64,000 nt of DNA. Source: Candidatus Cloacimonadales bacterium (GTDB lineage: Bacteria; Cloacimonadota; Cloacimonadia; Cloacimonadales; JAFGVF01). A program made the translations under genes and the position numbers. Position 1 is the first letter of the stretch. Every line of letters starts with the position of its first letter. The notes beneath the pieces were generated by a model, which did not search any database, was not told where the DNA came from, and saw only the letters and a program-made list of their open reading frames with translations. Where the stretch lies: positions 1,888,001-1,952,000 of the forward strand of contig CAXXJV010000001.1 in assembly GCA_963663475.2 (NCBI GenBank), in the 5' to 3' direction. Shown here piece after piece: positions 1-64,000 of the stretch.

Positions 1-177
1 ATCCAAAATAAACTTCGAGCACTTGGTTATGACATCTCTTCAGATGGCGTATTAGGCCCTAATAGTCGTAAAGTACTTGGTAACTTTCAATATAAAAATG
101 GTTTGAAAGTTACTTGTGAGTTAGATAGAGAAACCTGCCATAAAATAGGATATATTCCTTATGATGTAAAACCTTAA
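1..177 (+). CDS. C-terminal end of a peptidoglycan-binding-domain protein (partial, runs off window)
   Basis: Frame 1 reads IQNKLRALGYDISSDGVLGPNSRKVLGNFQYKNGLKVTCELDRET..., matching the PG_binding_1 pattern (Q..L..LGY....DG..G..T...+..FQ...GL..TG.+D..T); stop at 175-177. Confidence 0.75.
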   Translation: MQNKLRALGYDISSDGVLGPNSRKVLGNFQYKNGLKVTCELDRETCHKIGYIPYDVKP

Positions 178-218
178 AAGGAGCAAAATTACAATGGCTA
201 AATCTAAAAAATATTATC

Positions 219-572
219 ATGCAAGATTTAAAGTATGAGAGTATGTCACAACATATGAAAGGTTTTATTCAAGGCCTTCTCTTTATTCTAATAATCATCA
301 TTATTATAGCTTTTTTTCATGTTATAGCTTATTTTGACCAAGCAATTGTAGGTAATAATTATTCTGATAATGGGGAAGTTGAGTATTGGAATGAAAATAT
401 TGAAACATCAGATGGCATTAGGTCTGGTGGACAAGCTGATAAATCTAATGAGCTATATGAAGGAAGAAGAAAAGATTTTGGTTCAAAATCTTTAAATGAG
501 AAGGATAGGGAAGAAAAAGCTAAAGCTAAAGAAGAAAGTGCTAAAAAGTCTTATGATTATCTTAAGAAATAA
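219..572 (+). CDS. small membrane-anchored hypothetical protein
   Basis: One hydrophobic N-terminal segment then a charged tail. An AGGAG RBS precedes ATG 194, which is 1 nt out of frame across an A6 run, so the true start may be 194. Confidence 0.55.
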   Translation: MQDLKYESMSQHMKGFIQGLLFILIIIIIIAFFHVIAYFDQAIVGNNYSDNGEVEYWNENIETSDGIRSGGQADKSNELYEGRRKDFGSKSLNEKDREEKAKAKEESAKKSYDYLKK

Positions 573-1575
573 TGGAAACTACTAGCTTGGTAAAGAGAAC
601 ATTAACAGCTAAGTCGGTAGATTTAAGCTTATAATCAGCCTGCAATAATAAATCGAAGATTTTACTCATTCTGATTCTGGCGTAGTTTTGAGCAAAGCGA
701 ATATAATCTTTTCTAAAAGTTGGATGAACTTCTTTAAGATAATTTGCTTGAATTTCAGATATTGAAAAGTTTTGCACTTGAAGATATTTTACTTTCCATA
801 TTGTTTGAAAGAAACGAGTTAGCATAATAATCATGAGAACTGAATTCTTACCTTCTTCTGCTTCTAAATAATTATGTAGGATATATAAAGCCTTTGCTTT
901 ATCTCTATTTCCAATTGCATTCTGAAGCTCGAAAACTGAACTAGCCCTGTTATTTTCCATACAAGTCTCTACATCTTGGCGGGTTAATACTTTTTTATCT
1001 CCGATAAAGATTAAAAGTTTCTCTAATTCATTATAAGCAGTATAATAGTCTGCTTCAATTTTTGATGAAAATAGAGAGATAGTATCCATTGATGAACGAA
1101 TTCTCAAACGTCGAAGCTCAGCATTTAGCCATTTTTCTATTTCCCAATAGCCTGCAGGTTGCTTTGCACTAATAGTAAGAAATTTATCAAATGCTTTAAA
1201 AATCTTAGTTGATTTTTTTATCTTTTCGCAATGAACAATTAAGATGGATGAGGCTGGTATTTTATGAATATATTCAGCAAGTTTAGTTTTATCTTTTTCT
1301 TTTAATTGATCAAATCCTCTAACAACAACAACTTTATGTTCCGCTAGAAAAGGGAACATTTCTAATTGTTCGATAATATCTTCACTATTAATATCTTCAC
1401 CAAAGAGATTTACTAAATCAAACTCTCTATCATCCTTGCATGTGTATTTATCAACTAGAGCTTTAATAACTTTATCTGATAGAAAGTGATCTTCTCCGTA
1501 AATAAAATAAACATTACTAAGCTGATGATTATCGATAATATTTAGAAATTGAGTTGAGCTATAAGAGTCGGACAT
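562..1575 (-). CDS. holA: DNA polymerase III delta subunit
   Basis: VYFIYGED, PFLAEHKVVVV, NELEKL and ADYKLKS motifs; 337 aa. Confidence 0.92.
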   Translation of the reverse strand: MSDSYSSTQFLNIIDNHQLSNVYFIYGEDHFLSDKVIKALVDKYTCKDDREFDLVNLFGEDINSEDIIEQLEMFPFLAEHKVVVVRGFDQLKEKDKTKLAEYIHKIPASSILIVHCEKIKKSTKIFKAFDKFLTISAKQPAGYWEIEKWLNAELRRLRIRSSMDTISLFSSKIEADYYTAYNELEKLLIFIGDKKVLTRQDVETCMENNRASSVFELQNAIGNRDKAKALYILHNYLEAEEGKNSVLMIIMLTRFFQTIWKVKYLQVQNFSISEIQANYLKEVHPTFRKDYIRFAQNYARIRMSKIFDLLLQADYKLKSTDLAVNVLFTKLVVSIIS

Positions 1576-1584
1576 TTTTATCTC

Positions 1585-2391
1585 CTAAAATAAGATAAAG
1601 TAGATTGAAACTAAAGATGCAAGCCAACAGTAATATGAAAAATACTTAAGTTTTTTTCTTTGAATGAGATTAATCAGCAAAGCAATTACTAGAAAACCTG
1701 AGATAAAGGCTGATAGAGCACCAAAGCTGTATCTGCCTAAGAGAGATAGATCGAAGGTTTCCATATCAAGAAAATCTAATAAAGCTGCACCTAGAATTGC
1801 TGGAATACTAAGTAAGAAAGAAAAACGAGCAGCATTCTCTCTTTTCATTTTGCTAAACAAGGCAAAAGCAATAGTCGTTCCTGATCTAGAAATTCCAGGG
1901 ATTATCGCTAGGGCTTGACCTATTCCAATAAAAATAGCTTTAGCCCAACCAATATTATAGTCTTCAAAGTCGCCATTGGGGATCTTGTCTGATATGTAGG
2001 TAATTAAACCAGTGACAAATAAAGATATGGCTACAGCAAGGGGAATATTGTAAAGAGATTCAAAATTATCTTTAAACATGATGCCAATGCCAGCTGTGGT
2101 AATGGTAGCTATGATCAAATAAGCAATTACCTTAAGATTATTCACATCAGAATATGTTTTTTTAGACGAAAAGACTTTTGTTGCTGATAATAAGAGAGCT
2201 AATAAGTCCTTATGAAAATAGATCAATACTGCTAGTAAAGATCCTAAATGAACTATTATCTCAAAGCTGATTCCTGGTTCATTGATACCCCAAAAGTATT
2301 GGGCTAAAACTAAATGACCTGAACTTGATACTGGTAAAAATTCAGTAAGTCCTTGGATAATTCCTAATATTATTGATTCAATTATTGACAT
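1585..2391 (-). CDS. uppP: undecaprenyl-diphosphate phosphatase (BacA)
   Basis: QGLTEFLPVSSSGHL and PGISRSGTT signature motifs. Confidence 0.97.
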   Translation of the reverse strand: MSIIESIILGIIQGLTEFLPVSSSGHLVLAQYFWGINEPGISFEIIVHLGSLLAVLIYFHKDLLALLLSATKVFSSKKTYSDVNNLKVIAYLIIATITTAGIGIMFKDNFESLYNIPLAVAISLFVTGLITYISDKIPNGDFEDYNIGWAKAIFIGIGQALAIIPGISRSGTTIAFALFSKMKRENAARFSFLLSIPAILGAALLDFLDMETFDLSLLGRYSFGALSAFISGFLVIALLINLIQRKKLKYFSYYCWLASLVSIYFILF

Positions 2392-2402
2392 ATTTTTTCC
2401 TT

Positions 2403-3581
2403 TTAATCAATTTTTGGTAGATCTGTATTTAATAAATCAGATACATTTACTATTTGAAAATGTTTTTTGTCAATCAAAGAAATAATATTTTTTACTTCTT
2501 GCATTTCTTTTTCACTAGTACACCTCATTAATAATGCAGGATTACTATTTTTAGCAAGATACCTATTAAGATTTTGTGAGTTAACTTGATTATATGAGAG
2601 AGTCCAAGTCGATAGAAGTTGATTTCTCAATGCTAGCTCAAAACCTTTAGACTTGCTTGTTGTCATTGCATCAATGTAATAAAGATTATGTTTAACACAA
2701 TAGTCAATTATTACTTTCATAAAATCTGTTTCAGAAGATGCGAAATCACCCCAATAGTGACTAATACCTTGAGCGGAGGCTACATTTTTATGGAGAGAGT
2801 TAATCTGGTCCCAGATGTCTTTTTTGATAATAGGGTTTTGAACTTTGATAGCATTTAATTGTGAGTAGGAATTTCTATTTGGATATGCTTCTAAGGGAAT
2901 AGAAAGCATAGTTTCTATGCCATGATAATTAGCAAGTTTAACAAGGGTATCAGTGTAGGTCCCATCTCCTAAGAAGGCAAGGGTTAAGTTCTTAGCTTTA
3001 ATTAAATCAAGATTAGCATCTATAAGTTCTTTATTATCACCAACTTCAGTAAGAATTAGACTAATCTCTTGAGATTGTTCAATATCTGAGTAAGGGCTTT
3101 TATCGTAAACAAGTCTAATAATATATTCATATGATTGATCTTGATTTCTATAAGTAAGCTTATGTCCTACCAGGTATTCCTTCCAGTTAGCAAAGAAGAT
3201 ACCTTCAATCAGTTTAGCATTTTTTTTTTCAAGTTCTTGCTTGAGGATAATATTAGCATAAGTAAGATCAATTAGTTCTCGATTGAGCATAAACCTTAAA
3301 TATACCTGTCTGGGATTATTAGTAGCTTTATCTTCATATCTAATAATATTGGGGTAAATATTAGGAGAGAACCTGCTAGAATTCTCTCCATAAGGTATTT
3401 TTAAAGAATAGGCAACATCATAGATAGCCATTTCTAAAGAGTCTATCTCTGCTTCATACCAAGGGTGAAAGTCTTCTATTTCATTATTTTCTAAAGAAAC
3501 TTCTGCTTGTTTTTCTAGCTTCTTTTCTGAACCACAAGCTATTAGTATAAAGATTGAAAAGACAAGTGAGACAATTTTCAT
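2403..3581 (-). CDS. lipoprotein with C-terminal divergent polysaccharide deacetylase (YibQ-like) domain
   Basis: Lipobox LIAC. C-terminal half resembles YibQ family (ETMLSIPLEA, GISHYWG, YYIDAMTT) but the motifs are degenerate. Confidence 0.6.
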   Translation of the reverse strand: MKIVSLVFSIFILIACGSEKKLEKQAEVSLENNEIEDFHPWYEAEIDSLEMAIYDVAYSLKIPYGENSSRFSPNIYPNIIRYEDKATNNPRQVYLRFMLNRELIDLTYANIILKQELEKKNAKLIEGIFFANWKEYLVGHKLTYRNQDQSYEYIIRLVYDKSPYSDIEQSQEISLILTEVGDNKELIDANLDLIKAKNLTLAFLGDGTYTDTLVKLANYHGIETMLSIPLEAYPNRNSYSQLNAIKVQNPIIKKDIWDQINSLHKNVASAQGISHYWGDFASSETDFMKVIIDYCVKHNLYYIDAMTTSKSKGFELALRNQLLSTWTLSYNQVNSQNLNRYLAKNSNPALLMRCTSEKEMQEVKNIISLIDKKHFQIVNVSDLLNTDLPKID

Positions 3582-4255
3582 TAAAAGTTTAGTTGGAGAT
3601 TGAGCATAGGAGTCATATTCTGATTAACACTTGAATATATGGTATATTTATCAGCAATATCTCTATTTTTATATCTAATTAGCATATCAAAGAAGGAAAA
3701 CATATGGTTTGCAACAAGCAGACCTGTGGCAACTTTAGCATAGTCTTGATTAAGAAAATATTTCTGTCTTAAATCATTATATTTATATCTATTATTTTTA
3801 CTATCCCATCTCCAGTTTTCTTCATCAGGTATCGCATTGTCATCGATGTAGTTTTGTTGAGCATCAGGATCACCAGGGAACTGGCTTATTGCTTGGTTGA
3901 GCACTTCTTGGTTATAACCACCTGATTCATAGTAGGAAGAATTATAACGTCCAATCATTTTATAATAGGACTCAGGATAAGAAGCTGGCTTAATATGAGC
4001 AAAATTAATTGCATAATTGATACTTTGGTCTTTTTTAATATCAGCTTCATTGGAGAAATAAATTAAAGAAGAGATAAAGGCTACTTCTAAGCCCAGGTGG
4101 GCATAGCCAATTTTATTATCACTTGAAATCTGTCCCCAACCAGGTAACAAAGCAGATTTAAGGGGAGCAAAGCTATATTTATCTGCTGCTAAGAGAGGAA
4201 AAACTAAGATCAGGGTTAAGCCTATGATTAGTTTTTTTTTAAAATTTAAACCCAT
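3581..4255 (-). CDS. DUF5683-like exported/membrane protein (paralogue 3)
   Basis: Signal peptide, SALLPGWGQ motif, W-x-W-D-S...Y...R and 'NH..S..D' C-terminal motif, terminal Phe. Confidence 0.6.
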   Translation of the reverse strand: MGLNFKKKLIIGLTLILVFPLLAADKYSFAPLKSALLPGWGQISSDNKIGYAHLGLEVAFISSLIYFSNEADIKKDQSINYAINFAHIKPASYPESYYKMIGRYNSSYYESGGYNQEVLNQAISQFPGDPDAQQNYIDDNAIPDEENWRWDSKNNRYKYNDLRQKYFLNQDYAKVATGLLVANHMFSFFDMLIRYKNRDIADKYTIYSSVNQNMTPMLNLQLNF

Positions 4256-4904
4256 AATTTACCAATACTCCTTGATGATTTAAGTCAGGTTGTACGTTTA
4301 TAGAATGTCTTTCAATAAATTCTTTATTATTATTACTAGTGGAAATTGCTGTAGAAATTGCACTATATATATGATTAACAATTAAAGCTCCAATAACAAT
4401 ATTAGCATTTTGGTTATTCTTTTGTTTTTGGGCTCTATAACTTCTATATTTTTTATAGTTTTCAGAAGATTCCCAATCCCATGCTTGTTCCTCAGATATA
4501 CTATATTGATTAACAAATTCATAATATCCTTGGCTACCATAACCGTAGTAGTTTTGGGCATTGAGTCTGACATTTTCGTTGAATTGTTGACTGGAAATCT
4601 GTTGTGCTAAGAGGTCATAGTAGTCACTACTAGCGTTAAGAGGGGCACCAGTTACTTTATAAGCAAATTGCTTTGCTGAGTTATCAAAAGAATCTGCTTG
4701 TTTATTAAAATGAAAAAGGCCTGCTATTAATGCTACTTCTCTAAATATTGCAATACCGCCTTTAGCGTAGTTTCGAGCATAAATATCACCACTTCCTGGT
4801 ACAAGGGCAGACATTGCTAATGATAGTTTGGTTGAATGAATCTTATCTGCACTTAAACAAGTGAGAATAAGTAGAGAAAGGGTTATTAAAAGAATCTTTT
4901 TCAC
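4239..4904 (-). CDS. DUF5683-like exported/membrane protein (paralogue 2)
   Basis: SALVPGSGDIY, WDWES, NHIYSAI motifs; GTG start; terminal Phe. Confidence 0.6.
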   Translation of the reverse strand: MKKILLITLSLLILTCLSADKIHSTKLSLAMSALVPGSGDIYARNYAKGGIAIFREVALIAGLFHFNKQADSFDNSAKQFAYKVTGAPLNASSDYYDLLAQQISSQQFNENVRLNAQNYYGYGSQGYYEFVNQYSISEEQAWDWESSENYKKYRSYRAQKQKNNQNANIVIGALIVNHIYSAISTAISTSNNNKEFIERHSINVQPDLNHQGVLVNYGFKF

Positions 4905-5834
4905 TTAGAACCTCTGACTTATGAAAAGCATAGGAGTAAACCTATCATCTTTACTTGTTGCTGCATAATTGAATTGGAAATTACTTTGAGAGATATAGTT
5001 TTTGTTATATCTTTGTACTGCCAGACCAGCATCTACAGCAGAAACAAGTCTGTTAAGTAGCATACCATAAAGAAAATAGTCTGCCTTACTATATTGATCT
5101 TGAGCATCTTTTCTCATTTGGATATATTTTTCCCTCATAGGAGAATAGACACCATCATTGATATTTTCAGTATAATTATCATTAGTGAGTTCATAGCCAA
5201 TGATAGTATGGTTAATATCTTCAGCATCGGTGTTCCAGAGAACTATTGGTTTAACAGCACCTTCATTAAGATTACCTTGACCATTATAAGCATATCTTTC
5301 ATACCAGTCTGCCCAACCATAAATATATTTATTATATTTACCAACATCTTCATAAAAGTGCTGAGTATTTTGCTGGTCTAAACGATAAAAGCCATTTACT
5401 CCTAGGTCGTAAATATCAGCAGTGTTTAAATCTGAAACATAAGATTCAACAATACTCTGGAATTGTCTATTATAACGTGGGCCAGAATAAATCTCTTGGC
5501 CACTCACAGGGTCATAAAGGCTTATGTTTTCGCCATTAACATATTTTTCATAAGCTCTCTCTTGGTCTATAGCATCTTGTCTTGCTGAAACATAGCCATA
5601 GATTAGAGCTCCTTCAATAATTGGAAAGATATAGCCTACCCATCTGGAAGGATTAACATATATAGAACCTGCTCCAGGCAGGATAGCAGACATAGTAATA
5701 GCCAGCTTAGTACTCTTTTTTTGGTAATTAACCTGAATCACATTATTTTCTAATTCTAAATCATCTATTAAAGGTTGGGCAAAGATGTTTAATGATAAGC
5801 TAGCTATGATTAATATAAACAAGTATTTTTTCAT
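4905..5834 (-). CDS. DUF5683-like exported/membrane protein (paralogue 1)
   Basis: SAILPGAGSIY, YEDVGKY and NRLVSAVDA motifs; terminal Phe. Confidence 0.6.
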   Translation of the reverse strand: MKKYLFILIIASLSLNIFAQPLIDDLELENNVIQVNYQKKSTKLAITMSAILPGAGSIYVNPSRWVGYIFPIIEGALIYGYVSARQDAIDQERAYEKYVNGENISLYDPVSGQEIYSGPRYNRQFQSIVESYVSDLNTADIYDLGVNGFYRLDQQNTQHFYEDVGKYNKYIYGWADWYERYAYNGQGNLNEGAVKPIVLWNTDAEDINHTIIGYELTNDNYTENINDGVYSPMREKYIQMRKDAQDQYSKADYFLYGMLLNRLVSAVDAGLAVQRYNKNYISQSNFQFNYAATSKDDRFTPMLFISQRF

Positions 5835-5842
5835 ATATTCTC

Positions 5843-8800
5843 CTATTTTGTTACAGCAAATTTAAACTTATAAGTGGAATTTTCTTCAATTATTCCAATA
5901 TAGATACCTGAAGCTACTTGCGAGAAGTCAATTAAGCTATCAACATGATCTAAGTCATTTGATTCAATAACATAGCTTTTAATTAATTTTCCAGCAATAT
6001 CATAAATCTTAACCTTAGCTTCTTTCTTGATGTTAAAAATCCTTAGAGTAGCTTGATTACCAGCAACAGGATTAGGGAAGACATAGGCAGAAATACTCTG
6101 ATTGTTGTCTTCATTTGAAGAAGTTTGTTTGAGGTAATTCAGATTTCTATTAGGATTATAATTATTAACTTCCCAATTAAGAGGATTGACAAGATTTTTT
6201 TTCTCTGTCCATTGAAGGATTACAGAATTATCAAAGCTAGTAATTTGGAAAAAATAGCCTAAGGAATCACCGTCTTCACTTTTATAGTGAGAAAAAATTC
6301 TACTATTGCTATTATCAATAAGGCTTAAAGCTGGATCAATAGTATCTTGATTAAGATTCCAAGCTAGATAATTATTTTCTTCAACAGGTAGGTAAATAGT
6401 TTTGCCATAGTAGCTAGATTCTTGATTATTTAAGTAGGAATTATCAATAATCAGTAATTCATCCTGAGTGAAGTCATAATTGTGGAATGTTCTCGGGAAG
6501 TTTAATGGGAAAGTTCCATCAATATAATTGGCATAAACACTATTTCCAGAAGTGAAAACAAGGTAAACATCCTGCTCATCATTATTCAGGGCTAGTTGAG
6601 AAGTAGGTTGGTCTGCTAAAGTAGCAGAATAGTCATACACTACTTGCAGGTCAGTTTTATTATATGAGTAAATGACATTATCACTAGTTTTCATAATTAA
6701 AAACTGGTCTGTTTTATACACTTGATCTGTTTGATTTTCTGTATAATGATTAAGAATTACTGGTTTAGTATTAATATTTCCAGGTAAATCTAGGCTAATA
6801 TTAGCTGTAAGGTCTATAAGCAGGTCATTAGTAATAAAGAACAAATCTGTTTCTGAAGCAATAATGTGGTCAACTTGATAATCCATTTCCGTGATTTCAA
6901 TGCTATTATCAGAAGTATGGTACTTTATTTCCAGAACTTTATTATCTGTTTTTACATAATACTTATTATCAAAGAACTGAGGCATTTCATTAACCATAGT
7001 ATTTAGTTCAAAAGTATGGGCAATATTATTTCTAAGAACCAGCATTTTAGAAGAATAGAATAGTACTAATTCATCGTTATCATCATTATCGAAATCTACT
7101 TTTTGGAGAGGGTGAATAATCTGATAATCATCAATTACATGATCTAAATCAATGGACGAAAAACTTTCAAAATCGTGTTCAGCTTTATCAAAATAATACA
7201 AATCGATAGAATTATTGCTAACTAAAGCAATATCGGAAAGTTTAGTAGTACCGTCGAAAATAGGAGAAATTGTTATAATCTCTCTTTCAGAAGTAATTGA
7301 AGTAGTTCTGTTAAGAATTGGAGAGCCATAGGAAAAAGTCATTTCCTTGCCAGATTGAGAGATATTATAAAGTCCAGAAGTGTGAGCAAAGCCTGAAGAT
7401 GTAACTAAAGGTGGGGTAGAGCTAGCATTTAAAACATCATTATGAATTCTATCACTCCAACCTGCAAAGAAATCATCCCCATTTATTGTTTCAAAACTTG
7501 GTATATGCTTGAAGTAGTATTCAAAAGCAGTTCCTTTCCAGTAATAGGCATAGACATTACCAATATCAGGAATTGCATCAGCTTCAATTATTTCCACACC
7601 TCGCTTGCTATATCTAGTATTTATGAAATTATTGGCAAAGTTAGAAACAAAGTTACCCTGAGAGTCATAAGAACCTTGATTATAAAGGACATCATCATTA
7701 ACCTTCCAAACTAATAATCCTCCTCCAATTGCATTTACGTTTTGATCAATAAAGGAGGGTAGTAGATAATCATATTCAAATGTAGGGTTATTATCATCGT
7801 CTTGGTAGGCAGTTGGATGTAAAGCTATTCTTCCATCTAAAGCAGAAAATACAGCAGTACCACCATCTCCATCAGGGTCAACATTTCTGTTCTCGATTAA
7901 GATATATTCATCTTCAGAAATTTGTAATTTATAGATATATGGTGCTTTAGTTAGATCATATCTTTCTTCAGCACAGGTAATTCTTATGTCTTGGAGTTTT
8001 GTTAAATCTTCAATATCTTTGAGAATTCCTCTTTGTCTAAATGAATCTTCAAACATTAAAACTCGAGAAAAAGCACCTGGTAGGCCAGGGATTATTCCTT
8101 CAATTGAATAGGTTTTATCATCAATTCCTGAACCCATACCTACTTCAGTAGATCCACCAGAATCCATAATATCGAAAGAACCAACCATAGGATAATAGCT
8201 GTTAACAGCATAGAGGTCAACTAATCCTAAGGAATGACCAAACTCATGGAACATTACTCCATTGAGAGCTCCATAACCACTAACTTGAATATTACCATCA
8301 CCAAAATCATATTCACTAATATCTTGAGTGATAGTTTCAGGAATATTACAAGCATAATCAATTATGTGACTACCCCCATCAACTACAGCTTCTTTTCCAT
8401 CGCCAACTCTTATAAAGAAAGATGGTATATCACTAGGAGTATCAGCAAGTACGTCATGTTGCCAATCAGAACCAGCATGAATAATCATGTAGTGTGAATA
8501 GTTGGAAAATTGAATTTCAGGAGATTCTTGGTCTGCTGTTTCAAAAGATTCTTTAAAGTATTCTTCCATTTTAGCAACAAATTCTTGGTTGCTTGCTCCT
8601 GGAGGGTTATAATAACCCATAGGTTGAGAAAGAGTGTAGCATGCTTTATCTTGTGGGTATATATCCCATTCAAGGTCAAAGCCACCCAGACTAGCAGCTA
8701 GATAGTAATATCTCATAGCCAAAGCCATTTTGTCATAATACTCTTGATCATGAGGTGGTTTAGAGAGTTGGATAGGATAGTTTTCAGGAGCTTGAAGAAT

Positions 8801-9076
8801 AAACTGTCCATTACCTGTAGTATTTGGATCATCAACAATTTCTTCTTGGAAGCCTACTAAAATAATCAGTAGTTTATTATAAGTCTTATCTCTGTGTCTA
8901 TCAGATTTAAGTATCTGAGAATCTTTTTTGATTGAGCTTAAATATTGCTCAGCAGGATGTTGTTTCTTCTTAGCAATTTCATTTTTCCTGTAGCTAAGAG
9001 GAATTTTGTCAGCAAAGGCAAACTGGGGAATTAACCCCAGTAAAACCACAATAGTTAATAGTTTAACTCTATTCAT
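5843..9076 (-). CDS. M6 (immune inhibitor A-like) metalloprotease with T9SS-type C-terminal sorting domain
   Basis: IIHAG, HEFGHSLGLVDLY zinc motif, FDIMDSG Met-turn, YILIENR, GLLVW; CTD VFPNPV...IYDIAGKLI...ASGIY. Confidence 0.88.
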   Translation of the reverse strand: MNRVKLLTIVVLLGLIPQFAFADKIPLSYRKNEIAKKKQHPAEQYLSSIKKDSQILKSDRHRDKTYNKLLIILVGFQEEIVDDPNTTGNGQFILQAPENYPIQLSKPPHDQEYYDKMALAMRYYYLAASLGGFDLEWDIYPQDKACYTLSQPMGYYNPPGASNQEFVAKMEEYFKESFETADQESPEIQFSNYSHYMIIHAGSDWQHDVLADTPSDIPSFFIRVGDGKEAVVDGGSHIIDYACNIPETITQDISEYDFGDGNIQVSGYGALNGVMFHEFGHSLGLVDLYAVNSYYPMVGSFDIMDSGGSTEVGMGSGIDDKTYSIEGIIPGLPGAFSRVLMFEDSFRQRGILKDIEDLTKLQDIRITCAEERYDLTKAPYIYKLQISEDEYILIENRNVDPDGDGGTAVFSALDGRIALHPTAYQDDDNNPTFEYDYLLPSFIDQNVNAIGGGLLVWKVNDDVLYNQGSYDSQGNFVSNFANNFINTRYSKRGVEIIEADAIPDIGNVYAYYWKGTAFEYYFKHIPSFETINGDDFFAGWSDRIHNDVLNASSTPPLVTSSGFAHTSGLYNISQSGKEMTFSYGSPILNRTTSITSEREIITISPIFDGTTKLSDIALVSNNSIDLYYFDKAEHDFESFSSIDLDHVIDDYQIIHPLQKVDFDNDDNDELVLFYSSKMLVLRNNIAHTFELNTMVNEMPQFFDNKYYVKTDNKVLEIKYHTSDNSIEITEMDYQVDHIIASETDLFFITNDLLIDLTANISLDLPGNINTKPVILNHYTENQTDQVYKTDQFLIMKTSDNVIYSYNKTDLQVVYDYSATLADQPTSQLALNNDEQDVYLVFTSGNSVYANYIDGTFPLNFPRTFHNYDFTQDELLIIDNSYLNNQESSYYGKTIYLPVEENNYLAWNLNQDTIDPALSLIDNSNSRIFSHYKSEDGDSLGYFFQITSFDNSVILQWTEKKNLVNPLNWEVNNYNPNRNLNYLKQTSSNEDNNQSISAYVFPNPVAGNQATLRIFNIKKEAKVKIYDIAGKLIKSYVIESNDLDHVDSLIDFSQVASGIYIGIIEENSTYKFKFAVTK

Positions 9077-9097
9077 AATACTATAGAAATAGTTTTA

Positions 9098-10150
9098 TTA
9101 AAATTCTAAGCTAAGTGAGAATAACTTATTATAGTCTGTTAAGTCTCCACCTTGTTGCATAGCAAAGTCAGCTGATAATCTGTAGATTTCATTGAAAGTA
9201 TAATGGATACCAACTCCAAATGATGGACCTACAATCTCACCAGCAGAGTCATTTACATAGCCACCTCTTAAAGAGAGTAGTTTCATATATGTATATTCAA
9301 TACCAGCATTGTAGATATAATCATTATCATTCCAGTCAGTAACTAATCTTTTGATTAAGCCGTGTTCATTAGCAAGAAGTTTGTTCACATCTGCATTAAC
9401 AGTAACATCAGTAAAGTCATCTGACCATGCTTTGTAAGAAAGGCCTGTTCTGAGGTTAAGAGATAATGGATCTTTTTGAGAATCATCAACATAAGTTACA
9501 TCAGGACCAAAGTTTTGGAGGGTTAAACCCCAAGATAGTTCTCCAATATAAGGGTCATCAATATCAGCGTAAGCTAGGATATCTTTAGCTTTTACACCAA
9601 AGTCAAAAGCAAAAGTCATTCCCACACCCTTGTTATCAGTATTACCTGTAGCAGGACCTAAATCAGAACGAATAAATTTAAAGTTAGTTCCAACACCCCA
9701 GTTTTCATCAATTTGATAACCATAAGTAAGGGCAAGAGAGATATCATAACTAGAGAACTCACCAAGAGGATTACCTGATTCATCTGTTTGAGTTTGAGAA
9801 CCAAGACTCATAAATTGAATAAAGGCACCTACATTACCAATTTCTGGATAATATTGGTTGAAGCTAAGATATTCATAGTAAAGATCACCAATACCAGAAC
9901 CTTGTAACCAGTTAGTGTGCATACCTGCAATTTGTGTTTTTCTATTAAAGGCCATAGCGCCTGGATTCCAGTAAGCAGCATAGGCATCATCAGCTTGAGC
10001 AACAAAGGCTTCACCCATACCAGAAGCACGTGAACCTGGAGCTATAAGTAAAAAGATTAGAGCACCTTCAGAAACAGCAGATAGGGCAGTAGGAATTGCC
10101 ATACATACTATCAATATTGCAATTACCATCGTATTTTTCATTTTAAACAT
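9098..10150 (-). CDS. porV: PorV/PorQ-family outer-membrane beta-barrel (T9SS shuttle-like)
   Basis: FLLIAPGSRASGMGEAFVAQADDAYAAYWNPG N-terminal signature, GIEY..LSLRGGY, terminal Phe. Confidence 0.85.
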   Translation of the reverse strand: MFKMKNTMVIAILIVCMAIPTALSAVSEGALIFLLIAPGSRASGMGEAFVAQADDAYAAYWNPGAMAFNRKTQIAGMHTNWLQGSGIGDLYYEYLSFNQYYPEIGNVGAFIQFMSLGSQTQTDESGNPLGEFSSYDISLALTYGYQIDENWGVGTNFKFIRSDLGPATGNTDNKGVGMTFAFDFGVKAKDILAYADIDDPYIGELSWGLTLQNFGPDVTYVDDSQKDPLSLNLRTGLSYKAWSDDFTDVTVNADVNKLLANEHGLIKRLVTDWNDNDYIYNAGIEYTYMKLLSLRGGYVNDSAGEIVGPSFGVGIHYTFNEIYRLSADFAMQQGGDLTDYNKLFSLSLEF

Positions 10151-10301
10151 TTATCCTCCAATGAATAATTTCGTTATTTTTTTTAATCTAAGGACACATC
10201 GCATTGTTGAAATATCTTCAACAATATAAGTGCAAAATAAAAATAGTCAAGATAAATAGCAATATTTTTTCTGTATTACTCCTAATAAAGTTAATTTTTT
10301 A

Positions 10302-10388
10302 TGGTGCCGAAGGCCGGACTCGAACCGGCACGAGTGTTCACTCGGAGGATTTTGAATCCACTGCGTCTACCAATTTCACCACTCCGGC
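10302..10388 (-). tRNA. tRNA-Leu(CAA)
   Basis: Reverse complement GCCGGAGTGGTGAAATTGGTAGACGCAGTGGATTCAAAATCC...GGTTCGAGTCC...CGGCACCA; anticodon loop TT-CAA-AA, long variable arm, encoded CCA. Confidence 0.97.
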
Positions 10389-10485
10389 ACTTATTCTTAA
10401 ATATATTATTGAAGTTTTATGTCAAGAAAAAACCTTAACTATAAGAAAAAAACTCTAATTATTTATCTTTTTATGTTTACTATAT

Positions 10486-13400
10486 CTATATTTTACTATT
10501 ATTTATAATTTTTAGAAATTTTATTAATATTTCTATTGCTGTATCAAGAAGTGTAGCATGGGCAGCTCTCCTTAAGTCTATATAAAGAGAAAGAGATTCT
10601 GTGTCATCAACCTTAATCGGGTGGGTAATTTCTTTAATTAATCCTTTTATTTTAGAAGCTTTAGGTCTAATCTGTTTAGGGTATTCCATTACTAATTTCT
10701 TATTTTTAATTTGGCAAGAACTAAGACCAATCTGCTCAGCAATAAATCTCATTTCAAAGTACTGAATTGCTTGTAGGGCCTCTTTAGGCATTTTACCAAA
10801 TCTATCAACTAATTCTTCTTTAATCTCTTCAAAGGCTTCTACACTAGTAAGTTCTTTCATCCTGCGGTAGAGGTTGATTCTTTCTTTTTCATCGGCAATA
10901 TAAGACTCAGGGAAGTAGAAATCGACTCTAATTTTTAAAGCTTCCAAGTTTTCTCGCTTCTCATTATCATCAAAGAGTTTACTGCTATTCTTATCAATAT
11001 TACTCATAGCCTCTCTGAGAAGTCTATTATAGTAATTAAAACCAACTGATTTGATAGTTCCTGATTGCTTAGTCCCTAATAAACTACCTGCACCTCTAAT
11101 TTCTAAATCTCGCAGGGCTATTTGGTAACCGGCTCCTAAGTAGTCATATTCGGTTAGGGCATTTAGTCTCTCTCTTGCTTCAAAAGAAACAGATTCAGGT
11201 ATTAAGAAATAAGCATAAGCTCGCCTACTCCCTCTCCCAACTCTTCCTCTGATTTGATATAGTTGGGCTAAACCAAAAGTATCGGCCCGATTAACAATCA
11301 TAGTATTTGCATTAGGAATATCGATACCATTCTCGATAATGGTAGTTGAGATTAAAACATCAAACTTATGGTGATAAAAATCAATAATTAGAGATTCAAG
11401 TTCTTTACCAGACATTTGACCATGTCCAATTCTAAATCTTACCCTAGGTAGTAAAGCCTCTAAACGAGAAGCAAGTGTCTTGATTGTTGTTACCCTATTG
11501 TGTAAGAAAAAACACTGGCCTCCTCGATCAACTTCCCTCTGAATAGCATCTTTTATAACCTCTTCATCATAAGCTGATACCATAGTCCTTACTGGTAGTC
11601 TATCCTTGGGTGATGTCTTGATTAAAGAAATGTCTTTAAGCTTTGAAAGAGCCATACTCAAGGTTCTTGGAATAGGGGTAGCAGACATATAAAGCGTATC
11701 AACATTAGCTTTGATTTGTCTAATTTTTTCTTTTTGCCTTACTCCAAACCTATGTTCTTCATCAACAACTAGGAGACCTAATCTTTTAAATGAAACATCC
11801 TTAGATAATAATCTATGGGTTCCAATTGCAATATCTACTGAACCTTCCGAAATATCAATAACATCTTGCTTTAGTTTAGCAGGACTTCTAAATCTGGACA
11901 ACATGGCTATTTTTACAGGATATTGGGCTAATCTTTCTCTAAAGACCATATAATGCTGTTCTGCAAGCAGGGTTGTTGGTACTAAAACAGCTACTTGATA
12001 ACCACTCATTACTGCCTTAAAGCAGGCCCTAATCGCTACTTCAGTTTTGCCAAAGCCTACATCTCCACATAATAGTCTTTCCATACTTGTAGGAGATTCC
12101 ATATCAGCCTTAATTTCTGCAGTAGTGGTAAGTTGGTCAGCAGTCTCATCGTACAAGAAAGATTCTTCCATTTCCAGTTGCCAAGGACTATCAGGTTCAT
12201 GAGAGACACCCACCCTCATCTTTCTTTCAGCATAAAGATTTACTATGTCTTGGGCTATGACCTCAATCTGTGATTTAGCCTTTTTCTTTTGGTTGCCCCA
12301 CTGCTTTGATCCTATCTTATGAACCTTTGGTTCCGCTCCCTCATCTGCAATATATTTACTAATTAACTGAATCTGGAAGGTGGGAACATAAATCTTGTCT
12401 CCACCAGCATAATTAATCACTAAACATTCTATTTGATTGCCGTCAATTGGCATTTTTTGGAGTCCTTCGAAGATCCCTATACCATGGTCTATATGCACAA
12501 CATAATCACCCTTATTCAAGGAATCATAATCTACTAAGGATTCTTTTTTAGAGAAACGAGATTTATATTTTTTGTTCTCATAGCGATTATAAATGTCATG
12601 ATCTGTATAAAGTGCTAATTTTGCTTCAGGTAGGATAAAACCTCTGCTCAAAACTCCGATAGTAAAATCTATCTTATTCTCTTTGTCAGAAAGGAGCTCT
12701 TTCATTCTATTACTTTGACTTTGATTATCTGATTGGACAATGATTCTATAACCCTTGTCTATATATTCTTGTAAGTTTTCTTCAAATTTAGCAAAATCAG
12801 CATTAAATTTGTCAATATTAAGATAAGTGAAGGATGATACTTGATCTGCTTCAGGAATAGTTTGCTGACTATTTTGCAAGAAAATTGATTGATAAGACTT
12901 AAGCTTATCTTTTATATAATCATAATCTTGGAAGAGCAAACTTGGAGATGCTAGCACTTGATCTTTATTCTTAGCTTGTTTTCTTATAAAGAGCTGATTT
13001 GCTTCATTGAAAATCTCAATCGTATCACCTTTAACATATTGGAATTCATCCCAGAAAAGTAATAAATCATTGCTAAAATAATCTAATAATGTTTGAGTGT
13101 TTTCATACAAAAGAGCTACATCCTGTTCAATACCTTGATAAAAACCCTCCTCAGCAATTTTACCCATTAGAGGAGAATTTGCCTTTACATCATGCAAGGA
13201 AACCTCACGAACAGGGAGAATTAAGGCATTACTTATTTTTAACTTTTCTGATTTCTGTGTCTGAGGTGAAAAAAACCTTAATGTTTCAATCTCATCACCA
13301 AAGAATTCTGCCCTTAAAGGAAGGGAATGATTAGGGGAATAAACATCAATTATTCCACCCCTTTTGGAGGCTTGGCCAACTTTCCCTACTTGGAAATCAA

Positions 13401-13896
13401 TATTGTAGCCTAAACCTGATAACTCAGAGATCAAAATCTCTGGGTCATACTCATGGCCTACACTTAACTTTTTAATGTTCTTAAATAAGAGGGAAGCAGG
13501 GATTAGATTTCTTAATAAAGTCCTAATTGAACATACATAAACACAGGCTTGCTGGGAAGAGAGGATTCGTGATAAAGCCCTTATTCTTAAAGCTCTTATG
13601 TTAGCATGGGGAGACCTATCTTCATAAGGTAAAACTTCATAGTCTGGAATAAACTCAACTTCATCAATTGATAATAAGACTTCTAAATTTGCCTGGAAAT
13701 CTTCAGCTAATCTATCATCAGCTACAATGACTAGAATACTCTTATTCTCCCTTCTAAAAGTGCTTGCAACCAAAAGAGACTTTAAGGATAAATTAAGATT
13801 TGCTACTTGTAACTTCTTTTTATTCTTTATTGCCAGGCTAATATCTTTACTAGTACTTGTTGCCTCTAAAAAAGGTTGAATTTTATTGTAAAACAT
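10486..13896 (-). CDS. mfd: transcription-repair coupling factor
   Basis: UvrB-like N-terminus, CarD-like GDYVVHIDHGIG, CGDVGFGKTEVA, DEEH, SATPIPRTL, QIRGRVGR, TRCF C-terminus. Confidence 0.98.
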   Translation of the reverse strand: MFYNKIQPFLEATSTSKDISLAIKNKKKLQVANLNLSLKSLLVASTFRRENKSILVIVADDRLAEDFQANLEVLLSIDEVEFIPDYEVLPYEDRSPHANIRALRIRALSRILSSQQACVYVCSIRTLLRNLIPASLLFKNIKKLSVGHEYDPEILISELSGLGYNIDFQVGKVGQASKRGGIIDVYSPNHSLPLRAEFFGDEIETLRFFSPQTQKSEKLKISNALILPVREVSLHDVKANSPLMGKIAEEGFYQGIEQDVALLYENTQTLLDYFSNDLLLFWDEFQYVKGDTIEIFNEANQLFIRKQAKNKDQVLASPSLLFQDYDYIKDKLKSYQSIFLQNSQQTIPEADQVSSFTYLNIDKFNADFAKFEENLQEYIDKGYRIIVQSDNQSQSNRMKELLSDKENKIDFTIGVLSRGFILPEAKLALYTDHDIYNRYENKKYKSRFSKKESLVDYDSLNKGDYVVHIDHGIGIFEGLQKMPIDGNQIECLVINYAGGDKIYVPTFQIQLISKYIADEGAEPKVHKIGSKQWGNQKKKAKSQIEVIAQDIVNLYAERKMRVGVSHEPDSPWQLEMEESFLYDETADQLTTTAEIKADMESPTSMERLLCGDVGFGKTEVAIRACFKAVMSGYQVAVLVPTTLLAEQHYMVFRERLAQYPVKIAMLSRFRSPAKLKQDVIDISEGSVDIAIGTHRLLSKDVSFKRLGLLVVDEEHRFGVRQKEKIRQIKANVDTLYMSATPIPRTLSMALSKLKDISLIKTSPKDRLPVRTMVSAYDEEVIKDAIQREVDRGGQCFFLHNRVTTIKTLASRLEALLPRVRFRIGHGQMSGKELESLIIDFYHHKFDVLISTTIIENGIDIPNANTMIVNRADTFGLAQLYQIRGRVGRGSRRAYAYFLIPESVSFEARERLNALTEYDYLGAGYQIALRDLEIRGAGSLLGTKQSGTIKSVGFNYYNRLLREAMSNIDKNSSKLFDDNEKRENLEALKIRVDFYFPESYIADEKERINLYRRMKELTSVEAFEEIKEELVDRFGKMPKEALQAIQYFEMRFIAEQIGLSSCQIKNKKLVMEYPKQIRPKASKIKGLIKEITHPIKVDDTESLSLYIDLRRAAHATLLDTAIEILIKFLKIINNSKI

Positions 13897-13976
13897 CTGA
13901 TCTCCATCTCCGATTTAATTTAGGTAATAAATATTTTCTAACATTAACTGTCAAGTATTTGCTCATGTATTTAACT

Positions 13977-14319
13977 TTTAACCCAATAATTCAGTAGATA
14001 TTAGAGAATAGCAGAATATTCTTTTGCAAAAAGAAGATAGCACTATTCGCAAAGTTCTACTGTACCATTTGGGTTAAATGGCAAGATACTCTTCAAAAAT
14101 TAAGTTGGCCTCTTACTCTAACTCCTCTGGATAAAGAAAAAATAGTGCTAATTTTTTACTTAGAAATCACCTTATCATCCTTCACCCTTCCTTTACACTC
14201 TTTCGATGAAAGTCGGACTTTCATCGAAAGAGTGTAAAGGAAGGATTAATCATGAAAGAGGAGTCAGCAATCTTTACTTTGGATAATTTTTTTCTATTCT
14301 ACTGAACTATTGGATTAAA
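13977..14319. repeat. MITE/REP-like composite palindromic element
   Basis: Terminal inverted repeats 13977-13998 / 14298-14319 (20/22 match), an internal inverted copy at ~14051-14077, and a perfect 29-bp hairpin at 14186-14244. Confidence 0.7.
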
Positions 14320-14437
14320 TTCTAATGCCTCACCTTGGTGAAGAATACTAAATAAAAAAGAAAAAAACGACAATATAAATAAAAAAATTTTGTTCGAACT
14401 CAAGAATTTATTAATATATCTGGAAGAGGAAAATTAG

Positions 14438-16264
14438 ATGAAAGAGCTAAACCAAGAGAATGATTACCAGTCAGCATGTTACGATAAATTTACTTTGAGA
14501 TTTAAAGATGAGAAAATACAAGAGGCTTTTAAACAAGCAAATGTTCAATCATTTATTCAAAATGGTAGAGTAGCTCTTATTGTCTCTATCTTCATTTATC
14601 TAATCTTCGGAATCACAGACTTTTTTATAATACCTGATATTTTTTTTCAGGCAATAATTCTCAGGTTGTCTATAGGGGCTGTTTTAGGAATAGGTTCTTT
14701 CATCTTATCTTATTTTGATTTGTTCAATGAATATGGTGATAAAATCATTGGATTTACGGTTTTAATGGCTGGTATGTCAATTCTTTATATGCTTATTAAT
14801 AGCAGTAGTGATTTAAAGAATTATTATTTCTTTGGTTTCTATATAGTTGTACTAGTATCTAATGTCTTCTTCCGGCAATCATTTTTAAATTGCTTACTTT
14901 GGTCTATATTTTTTAGTTTAGGATTTGAATATACCGTTTTTCATGTTTTTGGATATTCTTATCTAAACTTGTTAAATCATTGGTATTTCTATTCAGCTCT
15001 AATAATGTTATTGGTTAATTCTTACAATTCAGAGAAGCATAGGATAAATGATTTCTTACTTAGAAGGGAAATTAGCTGGCATAATGATAATCTAAAGCAA
15101 AATAACACTATCCTAGATGAGGCGGTTAATCAAAAAACTCATGAGTTACAAATGGCTTATCAAAGAGAAAAGAAGGCAAACTCTTTACAACATACTTTCT
15201 TAATGAATATCTCGCATCAGGTAAGAACACCACTCAACACAATAATTGGTGTATCTGATCAAAATTACCTCGTCGATGATATTGCTAGTATTAAAAAAGA
15301 AATCCTTCAAATAAATGAAAGTGGAAAAGAACTTCTTAGAATAGTTGATGATATTGCTTTATATTCAAAGATTGAAGCTGGCTCATTGAAAATCATCAAT
15401 AGTGATTTTAACTTAAACTCCCTCTTTCTTAAAGTAGTAAGTTTCTTTAATGAAATTAATAAAAAGCAGATATCCTTAAAAATTACTCCTGTTTTACAAA
15501 ATGAATATGTAATCTGTTCTGATTTTGATAAACTTTTAACAATCTTACAAAGTCTTGTTTATGGAGCTTACATTAGATCAAGTAATGAGGATATCTTAAT
15601 AAATTATAAAATAAAAAATGAAAATAAAATAACTTTTACTGTTGAAGATAAAGGAAAAACTATTTCCAATAACTTTGTTTCTGATATCTTATCTGGCACT
15701 TGGATAGAGAAAAATAAAATGGTCTATACTGCTGGTTTTGGACTTGCCTTAACTCATGAATTAAGTAGTTTCTTTGGTAGGGGGTTTGAGATATCCAATA
15801 AAGAAGATTATACTTCAATTTCCTTTGAAGTAAATGCTAGAATAAGTATTGGTGAGAAAAAGCATCCTGCTCCAAGAGAAAATAAAAATCTGAATTTAAC
15901 AGGCATAAAGATCTTGGTAGTTGAAGATATCAAAATTAACTTTTCTATAATTAAAAAAATATTAGTAAAAAGGGGAGCTGAGGTTGACTGGGCTCAAGAT
16001 GGACTTATAGCTTTAGAAAAAATATCTCAAGTTAAGGATTATGACCTAATCCTAATGGATATTCAAATGCCAAATATGAATGGGATTGAAGCAACCCAGA
16101 AGATTAGATCATTAGGGATAAAAACTCCTGTAATTGCCCAAACAGCTAATATCCTCGCAGACGATAAAGATATTTGCCTAAGAGCTGGATGTGATAGCTA
16201 TCTGGGTAAACCAATTAATGCCCAAGAACTCCTAGATAATATTGCTCAATATGTTTTTGAATAA
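14438..16264 (+). CDS. membrane hybrid sensor histidine kinase with receiver domain (ATPase motifs degenerate)
   Basis: About 6 TM helices, H-box NISHQVRTPLN, receiver LVVED...LMDIQMP...TA...KP. Confidence 0.88.
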   Translation: MKELNQENDYQSACYDKFTLRFKDEKIQEAFKQANVQSFIQNGRVALIVSIFIYLIFGITDFFIIPDIFFQAIILRLSIGAVLGIGSFILSYFDLFNEYGDKIIGFTVLMAGMSILYMLINSSSDLKNYYFFGFYIVVLVSNVFFRQSFLNCLLWSIFFSLGFEYTVFHVFGYSYLNLLNHWYFYSALIMLLVNSYNSEKHRINDFLLRREISWHNDNLKQNNTILDEAVNQKTHELQMAYQREKKANSLQHTFLMNISHQVRTPLNTIIGVSDQNYLVDDIASIKKEILQINESGKELLRIVDDIALYSKIEAGSLKIINSDFNLNSLFLKVVSFFNEINKKQISLKITPVLQNEYVICSDFDKLLTILQSLVYGAYIRSSNEDILINYKIKNENKITFTVEDKGKTISNNFVSDILSGTWIEKNKMVYTAGFGLALTHELSSFFGRGFEISNKEDYTSISFEVNARISIGEKKHPAPRENKNLNLTGIKILVVEDIKINFSIIKKILVKRGAEVDWAQDGLIALEKISQVKDYDLILMDIQMPNMNGIEATQKIRSLGIKTPVIAQTANILADDKDICLRAGCDSYLGKPINAQELLDNIAQYVFE

Positions 16265-16317
16265 TCCCGAATGGTGTAGAAATGCTATTCTCAAAGTTCT
16301 ACTACACTATCTGGGGT
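16262..16317. repeat. REP-like hairpin of the same family as 13977-14319 and 61868-62100
   Basis: TAATCCCGAATGGTGTAGAA...TTCTACTACACTATCTGGGGT; shares TAATCCCGAATGGTG with 62061 and CAAAGTTCTACT with 14050. Confidence 0.6.
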
Positions 16318-16453
16318 GAACTTGAACCATAATTTAAAGAGTAACTTAGCTAATAAACAAAAATATTAACAAATAACTTGACTTTTTATCCCTTTTGCCT
16401 ATTATGTCTTTGAAAGTTAATTATTCTTGCAATTGTGTACTTGCCAAATTAAT

Positions 16454-17191
<738 letters not shown>

Positions 17192-17267
17192 ATCTGAGTT
17201 TGCTATGTGTTTTGTATATTTTGTAATAAATGGTTATTATTATTTTTAGAAAAAGAGAGTAGGTTGT

Positions 17268-17507
17268 ATGTATTATGTTTATATTTTAAAAAGTATCAAT
17301 TATCCAGATAAATATTATACAGGTTATTCAACCGATTTAAAAAAGAGAATCCAAAAACACAATTATGGAGAAGTACCTTCAACCACAAAATATAAACCTT
17401 GGGAAATGCATTGTTATTTCGCTTTTCCATCCCAAGAAAAAGCAATAGCCTTCGAGAAATACCTTAAAACACATTCAGGACGAGCCTTTGCGTGTAAGCA
17501 TTTTTAA
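17268..17507 (+). CDS. small stand-alone GIY-YIG nuclease (UPF0213/YhbQ-like)
   Basis: YYVYILKS...YYTGYSTDLKKRIQKHN...T.KYKPW...A..FEKYLK. Confidence 0.9.
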   Translation: MYYVYILKSINYPDKYYTGYSTDLKKRIQKHNYGEVPSTTKYKPWEMHCYFAFPSQEKAIAFEKYLKTHSGRAFACKHF

Positions 17508-17532
17508 TAAAAATTTCAATTACTTTAGGTAA

Positions 17533-17808
17533 TTATCTAAATCTAATACCACAGTAACAATAAATAAAAACCTACCAGCCCGTAATCATGGTAGGGGCGT
17601 ATTGCCATACGCCCAAAATAATAATAATTCAGTCTGGCAAAGAAATTATTGGGAACATATCATCAGAACAGAAATAGAATATAACAAAATCACCGAATAT
17701 ATTATTAACAATCCTCTGTGTTGGGATAATGATATATTAAATGGGGGAGATGGGAATGTGGTTTTAGAAGATGAAATAGAGTATAAATTAGAAATATGGA
17801 TGGTATGA
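17533..17808 (+). pseudogene. C-terminal remnant of REP-associated tyrosine transposase (RAYT, Y1 family)
   Basis: WQRNYWEHIIR...YIINNP..W motif; no HUH N-terminal half. Confidence 0.75.
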
Positions 17809-17834
17809 TTGTAGGGGCGAAACATCTTTCGCCC
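17591..17834 (+). repeat. two GTAG-type REP hairpins (17591-17614, 17811-17834)
   Basis: GTAG-GGGCGTAT-tgcc-ATACGCCC and GTAG-GGGCGAAA-catc-TTTCGCCC. Confidence 0.75.
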
Positions 17835-17924
17835 AGAAAGGAAATATTGCAGTCATTTGAGTGCTCTACTCTATCCAAAATCATAAAGTATTAATTATTA
17901 AACAAATAGAAGATTTGAATCTCT

Positions 17925-18046
17925 TAAATTTGTGACACAGGTTTTTCCATACCAATTAGTATGGAAAAAGTGAAGTCACAATTTCCATTACTGCAATAAT
18001 AATCGACTTAAATATCAATATAATAAATACTTAGACGATGTCTCAA
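17925..18046 (+). repeat. putative left end of the Mu-like element
   Basis: TAAATTTGTGACACAGGTTTTTCCAT resembles the reverse complement of the right ends (TAAAAAGTGACACCCAAGTTTTCCAT). ACTTAGACGATGTCTCAA (~18029-18046) is the inverse of TTGAGACGGCGTGTAAGT (45323). Confidence 0.65.
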
Positions 18047-18170
18047 TTATTAATCAGTTTATTAATATTTTTAAGTAAGTAATCTACGTCTCCCTATCAT
18101 TTGCTCTTTAAGACTAATTTTACATTGTACCTAAAAACTGAAAAACTAAGATGTAACTAATTAAATAACA

Positions 18171-18206
18171 AAGCCCATCTGCTGATAAACGATGGGCTCT
18201 TTTTTT
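18171..18206. terminator. intrinsic terminator
   Basis: AGCCCATC...GATGGGCT stem flanked by A and T runs, immediately after the stop of 18210-18866. Confidence 0.6.
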
Positions 18207-18209
18207 GCT

Positions 18210-18866
18210 TTAAATTTTCTGTCCTTCAATAAATTGTTGCTTCTCGTGATATATGTAGGTCCTAATTACTCCATCTGTGTCAATCGAATGATAAAAAGCA
18301 CCTTCTAATAATACATGGTCAGGTAATTTATTAGTTTCAAAACCTAAGTATAAATCCGCTTTTCTAATCCTAAAACTCAACTCATAGAAACCTAACCATA
18401 TAGGACTTGAAGGAGTTTGATGATATACAGGGATATCATCTTTATCATGACAATCATTAAGCATTATAAAGCTATTCTCTGTAATAAATGAGCTAGCAGT
18501 TACTGATGCTATCTTGCAGTTAGTAAGCTTAAAATAATACCTCCCTGGACTAAGGTATAAGTTTGATTCAATTCTGTTTTGTCCAACAACAGTGTCTTTT
18601 ATTAACTCTTCATGAACAAGCTCAGATTTATCATCAAGCAAAGGCAAGTATCTGTAAACTTGAAATAAGGGAGAGCAAACATCTTCAAATTCAGTCTTCC
18701 AATCTACTAACAGAAGAGGTACTTGGATTGTGATTATCAGACCTCCATTAATATGATTGAAGTCAGGTTTGGAAGGTAAAGGCTCTCCTAATATATAGTC
18801 ATAAGTTTGAGATTCAAGGGAGTAGTTTAACTTACAATCTTGATTTTGAGTAAGTTTTTGCCACAT
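18210..18866 (-). CDS. prophage distal hypothetical protein
   Basis: Last gene of a tightly coupled minus-strand run next to the element end; no recognised motif. Confidence 0.55.
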   Translation of the reverse strand: MWQKLTQNQDCKLNYSLESQTYDYILGEPLPSKPDFNHINGGLIITIQVPLLLVDWKTEFEDVCSPLFQVYRYLPLLDDKSELVHEELIKDTVVGQNRIESNLYLSPGRYYFKLTNCKIASVTASSFITENSFIMLNDCHDKDDIPVYHQTPSSPIWLGFYELSFRIRKADLYLGFETNKLPDHVLLEGAFYHSIDTDGVIRTYIYHEKQQFIEGQKI

Positions 18867-18869
18867 AAA

Positions 18870-19388
18870 TTAGTTATCCTTCCATACATAAATTGCACCA
18901 CCAAGCTTAACCATTTGACCTGCAGAACCACTTGTAGGTAACTCAGATACCTCTTTTATTATGTTAGATGTATCTAAGCCTGTATCGGTAATGTTCTCTA
19001 TTGTTAATTCAGCTAAAATCATTGCTGAAGTTTTATCTTCAACTTTTGGTAATCCAACATCAGATTTTGTTATAGATATGTTACCTGATAATGCTTTACC
19101 ATTAACAGTTGTGCTTGTTTCTACTTTCTTATCAAGTGCTGTTGATAAACCATTTATTTTACTTTGTTCCAGGGTTGGAATTCTACTAGTTGAGAATGCT
19201 CCCGAAGTAATCTTAGATGCATCAAGATTAGGAATATTACTATTTGATATTAAACCTGTAATCTTAGTTGAAGGAATAGCTGGGATTTGAATACTTTTTA
19301 AAAGTCCAGAGCTATCTAACTCAGCAATACCACCTGCAACTCCAAGTTTACTTGAGTCTAATATTTCAGTCCAGGACCCAGCCATCAC
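18870..19388 (-). CDS. phage tail-fibre/spike-like repeat protein
   Basis: GVAGGIAELDSSG, IPNLDASKITSG repeats, TVNGKALSGNISITKSDVGL..V - motifs typical of tail fibres. Confidence 0.7.
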   Translation of the reverse strand: MMAGSWTEILDSSKLGVAGGIAELDSSGLLKSIQIPAIPSTKITGLISNSNIPNLDASKITSGAFSTSRIPTLEQSKINGLSTALDKKVETSTTVNGKALSGNISITKSDVGLPKVEDKTSAMILAELTIENITDTGLDTSNIIKEVSELPTSGSAGQMVKLGGAIYVWKDN

Positions 19389-19546
19389 TTGCCTTCTTCA
19401 GTTAACTTCTCGAGATGTTGGATCATAAGAAGTGCTCCTTCAGTTTTAAGGAGTTTTTCTTTTGTTTCATTTATGGTTCTGACAAGCTTTTGGTGTTCTT
19501 GAGTGAGTTCTAATTTCTGAGTTTGAAGTAGTTCTTTAAAAGTCAT
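19385..19546 (-). CDS. 53-aa coiled-coil phage protein (not in ORF track)
   Basis: MTFKELLQTQKLELTQEHQKLVRTINETKEKLLKTEGALLMIQHLEKLTEEGK*; AAGGAG RBS; start/stop overlaps with both neighbours. Confidence 0.65.
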   Translation of the reverse strand: MTFKELLQTQKLELTQEHQKLVRTINETKEKLLKTEGALLMIQHLEKLTEEGK

Positions 19547-19785
19547 GGGTTCTCCTTATAAATATATGTTTTACCGTTCTTTATAAATATCTGACCATCT
19601 CTTGCAGAGCTTGGAAATTCATCTCCTGAGAGGATAAGATTCTGGTCATAGATTCCTAAATCTTCTTTCTCATCAACAGTTGAATAGATAGGCTTTATGA
19701 AAGCAATATCCTTATCAGTTGAGATGGTTGGTTTAGTCTTTTTGTTGATTAAATCAAAAAGGCTGTTGTCTCTAATTGAGCTCAT
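19543..19785 (-). CDS. small phage distal/tail-region protein
   Basis: Coupled by a TAATG overlap; ILSGDEFPSSARDGQIFIK motif; partial second copy at 45412-45521. Confidence 0.6.
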   Translation of the reverse strand: MSSIRDNSLFDLINKKTKPTISTDKDIAFIKPIYSTVDEKEDLGIYDQNLILSGDEFPSSARDGQIFIKNGKTYIYKENP

Positions 19786-20027
19786 TATCTTAACTCAGCT
19801 ACTTTCTGGGCTAATGTGTTTGATGAATGAAGTACATTAGCTAGTGCTTGCAAGGCATCAGCATCTTGAGCAAAGGCATCTATGATATTACCAATAGTTA
19901 ACTTCTCTTCAATAGTTGTAAGTCTATCTTCTACAGGAGTATTAATATGCTTGAATTCATGGGCATAAACCGTCGTTTGACTGCTTTGGTCTGATATAGT
20001 AGTAACAACTACTTCAACAGTTTCACC
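19785..20027 (-). pseudogene. 3' fragment of a phage late gene, truncated at cargo boundary
   Basis: Open frame GETVEVVVTT...LAQKVAELR* with no start codon, coupled to the next gene. Confidence 0.55.
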
Positions 20028-20059
20028 TCAGAAATACCCTCTAATGAATTTTCATTAAT

Positions 20060-20361
20060 AAAGATATAACAAACCATAGAAAGAGCTGTAGATAGATAAA
20101 AGATTATCATAGAATTGGAACCTTGTGGGAACATGGAATAACTGATTTGCATGATATTTCAAATTTATCGATATTATCAAAAAGGCTCATCACCCAATAT
20201 ATTGACATTCTACCAGAAAAAAGTTAAAAATATTATTGGCAAAGAGAAACTTGCTTATTCAAGCAAAAATAAATATTATATCTTCAGCTGATGAAACAGA
20301 AACAGGCTCTGCTGGGGAGCAACCTGATAGGAATAATCAGCAAAGAAGTGGTTTAATATAA
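20060..20361 (+). pseudogene. possible DUF1670-like C-terminal remnant
   Basis: Frameshifted TNH...AVDR..KDYHRIGTLWEHG....IS..S.LSKRLITQYIDIL; followed by a hairpin at 20361-20388. Confidence 0.35.
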
Positions 20362-20467
20362 AATGGCACGACTGATGCCGTGCCATTTGTAATTTATTAT
20401 ATCATTTTGTCCATGTTTTAGAAAACCCATTATAGTGGGATCCTGAAGCTCATGGGGTCATATGATA

Positions 20468-23400
20468 CTATTTTAAAAGGATCATCTTTTTAGTTAACTC
20501 TTTTCCACTAGTCTTTAGTCTAGAGAAATAAACTCCAGATGCTACTGATTTGTTGTTTGAGTTTGTTCCATTCCAAACAATTCTGTGATTACCTGCTGAT
20601 AATTTTCCATCAGTAAGTGTTTTTACCTTTTGCCCTCTTATATTATATATATCAAGTTTAACTTCAGAATCACATGGCAAATCAAAGGAAATGACAGTTT
20701 CAGGATTAAATGGGTTTGGATAATTACTATATAGTTTTAATATTGGGGCAGAAACATTATTCTCTATATTAGGATATTCTGGCGAGATTAAGTAGTAAGA
20801 TTTATTTAGGATAACATCTTGTGAAATTTTGAATCTATTCTCCTTGAAATCATATGTATAAAAGTCTCTGAGAGTACTCCTTTTATCTACAGAAGCAAAT
20901 TCTAATCTAATATTTGATTCGATTTTTGTTTCAATTGAAGGATATAACAAAAGTTGAGCTTGATTATCCACAACAGCCACAGCTCCAATACAAACATTAT
21001 CTTGAAAAGCACCAATTTCTATTACAGAGTCATCGATATTTACTATATCCATTACTATATATTCATCAGTAGCTTTGAATTCATACTGCGTTAAGTCAGG
21101 AGCTGCATTCTTTTTATAGTAAGAACCAGAATTGCTCCACCTAAATCCCTGTATAGTTTCGCTAACTCTTACGATATAACCTCTTCCTTTGTGTAAAGTG
21201 TGTGTTTTCCAACTTGGAGGTGTAGAAATGTCAATTCCTCCTTTAGGATTTATCGGGATAGGAGCATAACTCCATTTTTCAGATTTCATCGAGGTTACTT
21301 TCTCAAAATTATCACCAAATGCATCTCTCATGTCTTTACTTTCATCCAACCAATAACCAACCCAGTTGTCGACATCCGGATATAAAGTAATGGAAGTCTG
21401 TGTATTTTCCATATCATATGGGATATCGTATTGATTTGAATAATCGGTCATATTAATTTTATAGAATGCTGAACTATAGATTGTATCAAGCCCATTTATA
21501 CTCCAGTTATTATTATCTAAGGTTGCATAATCATTTTTATACATAATACTAATTCCATATGGATTAATCGTCTCAAACAATTGATTATTATCCATACTTC
21601 CACTTGCAATTGGGAAAGAAACCCAATTCCAACCAGAATGTATATGGGTATTAGCACTGAACGGAATTGAGATATCAGTATTCATAATATCATCTGATTT
21701 AATATTGATAAATCCATTATAACTTTTATACATTTTAGTGGGATAAAAATTTCCAATAATTGTCATACTCGAGTTTGGATTAAGTTCACTTTGATAACTA
21801 TCAAATATTAATACATCTTCTAAGTCTTCAGATACATCAATCTCAATATTTGTTATATTTTTATTATTGCTAGTATTTAGAACTTCGAATTTAAACTCCC
21901 TTGGAGAATCAGGATTAATATTACCTAATGTTATCTCAGGTGTATCTATATTAAGATAAATATCATTATACTCGAATGCTCCAATATCAATTGATTGTCG
22001 AGCAATTCTATTATTACCATCAATATCTTTAGATAGAGAATAATATACTATGTCATCCCCGTTTTCTGAAGGTAAGTATCCACTGTCAAAGCAAGGTGAG
22101 GTAGTATCAATCTTATAACTATTGCAGATTAATGGATCACTGTCGATATTGTTGTTAGCAGTATAGTTTAAATTCATATTGCTATTGTAAGCATCATTAA
22201 AACTGGCATATGAAATATAATCATTAGATGGATCATCAATTAAATTAAAACCTTCAATACTATTCGATTCAAAAACTACCTCATGATTATTTAAAAGATC
22301 ATTATGCAAATAGTATAAAATTGAATGCCCAACTCCAGAAACTTCAGAAGTACCCTCAGCCTCATTGTCTCTAAATATATTGTTGATAAAATAAACTGAA
22401 TTGCTGTCGTTTAGTAATGAAACTGCCCCTCCTCGTCCTGTAGCAGTATTGTTAACAAATGTATTATTTTGGATAATAGTATTATAGGATGAGGAATCAT
22501 GGAAATTATTTTGACGAATTGAAATAGCCCCAAAATTATTAGCACTGTTATTATTAAAAACATTACCAGCAATGATAACATCTCTATAATCATCATTACC
22601 TCTTATATATATAGCACCACCTGAACCAGCTTGATTGTTTTCAAAATAACAATTTTGAATTATGGGAGGTGCACCCCAAGCACATATAGCTCCACCTCCG
22701 GATTCAGATGTATTATTGAGAAAACGACAATTATTAAATACAGTAATGATAGTATCATCATCATTTCGTTGCTTAATAAATATCGCCCCCCCATCACCAT
22801 CTTCTTGATTAGTTGAGGGATTATGCCTCTTAGATATATTATTTCTAAATATACAATTATTGAAAGTTACTGTATAATCAACCGTTGAGTAATTATTATC
22901 GAAATTAAATGCTCCACCAGAGGCCGTGCTTGAACCTTTTGCATTTTCAAAAATTGCCCATTCAAATGATGAATCATCAAATACAGTTCTAGCTTCTTTT
23001 CCTATATATACTCCATACCATCTATCATTGTCATAAAGAGTTGGTTGAAGATTAGTAAAAGTAACAGGCTTATTTTCTGTACCTATAACTTTAACTGCAC
23101 CACTTATCCCGAACAATTTGTTTCGTTCGAATTTAAGAGTTATGCCATTTGTGGAAGAACTTGAGTCAATTATTAACATTGTATTTTCGGGAACCCGAAG
23201 ATTTCCAGTTAGTGATCTTAAGTCATCTACTAAATCATCTGGAATTACTGTATCTTGAGTTATATAATATGTTTGAAGATAACTAGCATCATCATATCTT
23301 GAAACTGTCTTTTTATCGAAAGCATTGTACCTAAATTCTGAGGGTATTGAATCTGAATTTTTGGGATGATAAGGCCAACTACTTTCTAAACTTGTAGCCC

Positions 23401-24904
23401 AAAAATATGGCATACCTGGGCAATAATATGATTCATCATTCCAAGCTTCTGCCTCAGTACCATAATGATCACTAGTCCAAGTCCTTGTATAATAGTTACC
23501 CCAAAAATTCATTCGCTTGATAATATTATTCTTCTCAATTGGTTTTACATCAAAACCTCTTCCACTAGTTAACTTATAGCCAAAACTTGCATATTCCATT
23601 GTTGCTTTAAGCACTGTTGTAGTTAGAATAATTGCTAATGGTTCCCCATAAATTGGAATAATACTTAAAATAGCGTTACCAATAGCAATCCCGCCCCCAG
23701 CGGTCATATACAGTGGACCTGCATCTGTCCAATGTTGTTTCGATTTACCATAATTATTAATAGTTATCTGTTCAGTTTGCTTTTCTGATTCGGCATGTTT
23801 ATCTAAATACCCTGGTAGTTTTGGATAAACAGCTAAACCATACTTACTAGACGTGTTTCTAAAAAAGGTGTTATGTTCTTTGTTCTGTCCCCAGAATGAA
23901 TCTACTTGGATTGAATTACAAATATTGCCTTCAAACAGATTCTCATAAGGACCTTCATAGGTGCCACCATAGTGCTGAGAAGATTCTCCATGACACAACA
24001 AATCACCAGTATAGTCATCAGGTACAATACTTGTTATAAGCCATTTACAAAAATCCTCCATCCAAGGTGCTACTCCTGATGGATGCCAATCTTCAATTGA
24101 AGTATTTTTGGAGTTTTTTACAGTATTATATCCAAAAACATTGTGATGTGCACCATTCTGAACTATCATAGAATGTCGTAGTCTTCTAAAAATATTGTTC
24201 TCAACGAGAATATGATGACTATCATATTCTATAAAAACACCGTAACCCTCTCCCCCATCACCATGTCTATGTGCATTATTAAAGTAACATCCCGCAACAT
24301 AATTATGTTCTGAATTTATCATACGTATGTGACTTGTAACTGGGGTTGTACTTTCAACACCTATTACCCAACTGTTACTAGTATTCGTAAAATGTATATT
24401 GTTACCAGTATCAGTATCTGCAGAGTCACTATTGTCTTGTCGAACAATCCATAAATCTTCAATTCCAACTTTTTCCATAGGTTCTGTACTACTACCAACA
24501 TTAATACAATTTTTATTAACCCCAAGATTAAAGTTCAAAATAGTTCGTTGACTTCTATCCTCATCTCTCCTAAATTGGTGATTACCTTTTAGGATTATAT
24601 ATGATTTAAGGTTGATTGGCTCAGAGAGATTGAATTCTCCCGGAGGTAATAAAAGTCTAACGATGTTAGTTGGAGAAGGGTATATCTCATTGTCTTCGTC
24701 TACATGCAATATATCATCTAAATTGAAATTTTCTATATCCGATATAGATAAAGAAACATCTTCATATTGACTGGGAATATCCCTAATCAATCCTGCATCT
24801 TGCCATTCGGCACTTAAATGCTCAACTACTGGGTATTCAGTAGTAAAAGCTGCAATATTATATATAAATGTAAGTATCATTAAAATCATAATTCTATTCT
24901 TCAT
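20468..24904 (-). CDS. 1478-aa secreted right-handed beta-helix protein (pectin-lyase-like fold + GGAI/FxxN repeats + Ig-like) with T9SS-type CTD
   Basis: Signal peptide; GDGGEGYGV...VENNIFRRLRHSM..Q.GA..NVFGYN; multiple GGAI/F.NN repeats; DIGAFE; NYPNPFNPET...ASGVYF...KKMILLK. Confidence 0.85.
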   Translation of the reverse strand: MKNRIMILMILTFIYNIAAFTTEYPVVEHLSAEWQDAGLIRDIPSQYEDVSLSISDIENFNLDDILHVDEDNEIYPSPTNIVRLLLPPGEFNLSEPINLKSYIILKGNHQFRRDEDRSQRTILNFNLGVNKNCINVGSSTEPMEKVGIEDLWIVRQDNSDSADTDTGNNIHFTNTSNSWVIGVESTTPVTSHIRMINSEHNYVAGCYFNNAHRHGDGGEGYGVFIEYDSHHILVENNIFRRLRHSMIVQNGAHHNVFGYNTVKNSKNTSIEDWHPSGVAPWMEDFCKWLITSIVPDDYTGDLLCHGESSQHYGGTYEGPYENLFEGNICNSIQVDSFWGQNKEHNTFFRNTSSKYGLAVYPKLPGYLDKHAESEKQTEQITINNYGKSKQHWTDAGPLYMTAGGGIAIGNAILSIIPIYGEPLAIILTTTVLKATMEYASFGYKLTSGRGFDVKPIEKNNIIKRMNFWGNYYTRTWTSDHYGTEAEAWNDESYYCPGMPYFWATSLESSWPYHPKNSDSIPSEFRYNAFDKKTVSRYDDASYLQTYYITQDTVIPDDLVDDLRSLTGNLRVPENTMLIIDSSSSTNGITLKFERNKLFGISGAVKVIGTENKPVTFTNLQPTLYDNDRWYGVYIGKEARTVFDDSSFEWAIFENAKGSSTASGGAFNFDNNYSTVDYTVTFNNCIFRNNISKRHNPSTNQEDGDGGAIFIKQRNDDDTIITVFNNCRFLNNTSESGGGAICAWGAPPIIQNCYFENNQAGSGGAIYIRGNDDYRDVIIAGNVFNNNSANNFGAISIRQNNFHDSSSYNTIIQNNTFVNNTATGRGGAVSLLNDSNSVYFINNIFRDNEAEGTSEVSGVGHSILYYLHNDLLNNHEVVFESNSIEGFNLIDDPSNDYISYASFNDAYNSNMNLNYTANNNIDSDPLICNSYKIDTTSPCFDSGYLPSENGDDIVYYSLSKDIDGNNRIARQSIDIGAFEYNDIYLNIDTPEITLGNINPDSPREFKFEVLNTSNNKNITNIEIDVSEDLEDVLIFDSYQSELNPNSSMTIIGNFYPTKMYKSYNGFINIKSDDIMNTDISIPFSANTHIHSGWNWVSFPIASGSMDNNQLFETINPYGISIMYKNDYATLDNNNWSINGLDTIYSSAFYKINMTDYSNQYDIPYDMENTQTSITLYPDVDNWVGYWLDESKDMRDAFGDNFEKVTSMKSEKWSYAPIPINPKGGIDISTPPSWKTHTLHKGRGYIVRVSETIQGFRWSNSGSYYKKNAAPDLTQYEFKATDEYIVMDIVNIDDSVIEIGAFQDNVCIGAVAVVDNQAQLLLYPSIETKIESNIRLEFASVDKRSTLRDFYTYDFKENRFKISQDVILNKSYYLISPEYPNIENNVSAPILKLYSNYPNPFNPETVISFDLPCDSEVKLDIYNIRGQKVKTLTDGKLSAGNHRIVWNGTNSNNKSVASGVYFSRLKTSGKELTKKMILLK

Positions 24905-24916
24905 TTTTACCTCCTA

Positions 24917-25996
24917 TTAGTAATGTAAAAATCCTACAATTCCCACAATTTTTGTATTATTAAGATTCATGTGAGTCTTAGAGACATTATGATATTTTCC
25001 GAAAAATTCACCATTTTCTACAGCAAATGTAGAATCTATCACTGTGTCATAAATAATTTCATTCATCAACAAATAACGATCATCTGAACTAAAACTAATA
25101 TCATTAATGTTATAAACACTTGTATCAAAAAGTATAATAGATAGTGTTTCTATGTTTAATAAATATTCATTCCTATCATTGCCACGCTCAAAAACAACAA
25201 ACCCGTTCAAGTTCGAGTACTTTAGTTGTATATAGCCTTCCGTCAAGATATCAATATTATTATTAATTAAGTCATGTTTCCTTAAATTATGTATTCTTAC
25301 AATTTCCTCATTTTCAATTATTTTGTAACTGTATCGATATAATATTGTATAATCATTAACTCTTCTAGCATAGTGGTATGATGCATTATACAAAGGGTCT
25401 TCTTGTATTATTGTGTTCAAAATAACAAGTGATCCATTTGTTAAAATATTGTACTCAATCAATCCAAGTTCAATAGTAGTGTTCTCATCTACTACAGTAT
25501 AGTTATATAGTATCGACTTTTCATCAAAAGAGAATGATGGCGAAGAGCATTGACTAACTGAGTCTATAGATATCTTCTCAACTTCAGTACCATCTACACT
25601 AGATAGATAAACCTTACCATCATGAAGAAGAATCATTTTTGTCCTATCCCGGTTAAAATATTGCACTCCACCTAATGAATCAATAATAGTTCTTCTATAC
25701 TCTCCATCGAGAGACATAATATCAATTCTGTTTGCAAAGTCTAATAGTATAACTTCATCATCATAATTTCCTGCTAAGTCTCTAACGAAATAAGGTCTTG
25801 CTCCCGCAAAAGAAGTTTGATTTTGTGATTGTAATAGTTGTACATCAGAACCATCAATGTTCATTGTAGCTATGAAATCTTCTCTCCAAGCACCCTCATC
25901 AACTTCGGGGTCATTATATAACTTAAAATCACATCCAGCAAGTGTTATAAGGATAATAATAAACAAGGGCAATATTATAATTTTAAAGCTGTTCAT
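24917..25996 (-). CDS. lipoprotein with TolB-like beta-propeller features
   Basis: Lipobox LAGC; MNIDGSD, SVDGTE, PSFSFDE, FSSDD repeats. Confidence 0.65.
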   Translation of the reverse strand: MNSFKIIILPLFIIILITLAGCDFKLYNDPEVDEGAWREDFIATMNIDGSDVQLLQSQNQTSFAGARPYFVRDLAGNYDDEVILLDFANRIDIMSLDGEYRRTIIDSLGGVQYFNRDRTKMILLHDGKVYLSSVDGTEVEKISIDSVSQCSSPSFSFDEKSILYNYTVVDENTTIELGLIEYNILTNGSLVILNTIIQEDPLYNASYHYARRVNDYTILYRYSYKIIENEEIVRIHNLRKHDLINNNIDILTEGYIQLKYSNLNGFVVFERGNDRNEYLLNIETLSIILFDTSVYNINDISFSSDDRYLLMNEIIYDTVIDSTFAVENGEFFGKYHNVSKTHMNLNNTKIVGIVGFLHY

Positions 25997-26727
25997 TTTC
26001 GAAAGCTCCTCAATTCTAAGATATTATTCTCAACAAATCCATAATCGTATTGCTTTAGGATACTCCTTTTATTAAAATTACTAAGGGCAACAGGTATTAA
26101 AGGAAGCATTTTTGGAACATCGCTTGATAATATCAATTTATTATCCTTTGCAACCTCTTCAGAAAGTTCAACAGGGATATTTGTCTTGCTTACATCCATT
26201 CTTACATCAATTGTATTTATTCTTGAGCCTTGGCCAATATGCTTCTTTACGGTTTGAGCTTCTAAATAAAAACTATTACTAATTTGCAAGAATGAATCTG
26301 CTGTTGCAAACATATCATTAATTTCATTTTCAAAAGTTGATAACTCATTTTTAGATAAAACATCAATAGTTTGATTTTCCCCAAACTCATCAGTACCCCA
26401 AATTTCAGTGACCTCTTTTGTTTTGTTATCAAGTCTGATATAGACAGCATTGCCTTCAAACTCTTCTAAGATAACCATGTTCTTATCATCTTTAGAATAT
26501 ACCTCTAAGGAGTGAATACTCTCATTATTACCCTCTGTTTTATAACAATAAACTACACGGTCTCCAAGTTTTAGGTCATTCCCAAACCTTATTGGAGATA
26601 ACATTTGAATGTAACCAGCAATTAGTTTCTTTTCATTACCACTTTTGAGTATTGATTCGTTATTATCGCAAGATAGATTAGTACCTAAAACATATAATAA
26701 CATCAATAATATTAATCTTAATTTCAT
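25993..26727 (-). CDS. exported hypothetical protein (possible lipoprotein)
   Basis: Signal peptide ending NLSC; AGGAG RBS; 4-nt overlap with next gene. Confidence 0.65.
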   Translation of the reverse strand: MKLRLILLMLLYVLGTNLSCDNNESILKSGNEKKLIAGYIQMLSPIRFGNDLKLGDRVVYCYKTEGNNESIHSLEVYSKDDKNMVILEEFEGNAVYIRLDNKTKEVTEIWGTDEFGENQTIDVLSKNELSTFENEINDMFATADSFLQISNSFYLEAQTVKKHIGQGSRINTIDVRMDVSKTNIPVELSEEVAKDNKLILSSDVPKMLPLIPVALSNFNKRSILKQYDYGFVENNILELRSFRK

Positions 26728-26856
26728 ACTATACTCCTTATTTTTATTATTTATTGAAGTAATTTAATATCTTCTAAATTTGTCAAGTTCTTTTTTGCTT
26801 AATATATGCATTTATAAATATTTATTGAACACTACCATCTAATTGATAATAAGGCC

Positions 26857-26913
26857 CTATAATAGAATGTAAAACAGACTACTAAACAATATTAAAATAT
26901 TCCTTTTGTGCAT
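26857..26913 (-). pseudogene. signal-peptide stub of a deleted paralogue of 46251-47231
   Basis: MHKRNILILFSSLFYILL* vs MYKRNILILFSSLFYILL; upstream ~90 bp also shared. Confidence 0.7.
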
Positions 26914-27009
26914 CTTTTTATTGTTTCCTTTTTTTATATTTCATTTAACTCCTATTTTGTTGCAATTAGCTAAACCCTTAATATACAAGGATTACTATAA
27001 CTGCGACAT

Positions 27010-27207
27010 TTACTTTTTAACTATAAAAATTTCTCCATTAATAACTATAGCAATATAATCATCATTTGGGGCATCATAAATGACTTCATAACTCTGAGTT
27101 CCAACCTCTTCCCAAGTGATTTCTGGATAGATTTCATAATTAACTTGACTTGCAAAGACTAACACGACAAAACTGAACAATAATAAAAGTGAGATTATTT
27201 TTTTCAT
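27010..27207 (-). CDS. 65-aa secreted acidic peptide
   Basis: AGGAGGAG RBS, signal peptide (VFA), acidic mature part ending YIAIVINGEIFIVKK. Confidence 0.7.
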   Translation of the reverse strand: MKKIISLLLLFSFVVLVFASQVNYEIYPEITWEEVGTQSYEVIYDAPNDDYIAIVINGEIFIVKK

Positions 27208-27299
27208 ATCTCCTCCTATTATATAGACCCTAAAAAAACTAATATTTTTATTAGTTTACTCTATCTAATTGATATATATAAATTTATGAGAGGCTAGCG

Positions 27300-28227
27300 A
27301 TGGTTAATAATTTTAAAGAGTATTTTAAATCTGCAAAGGTAACTGCTTATAAAATAGTTAATGATTATGAATTAGCTGAGGATATTGCAAGTGATTGTCT
27401 GGTTAAGCTTGAAAAGATTTCAAGAGTAAGAGAGATTGCTAATCCTAAAGGATGGATTAGAAAGGTAGTTACTAACTTTTGTAATGATTATTTTAATAAG
27501 CAAAAAAGATTATTAAAAGTTCATGTAGAAGAAGATAAACTTGATTTTTTTGCTAATAAAAATCAAGAAAATAGTAGTGAGATTATAGATTTTGAGATTG
27601 ATTTTAGTGAATATTCTTTTCTTGCACATAAAGATAGAAAAAGAATCAAAAGCTAAAATTGCCCAGAGATTTAAACTTAAAGAGAGTAAAGTCAGAGAAA
27701 TAATATATAAGTATATTAATGAAATTGAGCTTTATCATCTGATTGATAATAAGACCCTATTTTTTTAAGTTATTACCCTATACTAACCTTACACTTAAGA
27801 TTAATAACTTCATACATAAACTAAAGAACTGTCTTAATAATAATGATTTATCTTCTATGAAACGATATTTGAAAAATGCAAAATTAATGACTTTTCAAAG
27901 ATTAAATTTAAAGAAATGAAGTCATGTAAATTACAGTATATTGATGAACAAAGTTATTGTCTTTTAGTTGTTTTTATTAATCAAGCTAATGAATACAGCT
28001 TTTTTTTTATAGAATTCATTATAACAAGTTCAAACAATATACAAGTAGTTGAATTTCCTATCTGGCCTCAAGGAGTTGTACAAATTGATAAAAGCAAACT
28101 AAAGACAGAAATTAAGCAAAAAGACTTAGATAGCTTCAACGGTTCCTATAACGAAAAATTAGGAAGTTATGATGAATTGAAAAAAAAAGGTATTGCTAAA
28201 GAGATTCAACAAAATGATAAGTTTTAA
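27300..28227 (+). pseudogene. ECF-type sigma-70 factor with C-terminal extension, frameshifted
   Basis: Region 2 (AYKIVNDYELAEDIASD...PKGWIRKVVTNFCNDYF). Region-4-like IAQRFKLKESKVREII continues in another frame at ~27658; fragments 27300-27656 and 27916-28227. Confidence 0.7.
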
Positions 28228-28237
28228 ATACACACTT

Positions 28238-28869
28238 TTAATCTGCTCTAAAATCTCAATATTAATAGCCACAGGTAAGCATGCAACACCCCAAGCATTT
28301 GATCTATGAGTCGGATTTTTAAAGTGAATCACATCATTACTTGAGAAGAATCTCTTTTCGCCATTTTTATAATGAAGGAAATCTGGTTTGAAGAATCCGA
28401 AATCATCATAGTTCTCTATTAGTTGAACTTCTGTTGGTAGTAATCTTTCCATACCAACCCATTCACCAGATGCATTACGCATTTTAATGACAAAACCATT
28501 CCCACAAGCTAGATAGTATTTAAGTAACTCTCCAAGTGTTAGAAGTATATCATCATTACCTGGATATTGAGCTGATGCAAGCCAACTCTTTAAACTACTA
28601 TTCTTGACTTCAAGTTGCATTAAACATGAGTTAACCTTAGAAGCAATACAGCCTGAATGGTACTCATCTTTATCGATAAGCTTAAGCAGTTTGAAAATAG
28701 AGTAGGGAGCCTGTATAATTCTTTTTTTCTCATAAGATTTGGATAATCTTCTTCTACCTTGCCACTTATAAGAATCTAAGTTAACAGGCTCAGGAGAGTA
28801 GTTCTTTTTAAGTAAGTCCTCACTGCTCACTATGCCAATATTAAATCCACCTATTCTTTGTACTCTCAT
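28238..28869 (-). pseudogene. phage portal protein (PBSX/P2-gpQ-like), 3'-truncated, copy 1
   Basis: YHSGCI, YLACGNGF, F..NDVIHFK motifs; homology to copy 2 stops after EQIK at 28238. Confidence 0.8.
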
Positions 28870-29244
28870 CTAAAGCACCGTATAGACCTTTGCAATACGA
28901 ACCTTACGACCTGCATCAGCTCTTGCTGGATAGAATTCAATTTTAGGGATATCTCTGCCAATATAATCTCTGTATTTAGCTTTAAAATTATCTGATAGTT
29001 TTAAAATATCAGTATCTGGATCATCAGAATTATTAACATCAGCAATTAGAAATACTTGAATATCATGTTCAAATGATAAGTATTTCTTAGAAGATTTATT
29101 AACACCTTTTTCACCTTCTAAAACAACAATAGCTGAGGGGAAGGAACATGGAATAGTATCTTTAGAAAAAGCGATATTTTTAGAAGAAATACCAGTGTCT
29201 AGGAGTGCTTGAACAATAGCGATACGTTTATCTTGAAAGGTCAT
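28870..29244 (-). CDS. putative phage tail-terminator/head-tail protein
   Basis: 124 aa, FPSAIVV motif, position after a virion-morphogenesis-like gene. Confidence 0.45.
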   Translation of the reverse strand: MTFQDKRIAIVQALLDTGISSKNIAFSKDTIPCSFPSAIVVLEGEKGVNKSSKKYLSFEHDIQVFLIADVNNSDDPDTDILKLSDNFKAKYRDYIGRDIPKIEFYPARADAGRKVRIAKVYTVL

Positions 29245-29705
29245 AGAACCACCTCAATAGAATCTAATTGACTAAAAATCCACTTCTCTTGATTCTTAAT
29301 AACCTCGGCAAAGACATTACGTTCAGCAATGCCTTCACGTTTTATTTTTCCTCTAATCAAATAGGCTATCTGCCCAATAGTAAGTTGTTTACCGGTCTTC
29401 TTATCAACCCAGTCTAAGCCTTTACGAGCAACCCAGTCTTTAAGTGGTTGAATTGGAGTCCAGGAAGGAACTTTACCCCCCAGAACATATTGCTCATGAG
29501 GTACATTAGAGCCCACAACTAAGTCAATAGAAGAGCTGTTGAAGCTGACAGCATAGCTTGTGTTTTGATAGAAATCACCTTTATCTTTGATATCTTTCTC
29601 TAAGATAAGTCTTCTGGTTTTACCTTCAATCACACTACCAATAAGATGTAGTTTACTCTCAATAGCAGTATAAATAGCTCTTAAAATTTCAGAATCTATA
29701 CTCAT
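29241..29705 (-). CDS. phage virion morphogenesis / HK97-gp10-like protein
   Basis: VGSNVPHEQYV..G..P..P..PLKDWVARK...AYLIR.KI.R.G pattern. Confidence 0.65.
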   Translation of the reverse strand: MSIDSEILRAIYTAIESKLHLIGSVIEGKTRRLILEKDIKDKGDFYQNTSYAVSFNSSSIDLVVGSNVPHEQYVLGGKVPSWTPIQPLKDWVARKGLDWVDKKTGKQLTIGQIAYLIRGKIKREGIAERNVFAEVIKNQEKWIFSQLDSIEVVL

Positions 29706-30127
29706 ATCACTGTTGCCCTGGTTTTATGATGTTTAACAGAAGAAGATCCAAATTTTAGCTCATCTAAACGCTTGATACCAAGAGAAGTAAGATAATTATA
29801 AATAGTCTCTAAAGCACGAATCTCTAAATCCTTTTTAAATGCCCTAATCTCACTACCAGTCAATAACTGGGTAGCTTGAGCATCAATACCAGTAGTCTTA
29901 ATAATCCCAGAACCAAGAGTTTTAAGGTTAAGGAAATCTAAAACCTGAGAAAGAATGTAAAAGCTATAAGCCATTTTATAGTCTGTAACTGAATCAATAA
30001 CTTCATTTTCTGCTACTTTTCTAAACCACTGCATAACACTGTAAGAGTGTTCATCAAAGAGCATTATGATCTTCTCATCTTCAGGTAGGTTTAATATCCT
30101 AAGCAGTGTTTCGGTTTCTATCTTCAT
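29702..30127 (-). CDS. putative phage head-completion protein
   Basis: Size, position and coupling (ATGA overlap) only. Confidence 0.4.
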   Translation of the reverse strand: MKIETETLLRILNLPEDEKIIMLFDEHSYSVMQWFRKVAENEVIDSVTDYKMAYSFYILSQVLDFLNLKTLGSGIIKTTGIDAQATQLLTGSEIRAFKKDLEIRALETIYNYLTSLGIKRLDELKFGSSSVKHHKTRATVI

Positions 30128-30321
30128 CTATTCACCTTTTATTAATCATTTTGTTTTATGAGCCTATATAAAACAGAATATGAAATGGTGGCAAACTGGG
30201 ATGCAAAGAGTTAACACAGAATAAGATAAATAGCTTAAAAAATGGTAAAAATAGTCGAGAAAGAACTTGATACAATTGCCTGGAATGGACAAATGGAGAC
30301 ATAAATTAAAGGGAGATAAAG

Positions 30322-30762
30322 ATGAAACAGTTGATAGAAAACATTAAGCAAACCTTAGGAGCAAGGGTGTTTAAGAACAGAGATCAAATAAGATACTCAA
30401 TCGTATGTAGCATATTAAATAAAGCTGGAATCGATATCTGGGATAAAAGCCAAGTTATGCAAGGACTTCACTTAGAATTAAAGGACAGCGTAAGTGTAGA
30501 TGCAATAATAGTTTCAGGAGAATACAGGGTTAATCAATATGCTATACAAGTTATTGATTATAGTAAAATGATTGAAAATATAAATGCTTACTTAGAATTA
30601 GCAGACATGTATTCAGGAATGTGCAGAACCAAGATATGGCTAATTACTAATGGAAATCACTGGATAGCATATAATTCAGAAAGTAAAGAGCAAACTAAAA
30701 TAACGATATTTATGGATGAAATGCGACACATTGCAGATTTTATGAGTACTTATCTTAGATAA
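30322..30762 (+). CDS. moron-like hypothetical protein with HsdR-N-like 'LITNG..W' motif
   Basis: Opposite strand to phage genes, own RBS and terminator; NRDQIRY.IV..IL...G, VDAII, WLITNGNHW. Confidence 0.5.
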   Translation: MKQLIENIKQTLGARVFKNRDQIRYSIVCSILNKAGIDIWDKSQVMQGLHLELKDSVSVDAIIVSGEYRVNQYAIQVIDYSKMIENINAYLELADMYSGMCRTKIWLITNGNHWIAYNSESKEQTKITIFMDEMRHIADFMSTYLR

Positions 30763-30780
30763 AATAAAGGCAATAAAAGT

Positions 30781-30806
30781 AAAAGACTGTGCGAGGACAG
30801 TCTTTT
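30781..30806. terminator. bidirectional intrinsic terminator
   Basis: AAAAGACTGT-gcgagg-ACAGTCTTTT between convergent genes. Confidence 0.75.
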
Positions 30807-30815
30807 CTTTGCAAG

Positions 30816-31192
30816 CTAATACAACCAGATATTATCAGGTTTAGTTTTATCTACATCAACGTGGATAAAGCCTTTACTGATGCCAATTCTACTAAATCCA
30901 ACAATTGCTAAAGCACGTAAGATTTAAGCCTGGACACGCTATCAGGAACTTCAATATCAACAGCTAGTCCTGTTACATGAGCAGAATTATTAACTCCACC
31001 TACTTGCTTGTTATGTTTTTTGCATCTGTAACCACTAGAAATATTAAAAGGAATCCCAGCTAGACTTCGAGCTAAGTCTAACATGAAAACTAGTTTTCGA
31101 GAAACAAGAACTTTACTACAACATGGACATTCAAACTCACTCTTAGAGAAGTGTTTGACGTCTTTCCAATTTATGAAGTTAGATTTAGGCAT
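30816..31192 (-). pseudogene. M15 (Peptidase_M15_3) endolysin-like peptidase, frameshifted near 30925
   Basis: HFSKSEFECPCC, SGYRC..HN..VGG...SAH..G.AVD. C-terminal RIGISKGFIHVDVD...WLY* lies in a shifted frame. Confidence 0.85.
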
Positions 31193-31360
31193 ACTCTAAG
31201 AATATATACTAAAAATTTTTAACAAGTCGAGTGTATGCATATACAACTATAAGATGATGTTTTATGATAAACGGTAGTTTTTTTATTTTGTAATATTATA
31301 ATCAAGAAAGAGGTCTAAATATGGATATTTCTTATGCCAGCACAAAAAACATTATAAAAA

Positions 31361-32910
31361 CAGGCATACCCCAAAAAACTGCAAATAGCAGTATGTTAGA
31401 TGTTTATAATGACTATTTAAAATATATTAATGCTGAGAGAGAGTAGTGTTAAGGGATATTTATATCAAAACCACTTGTTAGTTAGAAATTTAATTAAACA
31501 AGCCACACAGCTCTAATATTAAGTCATTTTTTTTAGTGAATTGTAAGCAACGGATATATATAAAATAACTAAAAATATATGTTGCAAAAAAGTGTTCCAT
31601 TATACAATTAGATTCACAACAAAATAAAATCAAAAGGAGTATTCTAACAATGATTTCAAAGAGTTATAATGTGTTAAAATTACAAGGAAAATTATCAAAA
31701 AGAGAAAAAAGTTATCTCAAGGCTTAACAATACCAGAATCTAAAGCCTTGAGAAACATAACAAAAGGTGGCATTTCAAGTGAAACATTAATAGTTAGGCA
31801 AAAAGCATTATCTTTGCACGAAAAGATTAATTTAGATAAAGTATGTGAGAAATTATATCGTAATCTTAAAAATGATAAGTTATCTGATGTAATTAGTGAA
31901 AATATAATGAGATCCAATTGTTCAAAAGCTACTGATGAAACTTATTTCATAGCTGATGACTCAGATTTAATTAAACATAGATCACATAAGATTGAAGGAT
32001 TAGCACGAGTACGTAATGGTTCTACAGGTAAAAGTATGAATGGCTTTTATTTATCAAATATAACATCTTTGAATGATAATGGTAAATATTATTCAATACT
32101 TACAATATGTAGCCAATTATACAGCAATATCATCGAAGACGATAGGATAAATGATATAACTAACCATAGCAATAACAAAGGAATTTATTTCTGACAGAGG
32201 GTATGAAAGTAGAAAAATAATCACTATATTATCTAATGATGAAAGCAATTAGATACTTAGAAGTACAGGAAGAGGAAGTTTAATCGTGGATGAAGTTGAA
32301 AAACCTTTTACAGATGTTACAAAAACAATAAAGAGAAAACCCAAGTTTAAAACTTACAAAAATAAGATTTACATGTGTGGAGTAAAAAGGGTTAAAATTA
32401 GAACAAATCCTCATAAAACTAAAAAGCCAGATACAGTAGAGATTCATCTAGTAGTTGCCCGATATGGTAAGAAAGGAGGCTAATTCTATTTACTATGTAA
32501 CTTCAATACTAAAGACTTAACAGACTATGAGATAATTGAAAAAGCATTGAGAGGATATGGATACAGATGGAAAATTGAAGAGTTTCATAGACATGTAAAA
32601 CAAGAGTTTAACTGGGGAAATATCCAGTTAATGAGTTATGTAGGATTAAAAAATTTAAATACAATCCTGATGGTCGCAGTTGATATAATATACTCTGCTA
32701 TAAAATATATAGATGAACTCTTATATTTATACTCAGAATTTGGAAATTTGAAAACAACAGACATATAAACATGTATATTATAAGCTTAGTAGAGTCATAA
32801 AACATATATTTAGTAATACAAAACTGAACAAGATTATACCCTGCAAAGGTGAATGTCATGACAAGTTGCAACTTAGAGTCAAGTTCTCATAAAAAAATGA
32901 GGTATGCCAA
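31361..32910 (+). mobile_element. degraded IS4-superfamily insertion sequence
   Basis: Transposase fragments with IADDSD, DRGY, Y.YRWKIEEFHR..KQ (YREK motif); inverted ends GGCATACCCCA (31363) / TGAGGTATGCC (ending 32908). Confidence 0.8.
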
Positions 32911-33043
32911 AAATAAATATATTGACAAGAAAAATTGTGCTATGCATTTTTGAAATGTAGTATTTATTAATATAATTTCGTAACCACACAATACTCAATT
33001 ATGAGTATATTAGTTTTATTAATAAAAAACAATAGGAGAGAAA

Positions 33044-33138
33044 ATGAAAAAGGGAATAATGTATCTTCAGGTGTATATTTTTATAAACTAATATTTAATG
33101 ATAGTATTTATACAAAAAAATTACTAATGCTTAAATAA
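33044..33138 (+). pseudogene. deletion scar: RBS+ATG fused to the last 29 codons of a T9SS-CTD gene
   Basis: AGGAGAGAAA-ATGAAAAAG joined out of frame to KGNNVSSGVYFYKLIFNDSIYTKKLLMLK*. Confidence 0.75.
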
Positions 33139-33145
33139 ACAAGTA

Positions 33146-33175
33146 TGGGTGTGTCATAATATTATGACACACCCA
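33146..33175. repeat. perfect 30-bp palindrome
   Basis: TGGGTGTGTCATAAT|ATTATGACACACCCA. Confidence 0.85.
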
Positions 33176-33194
33176 CCAGAAGAAGGAGAAAACT

Positions 33195-34295
33195 ATGAAA
33201 AAAAATATTGTACTAATTATATTTTCCCTCTCAATGAATTTTCTTTTAGCGAAGTCAATAGCAAATTTTCCAATAGTTGAACTAACTGATGTTGAAAAAG
33301 AAGCCTATCGAGAAATGGTAAGAAGTAACCCAGATGAAAATTCTTTTTTCCCTCTACAAACAGGAAATTATTGGAATATTTTTAATACGTTAGACTTCTA
33401 TCCTGAAGTATCATACACTAGAACTGAGTATAGAGTTACTGATGAGATGGAATTCAATGGGCACAGAGTGTTTAAATTAGAAGCAGGGTGGACCGTATTA
33501 GAAAATCAAGATGATCAAACGGGTGAAGATAATTTCTATCATATTGGGTGGTTTACAGAAATTGATGATATATTGTATTATTGTGATGTTGATAGTTTGT
33601 TTTCTGTTGTCAGCGACAATGGATTTGTAGTTGGAGAAGATTTTACAGTTGAATTAGGTGATGGAGAGGGTATTCTACCTGGCAATCAATTACATATAAT
33701 CTATAGTGACTTCTGGGAATTAGAATGGTGCCTTGAGCAAGATCCTGATATGACATACGAAGAAGTTGCTTATTATCTGTGGGCTGGAGAAGTTCTTAAT
33801 AGTGGATTTATTGATATTTTTGGACAAATAACTGAATACAAGACTATATATTATACTGCTGAAGGTTCTGTAGATTTGAATCATGTTATTGTCTGGGCAA
33901 GAGGAATTGGTATGATCCAAAATTATAACTATGAAGGTGCTTCTGCCTTATTGGATGGATGTGTAATAAATGGTATAAGCTATGGTATTGTGTCTAATGA
34001 AAATGCAGAAGTTACTGTTCCAGAAATTACTGCGAATAACTATCCAAATCCTTTTAATCCAGAGACTACTATCGAATTTTATAATCCAAGAGCAGGAAAA
34101 GTAGCCATTAATATTTATAATGTTAAAGGACAATTAGTTAAATCACTTCTAAATCAGAAGATGGAACAGGGCTTAAACAGTGTAGTATGGGATGGTAGTG
34201 ATACTAATAATAATCCAATAGCTAGTGGAATCTATTTCTATAAATTAGAAACTGATACAAAAACTATAACCAAGAAAATGATATTAATGAAATAG
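33195..34295 (+). CDS. secreted protein with T9SS-type CTD
   Basis: Signal peptide, FFPLQTGNYW, WARGIG...L.GCVINGI.YG, NYPNPFNPET...ASGIYFY...KKMILMK. Confidence 0.85.
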   Translation: MKKNIVLIIFSLSMNFLLAKSIANFPIVELTDVEKEAYREMVRSNPDENSFFPLQTGNYWNIFNTLDFYPEVSYTRTEYRVTDEMEFNGHRVFKLEAGWTVLENQDDQTGEDNFYHIGWFTEIDDILYYCDVDSLFSVVSDNGFVVGEDFTVELGDGEGILPGNQLHIIYSDFWELEWCLEQDPDMTYEEVAYYLWAGEVLNSGFIDIFGQITEYKTIYYTAEGSVDLNHVIVWARGIGMIQNYNYEGASALLDGCVINGISYGIVSNENAEVTVPEITANNYPNPFNPETTIEFYNPRAGKVAINIYNVKGQLVKSLLNQKMEQGLNSVVWDGSDTNNNPIASGIYFYKLETDTKTITKKMILMK

Positions 34296-34317
34296 TATCA
34301 TAAATAAAAAAATATAA

Positions 34318-34341
34318 GAGCTCTACTTAAAAGTAGAGCTC
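34318..34341 (+). terminator. stem-loop after 33195-34295
   Basis: GAGCTCTACT-taaa-AGTAGAGCTC. Confidence 0.55.
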
Positions 34342-34719
34342 AACTTTAATACAACGGATTTAAAGTACTATTAAAACTCATCCTGTTTTCATATCACGTT
34401 ATTTCTTTTGCTACAAAGATATCTTTATATAGATCATTTTTGATGTTGATAAAATATAGTTCTAAATAAAGACATTGGCAATCAAAAAAACAATATTATT
34501 TAGTTCTGCGAATGAAAGGATAGGTAATTATGTTAATGATAAGGATTATACGTGAGATAAATATCTTGAAAAACTAACAAATAAGGAAAGTTTGAAAGTA
34601 ATTTTTCTAATATAATAATACAACTAGTAATCCTAGATTTTTTCAATATGTTATCTCTTCTGATACAAATAATAAGAACAAGTTTGTAAAATTAGTTGTT
34701 AATGAATTTCAAAAGGAAT

Positions 34720-35601
34720 CTATACTATCTCTGTAGTAGTCCTACACCTCCAATGAAACGGAGGGAAAGGTGAATAATTTCCAGAGACTCCAATTGGATT
34801 ACCAGTTGAGTCTCTTTTTATTTGCTTATCTGAAACCCAGGGAGCTATCTCCTTAGTCATTTCTCTAACTGATTCTAGTGAGTGTTTGTTTGCATTTATA
34901 TTTATATTTAACAGCTCATTCATAGTATCGATTGCTGTATCAACTGGATATACTTTGTCCTGGGCTGAAAGAGCTCTACATATCTCTGAAGTCCTATCAT
35001 CTAATATCACTACAAGCCTATAACCTGTAGCTCCTGCTTTATGATATCCTTCTAATCTACCAAATTCTCGTATTCTAAGGGCTGTATGCTCAGCTAGACC
35101 TTTCCAGTAGTGTTGATTCTTCTCTCCAAGGGATTTAAACTCTTCCTTTAGCTTATTAGCCAACATCTCTTTGGTAAATCCAGATGCTACTGATTCTTTA
35201 AGTGTATCTTTAAACTTAGTCTCGATATCTGTGCCATACTTATTTCCAATCCAGAAGAGATTTTGCTTGGTGATCAGAGACTCTAATTTGTTTTCTCTGA
35301 TTCCATAGATTCCTATTTTAGTATTGTGTGGTATCTGCTTCTGCGAATCTTTAAGACCTAGCAGGAGATTTCTTTTAATGAAAGCCTTCGTATCGGTGCG
35401 TAGAAGCGATGAAAAGTCTTCGCCGAGGTTTGATGCTATTATGGTTAGAATATCGTCTATATGGCTCTTATTTAGTCTCTCATGCTTTGGAATATCAGTT
35501 AGCATCTGAAGAGCTTGTTTGGCTGAATCTTTGATTTCCTTGATCCAGGAGTTGTTTAATACTTGGTAGTACTGATAGATTAGCTTGTCAAAATATGTCA
35601 A
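34720..35601 (-). CDS. phage head morphogenesis protein (Mu gpF / SPP1 gp7 family)
   Basis: LDDRTSEICR and PPFHWRCRT motifs. Confidence 0.85.
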   Translation of the reverse strand: MTYFDKLIYQYYQVLNNSWIKEIKDSAKQALQMLTDIPKHERLNKSHIDDILTIIASNLGEDFSSLLRTDTKAFIKRNLLLGLKDSQKQIPHNTKIGIYGIRENKLESLITKQNLFWIGNKYGTDIETKFKDTLKESVASGFTKEMLANKLKEEFKSLGEKNQHYWKGLAEHTALRIREFGRLEGYHKAGATGYRLVVILDDRTSEICRALSAQDKVYPVDTAIDTMNELLNININANKHSLESVREMTKEIAPWVSDKQIKRDSTGNPIGVSGNYSPFPPFHWRCRTTTEIV

Positions 35602-35614
35602 AAGGAAAAACTCC

Positions 35615-37141
35615 TTACTCTGACTCTGGATTTTCCTGATCGTATTCTGGGAATCTCTCTAAACAGCCAGCTAAGGCATCAGGACCATCTACATAACCAT
35701 CTGGATAGGTTAAATACTGGTTTATAAGAGTTGGAGTATCCTGACCATCAGGGAATTGTACTTTACCTGTTTCAATGGTTGTATCAGTTCTCTCAATTCT
35801 AAGATTCTTATTCTTGTCATTGTTGATTCTTCTGATTCTGTGTGATATAGGATGGCGATTGTTATCTCTACACCATAAATCAAAGTCAGCTAATATTCTA
35901 TGTTGTCCAAAGTTAGTCTCTATTGCAGATCTAAATCGGACTCCATACTTCCTGGATAGCTCAGAGTAGGCATCATAGTAGTAACTAAAGAACTTGCTGT
36001 TCTCAGTCTGCCTAATCCAGACATGGATAACATAAAATTTATTGCCATCATAACCTATGGAGATAATAGCCTTGTAGCATCCTTTTTCTCCCCAGGCTGG
36101 ATCAGCATACATCCAGACTCTTTTAAATCTTTTGGGAAGAGTAGTATATTTGATGAACCAGTGGAACTTAAACATATTTCCTTCAATTACTGGTCTGCCT
36201 AAAAACTCTCTTTGATATCCTGTTAAACCAAACTTCTTCTTTAGTTTAGGCAGTTCTTCAGTCGGATATTGCTTTTCCCAGACACTATTTCCATCTTGAT
36301 TTTCAAGTGGGAACCTTAAAAGCCTTTTTTCTAAAGCATAAAGATGTTGAACTGTATCTGGATTAAACTCATTGGTTTCTAACTTTAACTCATCTATGAT
36401 GTCTTGTTGAAATTGACAGATAGCATAATTAGGATGCACTAGATTACCAAGCCAGATAATCTTACCATCACTAGCAGGATCTAAAGCTCCTCCAATCTCT
36501 TGGATAATCTTATCCATCTTCTTTTTACCAATAGATTGATTACCAATGTTTTCTTCTTTATCAATATCATCACAGATAACAAGTCCTGGTCGAGTTGATG
36601 TTCTGGGGTTGATAGAGCCTCTAAAAGATTGTTTAATACCTCTAGCTCTGATTCTGCATTTATTCTGAAGATAAAAATCAGATTCATCTCTATCAACAGG
36701 CATAATTCCATCAAAATCAAGTTGCAGTCTTTTATTCTGAGTTAACTCATTGTAAGTAAAGGCTGTTCTCTCTTCTGCTAAATCTGCATCAGCTGCAGTG
36801 TGAATAATATATCTCTCACCCTTAATGATTTTCCAGATAGGGTAGACAACTCCCATAAGAACGGTCTTGCCGAGTCCTCTAAAGCCTGTAATAGATGTTA
36901 CTCCATTATACTTCTCAGTAATCTCAAACATTTCCTTGTGAGCATCAGCAAATTCAAGCTTGAAGATATGAGGAAAATAACTTACACAAAAATAAGAGAA
37001 GGCTGACCAGCCATCACTGGTAGCCTTCTTTATTCTTTGCTTCTGTTTATTAGGTGTATCATTTTGGAAGGGCTTTACACTGGAGGTTTTAGAAGCAATG
37101 TCCGAAAAGTTCTTATAGTCTTTTTGAGTTATTCTAACCAC
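35615..37141 (-). CDS. terL: terminase large subunit
   Basis: Walker A GFRGLGKT, Walker B LVICDDID, nuclease YADPA and DGPDAL. Confidence 0.88.
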   Translation of the reverse strand: MVRITQKDYKNFSDIASKTSSVKPFQNDTPNKQKQRIKKATSDGWSAFSYFCVSYFPHIFKLEFADAHKEMFEITEKYNGVTSITGFRGLGKTVLMGVVYPIWKIIKGERYIIHTAADADLAEERTAFTYNELTQNKRLQLDFDGIMPVDRDESDFYLQNKCRIRARGIKQSFRGSINPRTSTRPGLVICDDIDKEENIGNQSIGKKKMDKIIQEIGGALDPASDGKIIWLGNLVHPNYAICQFQQDIIDELKLETNEFNPDTVQHLYALEKRLLRFPLENQDGNSVWEKQYPTEELPKLKKKFGLTGYQREFLGRPVIEGNMFKFHWFIKYTTLPKRFKRVWMYADPAWGEKGCYKAIISIGYDGNKFYVIHVWIRQTENSKFFSYYYDAYSELSRKYGVRFRSAIETNFGQHRILADFDLWCRDNNRHPISHRIRRINNDKNKNLRIERTDTTIETGKVQFPDGQDTPTLINQYLTYPDGYVDGPDALAGCLERFPEYDQENPESE

Positions 37142-37595
37142 TGCTTGCCCTTTTTCTAAAGTATTCTACTATACCAGTTTCTCCTAAAATCTCTTTTTGG
37201 ATTGCTCTGGCTATTTCGTCATTATTTGAGCTTAAGAAGAAGTCTATTAACCAATCTAAGAACTTCTTCATATGTTCAATGAAGTCCTTGGTTGGCTCGA
37301 AGTCTATCTTATACTGTCTAAGTAATGATACCAAAGATTGAAGAGCAGTGTCTTGTGGAGCTCTTGCATACTCTCTAAGAGCTTTAATTAAAGCCTTCTT
37401 AAGTGCTATCTTAATTTCATCTTCAAGAGTTGCAATTTGATCATACTCAGTTTCCCAGTTGTCTTTCTTGATCCAGTTTCTAACTGTCTTTTCGGCAACA
37501 TCATAAATCTTAGCAAGAGCCACTGCATTAGTTTCTCCTTTAAGATATAGTTTCTTAGCTGATTGTCGTTTGATTTTATATTCTCTTGAATTCAT
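37134..37595 (-). CDS. putative terminase small subunit (DUF1804-like HTH)
   Basis: AKKLYL.G...LA..YDVAEKTVRNW...W; directly upstream of terL. Confidence 0.7.
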   Translation of the reverse strand: MNSREYKIKRQSAKKLYLKGETNAVALAKIYDVAEKTVRNWIKKDNWETEYDQIATLEDEIKIALKKALIKALREYARAPQDTALQSLVSLLRQYKIDFEPTKDFIEHMKKFLDWLIDFFLSSNNDEIARAIQKEILGETGIVEYFRKRASSG

Positions 37596-37959
37596 AAGAT
37601 TGTAAGACCTTAATTAAAGTTCCTTTTTCATTTTTGGTTAGATATTTGATTCCTGATTTATTAAATTTCTGGGCTATAAAATCATACAACTGCTTTCTAG
37701 ACCAGTTTGAAGATTTATAAAGAGCCCATATTTTCTTTCCTTGAGGATCTAGATTCTCATAAGTATAGTTCTTTTTGCCTCTGAGAATTAGATTAAGATT
37801 AATGAGAGAAGGCAGATTGAGCTTTCTTAAGGAGGTTCCGAATCCTAAAGTTTGCATTTGGGAATGTAGTTCATCAATAGTTATTCGGAGATCATTTTTT
37901 GCGAAAATAACTATGATTTTTCTCAAACGTTTTGCTAACTCAATCTGCCTGTCTGTCAT
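37576..37959 (-). CDS. Mu GemA/gp16-like protein
   Basis: Size, position and C-terminal 'L..FI...F......LT..E...LI..L' pattern. Confidence 0.5.
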   Translation of the reverse strand: MTDRQIELAKRLRKIIVIFAKNDLRITIDELHSQMQTLGFGTSLRKLNLPSLINLNLILRGKKNYTYENLDPQGKKIWALYKSSNWSRKQLYDFIAQKFNKSGIKYLTKNEKGTLIKVLQSYEFKRI

Positions 37960-37961
37960 AT

Positions 37962-38195
37962 CTATTCATTAAGAGGATCTACTTTGTGATCTTCTAGGTA
38001 TTTATTAATCTCTTTACCATGAACCCTTAACTGCCCATTAGTCTTTAATCTAAAGGCGGGTAGTGGATCATCTATATCACGTATAAGTCTATAGACTGTA
38101 CTAATATCAACATTTAATATTTCTGCTACATTAACAGGTGTGTAGCATCTGCTTTCATTAAAAACTTGTACCATATTTATATCTCCTAAATCCAT
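37962..38195 (-). CDS. excisionase-like HTH DNA-binding protein
   Basis: YTPVNVAEILNVDISTVYRLI....LPAFR...QLRV. Confidence 0.8.
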   Translation of the reverse strand: MDLGDINMVQVFNESRCYTPVNVAEILNVDISTVYRLIRDIDDPLPAFRLKTNGQLRVHGKEINKYLEDHKVDPLNE

Positions 38196-38304
38196 ATAAA
38201 CAAGCTAGTGGATATCGTCAAACCTCGATGCCTACATTTACCACAGAAAATTAGCAAAGAGAAAAGCTCCCAATTTTAGGAGTTATCAAAAGCTTAGACT
38301 TTCT

Positions 38305-39405
38305 CTACAAAGCACTAAAGTTAAGTGAGATAAGTCTAAATGGCTTATCTTTATCAGGTCTCTCATAAAAAGCAATATATTGCTTGGTTGAGGTAACTTG
38401 AATTGCCTCATCAATTAAATCCATAGCTTGTTGCCATTGTTTATCTTTGATGTTATAGCGTCTAAGTCCTAAGATTCTACTCTTAGCAATTTCCCCTTTT
38501 TTATCAACCTGGAATGCCTCTTTAATCACTGCTTGAAGATTTATATTTGAATCTTCACTCCACCGCTTTAAACACCCATCAATCTTCTGTTTGGCAATTT
38601 GAAGTTTCTCACTAAATTCGATTCGCTCTCTTTGCCTGACTTCAATCTTATACTTCCCATCAAATGATAATAACTCAGCATTGCCTTTCCATTCTTCTCC
38701 GTATTTTTGAGCAGTTTGGTTTAAATACTTATCAATATCATCTACCATTTTAATTTTCTCTGATTCAATTCTATCATGAAGTCTTGAAGCTTTTCCCATA
38801 AGACGATTAACAATAGTATCTCGTTTCACTATTTCAGGATCGAGTATTTTAGCTGGGTATTCTCTTCCACTGGCATCAACAAGAATTTTCTCTTTTCTTC
38901 CCATTATTACTCCTTCTTTAAACTCAGATTCTTTACTCTTGAGTTTGCGTAAGATATTACTGTCGAACTTACTACCTATTAGAAGTAAATCGACATCTTT
39001 TATGACTTTGTATTTTCCATTAACTAAATCTACCATACCGATTGAGCATAGAGCTACTAAGTATCTAGTAACTTTTCTTCGATCACCATCAAGGATTTCT
39101 GATAACTGCCTTACACTAGTATAGTTACCAGTCTTGACTTTCCGTAGCATAGATTTTAGAAATTTGATTTCGAAATTATAATTGTTGGTAGGGTTCTCCT
39201 CAACATAGTTAATATTCTTAATGTAAATTGAGAACTTACCCTTCTTGGATATTGGTTTTATTAATTCTTGGTTGCTCATTTTATTTAGCACTTTGATGGA
39301 CTGCTGTAAGGTCAAACCAGTTTCACTGGCAACAAGGTCGCCAGTGAAGGGTTTTCCATAATACTCTATAAAGTTTCTTACCTTTTTAAAATTGGATATT
39401 TCCAT
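38305..39405 (-). CDS. HTH protein fused to DUF3164-family Mu-like protein
   Basis: C-terminal half: KGNAELLSFDGKYK, F.E.LQ.AK..ID.C...W, AFQVDK.G, W..AM..I. Internal RBS and ATG at 38904. Confidence 0.75.
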   Translation of the reverse strand: MEISNFKKVRNFIEYYGKPFTGDLVASETGLTLQQSIKVLNKMSNQELIKPISKKGKFSIYIKNINYVEENPTNNYNFEIKFLKSMLRKVKTGNYTSVRQLSEILDGDRRKVTRYLVALCSIGMVDLVNGKYKVIKDVDLLLIGSKFDSNILRKLKSKESEFKEGVIMGRKEKILVDASGREYPAKILDPEIVKRDTIVNRLMGKASRLHDRIESEKIKMVDDIDKYLNQTAQKYGEEWKGNAELLSFDGKYKIEVRQRERIEFSEKLQIAKQKIDGCLKRWSEDSNINLQAVIKEAFQVDKKGEIAKSRILGLRRYNIKDKQWQQAMDLIDEAIQVTSTKQYIAFYERPDKDKPFRLISLNFSAL

Positions 39406-39415
39406 AAATTACCTA

Positions 39416-40129
39416 CTATATTGTGCCTAGATGCTCAGGTTTTATATGTGTTAGATCTTGTGACTCAGCAAGGTTTTCTAAGGAGTATAAAGACTTAATA
39501 AATTTCCTAATGTTACCCTTGGTCTTCCTGGCTATGAATTGAATAACAGTGTCATCAACTTTTACCTCACATACCTCTTTACATAGGAGGATTAAATCAT
39601 CTATTTCTAAAGGTTTAAATTGGCAGAAGAAGTTGCATCTATCAAAATAATGAGCATCAGCAGATAAGAGACTCTCTTTAGCATCTGACATTCCTACAAG
39701 AACTACTATTGATAGTGTTTGATCAACAATATCACGAATACTGCCTAAAATCTTTTTATTCTTAAAGGCATAATCTATCTCATCTATTACTATGACGGTA
39801 TTCTCAAAGTTACTAAGGATATCTACACAACGTTGGAAAATATCATTAGCTGTTCCTCTAACACCAATTTTTGGCATACCGAAGTGATAATAAATACGCT
39901 CTAATAATCTACCAGCAAAGCTCTTAGCTGTCATAGTAGCTTCGAGTCTAAAGTAGATATAATCATTTTGGATAGCTGATTGACGGGCAAATCTACTTTT
40001 ACCAAGTCCTGGAGGTCCATAGATAAGTCCTAAACCAACCATTTCAGTTTTAGGTCTTTTAATCAAATAATCAAATAAATCGTAGGCTCTAATTACATTC
40101 TTTGTTTTTACTAAGGTATATTCTCGCAT
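39416..40129 (-). CDS. MuB-like AAA+ transposition ATPase
   Basis: Walker A GPPGLGKS, Walker B VIVIDEID, R.I.D, VVLVGM; directly after the transposase. Confidence 0.88.
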   Translation of the reverse strand: MREYTLVKTKNVIRAYDLFDYLIKRPKTEMVGLGLIYGPPGLGKSRFARQSAIQNDYIYFRLEATMTAKSFAGRLLERIYYHFGMPKIGVRGTANDIFQRCVDILSNFENTVIVIDEIDYAFKNKKILGSIRDIVDQTLSIVVLVGMSDAKESLLSADAHYFDRCNFFCQFKPLEIDDLILLCKEVCEVKVDDTVIQFIARKTKGNIRKFIKSLYSLENLAESQDLTHIKPEHLGTI

Positions 40130-40137
40130 ATTATCTC

Positions 40138-42147
40138 CTATTCTATACCTATCTGTTTAAGCATTTTATCAAGATTCTCTAAACCTCTTTCTTCAATTGA
40201 TTTTGGAGGTTGAACTTGTTTTGATTTTGAAATTAAACGAGCTGTGCTTTCAGCCATTTTATCAAATTCTACATTTGGATTTTTTATTACATCATGTTTT
40301 AATAGCTTTGATTTATTAAAAGCTCCCTTGCTTATTTGTAGAATTGGTAACTCAAATTCCGAGATAGCTTCCTGAACTTGTTTTTGAATAATAGCTGATT
40401 TATCTTTAACATCCTTTTCAAGCTGTCTTTGGTAAGCTAGTTGTTTAAGCCATTTCTTTTTAACTAAAGGCTCATCTTCAACTAGTTTAACAAATGGATG
40501 GACACTTTTCCTTGGTAAAGCTTGGCAGATTAATTTACCTTTCTTATCATAAACTAGAACTGACCTCATATCCATCAAATCATATTTTAAAGATACTGTT
40601 TGCCCTACGTACTTGACTAAATAATCATGGTAGTAAACAATACTAAACAATTGAACTCCATTAGCTCGAACTTTTCTCTCATCAACTTTTAACATTAAGA
40701 AATTGAGTTCCGAAGCGTCTATTCTTCTTTCTTCTGGGACTACACTTGCTCTAAAAACCTCAAGAGGAGTTTTACCAGCAAGACCACCATGAGGTGTTTT
40801 CCCATACATCTCTTGAAAGTAATATGACATCATATCTTTAGTTTCTTGAATAGTAACGGGCTCTCTCTTCTTAAGCTTTTTAATCCACTTCTCATTACGC
40901 ATATGGAAGGCAGGCTTATCAGAGATGTCAGAACCTCTAAAGGTATCCATAAAACGTTCAAAGTCTTCCTGGAATGTCTTGAAGAACCTTTCCACAACTT
41001 TTGCTCTTGCATTATAAGCTTTAGCAAATTCAGCTTTGATATTAAGTCTTGGAAATACTCCACAGAATTCATCTTCTAAATTATGTTCATTCCATTTTTG
41101 ATGAAACAGCTTTGATTTAAAGGCTCTTCCGTTATCAAGATAAACGAATTTAGGTCTGCCGTTCCAGTGAAGTATACCATTTCTCAATGCCATAAGGATG
41201 TGTTCTGAATCTTCAGTATTAGCTATTGATGCTCCAACTGGATATCTACTAGCCCAATCGAAGAATAGGATTAACATCATACGTTTAGGTCTTCCTGTAT
41301 CAGGATCAATGATATCAAAAGCAAGTTTATGACCATCAGCCACCCATACATCACCAACACTAAGGTTATTAGCTCTGCTTAGACTTAAGATGTTATTGTC
41401 TTTTAAAAATTTCTCACCCATTCTGAGTAGATTCCATTGTTGTATGTTATTATCTCTCCACTCTTCACACCAGCGTCTTAGTGCTCTGCTACTAGTAGGT
41501 GATTTAATTGCTCCTAGTCTATCAAACTGTTTTAGCTTTCTGATGGCAGTTCCAATCTTAATCCTATTGGCATCTAATAAGATTCCTAATAAGAAGTTTT
41601 GCTCCTGAATAGTAGCTCTTTTTTGAGTAGATGCTTTTGAGAGACGAGTCAGAACCTTGAAGTCTCTATCATTATCTTCATAATCCTTAAGCCACATACG
41701 AACTGCTCTTTCAGTTCTTGAACCCTCCAATTTATATAACCTTGGTAGAAGCATACCTGAGTTGTAGGCTTCTAAAACTAAACGAATAGCACGTATCTTG
41801 ACTTTTGATCTCTTGTACTCTTCGAGAATCTTATCACATAACTCAGCTTTCAACTGTGCTCGTATAAGTTCTTTCTCTGGTACTGTTATCGGTGGGACTA
41901 AATCTTGGATAGACTCATCATATTCCACGATTTCAGCTTTGATAGCCTTAGAGATATTCTCTTTAGGCTTGTCTTCAGTTGAAGGTAATATAGATTTTGG
42001 AACTAAATAATATCTTTTAGTTCCACCTCTGTCTAAAGGCTTATCAATGAAAGACCATTCTTCTGATTTAGCTTTTCTATAAGCACTAGCTCTTCCAAGA
42101 GAGAGTATTTTCTGAATTTCAATAATTGTAAGTTCAGTATATTCCAT
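40138..42147 (-). CDS. MuA-like DDE transposase
   Basis: N-terminal Mu-type HTH (A..E.W...GG....Y), catalytic WVADGH / YLDNG / KVVERFF, Mu-transposase C-terminal region. Likely start is ATG 42147 after GAGGTG. Confidence 0.92.
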   Translation of the reverse strand: MEYTELTIIEIQKILSLGRASAYRKAKSEEWSFIDKPLDRGGTKRYYLVPKSILPSTEDKPKENISKAIKAEIVEYDESIQDLVPPITVPEKELIRAQLKAELCDKILEEYKRSKVKIRAIRLVLEAYNSGMLLPRLYKLEGSRTERAVRMWLKDYEDNDRDFKVLTRLSKASTQKRATIQEQNFLLGILLDANRIKIGTAIRKLKQFDRLGAIKSPTSSRALRRWCEEWRDNNIQQWNLLRMGEKFLKDNNILSLSRANNLSVGDVWVADGHKLAFDIIDPDTGRPKRMMLILFFDWASRYPVGASIANTEDSEHILMALRNGILHWNGRPKFVYLDNGRAFKSKLFHQKWNEHNLEDEFCGVFPRLNIKAEFAKAYNARAKVVERFFKTFQEDFERFMDTFRGSDISDKPAFHMRNEKWIKKLKKREPVTIQETKDMMSYYFQEMYGKTPHGGLAGKTPLEVFRASVVPEERRIDASELNFLMLKVDERKVRANGVQLFSIVYYHDYLVKYVGQTVSLKYDLMDMRSVLVYDKKGKLICQALPRKSVHPFVKLVEDEPLVKKKWLKQLAYQRQLEKDVKDKSAIIQKQVQEAISEFELPILQISKGAFNKSKLLKHDVIKNPNVEFDKMAESTARLISKSKQVQPPKSIEERGLENLDKMLKQIGIE

Positions 42148-42149
42148 AC

Positions 42150-42392
42150 TCACCTCTTTTCGCAACTCTTGTAGTTTTTATTAGTGTGCTTGCGATAGAT
42201 TTTGCTAACTTCACGAAGTTATGGTTGGAGGATTTCTAAAAATTCATCTGCTTTTCTTAAGAATCTTCCTTCATTAATAAAATAATCTAACGTTCTTCTG
42301 GAGACGGATAATTGTTCAGCTATTGCTTTAATAGTGAGACTTTTAAGTGTCATAGCTGCTCTTATTTCAGCAGGATGATACGGTGATCTCAT
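42150..42392 (-). CDS. ner: Ner-like HTH regulator (57 aa to TAA at 42219; frame stays open to TGA at 42150)
   Basis: GGAGG RBS; MRSPYHPAEIRAAMTLKSLTIKAIAEQLSVSRRTL resembles the Ner H.A.I.A motif; divergent from repressor; not in ORF track. Confidence 0.7.
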
Positions 42393-42555
42393 CCGAACCT
42401 CCTAAATTTTTATTGACATTGTTCGCAATGTTGCAAATAATGACTACTGAATCTATAAAGCTAAAAAATGCGAAACAAGTCAAGGAAAATATTCCATCAA
42501 TCGCATAAATGTGCAACAATGCGAAATAGAACTCAACCTCAAAATAGGAGATCAA
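42393..42555. promoter_or_regulatory. divergent lysis/lysogeny switch region with candidate operators
   Basis: TTGACA-17nt-AATAAT at 42413-42441. TGTTCGCAATGTTGCA (42420) is inverted relative to TGCAACAATGCGAAAT (42512); a third ATGCGAAACA lies at ~42468. Confidence 0.55.
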
Positions 42556-43284
42556 ATGGATATAAAAGATAGGCTTTTAATGTTTGTAAATGCTCTTGAT
42601 ATAAAGCGTTCCGAATTTGCAAAAAACATTGAAGTTACATCAGGCAATTTATCAGATTGGTTGAACAGAAAAAAAAATAGTAAGCCCTCCGCATCTGCAA
42701 TGGCTCGTATCAACGAACAATATGATTTGAATTTAAATTGGTTATTAACTGGCAAGGGTGGAATGTTTGTTTTAGAATCTGATGGCAATCTGTATGGAGA
42801 TGGAGATAAAAAGTATGTAGAAGAGATGACTGGAAATAATTCAGTATATCAACACAAACTAAATCCCTTTGATTCCAGGAACATTACTCTTCCTATATAT
42901 GGAGAGATTTCAGCTGGTACTCCAATTAATGGTTATGATGATTCACCATCAAAGTATATCGAGATTCCTAAAGCTTATTTGTCAGATCAAGAAGAGAAAT
43001 ATATCGCACTTAAGGTTAATGGAAATAGTATGTATCCAAAAATAATGCATGGTGATGTAGTTGTGATAAAAGAAAATATAGATGTTATAAGTTTAGATAG
43101 TAAAGTCTGTGCCTGTCAAACTCCTGAAGGTGTTACACTCAAGAAACTACAATTCGATAAAGAGAAGAAGAGGGTTATACTTAAACCTCTTAACCCAGAT
43201 TTTGATGTAATAATAATTGAAGACTTTGAGCTTGAGACCTTCAGGATTTTAGGCGAAATGGTTTTCTTGTTTAGAGTAGTATAA
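42556..43284 (+). CDS. CI-like repressor (HTH + S24 peptidase)
   Basis: N-terminal HTH, LNWLLTGKG, ISAG cleavage site, V.GNSM.P (Ser), TLKK (Lys); AGGAG before ATG 42556. Confidence 0.92.
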   Translation: MDIKDRLLMFVNALDIKRSEFAKNIEVTSGNLSDWLNRKKNSKPSASAMARINEQYDLNLNWLLTGKGGMFVLESDGNLYGDGDKKYVEEMTGNNSVYQHKLNPFDSRNITLPIYGEISAGTPINGYDDSPSKYIEIPKAYLSDQEEKYIALKVNGNSMYPKIMHGDVVVIKENIDVISLDSKVCACQTPEGVTLKKLQFDKEKKRVILKPLNPDFDVIIIEDFELETFRILGEMVFLFRVV

Positions 43285-43285
43285 T

Positions 43286-45016
43286 CTACTGACTATAATG
43301 TGATTCCAGATGATCTAAAACTTCTTTTTGGTTGTTTAATAATATTGGTTTATTCCATAAGCTATTATTTGTCAAAACTCTTAATGAATTACTGAATAAA
43401 TCAATATTTTTATGAAAGTACTTTTTCTTTTTATCTACATAATCAGAACGACCCAAAGAAGAGTTCTTTCTTCTGCTGATAAGAACCAGATTTCCTATTT
43501 TATTTGTAAGCTCTAATCTTTCGTCATCGGTAAAGTCTTTACACCATTGACTGTTTTGATGAGGGTTTTGAGGTAAGATGTGCTCAACACTCACTGTTTT
43601 TGGAATACTTAATTTAGTAGTATGGCTATGGAACAAGTACTCTAGCTTGTAGAGAATATATCTAGCATATCTTCTTTGATAAACATCACCATTTATTATT
43701 AATATTAAATTTTGTAAATCAATCTTAAATTCTTTTGAAGCAATTACTTCCTCATAATTATCAGTTTTTTCGATATCTTTCAAGAGATTATTCATATTCT
43801 CAATTCTCTGAGTTGGAGTAAATTGTAAAATCCAATCTGCAGAAAACTTATTATCTAGTTTCTCAAGAAAATTTAATAAACCCTTTTCACCAAATTTATT
43901 ATAATATACTAGAAGTGAAGGAATCCAAAATTCAGCAGGTAGTGTGACCTTCATAATTGTTAAGAGGTTATCAATTTTAAAATCAATATTTAAATTAAAG
44001 TGGCTATTGTCAAATAACTCACAATATATATCTTTATATTTTTTGATTAACCGAAAAGTATCTTCTCCTTCATTTAATAATGATGGACGATCAAAATACT
44101 CCTTTTTTTCAATATCAAAAGATTTCGGGTTGTAGATGTTTTTCTCAAACTCATCCAGTAAGTTCAAACGAGCTTTTTCTTTAACTAGTATTGTTCTGAT
44201 GTGAGATAGGAATACATCAAAGTCCTCTCCAAAGTAGTCTTCAGAATCTTCCCATTCCTTTGCGTATTTTTCTTCTAAAGTTTTGTTATTCTCTAATGCT
44301 CTTAAATTCTGGGCTTTTAAAATATCGCTATTCCTAAGTTTAACACCTCTATCATTCATAATAGTGAATAATCTAAATGCGTCTTCAAGCTCTTCTGAAG
44401 ACACATAAATCATTAATACCTTCGATCTAAAAAACTGATAAAATTCATCAATGTTAATGTCCTCGGTCTCAAAAAAATCTCTTATGACTAATATTGCATT
44501 AGCCATATTTTTAATAGATGTAATTTTTGAATCAGAAGCAATTTTTTTTAACTTATCAGTTTTTTTTGTACCTTCAAAATCACGAACATGGTCTTCAACG
44601 AATCTCGAAACATCATCTCTAATATCAAATACTATTCTTAATCGTTCTGGAATGTTGTCCCAAGGGTCTTCGCTTTGATATATACTCGACTGACATTTTT
44701 CTATAAGTTTTTTGTTTTCTGTTATGTCTCTTATTACTGCAGTAAGTAATAATAAAGTGGTAAGCCTTTGTTGACCATCTAAGAGATCGTATTCAAAGTA
44801 TTCCTGAGGACCATCTATTTTCCTTTTTTGAAGGACTATAGACCCTAAAAAATACTCTGATTTATTATTTTGCTTTTGTGCGTGTGAAATATCATCGAGC
44901 AAATCATGGACATGGTCTTTTTCCCATACGTATGGTCTTTGATATTTTGGTATTCTAAACCATTTCTCAAATACATCTTTAATATAAATTTTATCACTAT
45001 CGATTGTGTGTGCCAT
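43286..45016 (-). CDS. GmrSD-like type IV restriction protein (DUF262 + DUF1524/HNH)
   Basis: IPKYQRPYVW, LDGQQRLTT, F..MNDRG..L; C-terminal VEHILPQ, IGNLVLI...N. Confidence 0.88.
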   Translation of the reverse strand: MAHTIDSDKIYIKDVFEKWFRIPKYQRPYVWEKDHVHDLLDDISHAQKQNNKSEYFLGSIVLQKRKIDGPQEYFEYDLLDGQQRLTTLLLLTAVIRDITENKKLIEKCQSSIYQSEDPWDNIPERLRIVFDIRDDVSRFVEDHVRDFEGTKKTDKLKKIASDSKITSIKNMANAILVIRDFFETEDINIDEFYQFFRSKVLMIYVSSEELEDAFRLFTIMNDRGVKLRNSDILKAQNLRALENNKTLEEKYAKEWEDSEDYFGEDFDVFLSHIRTILVKEKARLNLLDEFEKNIYNPKSFDIEKKEYFDRPSLLNEGEDTFRLIKKYKDIYCELFDNSHFNLNIDFKIDNLLTIMKVTLPAEFWIPSLLVYYNKFGEKGLLNFLEKLDNKFSADWILQFTPTQRIENMNNLLKDIEKTDNYEEVIASKEFKIDLQNLILIINGDVYQRRYARYILYKLEYLFHSHTTKLSIPKTVSVEHILPQNPHQNSQWCKDFTDDERLELTNKIGNLVLISRRKNSSLGRSDYVDKKKKYFHKNIDLFSNSLRVLTNNSLWNKPILLNNQKEVLDHLESHYSQ

Positions 45017-45094
45017 TATAACCTCCTTTAATATTTGATGTATTTAACAACTAGTTAAATTTTTGTCAAGATATAAAAGTTATATAAGGAAATG

Positions 45095-45411
45095 ATCGAG
45101 ATCTCGTTCGTTGTCTCAAATCAAGAATTTAAAACCGATATCTCACGTGAGACAGCGAGATATCGGTTGTTTTTTGAATCCTAAACCCACAACTAGCTAC
45201 TAACATAAAGACATACAATAGATTAGTAGCATAGCAAATTCCCCAAACAACCTGTAAAGCTAGCAGAGAAGTTGTAAAAAATACCTGCAAATGTAGTTAA
45301 AATGGAAATTTTGAGACATCGATTGAGACGGCGTGTAAGTGGCGAATAAATAACACTTTATACAAGTTAACTAGCGATGTCTCACATGGAAAACTTGGGT
45401 GTCACTTTTTA
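45095..45411 (+). repeat. Mu-like right end, copy 1
   Basis: Several TGAGAC/GTCTCA boxes; ends CTCACATGGAAAACTTGGGTGTCACTTTTTA; homologous to 50103-50404 and 60523-60841. Confidence 0.9.
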
Positions 45412-46240
45412 TTGGAAATTCATCTCCTGAGAGGATAAGATTCTGGTCATAGATTCCTAAGTCTTCCTTCTCATCAACAGTTGAGTAGATAGGCTGTATA
45501 AAGGCTATATCCTTATCTGTTTCATCATTCAAATCACCAACTGGTTCAATATTAAGAGGATAGCTAGTATCAATATTATTCTCCACAATAATCATTTCAA
45601 ATGTTCCTCCTAACATCACTCCCAAACCCCTGGTAGATGATTCTCGCTGGAGGATAAATCCCATATCATCACATCCGTCGCCATTTACGTCACCCAGACA
45701 TGAAGTAAACCATTCTCTGTCACTATAATATCCTGGACCTACCAGATAACCGTATTCATAATCATAATCAGTGAATTCAATTTCTGCATCAGGTCCACCG
45801 TAGTAGAAACGATAATAGGAATAGTCAGGGGCAGGAGAATCAAAAAGTAGATATGCACATATAGCAAGATCATCATAACCATCACCATTTCCATCTAGCT
45901 CAAGTAGATAGTCAGGGTGTGCATTTAAAACACCATTTTTTTGTTCTAATACTTGAATTAGGAGTTCCATATCCAAGTCATATTTATATTCCATTACATA
46001 TCAATATCTTTGTATAGTACTATCTTGAATAGAGTATATATCATGTAGTTTATTAATATTATATGTTTGCGATAAATTGTTGAACCATTGTTTAGTTGTG
46101 TTTATCGAATCACTATAGACATTATTTACCAATATTTCATCATCATTACTAAACACGATAGCTCTTTCTCTTACATCTTCAAAAGCATTTATACTTAATA
46201 TTAACAATACACAAATAATTATTAGAAATTGTTTTTTCAT
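45412..46240 (-). pseudogene. three-part chimeric pseudogene (secreted protease-propeptide-like N-terminus + FG-GAP fragment + phage gene fragment)
   Basis: 46240-45897 signal peptide and ...AHPDY with in-frame TGA at 46001-46003; 45522-45896 similar to 48337-48711; 45412-45521 similar to 19611-19720. Confidence 0.8.
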
Positions 46241-46250
46241 CTTCTTAACC

Positions 46251-47231
46251 TCACTTAACTACTATTTTTCTTGTTAGATTTTTATATGATTTGCCATCTG
46301 TTATTTTACTTTTTACTAGATAAACACCTGCTGAAACAGTTTTTGGCAATTTAATTTCTACGTTTGATGATTTACTTCCTGAAAGTTGCTTAGAGAATAA
46401 TCTTTGTCCTCTAAGATTAAAGACTTCTATATTTTCAATATATTGCCCCTCATTTGCTTTAACTGATATATCGGATACTGTTGGGTTCGGATAACAAGTG
46501 AATTCCAAGTTTGTTGTTTCACAATCGTGATTATCATTTTCAACTGGATTTATGAATTTAAAGATCAATCTTGGACCTAAATTATTCCCTAGTTCAAAAG
46601 ATGTTTGATAACTCATAGTATCTTCACAACCATCAAAATCTCCTATTGTATCAAAATAGAACATCAATTTAAAGCTATCCTCTTCATACAAGTATCTAGA
46701 CTTTTGGTAAGATGTAGTAATATCTACCTCTTTCCAACCTGGTTCAATATTTGCATCTGCATGAGATAAATAACCTACTTCTCTCATTTCCTCTGGAAAG
46801 AAAGAAGCATGCAGATCTGAAAAGCCATAATCTACAACAGCTATTTTTAATGGTAACTCTTGTCCATAAAATGTTGGATATTCATTAATCATATTATTAC
46901 CGATTGCTGTCCCTTGGTACATCTTTAATGTTACTGATTCTAGGATAAGATCTTCTGGAAGCTCTATAAAAGGGTACTCCTGATACCACCTATATGTAGA
47001 AGATTCATCACTAAAACTTGAGGTACAATCGCCAATACTTCGTTCTGGATTTTGATAGTTATGTAATAATATATACTCGTCATCGATATACTCACCCTGA
47101 AAATAGGTAACTTTATAGATTATCCTATCATAATCTGGATGAAGTAATTGCTCAACTTCAGTTATATTATTCCCAAATAATAGAATGTAAAACAAACTAC
47201 TAAACAAAATTAAAATATTCCTTTTGTACAT
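46251..47231 (-). CDS. secreted protein with T9SS-type CTD
   Basis: Signal peptide; SVTLKMY, GWKEVDIT, PRLIF (DNRLRE-like fold, tentative); CYPNP...VFNLRGQ...AGVYL. Confidence 0.8.
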   Translation of the reverse strand: MYKRNILILFSSLFYILLFGNNITEVEQLLHPDYDRIIYKVTYFQGEYIDDEYILLHNYQNPERSIGDCTSSFSDESSTYRWYQEYPFIELPEDLILESVTLKMYQGTAIGNNMINEYPTFYGQELPLKIAVVDYGFSDLHASFFPEEMREVGYLSHADANIEPGWKEVDITTSYQKSRYLYEEDSFKLMFYFDTIGDFDGCEDTMSYQTSFELGNNLGPRLIFKFINPVENDNHDCETTNLEFTCYPNPTVSDISVKANEGQYIENIEVFNLRGQRLFSKQLSGSKSSNVEIKLPKTVSAGVYLVKSKITDGKSYKNLTRKIVVK

Positions 47232-47336
47232 TTTTTTATTACTCCTTTTTTGGTATTTTATTTAGCTCCTAGTTTTGTTGTAACTAATTAAATCCTTAAT
47301 ATACAAGGATTACTATAACTGAGATGTTTTTTCATT

Positions 47337-49022
47337 TTAAAACTCCTTGTTCTTCTCCCTGTGATTCGGGAGATGGTTAAAATATTTAACAATAAATTTC
47401 GAAGTTGCCAAACGCTTGTTATTAATTTTGATAGTAGCGATATATAAGCCTGATGCTAATGATTCTAACTTAATAGCATCACTAGAGTTTTTGATATTTG
47501 AAGGGTTAAGTTTTCTCTCATGAACTTTCTGTCCTTTGAGATTATAGACGGAAACCATCGCGTTTTCTATATTCTTGGGTAAATGACCCTCAAGCTTTAG
47601 ATTTATCTTAATATTTTTACTGGAAACTGGGTTCGGATAGATGATTAAATTAGTGCTTGCTTGAGGAAATACATCGTTATCCTCATTACTTACGCTAGTA
47701 TCAGTCAGATTAGAATTACCGGCATAAATTGTTACATAACCCGGTGTAGCATAACCTCCCCAATCATCTGGAGCTGAAATAGCAATATCATCATAGCCAT
47801 CATTATTATAGTCTCCAACATTTACATTTAATCCAAAATATCCTGCAAACTCGGGATATATTGGACATGTTAGTTGTAAATCATAGATGCCGTTAGGATT
47901 TTCTCCACCCAACCATATAGCTGCTGTCCCATCCCATAAACCATAGGACGAATTACCTCCAACAAAATCACTATATCCATCTCCATTAAAATCACCGTGT
48001 TTTATCCATCGCCCAAAACCACCAGAACCCCTGATGAAAGTTAAATACGGAGGGTTACACTGAATTGGATATAGTGTCGAGTTTTCAAAACTATTTCTCC
48101 AAAGTGCTAACCCAAAATTATCAGAATAGTAATTTTCGGTAATTGGATAAAGAAAGTCAGGAAATCCATCTCCATTCATATCACCAACTGTTATCGCTCC
48201 ATTAAAATTATAAGTTTGTTCATAATAGCAGATAATTTCATACTCTGTTAGTGATAATGTAGAGTCTCCATAATATATTTTGGTGAAATCTTCATTAGAA
48301 TAATTTCGATAGCCTACAGCAAAATCAGCATAATTATCATCATTCAAATCACCAACTGGTTCAATATTAAGAGGATAGCTAGTATCAATATTATTCTCCA
48401 CAATAATCATTTCAAATGTTCCACCCAACATAATTCCTAAAGCTCTGGACATTGAATCTCGCGAAAGTATAAATCCCATATCATCACATCCGTCGCCATT
48501 TACGTCACCCAGACAGGAAGTAAACCACTCTCTGTCACTATAATATCCTGGACCTACCAGATAACCGTATTCATAATCATAATCAGTGAAATCTAGTTCT
48601 GCACCAGGTCCACCGTAGTAGAAGCGATAAAAATGAAAATCAGGATTGTTGAGACCAAACAAAATTACTCCCTCTATTGCTAAATCTTCATAACCATCTC
48701 CATTGACATCTCCACAAGAAAATACCCCTAAACTTACATTATAATCAGTCAAAGTTGTTATTTGGTTCGGCTCATTATTATACCCAAAATTTTCTCCTCC
48801 CCAAAAAAGATGAATTTCTCCTTGGTTTCCCTCTTCCATTGCCAAAACAAACAAATCATCAACTCCATTAGCATTAAAATCTAGGGTTGCCATCCCTTTA
48901 CCATATTCACTATTTCCCCAGGGTCCTTCAAAAGTATTCATTATCTCCATATAATTTTGGGCAAAGAGAGAAAGAGTGAAGAGAAGCATTACTGTAATAA
49001 GGCAATATTTTAACAATTTCAT
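47337..49022 (-). CDS. secreted FG-GAP (integrin-alpha-like) repeat protein with T9SS-type CTD
   Basis: Multiple GD(V/L/M/F/Y)NxDG..D repeats; IYPNP...VYNLKGQ...SGLY...KFIVK, with a short read-through tail. Confidence 0.88.
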   Translation of the reverse strand: MKLLKYCLITVMLLFTLSLFAQNYMEIMNTFEGPWGNSEYGKGMATLDFNANGVDDLFVLAMEEGNQGEIHLFWGGENFGYNNEPNQITTLTDYNVSLGVFSCGDVNGDGYEDLAIEGVILFGLNNPDFHFYRFYYGGPGAELDFTDYDYEYGYLVGPGYYSDREWFTSCLGDVNGDGCDDMGFILSRDSMSRALGIMLGGTFEMIIVENNIDTSYPLNIEPVGDLNDDNYADFAVGYRNYSNEDFTKIYYGDSTLSLTEYEIICYYEQTYNFNGAITVGDMNGDGFPDFLYPITENYYSDNFGLALWRNSFENSTLYPIQCNPPYLTFIRGSGGFGRWIKHGDFNGDGYSDFVGGNSSYGLWDGTAAIWLGGENPNGIYDLQLTCPIYPEFAGYFGLNVNVGDYNNDGYDDIAISAPDDWGGYATPGYVTIYAGNSNLTDTSVSNEDNDVFPQASTNLIIYPNPVSSKNIKINLKLEGHLPKNIENAMVSVYNLKGQKVHERKLNPSNIKNSSDAIKLESLASGLYIATIKINNKRLATSKFIVKYFNHLPNHREKNKEF

Positions 49023-49419
49023 AGTTCCTCCTATGAAGTTAACAAATTAGCATATCATTGTATAATCCAAAAATATGGTTTATGAGTTTAGATGTCAATA
49101 TTTATTTCAAACTTTTTATAAAATTGTATTTATCCCATTGTAAAGATGTTTTATTCTAAAAGTGTTTAGAAAGTGTATCGTTATTGAGGATTATTAGATG
49201 TGAATATGCCCTCACAAGACAGGATTAAAAAAGCAACTAGTTAGGGTTAAGTTTCATATAAAGTTTATTAGTAGTTAAGTGCAGACCATGCTGTCCACTA
49301 TCCGAAAGAAGAGGCATAAATCCCCTTTTAATATAGTCTAAACCTTAGAAGGATTGTTTTTTTTGATATTACGCCTTGAACTATTTTAGAGAAAGCCTAA
49401 ATAAATAATTTGGTAGTCT

Positions 49420-50091
49420 TTGAGTCTTCTACAACATCATCTTTTAATGAACCACCTTAAACTATCATAAAGTAATCGACCAGCAGTCCATTCTTGAAGT
49501 TGTTGAAATCAAAGGTCTTAATCTGTTCTAAAATCTCTATATTAATAGCCACAGGTAAGCATGAGACACCCCAAGCAGTTGACTTATGAGTTGGATTTTT
49601 AAAGTGAATCACATCATTACTTGAGAAGAATCTCTTTTCTCCATTTTTATAATGAAGGAAATCAGGTTTGAAGAATCCAAACTCATCATAGTTTTCTATT
49701 AATTGAACCTCTGTTGGTAGTAGTCTTTCCAAGCCAACCCACTCTCCTGATGCACTTCTCATTTTGATGATAAAGCCATTACCACATGCTAGATAGTATT
49801 TAAGCAGTTCTCCAAGAGTTGAAAGGATATCATCATTTCCAGGATACTGAGCTGATGCTAACCAATTTTTAAGAGAGGTATTTTTTACTTCAAGTTGCAT
49901 AAAACATGTGTTTACTTTAGAAGCAATACAACCTGAATGGTACTCATCTTTATCGATAAGTTTAAGTAGTTTGAAAATAGAGTAGGGAGCTGGTATAATT
50001 CTTTCTTTCTCATAAGATTTGGATAATTTTCTTCTACCTTGCCACTTATAAGAATCTAAGTTAACAGGCTCAGGCGAGTAGTTCTTTTTAA
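49420..50091 (-). pseudogene. phage portal protein fragment, copy 2
   Basis: Colinear with 28238-28811; 5' end replaced by the right-end repeat; nonsense TAA at 49457-49459 (V*GG). Confidence 0.85.
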
Positions 50092-50102
50092 ATAGTTTTA
50101 AT

Positions 50103-50404
50103 ATCGAGATCTCGATCGCTGTCTCAAATCAACATATGCAAACCGATATCTCAGCTGAGACGGTGAGATATCGGTAGTTTTTTGAAGCATAAACCCACAA
50201 CTAGCTACTAAGATAAAGACTTACAGGAGATTAGTAGCTTAGCAAACTCTCCAAACATCCTTTAAAACTAGCAGAGAAATTGTAAAAAATACCTGCATAA
50301 GCTGTTAAATAGGAAATTTTGAGACATCGTTGAGACAGCGTGTAAATAACTAATAAATAGCACCGATATACATCTCACAGGGAAAACTTGGGTGTCACTT
50401 TTTA
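50103..50404 (+). repeat. Mu-like right end, copy 2
   Basis: Same boxes and hairpins; ends GGAAAACTTGGGTGTCACTTTTTA. Confidence 0.9.
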
Positions 50405-50884
50405 GACATCATAATTCTCTTAATTTTACAATTTAGTATCCTCAACATTTCTTAAACTTCTTAAATATAAAAAGATAATACTAAAAACATAGCCACACTG
50501 CAAGTGAGGACAAATTTGCTATAGAATTACTTATCATTTGCACTATATTAAAGAAAATTTTTATTAATTTCAACACCATAATTCTTCAAATAATTGATAG
50601 ATTCCAAAGAAACTTTTTCCTGAGTTTCCCAATATCACCTCGCATCCCTACTGTAATATTTTTTTTAAATTTAAAAAAATTAATTCTGCACGATTTAGAA
50701 AGCCACTATTTATAACACTATCCATAATTCTGTAAGACAATTTATTAGGGTACTATTTTTCCTCATATATGAATAAATTTATTAAAGAAATTTAATTTCC
50801 TATTAATCTTCATTTAATATAGGGTGGGTATATTCCATTTGTGAAGTTTAGTTTTCGTGTAAAAAAACAAAAAGGTGGAATAAT

Positions 50885-51829
50885 ATGAATACTAATATCA
50901 AGAAAGCAAAGCAAGCTATAATTAGAGGAATCTGTTTTGATAAACTTATAACTGTTTTACTCATCATTCTATTTTTATCTAGTAACTTATCTGCTCAGAA
51001 TCTGTTAAAATCTATTCTCAACACGAAATCAGACAAGTCGGAGAGCGAAGAAGGAACTAAGATAGGATTCAATCCTGAGAATTTTATTAATCCAATACTA
51101 AGCACAAATCCCTATCACCCGCTAAAACCAGGACTACAATGGGTTCGTGGTGGAACTACTGAGGTAGGTTCCAGAGTAGTTCCTCATGAGATCATTACTA
51201 CAATGACAGATGTAATCAGAATAATCCAGGGGGTACCAACTGTTGCAATGCTGGATGAATCTACAGATTCAGGAGAGATGTCTCAAGTTAGTATTGATTA
51301 TCTAGCCTTGGATAAAGATGGCAATGTGTGGATTTTAGGCGGATATTCTGAAGAATATGAAGGGGGTTTATACACAAACCTGGATGATGCCTGGCTTGGA
51401 GAAGGTAAAGGATCTGAGGTTGGTATTCTGATGCCTTCTGAGGTTACCATGGAAACACCTCGTTGGTTTGTAGGAAAATCTCCTGGTGAAGCACCTACTG
51501 TAGCCGAACCAGTTGAGATAGGCATGACCCAATGTGTTGAATTCGACTGTTTTGATGATGTTTGGGTAATTCGAGAAGGTGAAGTAGGAGCTATCGATAA
51601 CGAGTTCAAATATTACGCTCCAGGTGTGGGTGTTATTTATAATGTACCCCAAGACGAAAGCTTGCATAAAGATTTCTTTGAATTATTGAACTTCGTTGAA
51701 CTTAGTCCAGAAGGATTGGCAAAGGCTAGTCAAACTGTTTTGAAACTAGAAGAACATGCTCGTAAGAAAACAGCACGAAGAGTTTTCGGTCCAGAGCCTG
51801 TTTCTAAGAGGGCTGAGAAAAATGAATAA
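50885..51829 (+). CDS. exported acidic hypothetical protein
   Basis: Signal-like N-terminus; NPYHPLKPG, DYLALDKDGNVW..G, KYYAPGVG motifs; first gene of the ABC operon. Confidence 0.7.
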   Translation: MNTNIKKAKQAIIRGICFDKLITVLLIILFLSSNLSAQNLLKSILNTKSDKSESEEGTKIGFNPENFINPILSTNPYHPLKPGLQWVRGGTTEVGSRVVPHEIITTMTDVIRIIQGVPTVAMLDESTDSGEMSQVSIDYLALDKDGNVWILGGYSEEYEGGLYTNLDDAWLGEGKGSEVGILMPSEVTMETPRWFVGKSPGEAPTVAEPVEIGMTQCVEFDCFDDVWVIREGEVGAIDNEFKYYAPGVGVIYNVPQDESLHKDFFELLNFVELSPEGLAKASQTVLKLEEHARKKTARRVFGPEPVSKRAEKNE

Positions 51830-52493
51830 CACTGTTGTAAGTCTGACAAGTGTCTCCCATTCGTATAAAACAGATAATGGAGTTATTCCAGTGCTTGAAA
51901 ATGTGAATCTTACCATTCGACACGGAGAAAAAGTAAGCTTGGTTGGGCCTTCTGGATGTGGAAAATCAACTCTTCTGTCTCTAATTGCTGGCCTTATTAA
52001 ACCTTTTGAAGGAGATATCTGTATCGCTGGTGATTTAATGAGTAAACTTAAGGATAAAGACCGTGCCCAAATTCGAGCTAAAAAAATAGGGATTGCTCTC
52101 CAATCCGACAATCTTATACCCTTTCTTACTTCACTCGAAAATATCGAATTAGTTTTATCATATGGTAGATATGGGAATAAGCATGAAATAAGGAAACAAG
52201 CGGAACACCTGCTTAACAAGTTCGGATTATCTCACCGTTCTCAGCACCTTCCAAGACAATTATCTGGTGGTGAAGCACAACGCGTTGCTTTAGCAGCATC
52301 CGTAGCAAACAGCCCCTTGTTATTGTTGGCAGATGAATTCGGGGCTCAACTGGATGCAGGGACAGCTAAGCAGGTTATAAGTGAAATTTTACAAGAAGAT
52401 TTTGCGGTATTGTTTGTAACTCACAATTTAGAACAAGCTCAATTAACTCCAAGCAGATATGAAATCAAAAATGGAAGGGTGGAATTGATATGA
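51822..52493 (+). CDS. ABC ATPase (LolD/MacB-like)
   Basis: GPSGCGKS, LSGGE, LLADE, VTH; likely start ATG 51822. Confidence 0.9.
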   Translation: MNNTVVSLTSVSHSYKTDNGVIPVLENVNLTIRHGEKVSLVGPSGCGKSTLLSLIAGLIKPFEGDICIAGDLMSKLKDKDRAQIRAKKIGIALQSDNLIPFLTSLENIELVLSYGRYGNKHEIRKQAEHLLNKFGLSHRSQHLPRQLSGGEAQRVALAASVANSPLLLLADEFGAQLDAGTAKQVISEILQEDFAVLFVTHNLEQAQLTPSRYEIKNGRVELI

Positions 52494-53188
52494 ATAGAAA
52501 GAAATCAATCTCAGCTAAGAATGTAGTTGTTGAATATAAAACATCAGAAGGTACTATTCGAGCTTTGGAATGCAAAGACTTGTATGTACAAAGCACTTCA
52601 AGCGTTGCAGTGATGGGATCGAGTGGCTGTGGAAAATCGACTCTTCTAGGTTTGTTGGCTGGTATAGCAGTACCTACACATGGTAGCATTAGAATTGGTG
52701 ATGTAGAGTTATCTTCTCTTAGCGAAAAACAAAGAACAAGTTTTAGGAGAGATAATCTCGGAATGGTTTATCAAGCAGATAATCTATTACCCTTTTTAAC
52801 AGTTGAAGAGAATATTAGATTAAGCCTTGGTATTTCAGAATCAAATACCAAAAACACAAGTAATCGTTTACATGATCTTCTTGATCAACTGGGCTTATCA
52901 GGACTTGAAAAACGACTTCCAGATCAGATGTCTGGTGGACAAAGGCAAAGAGTGGCAATTGCCAGGGCTGTATTTCATGAACCAAGAATTATACTTGCAG
53001 ATGAACCAACAGGGGCACTTGACGAACTAAATGCACAAAAGGTTATTAATATTCTCATCAGGTTACAGCATGAGATTGGGGCTACACTTGTTGTTGTAAC
53101 TCATGATCCCAAAATAGCTAAACTGCTGGATACAACTATATATATTAAATCACCTGAAAGAAAAATAAAAGAGGACCTCTATGTTTAA
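52490..53188 (+). CDS. ABC ATPase (LolD/MacB-like)
   Basis: GSSGCGKS, MSGGQ, LADEPTGALD, VTHD. Confidence 0.92.
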   Translation: MNRKKSISAKNVVVEYKTSEGTIRALECKDLYVQSTSSVAVMGSSGCGKSTLLGLLAGIAVPTHGSIRIGDVELSSLSEKQRTSFRRDNLGMVYQADNLLPFLTVEENIRLSLGISESNTKNTSNRLHDLLDQLGLSGLEKRLPDQMSGGQRQRVAIARAVFHEPRIILADEPTGALDELNAQKVINILIRLQHEIGATLVVVTHDPKIAKLLDTTIYIKSPERKIKEDLYV

Positions 53189-56100
53189 AAGATATGTACT
53201 ATTAGACCTGATAAGAAATCCGAGAAGAACTCTTTCTACATTAACAGGAGTTATGCTAGGTGTTGGCCTTCTTTGCGGTGTGCTGTTTTTTGTAGATGGT
53301 CTTTCAACATCAATGACACAAAGATCTGTAGCACCTTTAGCTATCGATATGCAAAGAATCATCAGTAAACGTATTGGCAGCTTTGTATCTCTCACTCAAA
53401 CTATCGCTTATGTGGACAGAGTTAATACACCAGATATAGTTGAAATAAAGCTCAAACTTAAAAATGAAGGTAATTTTACTGCAAATGACGTAACTGTTCG
53501 TTCTCGTCTGAAAAAGGAACTTATGTTTATTAAGGGATCAGCAGAAATAGATGGAAAACCCTTAGATAAATTTGAGGATAATCCTTTCGCTCATGGTTTG
53601 GGAAGAACTGGATATAATCTTGGTTCAGTAAAACCTGGAGAAGCTCATTTTCTTAGCTACAGAGCAAAAGTTGAAAATAATGCTGAAATTGAGAAAAATC
53701 TAATTACCACTTTCTCCACCCGAGAATCTTTAATGCCGGTAAAGGCAAATAAACCTCAACAAGTACCACTCTCAGAACTATCGGATATGATCAGTAAGAT
53801 TGAAGGAGTGAAACTTGCTGAGCAGCTTTCTTATGCAGATCTTGGATATAATAAGATTACCTTCAAAAATAACTCTTCACCTGGAATGACCAGGATATTT
53901 GGGCTGAATAACAGTTATGCAAAGCACGATGAAACAATTTCAATAACAAGTGGAGAACTTATCGATAATGGAGCAGTGCTAAGTATTGAAGCTTCAAGAA
54001 TTATCAAAGCATCAATTGGGGACTCAATTATAATAAGTCTTCCAGACAGCTCTTTTCATAAAATTATGGTTACTGGGATTGCTGATTTAAGTCGTTCTCG
54101 AGCTCTTTTTAACAGCCGTCGAGGTGCAGACCTTGAGGAATTCTTATATATTCCAAGCTCTTTGATCATAACTTCAAAATACTTCGAAGAAATTGTTTTT
54201 CCAGCTTATCAGTCTGCAGCAAGTGAAAACGAAGATCGTTTGAAAAATCCTCCTGTTCGTGAAATAGATATCTGGCTTGATCATGCTCTTTTAAATGGTT
54301 CTCCTGAAATTGCATTAACTGAAACCAAACAAATAAACAGTAGAATAAAAGAAGTAGCTGCTCATCAAGATTATGTTCTTGATAACATCTCCAATACTCT
54401 GGAAGTAGCAGTTGCAGATGCACGTACTGCAAAAAAACTTTTCTTCTTCTTAGGAATTCCAGGAGGATTTCTAGCAGCAATGCTTGCAGCTTATGCGGCT
54501 AATGTTCTAGCGTCAGCCCAGCGTCGCGAACAAGCAACTCTCAGAGTTAGAGGTGCTTCAGGATCACATTTATTTAAGATGCTGGCATTAAGAACTTTCC
54601 TTATCACAACTATTGGAACAATTTTTGGATTATTATTAGGTTTTGTTATTTCAAGTGCCATCCTGGGATATGACTCAATGCTGAATGCTGGTTTCTTAAG
54701 GCTTTCTGTTTCAGGATTGCTGGGAACAATGGGAGGCTTTCTAGCAACTGGAATTTCATTGTATTTGACGGGGCATGTTTCTATTGTCAGACAAATTAAT
54801 GAAGAACGAGCTAGGTTATCTGAACGAACTCCTTATTGGCGCAGGTTAAATCTGGATATATTCAGTTTTGCAATTCTTGTAATAGGAACAGCAATTGCTT
54901 TATTAACGAACTCCTTTGAAGGTTCTAGTGGATCTGTCTATTTTGGCAAAGGTGTAGATCTGAATCTTATTATGTTGGTTTTTCCTGTCATGTTGTGGTT
55001 CTCAGGAAGCTATCTTTTTGCTCGCTTTTTAGTAATTTTTCTATCTAATCTTAGAAGAAAACAAAGAATTGGTATCCTAAAACCATGGCCAGGAGTTTTT
55101 TGGCTTAGCATAAACCGCAGACCCTGGCCCATTGCATATGGTTCCATAATCATTTCTCTAATTGTTGCTCTTTCGGTTAGCTTATCTGGATTCACTGCTT
55201 CATACAACAGAGCAAAAAAGAATGATGCTCTTTATGCTGCAGGATCAGACATCCGAATTATTCCTGATCCAACATCAATGAGTAAAATGCAGATATCCGA
55301 CACACATAAACTGAAAGTTGATGGTATAAAAGAAGTGACTCCTGTTTACTACAGTGTTCAGAATGTCATTATCAGAAGCAACCGAACATCAGATCCTGCA
55401 AATATGCTGGCTGTAGATCCTGATTCTTTTGGTAAAGTTGCACCATTGTATGATCTTGATTTCAACGACATTACTGCTGAACAATCTCTTAGCATTTTAA
55501 AAAACGAACAAGAATCTGTTTTTCTGAGTGATGATATGGCCGATTTCCTGCAGGTTGAAGTTGGAGATACTTTACATGTTCTTCTTGAGAGAGGTTCAAA
55601 CAAGCAAACTGAGATAATGCAAATCATTAAAGGTACCTTTAAGCGACTTCCAGGTTGTCCTGATGGTGCACATGCATTCATGTCAATTCATGTATATTCG
55701 GAAAAAATTCCAGACAAAGCTCCTGATTTCTTTCTCGCATCAGTGCAAAACGATCAGGTTGAGAATTTTGCAAGTATTGAGAAAGATTTAGCAAATTCAG
55801 TTGGTAAGTTTTTCGAATATAGATTGGAAAGCAAGTATACTGTTCTTTCTAAAGATCAATCAAGTCTCGCAGCATTAAACATTGCCGGTCTGGTTAAATT
55901 AGACTCCATCTTTGCCTTTGTTATGGCAATAGTAACGATTGGTATATTTGTCTTTGGTCTACTTTTCCAAAGAAGAAGAGAATACATCACCTTGAAAGCA
56001 CAAGGGCTCAAACCGAACATCATCAGGTCATTAATAGCTGCAGAGGCTAGCAGCGTTGCTTTAGGCGGTAGCATTTCAGGTATTCTTGTAGGTATTACAA

Positions 56101-56282
56101 TGGGCTTTTACTTTGTAAAAGTTTTACAACCTTTATTCGTTCATGTTCCAGTATATGTAATATCTCTACAATCTATTTTTCTTCCAATTTCACTTGTTTT
56201 TATTGGAACTGTAATCTCTTCATATACTGGTTCAAGACAAATAAACTCACTCAATCCAATGGAACTATTACGAGATGAATAA
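53181..56282 (+). CDS. double FtsX/MacB-family ABC permease
   Basis: Two RRE..TL...G repeats with TM clusters and large periplasmic domains; ends P.ELLR.E. Confidence 0.88.
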   Translation: MFKRYVLLDLIRNPRRTLSTLTGVMLGVGLLCGVLFFVDGLSTSMTQRSVAPLAIDMQRIISKRIGSFVSLTQTIAYVDRVNTPDIVEIKLKLKNEGNFTANDVTVRSRLKKELMFIKGSAEIDGKPLDKFEDNPFAHGLGRTGYNLGSVKPGEAHFLSYRAKVENNAEIEKNLITTFSTRESLMPVKANKPQQVPLSELSDMISKIEGVKLAEQLSYADLGYNKITFKNNSSPGMTRIFGLNNSYAKHDETISITSGELIDNGAVLSIEASRIIKASIGDSIIISLPDSSFHKIMVTGIADLSRSRALFNSRRGADLEEFLYIPSSLIITSKYFEEIVFPAYQSAASENEDRLKNPPVREIDIWLDHALLNGSPEIALTETKQINSRIKEVAAHQDYVLDNISNTLEVAVADARTAKKLFFFLGIPGGFLAAMLAAYAANVLASAQRREQATLRVRGASGSHLFKMLALRTFLITTIGTIFGLLLGFVISSAILGYDSMLNAGFLRLSVSGLLGTMGGFLATGISLYLTGHVSIVRQINEERARLSERTPYWRRLNLDIFSFAILVIGTAIALLTNSFEGSSGSVYFGKGVDLNLIMLVFPVMLWFSGSYLFARFLVIFLSNLRRKQRIGILKPWPGVFWLSINRRPWPIAYGSIIISLIVALSVSLSGFTASYNRAKKNDALYAAGSDIRIIPDPTSMSKMQISDTHKLKVDGIKEVTPVYYSVQNVIIRSNRTSDPANMLAVDPDSFGKVAPLYDLDFNDITAEQSLSILKNEQESVFLSDDMADFLQVEVGDTLHVLLERGSNKQTEIMQIIKGTFKRLPGCPDGAHAFMSIHVYSEKIPDKAPDFFLASVQNDQVENFASIEKDLANSVGKFFEYRLESKYTVLSKDQSSLAALNIAGLVKLDSIFAFVMAIVTIGIFVFGLLFQRRREYITLKAQGLKPNIIRSLIAAEASSVALGGSISGILVGITMGFYFVKVLQPLFVHVPVYVISLQSIFLPISLVFIGTVISSYTGSRQINSLNPMELLRDE

Positions 56283-56321
56283 AAAAATATTTATGGAAAA
56301 CTAAATAAATTAGGAGGATAG

Positions 56322-57020
56322 ATGAAAAATCTAAAAAAAATATTGTTGATGGAAGTTGTTGAAAAACATATCATTATACTAGTGATTATCGTTTTAGCTT
56401 TCGGTTCGCTACAGGCTCAAATGAAACCAGAAATCCTTTTGAACATTGAAACTTCTGGGAATGAGATTCTAAGTGATGATTACGAATATGGCATTTCACC
56501 CCAGTTAATTTTTGAATGGGAATCAATTAATCTTTTAGCTGAGACAAAATGGTATTTACCTTTATATCCTGAATCTAATCTCGGAGAAGTAGAGCTTAAT
56601 GTGGAACGTGTTTTGCATTCCAAATTATGGTGGTTAGATTTTAAGCTGGGTAATACAAATTTGTGGATCTTTGAAGATAGTGAACTTGAAGGAGTCGCTT
56701 TTTTCAATCCAATAATGTATATATCCAATATAGAATTTGAATTAGGCTTTGAAACTCAGTATATGCCAGATTTAGCCGTCGAGTTTGCTCCTTCTATCGT
56801 TTATGAATTTGCCCTACCTCGTGGAATAGCAGAAATTGGAGTAGGTCAGACTATTGTTCTATATGATGAATTTGCAAGAGGGGAAACAGAATTTCCTATT
56901 ACATACGAATTTGATGCTGGAGAATATTCAACCCTAGGATTTGAATTTACTCCATTAATCACTGAAGATAACGAGTTTAATCTTAATATCATGCTCAAAG
57001 CTGAAATATCTTTTGATTAA
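56322..57020 (+). CDS. acidic exported protein, possible outer-membrane beta-barrel
   Basis: Signal peptide, alternating beta pattern, penultimate Phe. Confidence 0.5.
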   Translation: MKNLKKILLMEVVEKHIIILVIIVLAFGSLQAQMKPEILLNIETSGNEILSDDYEYGISPQLIFEWESINLLAETKWYLPLYPESNLGEVELNVERVLHSKLWWLDFKLGNTNLWIFEDSELEGVAFFNPIMYISNIEFELGFETQYMPDLAVEFAPSIVYEFALPRGIAEIGVGQTIVLYDEFARGETEFPITYEFDAGEYSTLGFEFTPLITEDNEFNLNIMLKAEISFD

Positions 57021-57117
57021 AAGTTCGGACTAATAAAGCTTTAATGATAACATAAGATAGAACTATATGAAGTGGATCAAGAACTATAGAAAAAATTAAA
57101 AAAAGAATGGAGGAGAC

Positions 57118-57870
57118 ATGTGTTTACAAAAAGAGCTTGAAAAACAAGGCAACTGGCTTTTTACTTACAGAAGTTATTTGCCGATATTAATATTAGCTGT
57201 AGGTATTGTCCTATATTTTAGAAATTATATTCACCTTGAGATGTTTAGTAGTAAAATTGTGATATATAAGTCATTTTATGCATACTTATGCCTCTTCCTT
57301 AGTCTTTCAGGTGTTTTAGTTAGAGTATATACAGTAGGCTATACACCCAAGGGTACTTCTGGTAGAAACACAAAAAAACAAGTAGCACAAAGCTTGAATA
57401 TGACAGGGATATATTCAGTGGTTCGTCACCCTTTATATTTGGGTAATTTCTTAATCTACCTTGGTATTTGTTTATTAATTGGACATTTATGGTTTGTCAT
57501 TATATTTTGTTTGCTGTTTTGGATTTACTACGAAAGGATCATGTATGCCGAGGAGCAGTTTTTATTTCGTAAATTCGGAGAGGATTTTACGAATTGGTCT
57601 GCAGAAATTCCAGCTTTTATCCCAAGATTTAAATCATTTGTAAAACCAGCACAATCATTTAGCTGGAAAAAGGTCCTAAGAAAAGAAGCTGATGGTATTT
57701 TCGCCTTATCCTGTATTTTTTTCTTTTTCAATATTGGAAGAGAGATAATTGAGAATAACGGTCATTTTAACTTGATTCTTGGATTTATCTTTCTATTTAT
57801 TACTATAGGATACATTTTTGCCAAGTATTTAAAGAAAAAGACCCGTTTTCTTAATGAAGTGGAGAAATAG
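57118..57870 (+). CDS. ICMT/PEMT-family membrane methyltransferase (LmtA lipid A phosphate methyltransferase-like)
   Basis: GNWLF.YRSYLP, TSGRNT..Q.A..LN.TG.YS.VRHPLYLGN, YERI..AEE.FL..KFG. Confidence 0.8.
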   Translation: MCLQKELEKQGNWLFTYRSYLPILILAVGIVLYFRNYIHLEMFSSKIVIYKSFYAYLCLFLSLSGVLVRVYTVGYTPKGTSGRNTKKQVAQSLNMTGIYSVVRHPLYLGNFLIYLGICLLIGHLWFVIIFCLLFWIYYERIMYAEEQFLFRKFGEDFTNWSAEIPAFIPRFKSFVKPAQSFSWKKVLRKEADGIFALSCIFFFFNIGREIIENNGHFNLILGFIFLFITIGYIFAKYLKKKTRFLNEVEK

Positions 57871-57953
57871 CCCGTTATAATGATTGTAGAAGCTTAAATT
57901 CTACTTACCAAATTCGCTTGAAATATGTGTAATTTAGAGAGAGGAAGATTTAA

Positions 57954-58625
57954 ATGAGAATTTTATTGGTCGAGGATGATAAAAAAATTGCTGGTTTTAT
58001 TACCAAAGGTCTTCAGGAAGAAAACTATGCAGTAGATATTTTTCACAATGGAGAAGACGGTCTATATTGGGCTCTAGTAAATGAATATGACTTGATTATT
58101 TTAGATATAATGCTGCCTCAGATGAATGGTTTAGAAATCTGTCGGGAAATCAGACGCAATCAAAAAAACACACCAATTATTATTTTAACAGCAAAAGGGT
58201 CTATTGAAGATAAGGTTAAAGGCTTGAGGATTGGGGCAGATGATTACTTGAGTAAACCATTTTCATTTGATGAATTATTAGCTCGTATTCAAGCTTTGTT
58301 AAGAAGATCGCAGGAATATCAGTCTCAAATTTTAACAGCAGCAGATTTAGAACTTGATGTCGGCTCACGAAGAGTCTCCCGATCAGGGAAAGAGATAATC
58401 CTATCAGGTAGAGAGTATGGTCTCTTGGAATTTTTGATGAGGAATAAGAATAAAGTCGTAACTGAAACTCAGATAATTGAACATGTCTGGGATATGAATT
58501 CTGAGTTGTTTACGAATGTCGTAAATGTATATATCCACCATCTACGAAAAAAAATAGATGAGGAAAGCTCTCAGAAGTTAATCTATACGCTGCGCGGTCG
58601 AGGATATATTTTAAAGGATGAATAA
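57954..58625 (+). CDS. OmpR-family response regulator (CusR/CzcR-like)
   Basis: LLVEDD, LDIMLP, GADDYLSKPF, wHTH NVVNVYIHHLRKKID. Confidence 0.93.
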   Translation: MRILLVEDDKKIAGFITKGLQEENYAVDIFHNGEDGLYWALVNEYDLIILDIMLPQMNGLEICREIRRNQKNTPIIILTAKGSIEDKVKGLRIGADDYLSKPFSFDELLARIQALLRRSQEYQSQILTAADLELDVGSRRVSRSGKEIILSGREYGLLEFLMRNKNKVVTETQIIEHVWDMNSELFTNVVNVYIHHLRKKIDEESSQKLIYTLRGRGYILKDE

Positions 58626-58631
58626 ACCACT

Positions 58632-60095
58632 ATGATTAATCATTCAATTCGTAATCGTTTAACAATATATTTCGCTTCAATAGTTGCAATAATTCTTCTT
58701 CTGTTTGATCTTCTAATCATATTGAGTTTTAGGGACAATCTATTAGATAATATTGAATCTTCACTATTAAGCAGTTGTTCGGTTATTACAGGAGAGATTT
58801 TTAAGCAGGATATATCAGGGAAACTCATTGAAGAAGATAGTGAATATGAAGATGAAATATCTAAGATCTCCGAGCTTTTCCCTGTAGAAATAGCAGAATT
58901 AATAGAATCAATGGGGCATTTCGCACAGCTACTCGATGTTCAGAATCCTGCGAAACCTGTTATCATTGCCAGAGCACATTTGAATGAAAATATTAATATA
59001 CCATATAACCCAGAGTTGGTGCAGAAAATTATAGGAAGCAAATCATCCAAGGATAAATATTTGTTCAAAAAATCACAGGAATTAATGCTGGTCAACCTCT
59101 ACATTTTGGATCATCTGGGAAATAAATTTGTATTACAAATTGCAGAAACCACCGTTAATTTTAAAAATGATTTAAAGTGGATTTTTACAAGTTTATTGAT
59201 AGCTTCACCACTTTTTTTACTCATCCTTTCCATATTTGGGTATTTTATGATAAAAACTGCCTTCAAGCCTGTCACCAATATTGTGGAAGATGTAAATAAG
59301 ATTACAGCCAAAGATCTTAGTTTACGGATAAAATCAATGAGCGGAAAAGATGAGATTGGGAAATTAATTGATACTTTCAATAATCTTATTGAACGCTTAG
59401 AAAGATCATTCAATTTAACAAAACAGTTTTCTATTGATGTATCCCACGAGCTCAAAACACCCTTAACCGTTTTAAGAGGAGAGATAGAGGTGATCCTGCG
59501 TCACTCTAGGTCGAAGGAAGAATATGTAAGAACATTAAATAGCCTAGTAGAAGAGGTGATCAAATTGCAGGCAATCATTGATAATCTGCTTCTTCTGGCA
59601 AACCTGGATGCATCCCGCAGACTGCCAGAATTTGAAGATGTAGATCTGAATGAACTTATATTAGAAACATTTGAAGATCTGCATTGGCTTGCTACCCAGA
59701 AAAATCAGAATATTGAGATTAGAGAAATACCTTCTATCAGCATTCATGGAGATAAGACGCTTCTCATCAGGCTATTCAGCAATATTCTGGAAAATGCAAT
59801 TAAATATTCTCCCAGAAACGGAAAAATCAGGATTTTCTGTAATATATCAAAAGACTCCATGGAAATCAATGTGCAAGATAGCGGACCCGGAATAAGCAAA
59901 GAATATCATACCAAAATTTTTGAGAGGTTTTTCCGTATCAATGATTTATATGAGCCCACCAAATCCAAAAGCTCTGGCTTAGGGCTAGCTTTAGCAAAGA
60001 AGATAGCTGACCTGCATAATATTACCATCAAACTGAAAAATTCATCTCCTCAGGGCTGCATTTTTTCTTTATCAGCTCCTTTTAAATATGATTAA
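58632..60095 (+). CDS. HAMP sensor histidine kinase (CusS/CzcS-like)
   Basis: SHELKTPL, NILENAIKY, DSGPGI, FERFFR, GLGL. Confidence 0.93.
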   Translation: MINHSIRNRLTIYFASIVAIILLLFDLLIILSFRDNLLDNIESSLLSSCSVITGEIFKQDISGKLIEEDSEYEDEISKISELFPVEIAELIESMGHFAQLLDVQNPAKPVIIARAHLNENINIPYNPELVQKIIGSKSSKDKYLFKKSQELMLVNLYILDHLGNKFVLQIAETTVNFKNDLKWIFTSLLIASPLFLLILSIFGYFMIKTAFKPVTNIVEDVNKITAKDLSLRIKSMSGKDEIGKLIDTFNNLIERLERSFNLTKQFSIDVSHELKTPLTVLRGEIEVILRHSRSKEEYVRTLNSLVEEVIKLQAIIDNLLLLANLDASRRLPEFEDVDLNELILETFEDLHWLATQKNQNIEIREIPSISIHGDKTLLIRLFSNILENAIKYSPRNGKIRIFCNISKDSMEINVQDSGPGISKEYHTKIFERFFRINDLYEPTKSKSSGLGLALAKKIADLHNITIKLKNSSPQGCIFSLSAPFKYD

Positions 60096-60299
60096 GAAAC
60101 TTTAATATAAATATATGATGAAATTTTCATTTTAACGCTTTTATAACAATAATATAGCTTTGCTATCAAATTATACTAAACATAATATTAATAATATATC
60201 TGTTATTGTTTATAGAATTTTAGAAATAAGTATTTTAATAGTAAGTGTTTGAGTAGAATAGGGACAGTATAACCATGTCTCTATTTGAAATGTAAAAAG

Positions 60300-60445
60300 T
60301 TGGCATACCCCATTTTTTTATGAAAAAATGATCCGTATTTGTAGCTTGTTATGATATTCCCTCTTGTGTGGTAAATTTTATTCATTTTAGTGTTATTAAA
60401 TATAGTTTTATAATTCTACTCAGTTTTAACAGGATTTTTATTTAT
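60300..60445 (-). mobile_element. isolated 3' end of the same IS4-like family as 31361-32910
   Basis: Reverse complement aligns with ~32770-32910 and ends TCATAAAAAAATGGGGTATGCCAA. Confidence 0.7.
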
Positions 60446-60522
60446 AGTCGTCTCTTTCTCAACTTACACTTCCTTAGCTTGGAAGAGAGAAAAAAAGATA
60501 GAGACATTTAGTATAGCAAATT

Positions 60523-60841
60523 ACCAAGGTCTCGCTCCCTGCTCAGATCAACAATCTAAAACCGATGTCTCACTTGAGACGGCGAGATCTCGGTGGCTTT
60601 TTTCGAATCCCAAACCAACAACTAGCTACTAAGATAAAGACTTACAGGAGATTAGTAGCTTAGCAAACTCTCCAAACATCCTTTAAAACTAGCAGAGAAA
60701 TTGTAAAAAAATACCTGCAAAAGCTGTTAAATAGGAAATTTTTAGACATCGGTTGAGACAGCGTGTAAATAACTAATAAATAGCACTTTATAAGAAGCTC
60801 CTATAGATATCTCACATGGAAAATTTGGCTGTCACTTTTTA
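60523..60841 (+). repeat. Mu-like right end, copy 3
   Basis: Central part nearly identical to copy 2; ends CTCACATGGAAAATTTGGCTGTCACTTTTTA. Confidence 0.9.
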
Positions 60842-60842
60842 A

Positions 60843-61841
60843 ATCCTCTTCGAACACTTAGTAGCAAATATTAACATAGACAGCGAAATTGGTTCTTTAA
60901 CCCTAGATGAAGTTTCTGGTAGTGCAGAGATTGATTCCGAAATTGGTTCTATTAAGGTAAAAAAGGGTGACTTCCAGAACTTTTTTTGCTCTACTGAGGT
61001 TGGGAATATAGAGATTTTAGGAATTAAAGCAGTAGCCTTAAAGTGTGAAACAGAAGTAGGTCAAATCAATATAAAAGAAGCAGAAGTATCCAATGCTACC
61101 ATTAGTAGTGAAACAGGTAACATCGAATATCAACTACTTCCTAACAAGCAAAATCAAACTAAAATATCAGCAGAAATCGGTAAAGTAAAAATTATCATTC
61201 CTCATGAAATTAACTTAGATTTAAAAGCAACTTCAGAAATGGGTTCGGTTAATTCTTCTCTTAAGAATGTTGTCTCTTCCCCAATCGATGATGGTGTAAT
61301 CTTAAAAAGTGAAACAATAAATAATGAAGCAGGAAGTGCAACTATCAAGGTTACCACTGAAATTGGATCCATAACTCTACTTAATGAAGATACTCTTCCT
61401 AATGAAGAGAAAAGACAGTTTAAAAATAACAAGTTGAATGAGGAGATTATTCGAGCCATGAATGAAATGAGCAAAGTAACAAAGGTGCTAGGTTCTCCAG
61501 CCTTAAGAAAGTCCATTGGTGGCGCTTTTGCTAACTTGGGAGAAGTTATTAAGTCTAGGGTTCAAACAGCCTTAAAAGAGGCCGATATTACGATTAAAGA
61601 GTCAATGAAAGATATGAAGGCTGATTTGCAACAGCAAAGACAAGATTATAAATCAGAAAATGTCCGTAACAGACAAGAAGCTCAACAAGGAAGAGATTTT
61701 TCTAGCAGAAATAGTATGTATAGACCTGAAGATAGGTTATCAGATAATGAGAAAAGTAGATTAAAAATTCTCGATCTTCTTGAGCAAGGAAAAATAAGTC
61801 ATGAACAGGCAGAGAAACTCCTTAAAGCAATAAATAAATAA
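60843..61841 (+). pseudogene. 5'-truncated DUF4097-like beta-repeat protein with C-terminal 'ILDLLEQGKIS.EQAEKLL' motif
   Basis: Frame is open from 60843 (ILFEHLVANINIDSEIGS...) with SEIG repeats and begins at the element end. Confidence 0.75.
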
Positions 61842-61867
61842 ATAAGATCTCTAAGCTATTATAATTG

Positions 61868-62100
61868 AACCCAAGTTTTGCAGTAGAACTTCAATGAAAA
61901 TATTGTTCTATACCTGAAGTTTTTCTGCATTTCTTGGGTTCATTATCTTATCATTCCTTCCTCTTCCCCTCCTCCTTAATACTCATCTTAATTAAAAATC
62001 GAATAATATTTAGGATGTGTGAGAAGGAGCATGGGAAGACAAAACAAAGAGGATAAAACATAATCCCGAATGGTGCAGTAGAGCTTTACAGAAGAGTGCA
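61868..62100. repeat. REP/MITE-like element, same family as 13977-14319
   Basis: Hairpin AACCCAAG...CAGTAGAACTTCA...TGAAGTTTTTCTGCA...CTTGGGTT; CTTATCAT(T)CCTTC pyrimidine tract; TAATCCCGAATGGTGCAGTAGAGCTTT. Confidence 0.65.
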
Positions 62101-62970
62101 GATTCTTTTAGTGTTATCGAGAGCCAAGCTATCTATGCATACCAAAATAGACTAATCTTCTCTTATATCACTAATGATACATTCAAAGTGTTTGATATTG
62201 ATCCTCAAGATTTATCCCAAACTGCAACTTATTCCTTTCCTTCTCAGCGTGGTGTTGCTCTACAAGATTTTATTATCGGAAATAAGTTCTATAACATTCA
62301 GAACTATAATGATAATTTAACTTTAGCTTGCTATGATTTAGATAATGATTTTGCTCAAGTATGGCAGGAAACTATTGCTGAGAATGTTATGAGTGACTTC
62401 GTTATTGAAAAGTTAAATAATAGATTTGTTGTTGCTTATACTCAAGGTACTGAAGGAAGCGAAAGAGTTTCTCTCAGAACTATTAGTTTTTTGGGTAATA
62501 GTGATCAGTATGAAGAGGGCTGTGCTTTACCTTTAAACTTAGAGAGTCAGTACGGTCCTACTATAAGTGTGCTTGATGATAACACAATCTTCGTTAACAG
62601 AATTGAGAATAATTCAGCTGATAATCCTGGTGTTTATTGTGATTTAATAGACCTTAGTTACTTTGTTCCAAATAGTTCTGAAGATGTGTCTCCTTTTACT
62701 TTCACAGCAACAAATTATCCAAATCCTTTTAATCCTGAGACTACTATTTCTTATAATCTTACTAAAGCTGGAGTTACTAAAGTTGAGGTCTTTAATTTGA
62801 AAGGTCAGTTAGTAAAGACTTTAGTTAATGAGGTACAGTCTGCTGGGAATCAAAAGGTTATTTGGAGAGGTAATAATGAGCAAGATAAACAGGTAAGCTC
62901 AGGAATTTATCTGTATAAAATTAAAAGTACAGGTGGTGTTATAAGTGGGAAGATGGTGTTGATGAAATAG
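62101..62970 (+). pseudogene. 5'-truncated secreted protein with T9SS-type CTD
   Basis: No signal peptide; frame runs back into the repeat; NYPNPFNPET...SSGIY...KMVLMK. Confidence 0.7.
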
Positions 62971-63420
62971 GGTCTTGCTTTGCAAGAATTAAAAATGAAA
63001 AATAGAAGAGTAAAACTTTCAGGCGAATTTACACGAATGTAGGGGAGATAGATTTTTTGCCCTTCTATAAAACAAGATAAATACATCTTTCGTCGGACGG
63101 TGGACATTCTGTCTGCCATTCTCTTAAACTCCCCGCTTTAGTACTGAAGGTAGGTTTAAAGAGGGGTGTGGCTTGGTATTTCCAAGACAGGGTGTTTTGT
63201 GAGTCAAGCAGGGATTAATAAAATAATCAGGCTGATTACAGCCTGATGGAAGCAGAGACACTCCACACATAGTTTCGCTCATCTGGAATATGTAAACTAT
63301 GGACTGGTAACACCCTTGCCACCACTCCATAAACCATAAAGCTATGCTATTGGAAAAGGTAGCATACTGATTGAATAGTCTTAATTCATTTCAATTAAAA
63401 AATAATACATAATAATTGAC

Positions 63421-63456
63421 AAAAAACGTACTAGAAGTAAAAAACGTACTAGAAGT
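63421..63456 (+). repeat. 18-bp tandem duplication in a probable promoter
   Basis: AAAAAACGTACTAGAAGT x2, beginning at the last base of TTGACA (63416-63421). Confidence 0.75.
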
Positions 63457-63507
63457 AAAAAATGTAAATGTAAATAAATATTACAGTTTAACTTATTGGG
63501 AGGAACA

Positions 63508-64000
63508 ATGAGAAAATATCTGCTACTAATAGTTGTAACTTTGCTATGCTCTTTATCAAGCTTATTAGCACAAGTAGTTTGGGATAACTCGTCCTGTGTA
63601 TATAGTGTCGACAATAGGAAAAGTGAATTAATATCAAAACAGGATATTGCAACTGGGTCCTTAGTATTTTATAGACTTAATAATCAACTTGTATTTGAAA
63701 AACTGGATAACTTAGGAAATCCAATCACAGATCAAGTAATAGATTTGAATATACAAGTTAATGAAGAATCGATTTTAACAGTTAGAAAAAGTTATGATAA
63801 CAACTTTTTTATTTATTGGAGAGAAGAAAACTTGCTCAAGATTAAGAAAATCAGTGAAGAAGGCAGTGACCTATGGAATTCGTGTTTAAATATACCAATT
63901 CTAGATTATTCAAATAGGATTATTGATGGAATGCAAATTGTTGATGATGAAGAATCTGTCTATTTATTGGTAAATTACCAGAGTGATGTTTATGAGGAAG
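63508..64000 (+). CDS. secreted protein, partial (runs off window)
   Basis: GGGAGG RBS; MRKYLLLIVVTLLCSLSSLLAQVVW... open to window end. Confidence 0.8.
   Translation, partial: MRKYLLLIVVTLLCSLSSLLAQVVWDNSSCVYSVDNRKSELISKQDIATGSLVFYRLNNQLVFEKLDNLGNPITDQVIDLNIQVNEESILTVRKSYDNNFFIYWREENLLKIKKISEEGSDLWNSCLNIPILDYSNRIIDGMQIVDDEESVYLLVNYQSDVYEE

Follow-up and report, generated by a model that had tools for sequence, protein, structure and literature searches.

Can a transposable phage lose its particle genes and persist as a carrier of secreted proteins? This question is raised by a locus at 17.9-45.4 kb of the window (the whole stretch of 64,000 nucleotides analyzed here, from Candidatus Cloacimonadales bacterium, genome G000), which the original prediction, made from the sequence alone, described as a Mu-like prophage whose capsid and tail module is replaced by T9SS-type cargo. 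According to our analysis, the locus is probably a grounded (defective) prophage of a Mu-type transposable siphophage family that circulates in Cloacimonadales, with the history proposed below. The window copy is broken and immobile, and can neither move nor make particles.

Genes and termini of the window copy

Gene calls were made by Pfam and PHROG scans over 37 window ORFs. The element was compared with its relatives (11 backbone elements, the window copy included), two of which, G008a and G008b, reside in genome G008, from another genus. From left to right end, the element contains:

45095..45411, minus strand: left end, with the terminal motif TAAAAAGTGACACCCAAGTTTTCC starting at 45411 (alignment with three other left ends; motif census)
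43286..45016, minus strand: GmrSD-type restriction enzyme (PF03235 and PF07510), in a variable defence slot between left end and repressor
42511..43284, plus strand: CI/LexA-type repressor, HTH plus S24 peptidase (PF00717, PF07022, phrog_4)
42219..42788, minus strand: three small early ORFs, the last a Ner-like HTH (weak HTH matches; kept in relatives)
40138..42165, minus strand: full-length DDE transposase, MuA/TnsB type (PF09299, 59.3 bits, cut-off 21.7; phrog_310, E 5.5e-86)
39416..40129, minus strand: AAA+ transposition ATPase, MuB/TniB type, next gene downstream of the transposase (PF13401, PF05621; phrog_296, E 1e-27)
38305..39405, minus strand: DUF3164 protein, ~170 N-terminal residues of winged-helix type (PF11363, 186 bits; weak HTH_Crp_2/TrmB)
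37134..38195, minus strand: HTH_17 protein, 127-aa protein and small terminase TerS, the latter at 37134-37595 (Pfam/PHROG; order kept across the backbone elements compared)
35615..37141, minus strand: full-length large terminase TerL (phrog_38, E 8e-61)
34720..35601, minus strand: Mu gpF-like head morphogenesis protein (PF04233, 27.3 bits, below the 29.6 cut-off; phrog_241, E 3e-12; PHROG head families)
31351..34300, plus (opposite) strand: cargo slot 1, host-type upstream sequence plus a 366-aa protein with a C-terminal sorting domain (CTD)
33195-34295, plus strand: this 366-aa CTD protein (PF18962, 42.4 bits, cut-off 27)
30819..31192, minus strand: M15 endolysin, frameshifted at ~30923 (PF08291)
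28870..30127, minus strand: three small late proteins (141, 154 and 124 aa), upstream of the portal in all relatives
28238..28869, minus strand: portal gene, first 212 codons only (Pfam/PHROG, alignment to relatives)
27300..28227, plus strand: sigma-70-region-2-like gene broken by frameshifts, intact at 319 aa in G008b and in a host paralogue
24917..27207, minus strand: 65-aa peptide, 244-aa lipoprotein, 359-aa lipoprotein
20468..24904, minus strand: 1478-aa beta-helix-like protein with T9SS CTD (PF18962, 31.8 bits, cut-off 27; PF13860)
19788..20045, minus strand: last 86 codons of a distal-tail gene, 274-281 aa in relatives (tblastn)
18210..19785, minus strand: tail-fibre end module, genes of 80, 53, 172 (fibre-like) and 218 aa (phrog_23008, E 2e-9)
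17883..18109, no strand assigned: right-end interior piece, with an inverted end-motif pair at 17932/17979

The repressor, transposase, ATPase, both terminases and gpF are full-length, as predicted, and match their relatives in length. The transposase carries the Mu-transposase C-terminal domain (PF09299), and its RNase-H-like core (rve) scored 27.5 bits, under the 32.6 cut-off. In sequence searches against solved structures, TnsB gave the only matches to the transposase, and the ATPase yielded weak, generic AAA+ matches only (ShTnsC, E 0.006); for the N-terminal part of the DUF3164 protein, an Atlas look-up gave scores that were all <0.9, to be taken as winged-helix leads. Homology to relatives stops at the repressor stop codon, beyond which their defence slot holds OLD plus HNH, a phrog_1762 protein or a 213-aa ORF. 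TerL of G008 is 93% identical to that of the window copy. The family moves between hosts: between G000 and G024, TerL is 87% identical, while host Mfd and UppP are only 53% and 50% identical.

An HMM scan (Pfam/PHROG), the check proposed with the original prediction, recovered no missed structural genes, and in agreement with that prediction no protease, capsid, tape-measure or baseplate gene was found among the 37 window ORFs. A complete head and tail module is absent from the window by Pfam/PHROG and tblastn, the portal being truncated, the capsid, protease and tape measure missing and the distal tail reduced to a fragment. The portal is indeed cut at 28238, where alignment places the break after codon 212; ORF 28159-28869 (236 aa) holds the opening 212 codons of a 393-394-aa portal of family PF04860, full copies of which exceed the Pfam cut-off. 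A phage fragment lacking its 5' part, predicted at 20027, is real, with boundaries at 19788-20045 instead. The endolysin frameshift, which the prediction had missed, appears as two tblastn pieces in different frames against intact relatives of 127/132 aa.

Of the predicted limits, 17925 and 45411, the second is a true left terminus, of the same type as those of G008a and G008b, which have target duplications, but the first belongs to an interior right-end repeat pair and is no terminus. A scan for long terminal inverted repeats yielded chance-like pairs only, and the ends were located instead via repeats common to other copies. Two inverted ends with repeated motifs are present in G008a and G008b and lacking in the window copy, whose right-end piece is without the terminal 220-250 bp and without a 129-aa gene. 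The right-terminus motif is absent on both strands of the whole window, which the prediction had overlooked, so that the 5-bp target duplication of this copy is unreadable. Around the element lie further remnants:

16454..16803, plus strand: tmRNA gene, its 3' end facing the right end of the element
17548..17860, plus strand: multi-copy repeat adjoining the truncated right end (repeat copies; sequence read directly)
45412..45521, minus strand: 110-bp piece of the 80-aa gene of another related element, directly outside the left terminus (nested insertion)
49421..50404, minus strand: second remnant, a left-end copy (50103-50404) fused to an N-terminal portal fragment
60515..60841, minus strand: solo left end

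The repeat is presumably a C-terminal fragment of an IS200/RAYT-type transposase with REP-like hairpins. All three left termini in the window share one direction; the 110-bp piece is 92.7% identical to 19611-19720, and the portal fragment of the second remnant reads beyond the 28238 break point. Same-genus genomes carry more-decayed remnants behind the same tmRNA; G004 has the 3' part of the repressor fused to this same right-end interior. Given the missing right terminus, the frameshifted genes and the nested remnants around it, the window copy is not a working transposon.

Intact relatives and the shared junction

Intact relatives run from the left end through defence slot, repressor, transposase, ATPase, DUF3164, TerS, TerL, gpF and opposite-strand cargo slot, and then through endolysin, three small genes, portal, protease-capsid fusion, Dam, tape measure, distal tail and fibre module to the right end. 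Compared with them, the window copy has lost the rest of the portal, the protease-capsid fusion, Dam, the tape measure and distal tail genes. The head and tail module is present in G027, G031, G014a/b, G003x and G004x. Tape measures of 872-992 aa occur in 6 of the 11 backbone elements; G036 has a fragment of 167 aa, and the window copy, G008a, G008b and G024 have none. The tail-fibre end module is kept in G008b, G024, G027 and G031. A family of tail-less satellites was considered and rejected, since intact relatives have tape measures.

The replacement of the head and tail module is real and stems from a single event. The junction between portal and sigma-like gene is identical to the nucleotide in G008; from this point, a host paralogue carries the alignment on in one direction and intact portals do so in the other. 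Of the 203 genomes of the order, three (G000, G008 and G003) contain DNA that spans the junction. A one-off decay event, which the original prediction had named as a refutation, is ruled out by this identical junction in a second genus. G008b aligns with the window over 20326-30255 (one 10-kb alignment, 81.5%) and 34721-43285 (80.4%). Misassembly at 20030 and 28238, another refutation named in advance, is extremely unlikely to have created the phage/host/phage mosaic: both joints do adjoin multi-copy sequence (CTD tails and sigma-like cassettes), but the 28238 junction recurs in the independently assembled G008 and G003, the whole 10-kb block is colinear with G008b, and contigs of a public run, possibly the assembly's own source, bridge 19630-25781 and 27961-28342 with zero differences.

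We propose that a single illegitimate recombination, in a forerunner of the window copy, fused the portal gene at codon 212 with the end of a host-type cassette (sigma-like gene, small peptide, two lipoproteins and large T9SS-CTD protein) and removed ~10 kb of head and tail genes. The derivative would have retained its ends along with the transposition module and spread to at least two genera, with a clean Mu-type insertion in G008. The window copy has eroded further, presumably after this event: the right terminus and the gene next to it are gone, as are three additional distal-tail genes, and the endolysin and sigma-like gene are no longer in frame. Its cargo genes, if expressed, would by now act like any other chromosomal genes whose products are secreted or sit at the surface. 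Alternatively, resident prophages may have passed the junction on by homologous recombination, instead of the defective form transposing. Taken alone, the window copy represents an ordinary fate for a prophage, with virion genes lost, host DNA gained and erosion under way. Of the predicted phage-derived transposon ferrying T9SS substrates, the single-event replacement and the CTD genes in the slots of relatives stand, but the mobility of this copy does not.

Cargo, selection and alternative readings

The ~8.2-kb gap holds what was predicted, namely the sigma-like pseudogene, the 65-aa peptide, two lipoproteins and the 1478-aa CTD protein (20.1-28.2 kb), and the further CTD gene at 33195 scores over the PF18962 cut-off. 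By reading of the translations, the N-termini of the CTD cargo proteins are hydrophobic, and a PorV-family gene lies in the window at 9098-10150 (PF19572, 86 bits). An opposite-strand block occupies the slot 1 position in all 11 backbone elements, mostly with defence systems; in the window, the upstream DNA of this slot matches leaders of host FG-GAP genes elsewhere in the genome. Intact relatives carry cargo in moron slots alongside complete head and tail genes, and CTD genes in the same slots of homologous elements, as the prediction anticipated, were found in G008a, G008b and G031. Our local CTD model, built from sequences of G000, may overlook divergent CTDs. A second scan with Pfam, run on the large slot-1 ORFs of the other elements, revealed no CTD in the ORFs covered (all but those of 984 aa in G036, 841 aa in G014a and 690 aa in G014b, which extend across joins between separate loci). 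The CTD cargo needs no special explanation: the host genome has ~160 CTD ORFs and 45% of it lies within 6 kb of one, so that capture of one is expected by chance.

Between the window copy and G008b, all retained genes and cargo show dN/dS of 0.06-0.23 (transposase, 0.11), with 0.12-0.23 for the cargo genes, pointing to purifying selection, and 0.19 for the 1478-aa CTD protein, which is 76% identical in G008b. The truncated portal, intended as neutral control in this test of function after capsid loss, also gave 0.11, so that the test cannot discriminate and low dN/dS is no proof of function. A dead fragment diverging alone should not give 0.11, an observation that counts against the explanation we favor. 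The portal piece is also closer in nucleotide identity to the second fragment in the window (88.9%) than to G008b (83.8%); given both patterns, gene conversion with other copies, or some use of the retained fragment, must be assumed. The simple tree of one event followed by divergence was not recovered, and dS forms a mosaic along the element (0.4-0.9 in the middle, 1.2-2.2 on both flanks), such that its parts have different histories. A fragment of an 80-aa gene lies outside the left end, from which we suspect that the window element inserted into an older one, whose remains may include the fibre module and the right-end remnant.

It is conceivable, if doubtful, that the G008b lineage is a working natural mini-Mu, which makes no particles and transposes its sigma-like, lipoprotein and T9SS-substrate cargo under selection, the window copy being only recently disabled. 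G008b has an intact transposase and ATPase and both termini, flanked by GTATC/GTATC; it lies at a different tRNA locus, not at the tmRNA of G008, with flanks non-syntenic with the window, and the two genera thus share the junction at different tRNA-type loci. G008a, a separate derivative whose termini are flanked by TTTGA/TTTGA (a 5-bp duplication), likewise holds CTD genes, a sigma-like gene and a small peptide within its ends; for G024, two candidate left termini gave no matching pair. The low dN/dS of retained genes and cargo would also fit, but that of the truncated portal is equally low. Moreover, two full copies and one scrap of the junction among 203 genomes give no sign of proliferation, recombination between prophages could also move the junction, and the divergence between window copy and G008b (~80% at the nucleotide level, proteins 63-96%) is near that of host genes (Mfd 72%, three flank proteins 73-81%), which fits long vertical residence.

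The packaging genes are the best conserved (TerL 92-93%, TerS 89%, gpF 89-90%; dN/dS 0.06-0.09) although portal and capsid are gone, as would be the case in a phage satellite that kept TerS, TerL and gpF for packaging into the capsids and tails of an intact relative. We regard this as improbable: a search for a compatible helper phage in G000 found no close intact relative, the other TerL matches being only 34-35% identical, the co-resident G008a in G008 has head genes but no tail genes, and without a right terminus the window copy could not be amplified by transposition for Mu-style packaging.

Insertion sites and relation to known systems

Mu-type phages are near-random inserters. In several unrelated genomes, the distance from a tRNA or tmRNA gene to the right end of the present family is 16-88 bp, and the right end always faces the 3' end of the RNA gene, which is more surprising than the CTD cargo. 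A tentative reading, which we hold with little confidence, is that a Mu-type phage family picks its lysogenic site as Tn7 does, in one orientation and tens of bases behind a tRNA or tmRNA gene, and that a particle-less derivative of the G008b/window type still transposed as a sigma-like/T9SS-substrate cargo transposon. Targeting would then involve the TnsB-like transposase and a selector, for which the double winged-helix DUF3164 fusion is a candidate. Neither TnsA nor TniQ/TnsD gave a Pfam match among the 37 window ORFs at E up to 0.01, a threshold that distant homologues could escape. If true, transposable phages would be tied to Tn7-like site selection through a targeted Mu-type phage whose transposase is TnsB-like, and a new system of target selection would become available for study.

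The grounded prophage that we favor presumably has its nearest kin in bacteriophage Mu and other transposable phages, especially the siphovirus types B3 and D3112. The family shares with them a divergent repressor beside a DDE transposase and AAA+ ATPase, ends of repeated motif, a gpF-like head protein, 5-bp target duplications (G008a and G008b) and, in intact relatives, a siphovirus-type tape measure. Unlike them, it has a PF04860-type portal, a protease-capsid fusion, a transposase matching only TnsB among solved structures and right ends just behind tRNA/tmRNA genes, and the window copy is without capsid, tail and right terminus. Tn7 inserts in a specific orientation shortly downstream of a conserved gene, right end proximal, and Tn7-like elements include the type V-K CRISPR-associated transposons. 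A TnsB-like transposase, a TniB/TnsC-like ATPase and orientation-specific insertion behind a conserved gene, right end proximal, are common to both, whereas the present family has no TnsA, TniQ/TnsD or Cas12k match at the E-values used and includes terminase, portal, capsid and tail genes.

Mini-Mu derivatives (review, PMC3145075) are laboratory constructs composed of the ends plus A and B. G008b likewise has ends, transposase and ATPase, the minimal transposition set, without morphogenesis genes, but is natural, retains packaging genes and is only putatively mobile; the window copy lacks the two ends. Natural evidence that transposable phages can outlast the loss of their particle genes is rare; G008b provides such evidence, and possibly still moves in a mini-Mu-like manner. 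Like grounded or defective prophages as sites of gene gain (PMC6379469), the window copy is immobilised and carries deletions, pseudogenes, nested insertions and non-phage genes. What differs here is that the deletion-substitution arose before the copies of the two genera diverged, and that one of these copies has it between intact transposon ends. The original prediction did not recognise CTD ferrying as described, but phage-borne T9SS-CTD cargo was already published: the Bacteroidetes 'Cryophage' (Bellas et al. 2020, PMC7468147) has variable genes with T9SS sorting domains, interpreted as secretion of surface proteins under the direction of the phage. Variable phage genes with such domains are found here too, and what differs from that 76-kb, non-transposable phage is a Mu-type carrier in Cloacimonadales whose largest cargo block replaces structural genes. 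Cloacimonadales are thereby added to the hosts whose phages carry T9SS substrates, together with many defence systems, in fixed cargo slots.

Gene content, termini and decay of the window element

We analyzed the gene content of the element by scanning its 37 ORFs with Pfam and PHROG profiles. The resulting calls match the gene list of the original prediction and run downward from 45.4 kb as follows.

Features of the element, from 45.4 kb downward, and of its left-end copies in the window
First gene below 45.4 kb, minus strand: GmrSD restriction enzyme
After GmrSD, plus strand: CI/LexA-type repressor
After the repressor, minus strand: three small ORFs
After the small ORFs, minus strand: DDE transposase with a Mu-transposase C-terminal domain
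After the transposase, minus strand: AAA+ ATPase, then DUF3164 protein
After DUF3164, minus strand: HTH_17 protein and 127-aa protein
After the 127-aa protein, minus strand: TerS, TerL and gpF-like protein
Below the gpF-like gene, plus strand: block with a 366-aa protein bearing a T9SS C-terminal sorting domain (CTD)
Below the 366-aa CTD block: M15 endolysin, then three small genes
Below these: 236-aa ORF with weak portal matches
Below the 236-aa ORF: sigma-70-region-2 fragment
Below the sigma fragment: 65-aa ORF and two proteins with lipoprotein-like N-termini
Below the lipoprotein-like pair: 1478-aa CTD protein
Below the 1478-aa protein: four genes, the last encoding a fibre-like protein
49421-50404: left-end copy of ~320 bp fused to a portal N-terminal fragment
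60515-60841: solo left end, ~320 bp

Capsid, protease, sheath, tube, tape-measure and baseplate families gave no match among the 37 ORFs with either profile set, so that the structural genes which had been reported missing did not turn up.

Repeats common to the copies define a terminal motif for this family of Mu-type phages of Cloacimonadales, TA(T/A)AAAGTGACA(C/G) followed by a T-run. Eleven of 203 genomes contain an exact form of it, with 28 occurrences in all, and none of the 203 contains the pattern read backwards. By this motif, the predicted end at 45411 is the left terminus of the element. The other predicted end proved to be a motif pair inside an interior right-end piece (17883-18109), and the window contains this piece only and no right terminus; also gone is a 129-aa gene that G008a and G008b (two family elements in G008, a genome of another genus) and the relative in G024 carry ahead of their right ends. 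The three left termini of the window share one orientation, and therefore no pair of ends is present. The right-end piece abuts a multi-copy repeat (17548-17860; copies in the carrier genome G000 at C1:1954929, 1958370, 1968054 and 1981143), which we interpret as a putative RAYT/REP fragment: it resembles the C-terminal part of a transposase of the IS200/RAYT type and has GTAGGGGCG...CGCCC hairpins on its flanks. Directly after the tmRNA gene lies a 173-bp tandem duplication (16821-17148, 98%).

Frameshifts disrupt both the endolysin and the sigma-like gene. Just outside the left terminus, 110 bp of the 80-aa gene from another element run directly into a duplicated FG-GAP gene fragment. In G004, of the same genus, the same repeat and right-end interior lie behind the same tmRNA, joined to the 3′ part of a repressor and a left end, indicating that the right-end truncation is older than the G000/G004 split. 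Element pieces are scattered in G003, also of this genus, and none occurs in the 3.3-kb loci around the tmRNA of G002 and G006; several solo left ends of the window type occur in G003 and G006. The window copy is thus an immobile prophage in decay, and the interesting biology is that of its lineage and family.

A siphophage family and an old head/tail break

Searching with TerL, we detected relatives in 20 of the 41 related genomes. Of 15 loci, 14 are labelled as Cloacimonadales or Cloacimonadota MAGs; the remaining one, L111, lies on a contig binned as a Woesearchaeota archaeon and encodes a TerL 82% identical to that of the window. Mis-binning of a Cloacimonadota phage contig is the probable explanation. 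Thirteen relative loci were mapped with reference proteins, and 11 elements share one backbone: repressor, transposase, ATPase, DUF3164, TerS, TerL, gpF, an opposite-strand cargo block (slot 1), endolysin, genes of 141, 154 and 124 aa, a portal of 393-396 aa, an XkdF-protease/capsid fusion of 578-624 aa, small genes, Dam, tape measure, distal tail genes and an 80/53/172/218-aa module. The full-size portals of the relatives score above the PF04860 cut-off. Tape measures of 872-992 aa are encoded by 6 of the 11 (G027, G031, G014a, G014b, G003x and G004x), showing that the family is a real siphophage; in this comparison the G036 tape measure is a 167-aa fragment, and the window, G008a, G008b and G024 have none. 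The window element and its nearest relatives (TerL at least 87% identical) form a clade of three derivatives, each truncated differently. With 87% identity in TerL and only 53% in host Mfd, the window element and that of G024 are far more alike than their hosts, which shows that the family crosses host families.

The window aligns to G008b over 20326-30255 as one 10-kb piece (81.5%) and over 34721-43285 (80.4%). At 28238 both switch from portal codon 212 into a shared sequence, the terminal part of a sigma-like cassette; an intact paralogue of this cassette lies at another place in G000. By contrast, the portal reading continues past the break point in G008a, G024 and the second window fragment. 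Of the 203 genomes of the order, three (G000, G008 and G003) contain DNA spanning the junction, with the portal side in G003 down to 100 bp. This shared join points to a single old event behind the head/tail break. Mis-assembly at the joints was ruled out, as independent genomes share the junction; contigs assembled from a public sequencing run also bridge both joints, although this run may itself be the source of the assembly. Compared with G008b, the window has lost three further distal-tail genes, the last 86 codons of one remaining.

G008b retains both termini, each flanked by GTATC, a perfect target duplication. It lies 740 kb from the G008 tmRNA, beside a tRNA-Gly/Leu/Cys array, and its flanks have their orthologues elsewhere in G000. 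Together these features indicate that one or both of the copies came to their present sites only after the head/tail genes had been replaced, either by transposition or through recombination by which a resident relative acquired the junction. Element divergence between the window and G008b is close to that of the hosts (Mfd 72%, UppP 60%, three flank proteins 73-81%), and dN/dS is 0.06-0.23 for every gene, including the truncated portal (0.11). The window portal fragment is closer to the second window fragment than to G008b, and gene conversion between copies obscures how the element evolved.

G000 also contains three to four copies, 98.5-99.9% identical, of a different element of ~25 kb (C1:1-23265, C1:1366000-1391000, C2:305896-331003 and C2:1-11050). 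This element encodes homologues of DUF3164 and of the fibre module and has the appearance of a transposable phage that was active recently.

Cargo genes and the host T9SS

Slot 1, between gpF and endolysin, is present in all 11 backbone elements. The original prediction had regarded the element as a vehicle for substrates of the host secretion pathway, and CTD genes do occur in this slot, in 4 of the 11 elements (window, G008a, G008b and G031). In the other backbone elements and in IMG/VR contigs reaching slot 1, the large ORFs scanned are mostly of defence type (restriction-modification, OLD plus UvrD, STAND, ABC-3C and Schlafen-type), and none of those scanned, a set that leaves out three ORFs, has a CTD. 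In relatives, slot 1 is a defence hot-spot, for example, at L053:11513-17984, L056:2032-8198 and L066:9455-15887, with type I and type II/ISP restriction-modification, Gabija-like OLD plus UvrD, a Schlafen-like helicase, STAND NTPases and ABC-3C parts. In G008a, a pair of CTD genes, one small ORF and a sigma-like gene stand where the tail genes would be.

The sigma-like cassette, a 319-aa protein with sigma-70 region 2 only and a divergent peptide of ~65 aa, occurs at 11 loci in G000 (window 27010-28227, C1:1572397-1573593 and nine others). G000 has ~160 CTD ORFs, and 9 of the 11 sigma-like loci lie within 6 kb of one, compared with 45% of the genome. This abundance and clustering identify the cargo as a standard host module whose capture is unsurprising. 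Overall, what the original prediction described holds up, and its interpretation is supported in part. A PorV-family gene (9098-10150, minus strand), 8 kb from the element, adjoins the gene for a 1077-aa CTD protein. T9SS sorting domains on phage genes are reported for a Bacteroidetes phage (PMC7468147); among the papers listed by literature searches, none deals with T9SS-CTD cargo in Mu-like phages or with such Cloacimonadota prophages.

Insertion behind tRNA and tmRNA genes

We scored the 28 termini of the motif census for proximity to tRNA and tmRNA genes. Such a gene lies within 1.5 kb outside 8 of the 28 termini and inside none, and five termini, in five genomes, are 16-88 bp from the 3′ end of an RNA gene (tRNA-Asn, tRNA-Pro, tRNA-Val and two tmRNAs) that faces the element. 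The close right-terminus loci are L084 (G024), L082 (G004), L080 (G003), L086 (G168) and L089 (G188). Right ends with a variant motif lie 60 bp from tRNA-Val in G036 and 257 bp from tRNA-Lys in G027; G008b is 713 bp from its tRNA array, and the right-end remnant of the window (16454-18109 region) ~1.1 kb from the tmRNA.

The termini of G008a are flanked by TTTGA, and the element as a whole has inserted into a solo left end that is older than itself, at a distance of 219 bp from a tRNA array. Its left end, its 333-aa phrog_1762 gene and the 3′ part of its repressor are tandemly duplicated (L011:1278-5839). The same array in G000 (C1:2515608-2516249) adjoins a left end and a repressor remnant.

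Since right termini lie close behind RNA-gene 3′ ends, with the genes outside rather than inside, these data suggest that insertion of the family is orientation-specific and targeted, unlike that of Mu, for which PMC7350765 describes tRNA genes as under-sampled targets. None of the papers listed by literature searches describes tRNA-directed Mu-type insertion. In a sequence comparison with solved structures, the window transposase (40138-42165, minus strand) matches only chains of TnsB from a CRISPR-associated transposon (E 3.7e-11), and MuA chains are absent even at E values up to 10.

Follow-up and report, generated by a model that had tools for sequence, protein, structure and literature searches.

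A probable stack of co-oriented Mu-like prophage remnants downstream of ssrA in a Cloacimonadales bacterium

The closest described systems are Mu, whose termini read 5'-TG...CA-3', and the saltoviruses (D3112, B3, BalMu-1, and phiRTG5). Serial accretion at one attachment site is known from integrase islands at tRNA and tmRNA genes and from Tn7-like arrays at attTn7, and mini-Mu derivatives and mini-Mu-mediated transduction are laboratory constructs. In Mu, attL is positioned beyond the c repressor (excerpt of PMC5977238), and adjacent deletions, which are frequent for Mu, begin precisely at transposon termini (excerpt of PMC2723962). The locus described here lies in a 64,000-nt stretch of a Candidatus Cloacimonadales contig (the window). 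Several likenesses to these systems were apparent. First, as in Mu and the saltoviruses, an element in the window (P1) has a MuA-type DDE transposase with the Mu C-terminal domain and a MuB-like AAA+ protein. Second, as in Mu-like phages, a repressor lies next to one end, divergent from the A and B genes, the packaging genes follow the order TerS, TerL, MuF, and the ends carry repeated short sites and what may be a shared terminal repeat. Third, a co-oriented stack lies by an RNA gene, with older members degraded and one end left, as in serial accretion islands. However, the ends finish ...CTTTTTA unlike those of Mu, no 5-bp duplication was seen at the element, and recognisable portal, capsid, and tail genes are lacking, unlike in Mu-like phages. 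Moreover, co-oriented end copies pile up here although Mu target immunity disfavours insertion near an end. Unlike integrase and Tn7 islands, the locus yielded no integrase or TnsD/TniQ-type targeting protein and its borders carry no ssrA 3'-end repeat, and, unlike at attachment-site islands, the outer junctions lie at unrelated sequences.

Alignment with MAFFT and a repeat finder detected a module of about 317 bp three times in direct orientation in the window:

45095-45411, + strand: c-end copy 1, the end of P1 (alignment, profile, flank comparison)
50103-50404, + strand: c-end copy 2, the end of a second element, E2 (alignment, profile)
60523-60841, + strand: c-end copy 3 (alignment, profile)

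A profile built from 10 copies matched the window at exactly three places (45096-45411, 50104-50404, and 60524-60841; E 1e-97 to 1e-104), the next-ranked matches (E>0.2) being internal palindromes of these same copies. In the alignment, all three close with the letters TGTCACTTTTTA and are followed by unrelated DNA. Copy 1 comprises an inner palindrome, ATCGAGATCTCG, GAGAYNNCG sites in pairs, and a terminal site closing ...TGTCACTTTTTA. GAGAYNNCG occurs 22 times compared to 2.9 expected, and 21 of the occurrences are within the three copies. The terminal motif GTGAC-N5-8-TTTYC was found in the window at 17932 (+), at an inverted partner at 17979 (-), and in the three copies (-) but nowhere else (shuffled-sequence expectation for these scans, 0.1 to 0.5). 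The module lies beside MuA, MuB, an S24 repressor, TerS, TerL, and MuF; it is the repressor-proximal end, equivalent to Mu attL and called the c-end here, of a Mu-like transposable element family in Cloacimonadales. The genes of P1 are as follows:

18053-34700, - strand: distal part of P1, mostly unknown ORFs (Pfam and PHROGs scans)
34720-42165, - strand: P1 core (Pfam and PHROGs), made up of the next six genes
34720-35601, - strand: MuF-like protein
35615-37141, - strand: TerL (PHROGs/Pfam)
37134-37595, - strand: TerS
38305-39405, - strand: DUF3164 protein
39416-40129, - strand: MuB-like AAA+ protein (AAA_22/TniB; phrog_296 "DNA transposition protein," E 1e-27)
40138-42165, - strand: MuA-like transposase (Pfam rve and Mu-transpos_C; phrog_310, E 5.5e-86)
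42511-43284, + strand: CI/LexA-type S24 repressor, divergent from MuA and facing c-end copy 1 (Peptidase_S24, Phage_CI_repr, phrog_4)
43286-45016, - strand: GmrSD-type defence nuclease (Pfam GmrSD_N and GmrSD_C; PADLOC Orf5/HEC-06/SspE models)

The core also gave a phrog_38 match (E 8e-61). P1 MuA is full length compared to homologues of 660 to 690 aa and is only 21 to 32% identical to that of any phage in the collection, among which the end DNA had no match. The virion module is incomplete, consisting of TerS, TerL, and the MuF-like protein plus a 236-aa portal-like fragment (28159-28869) and a 172-aa tail-fibre-like ORF in the distal part, where type IX secretion C-terminal-domain proteins and a short M15 peptidase are also encoded. 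No capsid or tail gene of P1 matched Pfam or PHROGs, though remote homologues could have escaped these scans. From the repressor stop codon to the c-end there is a variable cargo slot, which holds one gene (of GmrSD type) in P1 and other genes in the genomes L006 and L009.

Seven more copies of the module were found in three other genomes (L006, L009, and OY759729.1, hereafter OY759), again in same-orientation arrays; in the three genomes with arrays, 3/3, 4/4, and 2/2 copies are co-oriented. Comparison of all 10 copies from the four genomes shows that the c-ends are precise transposon termini: every copy ends ...TGTCACTTTTTA, homology runs through ...GTCACTTTTTA and diverges only past the final A, and 9 distinct outer flanks begin exactly at the terminus. 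The inner boundary of the module is equally sharp, with 6 different inner flanks. In a scan of the collection, no copies were found except in three further Cloacimonadales genomes, always beside Mu-like remnants, and three other pattern matches had no similarity to the window.

Two other explanations of the repeated module bear directly on these comparisons. The first is that the module itself is the unit, either a small non-autonomous mobile element or an integron-like recombination site separating cassettes. It would fit the sharp boundaries on both sides (9 outer and 6 inner flanks), the single orientation of all copies in an array, and the gene-sized cassettes of 2.8 to 10.4 kb between copies in OY759 and L009. 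Against it, the 5-mers flanking the module differ, so there is no duplication around it, a profile search did not turn up the tip in inverted form at the inner boundary, MuA is the sole recombinase among 54 frames scanned, the copies keep to the neighbourhood of Mu-like remnants, and the sharp inner boundary coincides with the cargo slot between repressor and end. We regard this explanation as very improbable. The second is local duplication, one end having been copied twice by unequal crossing-over or segmental duplication, as might be suspected of direct repeats inside a 16-kb stretch. However, the window copies are only 81.1% (copies 1 and 2), 82.2% (1 and 3), and 84.7% (2 and 3) identical to one another, and the DNA on both sides of every copy is unrelated. 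Each copy has a closer relative in another genome: copy 1 is 88.6% identical to an L006 copy, copy 3 is 94.4% identical to copy OY_d, and copy 2 and OY_c show 6 differences in the first 500 bp of a shared block. Local duplication is thus scarcely credible, being already contradicted by the between-genome similarities, and the same figures show that the three copies represent separate acquisitions or lineages. Gene conversion exchanges sequence between array neighbours. Copy 3 holds such a patch (about 60639-60718), in which its sequence is that of copy 2: all 15 sites at which copy 3 differs from OY_d fall in alignment columns 134 to 213, where copy 3 agrees with copy 2 and OY_d agrees with OY_b.

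The opposite, S-side end and the left border of the island comprise the following features:

16454-16803, + strand: tmRNA gene ssrA (ARAGORN; Rfam RF00023, 175 bits), downstream of which the island begins
17548-17834, + strand: C-terminal fragment of an IS200/RayT-like Y1 transposase gene and a REP-like hairpin (93.6% identity to L006 5915-6349)
17838-17924, no strand assigned: inner 87 bp of a conserved module of about 190 bp, Sm, truncated in the window
17925-17985, + strand: S-side end repeat, with terminal-type site A at 17925-17950 and inverted copy B at 17961-17980 (motif scans)

Sites A and B form a near-palindrome, TGTGAC...GTCACA, and the S-side tip, read in reverse complement, looks like the c-end tip. 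The S-side profile has a single match in the window (17830-18128). Sm precedes the repeat in 5/5 S-side copies, which come from four genomes. Roughly 100 bp more of it survive in OY759 and L009, including a terminal-like motif, TAAAAGTGAC-N7-TTTCC. In the window the module is cut at 17838 by the adjoining REP-like hairpin (17814-17834) and the outer 100 bp or so are gone. The Y1 transposase ORF is whole in L006 (208 aa, Pfam Y1_Tnp). The 5-mers flanking the ends, TCTCT to the left of 17925 and TTGGA, GACAT, and AATCC to the right of copies 1, 2, and 3, all differ, so no 5-bp target-site duplication joins the 17925 flank to any c-end flank in the window; the flanks of the L006 element, CCTTC and CTCCC, differ too. 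If deletion remade the junctions, a missing duplication is what one would expect.

The original prediction agrees with these results in most respects. The three same-orientation ends of about 300 bp are real by alignment, repeat finder, and profile, they belong to an element of the DDE (MuA) type, the opposite end has one place in the window by motif scans and profile, and no target-site duplication was found. Further left ends in the window, sought by motif and profile, did not appear, and homology past the right-end termini, sought in the other copies, stops at the terminus in 10/10. Two points need correction. What had been called right ends are, by Mu convention, left, repressor-proximal ends. 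Also, 17925 had been taken as the left terminus, on the understanding that homology running past a terminus would speak against it; the site at 17932 (+) shares its motif with the c-end tips (-), but S-side homology runs on for 87 to 190 bp to the left of 17925 in all five copies, and by that standard 17925 does not pass as a demonstrated terminus.

Tyrosine and serine recombinases were absent among 54 translated frames (14438 to 63999), and Pfam scans of the window frames matched transposition genes of the MuA and MuB types only, with no TniQ or TnsA. No ssrA 3'-end direct repeats were found at the island borders: with 1-17924 as blastn query and 17000-45411 as subject, the only matches were the query's own overlap and the 155-nt repeats, and the queries 45412-50404 and 50405-64000 had no match in the included part next to ssrA (17000-17924), ssrA itself (16454-16803) lying outside the subject.

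In L006, ssrA also lies to the left of a related mini-element, and the two ssrA genes are 92.8% identical compared to 67 to 79% for the neighbouring genes. Likewise, 17548-17924 is 93.6% identical to L006, whereas mfd is 79% identical at the DNA level, so part of the island spread by a route other than transposition from 17925. This could reflect import anchored by recombination, in which fragments of a donor array (for example, packaged from the c-end together with S-side DNA) enter a related cell and take the place of the resident element's S-side, with homologous recombination fixing them toward the S-side or the tRNA gene and an end-made or illegitimate join doing so at the c-end. Such import would explain together why one S-side junction stays constant, the shared orientation, the absent duplications, and the position by a conserved RNA gene, and it would account for both the ssrA similarity and that of the non-coding DNA outside 17925; gene conversion demonstrates that the copies recombine. 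However, a Mu-type transposase is not known to join DNA by one end alone, the RNA-gene-linked loci number only two, and the outcome is indistinguishable from later recombination on an array built otherwise. As the source of the arrays, import seems rather improbable to us.

To the right of copy 1, the island continues as follows:

45412-50102, - strand: E2, remnant of a second, related element (pieces 88 to 93% identical to P1)
50405-60522, + strand: cargo or host-like block (Pfam; 98.5% identical to OY759729.1)
60843-61841, + strand: 3' 332 codons of a DUF4097/SHOCT gene, cut by copy 3 (Pfam DUF4097 profile, 99-246 of 247)

The junctions truncate a gene of a relative and a host gene, without target duplications. 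As had been predicted, copy 1 cuts a phage-gene copy: from the first base past the terminus, 45412-45521 is 92.7% identical to 19611-19720. E2 is thereby cut on its S-side and has lost its early and packaging genes. Its portal-like fragment now lies 8 bp from the c-end, at a deletion junction shared with OY759 and L009 in copies that are only 83 to 85% identical and have different flanks. Copy 3 likewise cuts the DUF4097-like gene; the frame corresponds to residues 109 to 440 of an intact 440-aa homologue (98.5% identity), and the window does not contain the other 108 codons. The result is a staircase in which the terminus of the left neighbour marks exactly where each older element is cut off on its far side. 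Four more junctions into element-derived DNA of the same orientation were found in relatives; the four genomes do not represent independent events, as two junction types are common to more than one of them.

The best explanation, to which we give a probability of about 60%, is that at least three different members of one Mu-like transposable prophage family left their remnants stacked downstream of ssrA, in the same orientation, with junctions that were presumably made by the transposase. Each remnant would have retained its repressor-proximal end, the module with its putative transposase-binding repeats. The newest element would be P1 (to 45411), with MuA, MuB, repressor, and packaging genes intact, and the two older ones would have lost their S side. 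The junctions may have arisen by adjacent deletion outward from the c-end, through intramolecular replicative transposition, or by insertion of a newcomer into a resident whose S-side was then lost when co-oriented homologous parts recombined; exchange with incoming related DNA by homologous recombination may have reshuffled the stack later. Adjacent deletion is a plausible source. The junctions start at termini, lack duplications, and truncate their neighbours, which is the pattern that adjacent deletion produces in Mu, Tn3, IS1, and Tn5 (excerpt of PMC2723962). Unlike in the known cases, the deleted partner would repeatedly be a co-oriented family member and the process would be iterated. 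The stack was built mostly by known processes, and its layout recurs in relatives. The serial accretion originally proposed is supported, copies that are 81 to 85% identical and nearer to those of other genomes pointing to successive arrivals, whereas tandem products of one element are excluded by that divergence; gene conversion and horizontal import, including that of the DNA left of 17925, also shaped the island. No empty site or target duplication was recovered and no single junction is proven to be transposase-made, which counts against the stack of remnants.

The outer block, 50405-60522, encodes an unknown ORF, two ABC ATPases, a 1,033-aa FtsX-type permease, a methyltransferase-like membrane protein, a response regulator, and a histidine kinase, and its GC content is 0.347 compared to 0.32 to 0.33 around it. 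This block has moved recently between species. From 50178 to 60841 the window and OY759729.1 show 155 differences in 10.7 kb (98.5% identity), whereas Mfd is only 85% identical in protein, and the match stops exactly at the terminus of copy 3, 60841, beyond which the right flank differs. The outer 227 bp of copy 2 and its flank are shared at about 99%. The OY759 array neighbours tRNA-Met compared to ssrA in the window, and toward the left the two arrays are either unrelated or just 82 to 92% identical.

These observations bring in composite mobility, the inference made originally, in which the downstream solo c-ends would be alternative outer ends and the S-end would move with copy 2 or 3 as a larger unit, carrying the ABC-transporter/two-component block as cargo. 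That Mu can move host segments lying between its co-oriented copies is classical knowledge. A block made of outer copy 2, 10.1 kb, and copy 3 that is nearly identical in a different species, ends at the copy 3 terminus, and has another right flank and chromosomal neighbourhood in OY759 fits this explanation, and an internal c-end (copy 2) to the left of the cargo is as it predicts. Nevertheless, we consider it doubtful: no whole unit was seen twice, only the right boundary was observed with a different flank elsewhere, the window has no target duplication and an S-side module truncated at 17838, and a profile search found no internal c-end remnant in the cargo slots of P1, L006, and L009. In addition, the right-flank DUF4097 gene is 98% identical to a gene in another large genome, and the junction may have come ready-made by recombination. 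Should this unlikely explanation hold, an S-end and a distal c-end would collect the intervening DNA and carry a 10-kb block between species, a natural counterpart of mini-Mu-mediated gene transfer, and would offer a possible route for placing cargo, including defence genes, just inside the c-end.

Elements of 2.8 to 3.7 kb in the relatives resemble mini-Mu in having both end modules and no A or B genes; unlike mini-Mu, they are natural and long-lived and have their own ORFs, and they would presumably be mobilised in trans.

Returning to the stack of remnants, the shared orientation of all neighbours is not predicted by adjacent deletion alone. Of the five junctions into element DNA, three lie within about 200 bp of the neighbour's S-side repeat; DNA beside Mu ends is a poor target through target immunity (excerpts of PMC7350765 and PMC2837660), and the terminal domains of Mu are the sparsest (excerpt of PMC5977238, section 3.5). 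Finally, a model of pure decay needs the cargo slot and selection for complete ends to fit the sharp inner boundary of the module.

Three direct copies of a terminal module had been claimed in the window, and all three were borne out by MAFFT alignment, a repeat finder, and a profile search. We refer to this ~317-bp module as the c-end (the repressor-proximal end, equivalent to Mu attL) and to its copies at 45095-45411, 50103-50404, and 60523-60841 as copies 1, 2, and 3, respectively. A profile built from ten c-end copies matched the window exactly three times (45096-45411, 50104-50404, and 60524-60841; E 1e-97 to 1e-104), the remaining matches being the copies' own internal palindromes (E>0.2). 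The module opens with the palindrome ATCGAGATCTCG, and 21 of the 22 GAGAYNNCG sites in the window, compared to 2.9 expected, lie within the three copies. All three share the terminus ...TGTCACTTTTTA, past which alignment and flank comparison showed unrelated DNA, as had been proposed. The module hairpin was considered as a terminator and rejected, since a terminator scan of 44900-45500 found none. The c-end DNA had no match among phage records, and the sole Rfam match was the tmRNA.

A single scan of species-representative genomes with the c-end tip pattern gave nine loci. Three of these, in Prevotella, Blackburnbacteria, and Gallionella, were chance matches with no similarity to the window; the other six sit in three complete Cloacimonadales chromosomes.

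c-end copies in the related chromosomes
OY759729.1 (loci L002-L005; hereafter OY759): four copies within 17.6 kb
OY782499.1 (L006): one copy
OY782831.1 (L009): two copies 2.7 kb apart, the second from BLAST

We looked for homology running past the predicted termini in these other genomic copies and found that it halts at the final A of ...CTTTTTA in 10 of 10 c-end copies. There are nine distinct outer flanks among the ten, copy 2 and its OY759 counterpart having a common one. The copies have one orientation per genome (3/3 in the window, 4/4 in OY759, and 2/2 in L009). From Mu target immunity, one would expect the opposite of such a co-oriented pile-up of one end type, found here in four genomes. 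Prophage decay and transposon-end rearrangement are known processes, of which these recurring arrays are an unusual variant. The window copies are mutually 81.1%, 82.2%, and 84.7% identical; copy 1 is nearest to the L006 copy (88.6%), copy 3 is nearest to an OY759 copy (94.4%), and copy 2, in its outer part, is nearly identical to a second OY759 copy. Judged by these identities, the three are separate lineages rather than duplications.

Copy 1 ends a Mu-like element, P1, with the following genes.

Recognized genes of P1
34720-35601, minus strand, MuF-like protein
35615-37141, minus strand, TerL
37134-37595, minus strand, TerS
38305-39405, minus strand, DUF3164 protein
39416-40129, minus strand, MuB-like AAA+ protein
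40138-42165, minus strand, MuA-type transposase (rve and Mu-transpos_C; phrog_310, E 5.5e-86)
42511-43284, divergent from MuA, S24/CI repressor
43286-45016, between the repressor and copy 1, GmrSD-type nuclease (PADLOC Orf5/HEC-06/SspE models)

For the MuA of this Cloacimonadales host, 596 homologues were found at E<=0.001; of the 120 listed, those with names were mostly from Cloacimonadota. The identity of MuA to any phage in the collection searched was only 21 to 32%. The elements are a new, distant branch of Mu-like transposable prophages. No paper combining "Mu-like" and "Cloacimonadota" was found, and a Mu-like element family of Cloacimonadales is described here for the first time at the level of its ends. 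The transposition genes of P1 are full length. In the rest of the element (18053-34700), no capsid or tail genes were recognized, only a portal-like fragment of 236 amino acids, and P1 is probably defective as a phage. The ends that the original prediction called right ends are real; however, because Mu attL lies beyond the c repressor in the account given in PMC5977238, by Mu convention they are left, repressor-proximal ends. Many proteins carrying C-terminal sorting domains of type IX secretion, several of them also containing FG-GAP repeats, are encoded within and beside the elements in the window (20468-24904, 33195-34295, 46251-47231, 47337-49022, and 62188-62970) and likewise in OY759 and L006. 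Similarity of these domains was the only result of a synteny comparison of the right flanks.

The inner edge of the c-end module is equally sharp, with six different inner flanks joining at the same place. Three of the six belong to a variable slot that runs from the repressor stop codon to the module.

Contents of the slot
Window 43286-45016: GmrSD-type nuclease
L006 6954-9691: Stk2-like Ser/Thr kinase and two ORFs of no known kind
L009 8121-9708: two ORFs of no known kind

Different in each genome, the slot looks like a place in the prophage where defence genes are swapped. The fourth inner flank is a deletion junction in which a portal-like fragment is followed by 8 bp and then the module. 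It occurs in three genomes (window 49518-50102, L003 9515-9715, and L009 12189-12389), in copies that are only 83 to 85% identical and have different outer flanks. This pattern suggests a long-lived lineage of mini-elements without transposase. The window contained no homologue of a 494-amino-acid ORF of the OY759 and L009 mini-elements. Immediately left of the L009 array (2690-5949) are two candidate defence genes, a RhuM-family gene and a TOTE-type primase-helicase gene.

The outer junctions indicate how the arrays may have been built. Copy 1 does cut a copy of a phage gene, since the DNA abutting it, from the first outside base, is a 92.7% homologue of P1 19611-19720. The junction falls within a minus-strand FG-GAP gene of a second element (remnant 45412-50102), pieces of which are 88 to 93% identical to P1 and which has lost everything between its portal-like fragment and its c-end. 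Copy 3, as predicted, cuts a DUF4097 gene: it abuts codon 109 of a DUF4097/SHOCT gene (60843-61841) whose intact homologues have 440 amino acids, the best being 98% identical across the 332 retained residues. The missing 108 codons were absent from the window and from the relatives' loci examined. The reported lack of a target-site duplication also held, with no flank pairing yielding a 5-bp duplication. When all S-side (the opposite end type) flanks were paired with all c-end flanks in the window, L006, and OY759, agreement reached 4/5 at most; this pair, CCTCT versus GCTCT around OY759 element 1, was rejected because the implied target makes no sense. In the relatives, four more c-end junctions enter element-derived DNA of the same orientation.

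Points entered by c-end junctions in the relatives
OY759: inside the S-side module
OY759: into a homologue of window 32018-32269
L009: at the left edge of the S-side module
L009: within the S-side repeat, 128 bp in

Adjacent deletion, a process described as efficient for Mu (PMC2723962), has as its signature junctions that start exactly at the terminus, with neighboring DNA removed and no duplications. By this route, adjacent deletions from the c-end termini would have removed the neighboring DNA. Alternatively, an element could have inserted into a resident one, whose S-side would then have been lost by recombination between co-oriented homologous parts. Nested insertion followed by such recombination would explain the common orientation; nested insertions are rare in a transposable phage, at 0.4% of events (PMC5977238, section 3.5). 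Adjacent deletion and nested insertion with S-side loss cannot be separated here. The proposal of serial accretion is largely right. Even if the distal ends are not usable, the locus is a clean natural record of iterated transposon-end rearrangement and gene conversion.

A single end of the opposite type had been reported, and an S-side profile indeed matched the window only at 17830-18128. The S-side repeat (17925-17985) contains sites A (17925-17950) and B (17961-17980). The motif GTGAC-N5-8-TTTYC occurs in the window at 17932 (plus), at an inverted partner at 17979 (minus), and at the three c-end tips (minus), compared to ~0.5 in shuffles. The tip sequence at 17925, TAAATTTGTGAC..., is similar to the reverse complement of the c-end tip, TAAAAAGTGAC..., and with its inverted partner forms a TGTGAC...GTCACA palindrome. 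At the same ssrA location, L006 has a mini-element of 3.7 kb that shares its S-side junction with the window. It contains site A/B, a 95% identical 3′ part of the repressor, three cargo genes that differ from the one in P1, and a c-end with a different right flank. Since this mini-element combines the same S-side junction with a c-end, the S-side repeat of P1 and copy 1 are parts of a single type of element. Position 17925 is not established as the left terminus by the original prediction's own criterion, continued homology: in 5/5 S-side copies, drawn from four genomes, homology extends 87 bp further left. For OY759 and L009 the extension is ~190 bp and takes in an extra terminal-like site (TAAAAGTGAC-N7-TTTCC) about 135 bp outside site A; in OY759, a third one lies another 125 bp outward, immediately past a group II intron located after tRNA-Met. 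In both the window (at 17838) and L006, the S-side module is cut by a REP-like hairpin beside a RayT-like gene fragment. The window S-side may therefore be incomplete.

Just left of some junction points are short sequences similar to the c-end tip, a likeness that is suggestive only. Two such candidates, 18036-18052 and a sequence left of the OY759 S-side module, ranked among the top 0.3% and 2.5%, respectively, of 37-mers in the window by an end-anchored comparison. As a degenerate fourth c-end, 18036-18052 was rejected (local alignment score reached by 184/500 shuffles), as was the OY759 candidate (62/500). A 38-codon ORF of the S-side module found no support as a gene (OY759 versus L009, 4 synonymous and 10 nonsynonymous differences, by eye). 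At the left margin of the OY759 array, three or four terminal motifs of the left type are stacked in the same orientation within 260 bp (L003 6966, 7091, 7226, and 10160). Two 99.9% identical group II introns encoding a 421-amino-acid reverse transcriptase/maturase bracket this array (L003 4834-6956 and L002 11785-13907), the first directly after the terminator hairpin of tRNA-Met.

Array members have exchanged sequence, both with each other and between genomes. Copy 3 and its OY759 counterpart are identical save 15 differences, all in alignment columns 134-213 (~60639-60718). Within this patch copy 3 equals copy 2 (50218-50297) and the OY759 copy equals its own array neighbor, which means that array members have recently undergone gene conversion with each other at least once. 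The block 50178-60841, made up of 227 bp of copy 2 (its outer part), an ABC-transporter/two-component region of 10.1 kb, and copy 3, differs from OY759 at 155 positions in 10.7 kb. Yet the Mfd proteins of OY759 (3,296,030-bp contig) and the window (2,895,421-bp contig) are only 85% identical, which means that the block was recently exchanged between species. The array neighborhoods differ, with ssrA in the window and tRNA-Met in OY759. The OY759 identity stops exactly at the copy 3 terminus, where the right flanks are DUF4097 (window) and a FadL-type gene (OY759); this match is the best evidence that the distal c-end would recently have been an active boundary. The left parts of the two arrays are not in common, so the whole composite unit was never seen twice. 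The segment left of 17925 (17548-17924) is 93.6% identical to L006 compared to 79% for mfd at the DNA level; part of the spread was therefore due to recombination and not to transposition from 17925. A 3,119,857-bp contig has a homologue of the DUF4097 gene with 98% identity, and no large-contig Mfd exceeded 92% (best, 88%); the right flank may be recently imported DNA, and the copy 3/DUF4097 junction may itself have been imported. Present-day mobility of the predicted nested 27.5-kb, 32.5-kb, and 42.9-kb units is possible. If the distal ends are still usable, the arrays would be a gene-capture and transfer device of uncultured anaerobic-digester bacteria.

Other repeats and small genes lie near the island. 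Directly after ssrA (16821-17191), a 155-nt unit is tandemly repeated two and a third times with 98% identity, and a related 85-nt piece follows ssrA in L006 and occurs in L009 without a nearby ssrA. Between ssrA and the island are a small GIY-YIG ORF (17268-17507) and a truncated RayT/IS200-like gene with REP-like hairpins (17548-17834), the latter gene being whole in L006. Finally, a 40-nt inverted repeat (14175-14255; 90% complementary, 1-nt spacer) lies upstream of a hybrid histidine-kinase gene.

Follow-up and report, generated by a model that had tools for sequence, protein, structure and literature searches.

A Cloacimonadales bacterium carries, next to a Mu-like element (unit 1), a segment of ~5 kb (unit 2) in which a single phage end is joined to a portal stub and to genes for surface-secreted proteins. 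The locus raises the question of how this segment arose and whether it can still move. The original prediction described unit 2 as a non-autonomous derivative that places different cargo in the same slot between the portal and a distal gene, and as a mini-element mobilisable in trans by the MuA and MuB of unit 1. We analysed the 64,000-nucleotide stretch containing both units (the window) and compared it with related genomes. Features are listed in Table 1.

Table 1. Features of the array and its surroundings (window coordinates)
Feature	Position	Strand	Remarks
tmRNA gene	16454..16803	+	array starts ~1 kb downstream
Unit 1, Mu-like element	17838..45411	-	repressor, MuA, MuB, terminase, MuF, portal, cargo, distal genes
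R1, repressor-side end of unit 1	45087..45411	-	terminus directly joined to unit 2 distal-gene fragment at 45412
Chimeric pseudogene, in-frame, three parts	45412..46240	-	sequence matches
CTD gene, 326 aa, secreted-type	46251..47231	-	TIGR04183
Leader and 5' end of 326-aa gene	47177..47324	-	relic also in unit 1 (26859-27006, 87.9%) and G008a (93%)
FG-GAP and T9SS type A CTD gene, 561 aa, signal-peptide-like	47337..49022	-	Por_Secre_tail
Non-phage linker at portal-to-cargo junction z	49144..49420	-	96.8% to L137 over 186 columns including the junction
Portal stub	49421..50094	-	codons ~19-243; start codon lost; premature TAA at 49457
End-to-portal fusion, junction b	50095..50102	-	identical at G003:C1:2328151 and G006:C1:2266028
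R2, repressor-side end, 303 bp	50103..50404	-	terminus TAAAAAGTGACA at 50404
Unit 3	50405..60841		ABC transporter and two-component cargo; ends in R3
R3, repressor-side end closing unit 3	60515..60841		copy of the R2 repeat

Unit 2 is a separately derived relic of the Mu-like family

Unit 2 (45412-50404) is a genuine relic, derived separately, of the Mu-like family to which unit 1 belongs. BLAST of the window against itself aligned 49518-50094 with the unit 1 portal at 28238-28814 (88.9% over 577 bp, 64 mismatches, no gaps) and 45412-45521 with 19611-19720 (92.7% across 110 bp). The two true matches scored 163 and 753 bits, whereas the top scores of 20 shuffles of unit 2 in 2-base blocks were 28-39. 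Over 192 codons, the portal copies differed at 14 first, 9 second and 42 third codon positions, with dS of 0.46, dN of 0.049 and dN/dS of 0.107. This spread and the low dN/dS indicate that the second portal is not a collapsed duplicate, in agreement with the original prediction. The three predicted genes were found between the two matches. Early genes were absent from the whole of unit 2, with both the transposase and MuB missing, and its description as a non-autonomous derivative of the same family as unit 1 is thus supported.

Other parts of the description needed correction. The portal stub does adjoin an end repeat, but this repeat (R2), which had been called the right end, is the repressor-side end and corresponds in position to the c/left end of Mu. 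Both units hold cargo in the portal-to-distal interval, but from unequal breakpoints, since the unit 2 stub continues for 97 bp past the break at codon 212 of the unit 1 portal. Nor is the cargo entirely different, since the match between the leader of the 326-aa gene and unit 1 shows that unit 1 retains a 5' relic of this gene.

The adjacent position, shared orientation and common order of three shared segments would also be expected if unit 2 were an in-place tandem duplicate of unit 1 that was later eroded by deletions. We regard this origin as very improbable: the divergence is mainly synonymous, part of the unit 2 portal has no counterpart in unit 1, the junctions of unit 2 are found in other genomes but not in unit 1, and R2 is nearer to R3 and to ends in the related genome G003 than to R1. 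The additional stretch of portal and the junctions seen elsewhere rule out such a duplication unless it is older than all sampled lineages.

An assembly artefact is less probable still and was rejected, although the region is rich in repeats and no contig spanned the whole stretch in four runs. The copies are only 82-93% identical, the host genome is assembled in 2 contigs, and independent records also contain junctions b and z. Contigs from a second sample crossed 45897-47505, 47877-49333 and 50334-56468 with 0 differences. A contig of run X4 crossed the junction between R1 and unit 2 with 30 bases on its short side, one below our bridging rule.

Cargo of unit 2

The 561-aa and 326-aa proteins both scored above the TIGR04183 cut-off. 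With signal peptides called by a crude hydrophobicity rule only, they fit the predicted pattern of T9SS type A substrates, namely a signal peptide and a C-terminal sorting domain (CTD). Of the host secretion machinery, two components, SprA_N and PorV, were detected above cut-off in this genome. The 561-aa gene has a paralogue at C1:1136756-1138517 (80.6% nucleotide identity, dN/dS 0.25); its stop codon was lost at the next junction, which adds 15 aa beyond the CTD. Paralogue triplets of the 326-aa gene occur at C1:1099446-1102379 and C2:25253-28186 (30-32% amino acid identity). The pseudogene combines ~110 codons from a 237-aa secreted family, with a stop at 46001, an internal FG-GAP piece (45522-45815, 92% to 48337-48630) and 110 bp from an 80-aa distal phage gene. 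A promoter scan yielded 37 sites, compared with 31.3 +/- 5.3 in shuffles, and no terminators.

Enrichment of secreted CTD proteins in the slot was partly borne out. T9SS-type CTD genes made up 7 of 16 late-slot ORFs, with slot boundaries drawn by hand and the duplicate cargos of G008a and G006 excluded, against 158 of 2087 larger ORFs genome-wide (7.6%). The binomial p value (9e-5) overstates this difference because CTD genes cluster. Glycosyl enzymes, an ABC transporter, a two-component system and a formate channel were also found as cargo.

Cargo junctions recur across genomes

The proposed recurrent use of the portal-to-distal interval as a cargo slot was supported by the related genomes. 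Cargo is joined to the portal at codon 212 (junction x), codon 83 (y) or codon ~243 (z), and all three junctions recur in other genomes, although the genomes compared were few and related (four of one genus, one of a sister genus and one of another family). The portal begins either with its native start or with fusion b, an end-to-portal joint identical in this genome, G003 and G006, the latter two carrying other cargo. A native start is combined with x in unit 1, G008a and L138, with y in G005 and with z in L137, and fusion b with y in G003 and G006 and with z in unit 2. Junctions y and z are thus each seen behind both kinds of portal start. All four combinations exist, a four-gamete pattern that points to recombination within the portal stub as the means of exchanging cargo. 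The linker of junction z was found only in L137, a 2.2-kb contig that stops 164 bp beyond the junction, before any visible cargo.

The stub itself is a mosaic of unit-1-like and G008a-like alleles, and its nearest allele shifts along its length: successive 48-bp segments at the 5' end had 2, 2, 4 and 5 differences to unit 1, and those in the middle had 6, 1, 4 and 3 differences to G008a. Among five broken stubs, dN/dS was 0.08-0.19 in all 10 pairs; we count these low ratios in favour of such exchange, but they could instead mean that the truncated portal itself is under selection. No intact close relative able to donate fresh portal alleles was present among 203 genomes, and the nearest relatives with a tape-measure gene reached at most 73% amino acid identity. 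The portal of this family has only a weak match, to PF04860/phrog_12, and a search with it returned 2 distant viral loci and 2 short metagenome contigs.

Intact late operons in other copies had been named as evidence against the slot. Distant members are mostly intact (tape-measure match in 11 of 15 loci), and G003d, G003e and G004b have complete virion genes. In contrast, capsid, tape-measure and tail genes are missing from all of the 10 closest portal loci, units 1 and 2 included; two of the remaining eight are short contigs broken inside the portal.

End repeats and mobility

The 5-bp target duplications of this family place its termini at 5'-TA(A/T)AAAGTGACA. This terminus pattern had 0 matches in viral contigs. 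In a PWM scan of the repressor-side ends, the terminal site alone was reliable (background 0.23 hits per 340 bp), so that transposase-binding sites are not established by it. R2 is a mosaic and, compared with R1 and R3, carries a 14-bp deletion. Its outer ~240 bp are 100% identical to an end at G003:C1:2335318 with the same flank and different cargo inside, and its inner ~100 bp are 96-97% identical to the portal-fused end (b lineage) at G003:C1:2328476.

Several observations favour transposition of unit 2 as a self-contained mini-element by the unit 1 proteins. MuA of unit 1 is full length (675 aa), with D277, D344 and E391 invariant in 5 sequences, PF09299 and rve domains, a phrog_310 match (E 5.5e-86) and TnsB as its best PDB match (7svw, E 3.7e-11). 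MuB (39416-40129) is an intact AAA+ protein of the MuB type (AAA_22/TniB; phrog_296, E 9.9e-28). R2 retains the terminal 18-bp site of R1, the b lineage lies at different loci in this genome and in G003, and relatives hold transposase-free minis of 3073, 4172 and 2866 bp with both termini.

However, unit 2 retains a single terminus, since the end of unit 1 truncates its far side at 45412. Unit 1 has itself lost its far (L) terminus and first two end repeats, being cut at 17838 by a RAYT/REP relic. No far terminus for units 1-3 was found among the 7 terminus motifs in the genome (reversed-pattern control, 0): those at C1:1660748 and 1683572 have other subterminal sequence and lie 250 kb off, and that at C1:1968665 is to the right of R3. 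The R2 flank GACAT, the target duplication expected for unit 2, had no partner. The same flank in G003 indicates that R2 has made no new junction since the copies split. In relatives, target duplications flank none of the three two-ended minis, whereas they flank 4 of the 5 full-size elements that have two termini (G008a, G003d, G003e and G004b, but not G024). Mobilisation in trans is largely refuted for this copy, and we consider that reading improbable. Without a second end, unit 2 is probably unable to jump alone.

Unit 2 might instead travel as a passenger in a composite of units 1 and 2, with or without unit 3, if a far end were paired with R2 or R3 and R1 were skipped. The stretch 50178-60841 is 98.5% identical to G003:C1:2335092-2345756, compared with 72-84% for the neighbouring host DNA of G003, and the flank switches exactly at the R3 terminus. 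An array of 20 kb in G003 has one far end and four repressor-side ends without a transposase. Packaging of a headful from R2 would be compatible with the 32.6 kb between 17838 and R2, full-size relatives span 30.5-34.5 kb, and Mu packaging begins at the left end according to the accessible part of PMC5977238. Still, the array studied here lacks a far terminus at present, the G003 array has no matching duplication, the identity bears on R3 rather than R2, and the agreement in size may be chance. We regard the composite as unlikely.

Proposed origin of unit 2

Our preferred reading, which we consider likely, is that unit 2 is a one-ended Mu-like relic, its end fused to a portal stub and secreted cargo, which arose through homologous recombination among sister relics and probably cannot move alone. 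Crossovers and transposition are read throughout from assembled genomes. In favour of this reading, the R1 end in run X5, with 36 differences in 2.4 kb, continues into other sequence; pieces of the unit 2 cargo are present there, and unit 3 is nearly uncovered. The mini lineage would have begun with a single old internal deletion that brought the end next to portal codon ~19, after which the portal stub and the ~310-bp end may have served as homology boxes for cargo exchange. The unit 1 transposase would then have joined R1 into the distal gene of unit 2 at 45412. Nested insertion and adjacent deletion could both have done this and are indistinguishable as the far-side duplication is lost. The far end of unit 2 would have been lost in this step, and repeated joining of this type could have produced the head-to-tail array R1-R2-R3. 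Unit 2 would now move only by recombination, or as a passenger if an intact far end were paired with a repressor-side end further out. Taken alone, unit 2 is a modest result, a partly decayed and probably immobile cassette.

Comparison with known systems

Like Mu and Mu-like phages (saltoviruses), the parent element has a repressor, a MuA-type DDE transposase, an AAA+ MuB and late genes in order, and repeated sites at both ends. Mu ends in TG...CA, whereas this family has TA...TA termini; its portal match is weak and its 10 closest loci lack a tape-measure gene. Mini-Mu derivatives are laboratory constructs complemented by helper MuA and MuB. Unit 2 resembles them in the removal of early genes by internal deletion, a retained end and non-phage cargo, but it is natural and single-ended, its cargo appears to change by recombination, and the natural two-ended minis lack target duplications. 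No description of natural nested mini-Mu arrays was found in the literature, as judged from listings with most subscription papers outside reach. Searches of the same literature for Mu-like or transposable prophages of Cloacimonadota/Cloacimonetes found no papers.

The regions of genomic plasticity (morons) of Pseudomonas Mu-like phages, as far as described in the accessible part of PMC4378225, likewise hold variable genes at fixed positions between conserved phage genes, and recombination was proposed there. Those ORFs are mainly 34-100 codons and form 6-10% of a viable genome; here, secreted proteins of 0.3-1.5 kaa replace essential head and tail genes, and the cargo persists in non-viable relics. 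'Grounded' defective prophages are hotspots of horizontal gene transfer, with acquired genes in decayed prophage DNA and many recombination events (PMC6379469, accessible part). However, G008a, from another genus and at another locus, has the same capsid-less element and cargo, flanked by a clean 5-bp duplication. The lineage can therefore not be regarded as simply grounded.

These comparisons suggest that a transposable phage may decay into a modular gene-delivery scaffold rather than junk. In this view, fixed relics provide handles for recombination, and most of the cargo encodes envelope and secreted proteins. A broader and more tentative possibility is that this lineage became a cargo transposon that lacks both a tail and effective target immunity and lands in or beside its own ends, often just 3' of tmRNA. 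It would form integron-like cassette arrays, swap T9SS surface-protein genes through the portal-stub and end homology boxes, and pass between species in composite form, perhaps with packaging by intact helper phages.

The 5-bp target spacing of Mu matches the 5-bp duplications of this family, and Mu shows cis and genome immunity (both from the accessible part of PMC7350765); self-insertion of Ab30 was 0.4% (PMC5977238, likewise). Here, in contrast to the immunity described for Mu, ends repeatedly lie in sister copies: 7 of 20 close-clade repressor-side termini adjoin sister-element DNA in the same orientation, giving tandem arrays, the flank of R1 is sister-element DNA from base 1, and G004b, flanked by a 5-bp duplication, is nested in an older end, 161 bp in from its terminus. 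This pattern appears unlike that of a target-immune phage, although the events that persist in genomes are rare ones, and identical junctions would result from adjacent deletion. The family offers a natural MuA/MuB pair with TA termini for direct tests of immunity.

Cargo of unit 2 and the portal-to-distal slot

We compared unit 2 (45412-50404), a phage relic, with the adjoining Mu-like element, unit 1. The unit 2 portal and distal-gene copies were 88.9% (577 bp) and 92.7% (110 bp) identical to those of unit 1, far exceeding shuffles (20 shuffles, best 28-39 bits), and all coordinates of the original prediction held. As predicted, third codon positions dominated the portal divergence (14/9/42 differences at positions 1/2/3), with dN/dS of 0.107 at dS 0.46. 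The unit 2 portal stub lacks codons 1-18, carries a TAA at 49457 and reaches 49421, 97 bp further than the portal break of unit 1.

Two cargo proteins of unit 2, an FG-GAP protein of 561 aa and another of 326 aa, each score above cut-off for a T9SS type A tail; SprA and PorV are encoded in the genome (3.3 Mb, two contigs). The remaining cargo is an in-frame chimeric pseudogene that joins the N-terminus of a 237-aa family to an internal FG-GAP piece and then to 110 bp from the distal phage gene. The prediction that unit 2 carries different cargo overlooked one gene: 47177-47324 matches 26859-27006, indicating that unit 1 retains a stub of the 326-aa gene.

The recurring portal-to-distal cargo slot was supported. 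Cargo breaks at portal codons 212, 83 and ~243 recur across genomes. A relative from another genus carries G008a, which copies unit 1 over 33,044 bp and shares its portal break and its cargo (~81% identity), and dN/dS was 0.06-0.26 in all 17 genes compared. In intact relatives, the gene order is portal, protease/capsid, tube, tape measure and tail genes. No tape-measure gene was found at the ten closest portal loci (units 1 and 2, G008a, G008b, G024, G005, transposase-free short elements, or minis, in G003 and G006, and short contigs L137 and L138). Among 15 more distant loci, 11 had a tape-measure hit, two reached a contig edge and two had none. In a further relic of the source genome (C1:2516457-2527622), the 3' flank of the last cargo gene matches that of unit 1.

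The T9SS-type C-terminal sorting domain (CTD) occurred on 158 of 2087 ORFs of at least 150 aa, using an HMM built from this genome. In hand-drawn slots, with MuF-slot cargo partly shared, CTD genes numbered 7/16 in the late slot (portal to distal gene), 5/18 in the MuF slot, 2/11 in array units and 0/10 beside the repressor. Late-slot cargo without CTD included glycosyl enzymes and a formate channel; repressor-side genes were GmrSD, OLD, HNH and kinase.

Terminase, MuF, three small head-tail genes and the 236-aa truncated portal were under purifying selection (dN/dS 0.06-0.25; window 28159-37595 versus G008:C1:2164378-2178165), and both elements lack the capsid gene. Intact phages may be refreshing these genes, or the genes may still have a function, e.g. 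in helper packaging or interference.

Positions of array features and related loci (plain numbers, window, which spans C1:1888001-1952000; C1 without prefix, source genome)
Feature	Position	Strand	Content
tmRNA gene	16454-16803
Unit 1, Mu-like element	17838-45411, downstream of tmRNA	minus	repressor, transposase, AAA+ ATPase, terminase, MuF, partial portal
R1, ~310-bp end, direct copy 1/3	45087-45411
R2, ~310-bp end, direct copy 2/3	50103-50404
R3, ~310-bp end, direct copy 3/3	60515-60841
Further relic	C1:2516457-2527622		end, repressor, IS relic, FG-GAP-CTD gene, 1545-aa CTD gene, tail-gene remnant
Sigma-70/peptide module	26939-28237; C1:1572397-1573593; G003:C1:3102003-3103436; L138
tmRNA-adjacent loci	16454-17838; G004:C1:1843145-1844573; G003:C1:3074606-3084639; G024:C1:119484-119922

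Mobility and probable exchange of cargo

Family termini, fixed from relatives, read 5'-TA(A/T)AAAGTGACA. A 5-bp duplication flanked four of five full-size two-terminus elements (G008a, G003d, G003e and G004b, not G024). The motif matched seven times in the source genome (control, 0), and none of these was a far end for the array. The far end of unit 1 begins at 17838, ~180 bp inside, behind a REP-associated relic that we take to be RAYT from its motif; this far end has neither the terminus nor the second repeat. On the far side of unit 2, R1 is joined into the distal gene at 45412. The original prediction of a free mini-element movable in trans thus fails for this copy, which has a single end and no target duplication; none of three two-ended minis in relatives had a target duplication either.

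Movement of the array units as passengers of a composite is unlikely, although 50178-60841 is 98.5% identical in G003 versus 72-84% for neighbouring host DNA, and the flank changes exactly at R3. Contigs from other studies carried the units separately, absence from contigs being weak evidence: set X5 had R1 with different flanks and pieces of unit 2 cargo, with unit 3 (50405-60841) almost absent, and X11 covered unit 3 together with the flank on its right and had zero depth across 46170-49339.

Cargo probably changes by recombination at phage relics, which would exchange it. The unit 2 end-to-portal fusion is base-for-base the same in G003 and G006, whose minis exit the portal at codon 83; that junction is identical in G005, which has a native portal start. 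Unit 2 exits at codon ~243, and L137 shares this junction, with a native start and no nonsense codon. All four combinations of portal start and cargo junction exist, so a single tree of deletions would be insufficient without crossover in the stub. The unit 2 stub is itself a patchwork. R2 repeats this pattern: in its outer 240 columns it matches a G003 end exactly, sharing the flank but not the CTD gene inside, and its inner part tracks the fused lineage (96-97%).

The component kinds are known: Mu-like prophages, moron slots and grounded prophages. The moron slots of PMC4378225 resemble this slot and the grounded prophages of PMC6379469 these relics. The literature searched yielded no case that combines TA termini with lost tail genes, nested end arrays and shuffled T9SS cargo.

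Array building and genomic setting

R1-R3 lie on the repressor side and are therefore the positional counterpart of Mu's left end. We examined 24 termini, 20 from the close clade (two representing one junction, one placed from a BLAST end). In seven of the 20, the flank begins within three bases in sister-element DNA of the same orientation. Three of these flanks start at far-end offsets of ~76, 140 and 388 bp, one in the distal gene, one in an end interior and two in repressor genes, where one of the matches spans just 40 bp. Of the other flanks, one is 92 bp away from a far end, one in an IS relic, and the remainder are host or unassigned. In G003, four repressor-side ends lie within a 20-kb stretch that has no transposase; G006 and G024 have two each. 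By contrast, Mu is described as avoiding its own genome and flanks (PMC7350765), and just 0.4% of Ab30 insertions as escaping self-avoidance (PMC5977238). These junctions do not show lost immunity: what genomes preserve are the insertions that were retained, and an adjacent deletion leaves an identical junction.

Tandem repressor-side ends also surround single defence-like genes (G008:C1:2417278-2421839, a 333-aa gene twice; G024:C1:84875-89306, OLD and HNH), repeating the array-building pattern at a second slot. R3 is fused to a paralogue that has lost its 5' part (60842-61846; 72.6% nucleotide identity to a 441-aa gene, C1:596532-597857). A 0.57-kb relic (C1:1968665-1969235) has an intact far terminus and a partial repressor-side end, followed by a 491-aa transposase-like ORF. 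Copies of the block formed by RAYT and the far end (17548-18166) lie at C1:1968054 and C1:1981143 (94-95%). Another subfamily is represented by two further termini (C1:1660748 and 1683572), which are separated by 22.8 kb, have nearly identical flanks and bracket restriction-modification-like genes; the syntenic place in G004 and G006 also has a terminus.

Elements of the unit 1-3 clade lie immediately downstream of tmRNA in four genomes, one of another family, and their far ends face the 3' side of the tmRNA; in G024 the matching flank lies 41 bp from the element. This position is possibly a target preference of the clade, and no targeting protein was identified. A 155-bp tandem duplication directly follows the tmRNA (16821-17191), and a palindromic ~80-bp REP-like repeat (14175-14255, within 14135-14278) has >100 genomic matches.

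A divergent module, made up of genes for a sigma-70 region-2 protein and a 65-aa secreted-type peptide, lies upstream of CTD gene clusters at many sites; the unit 1 copy has a broken sigma gene.
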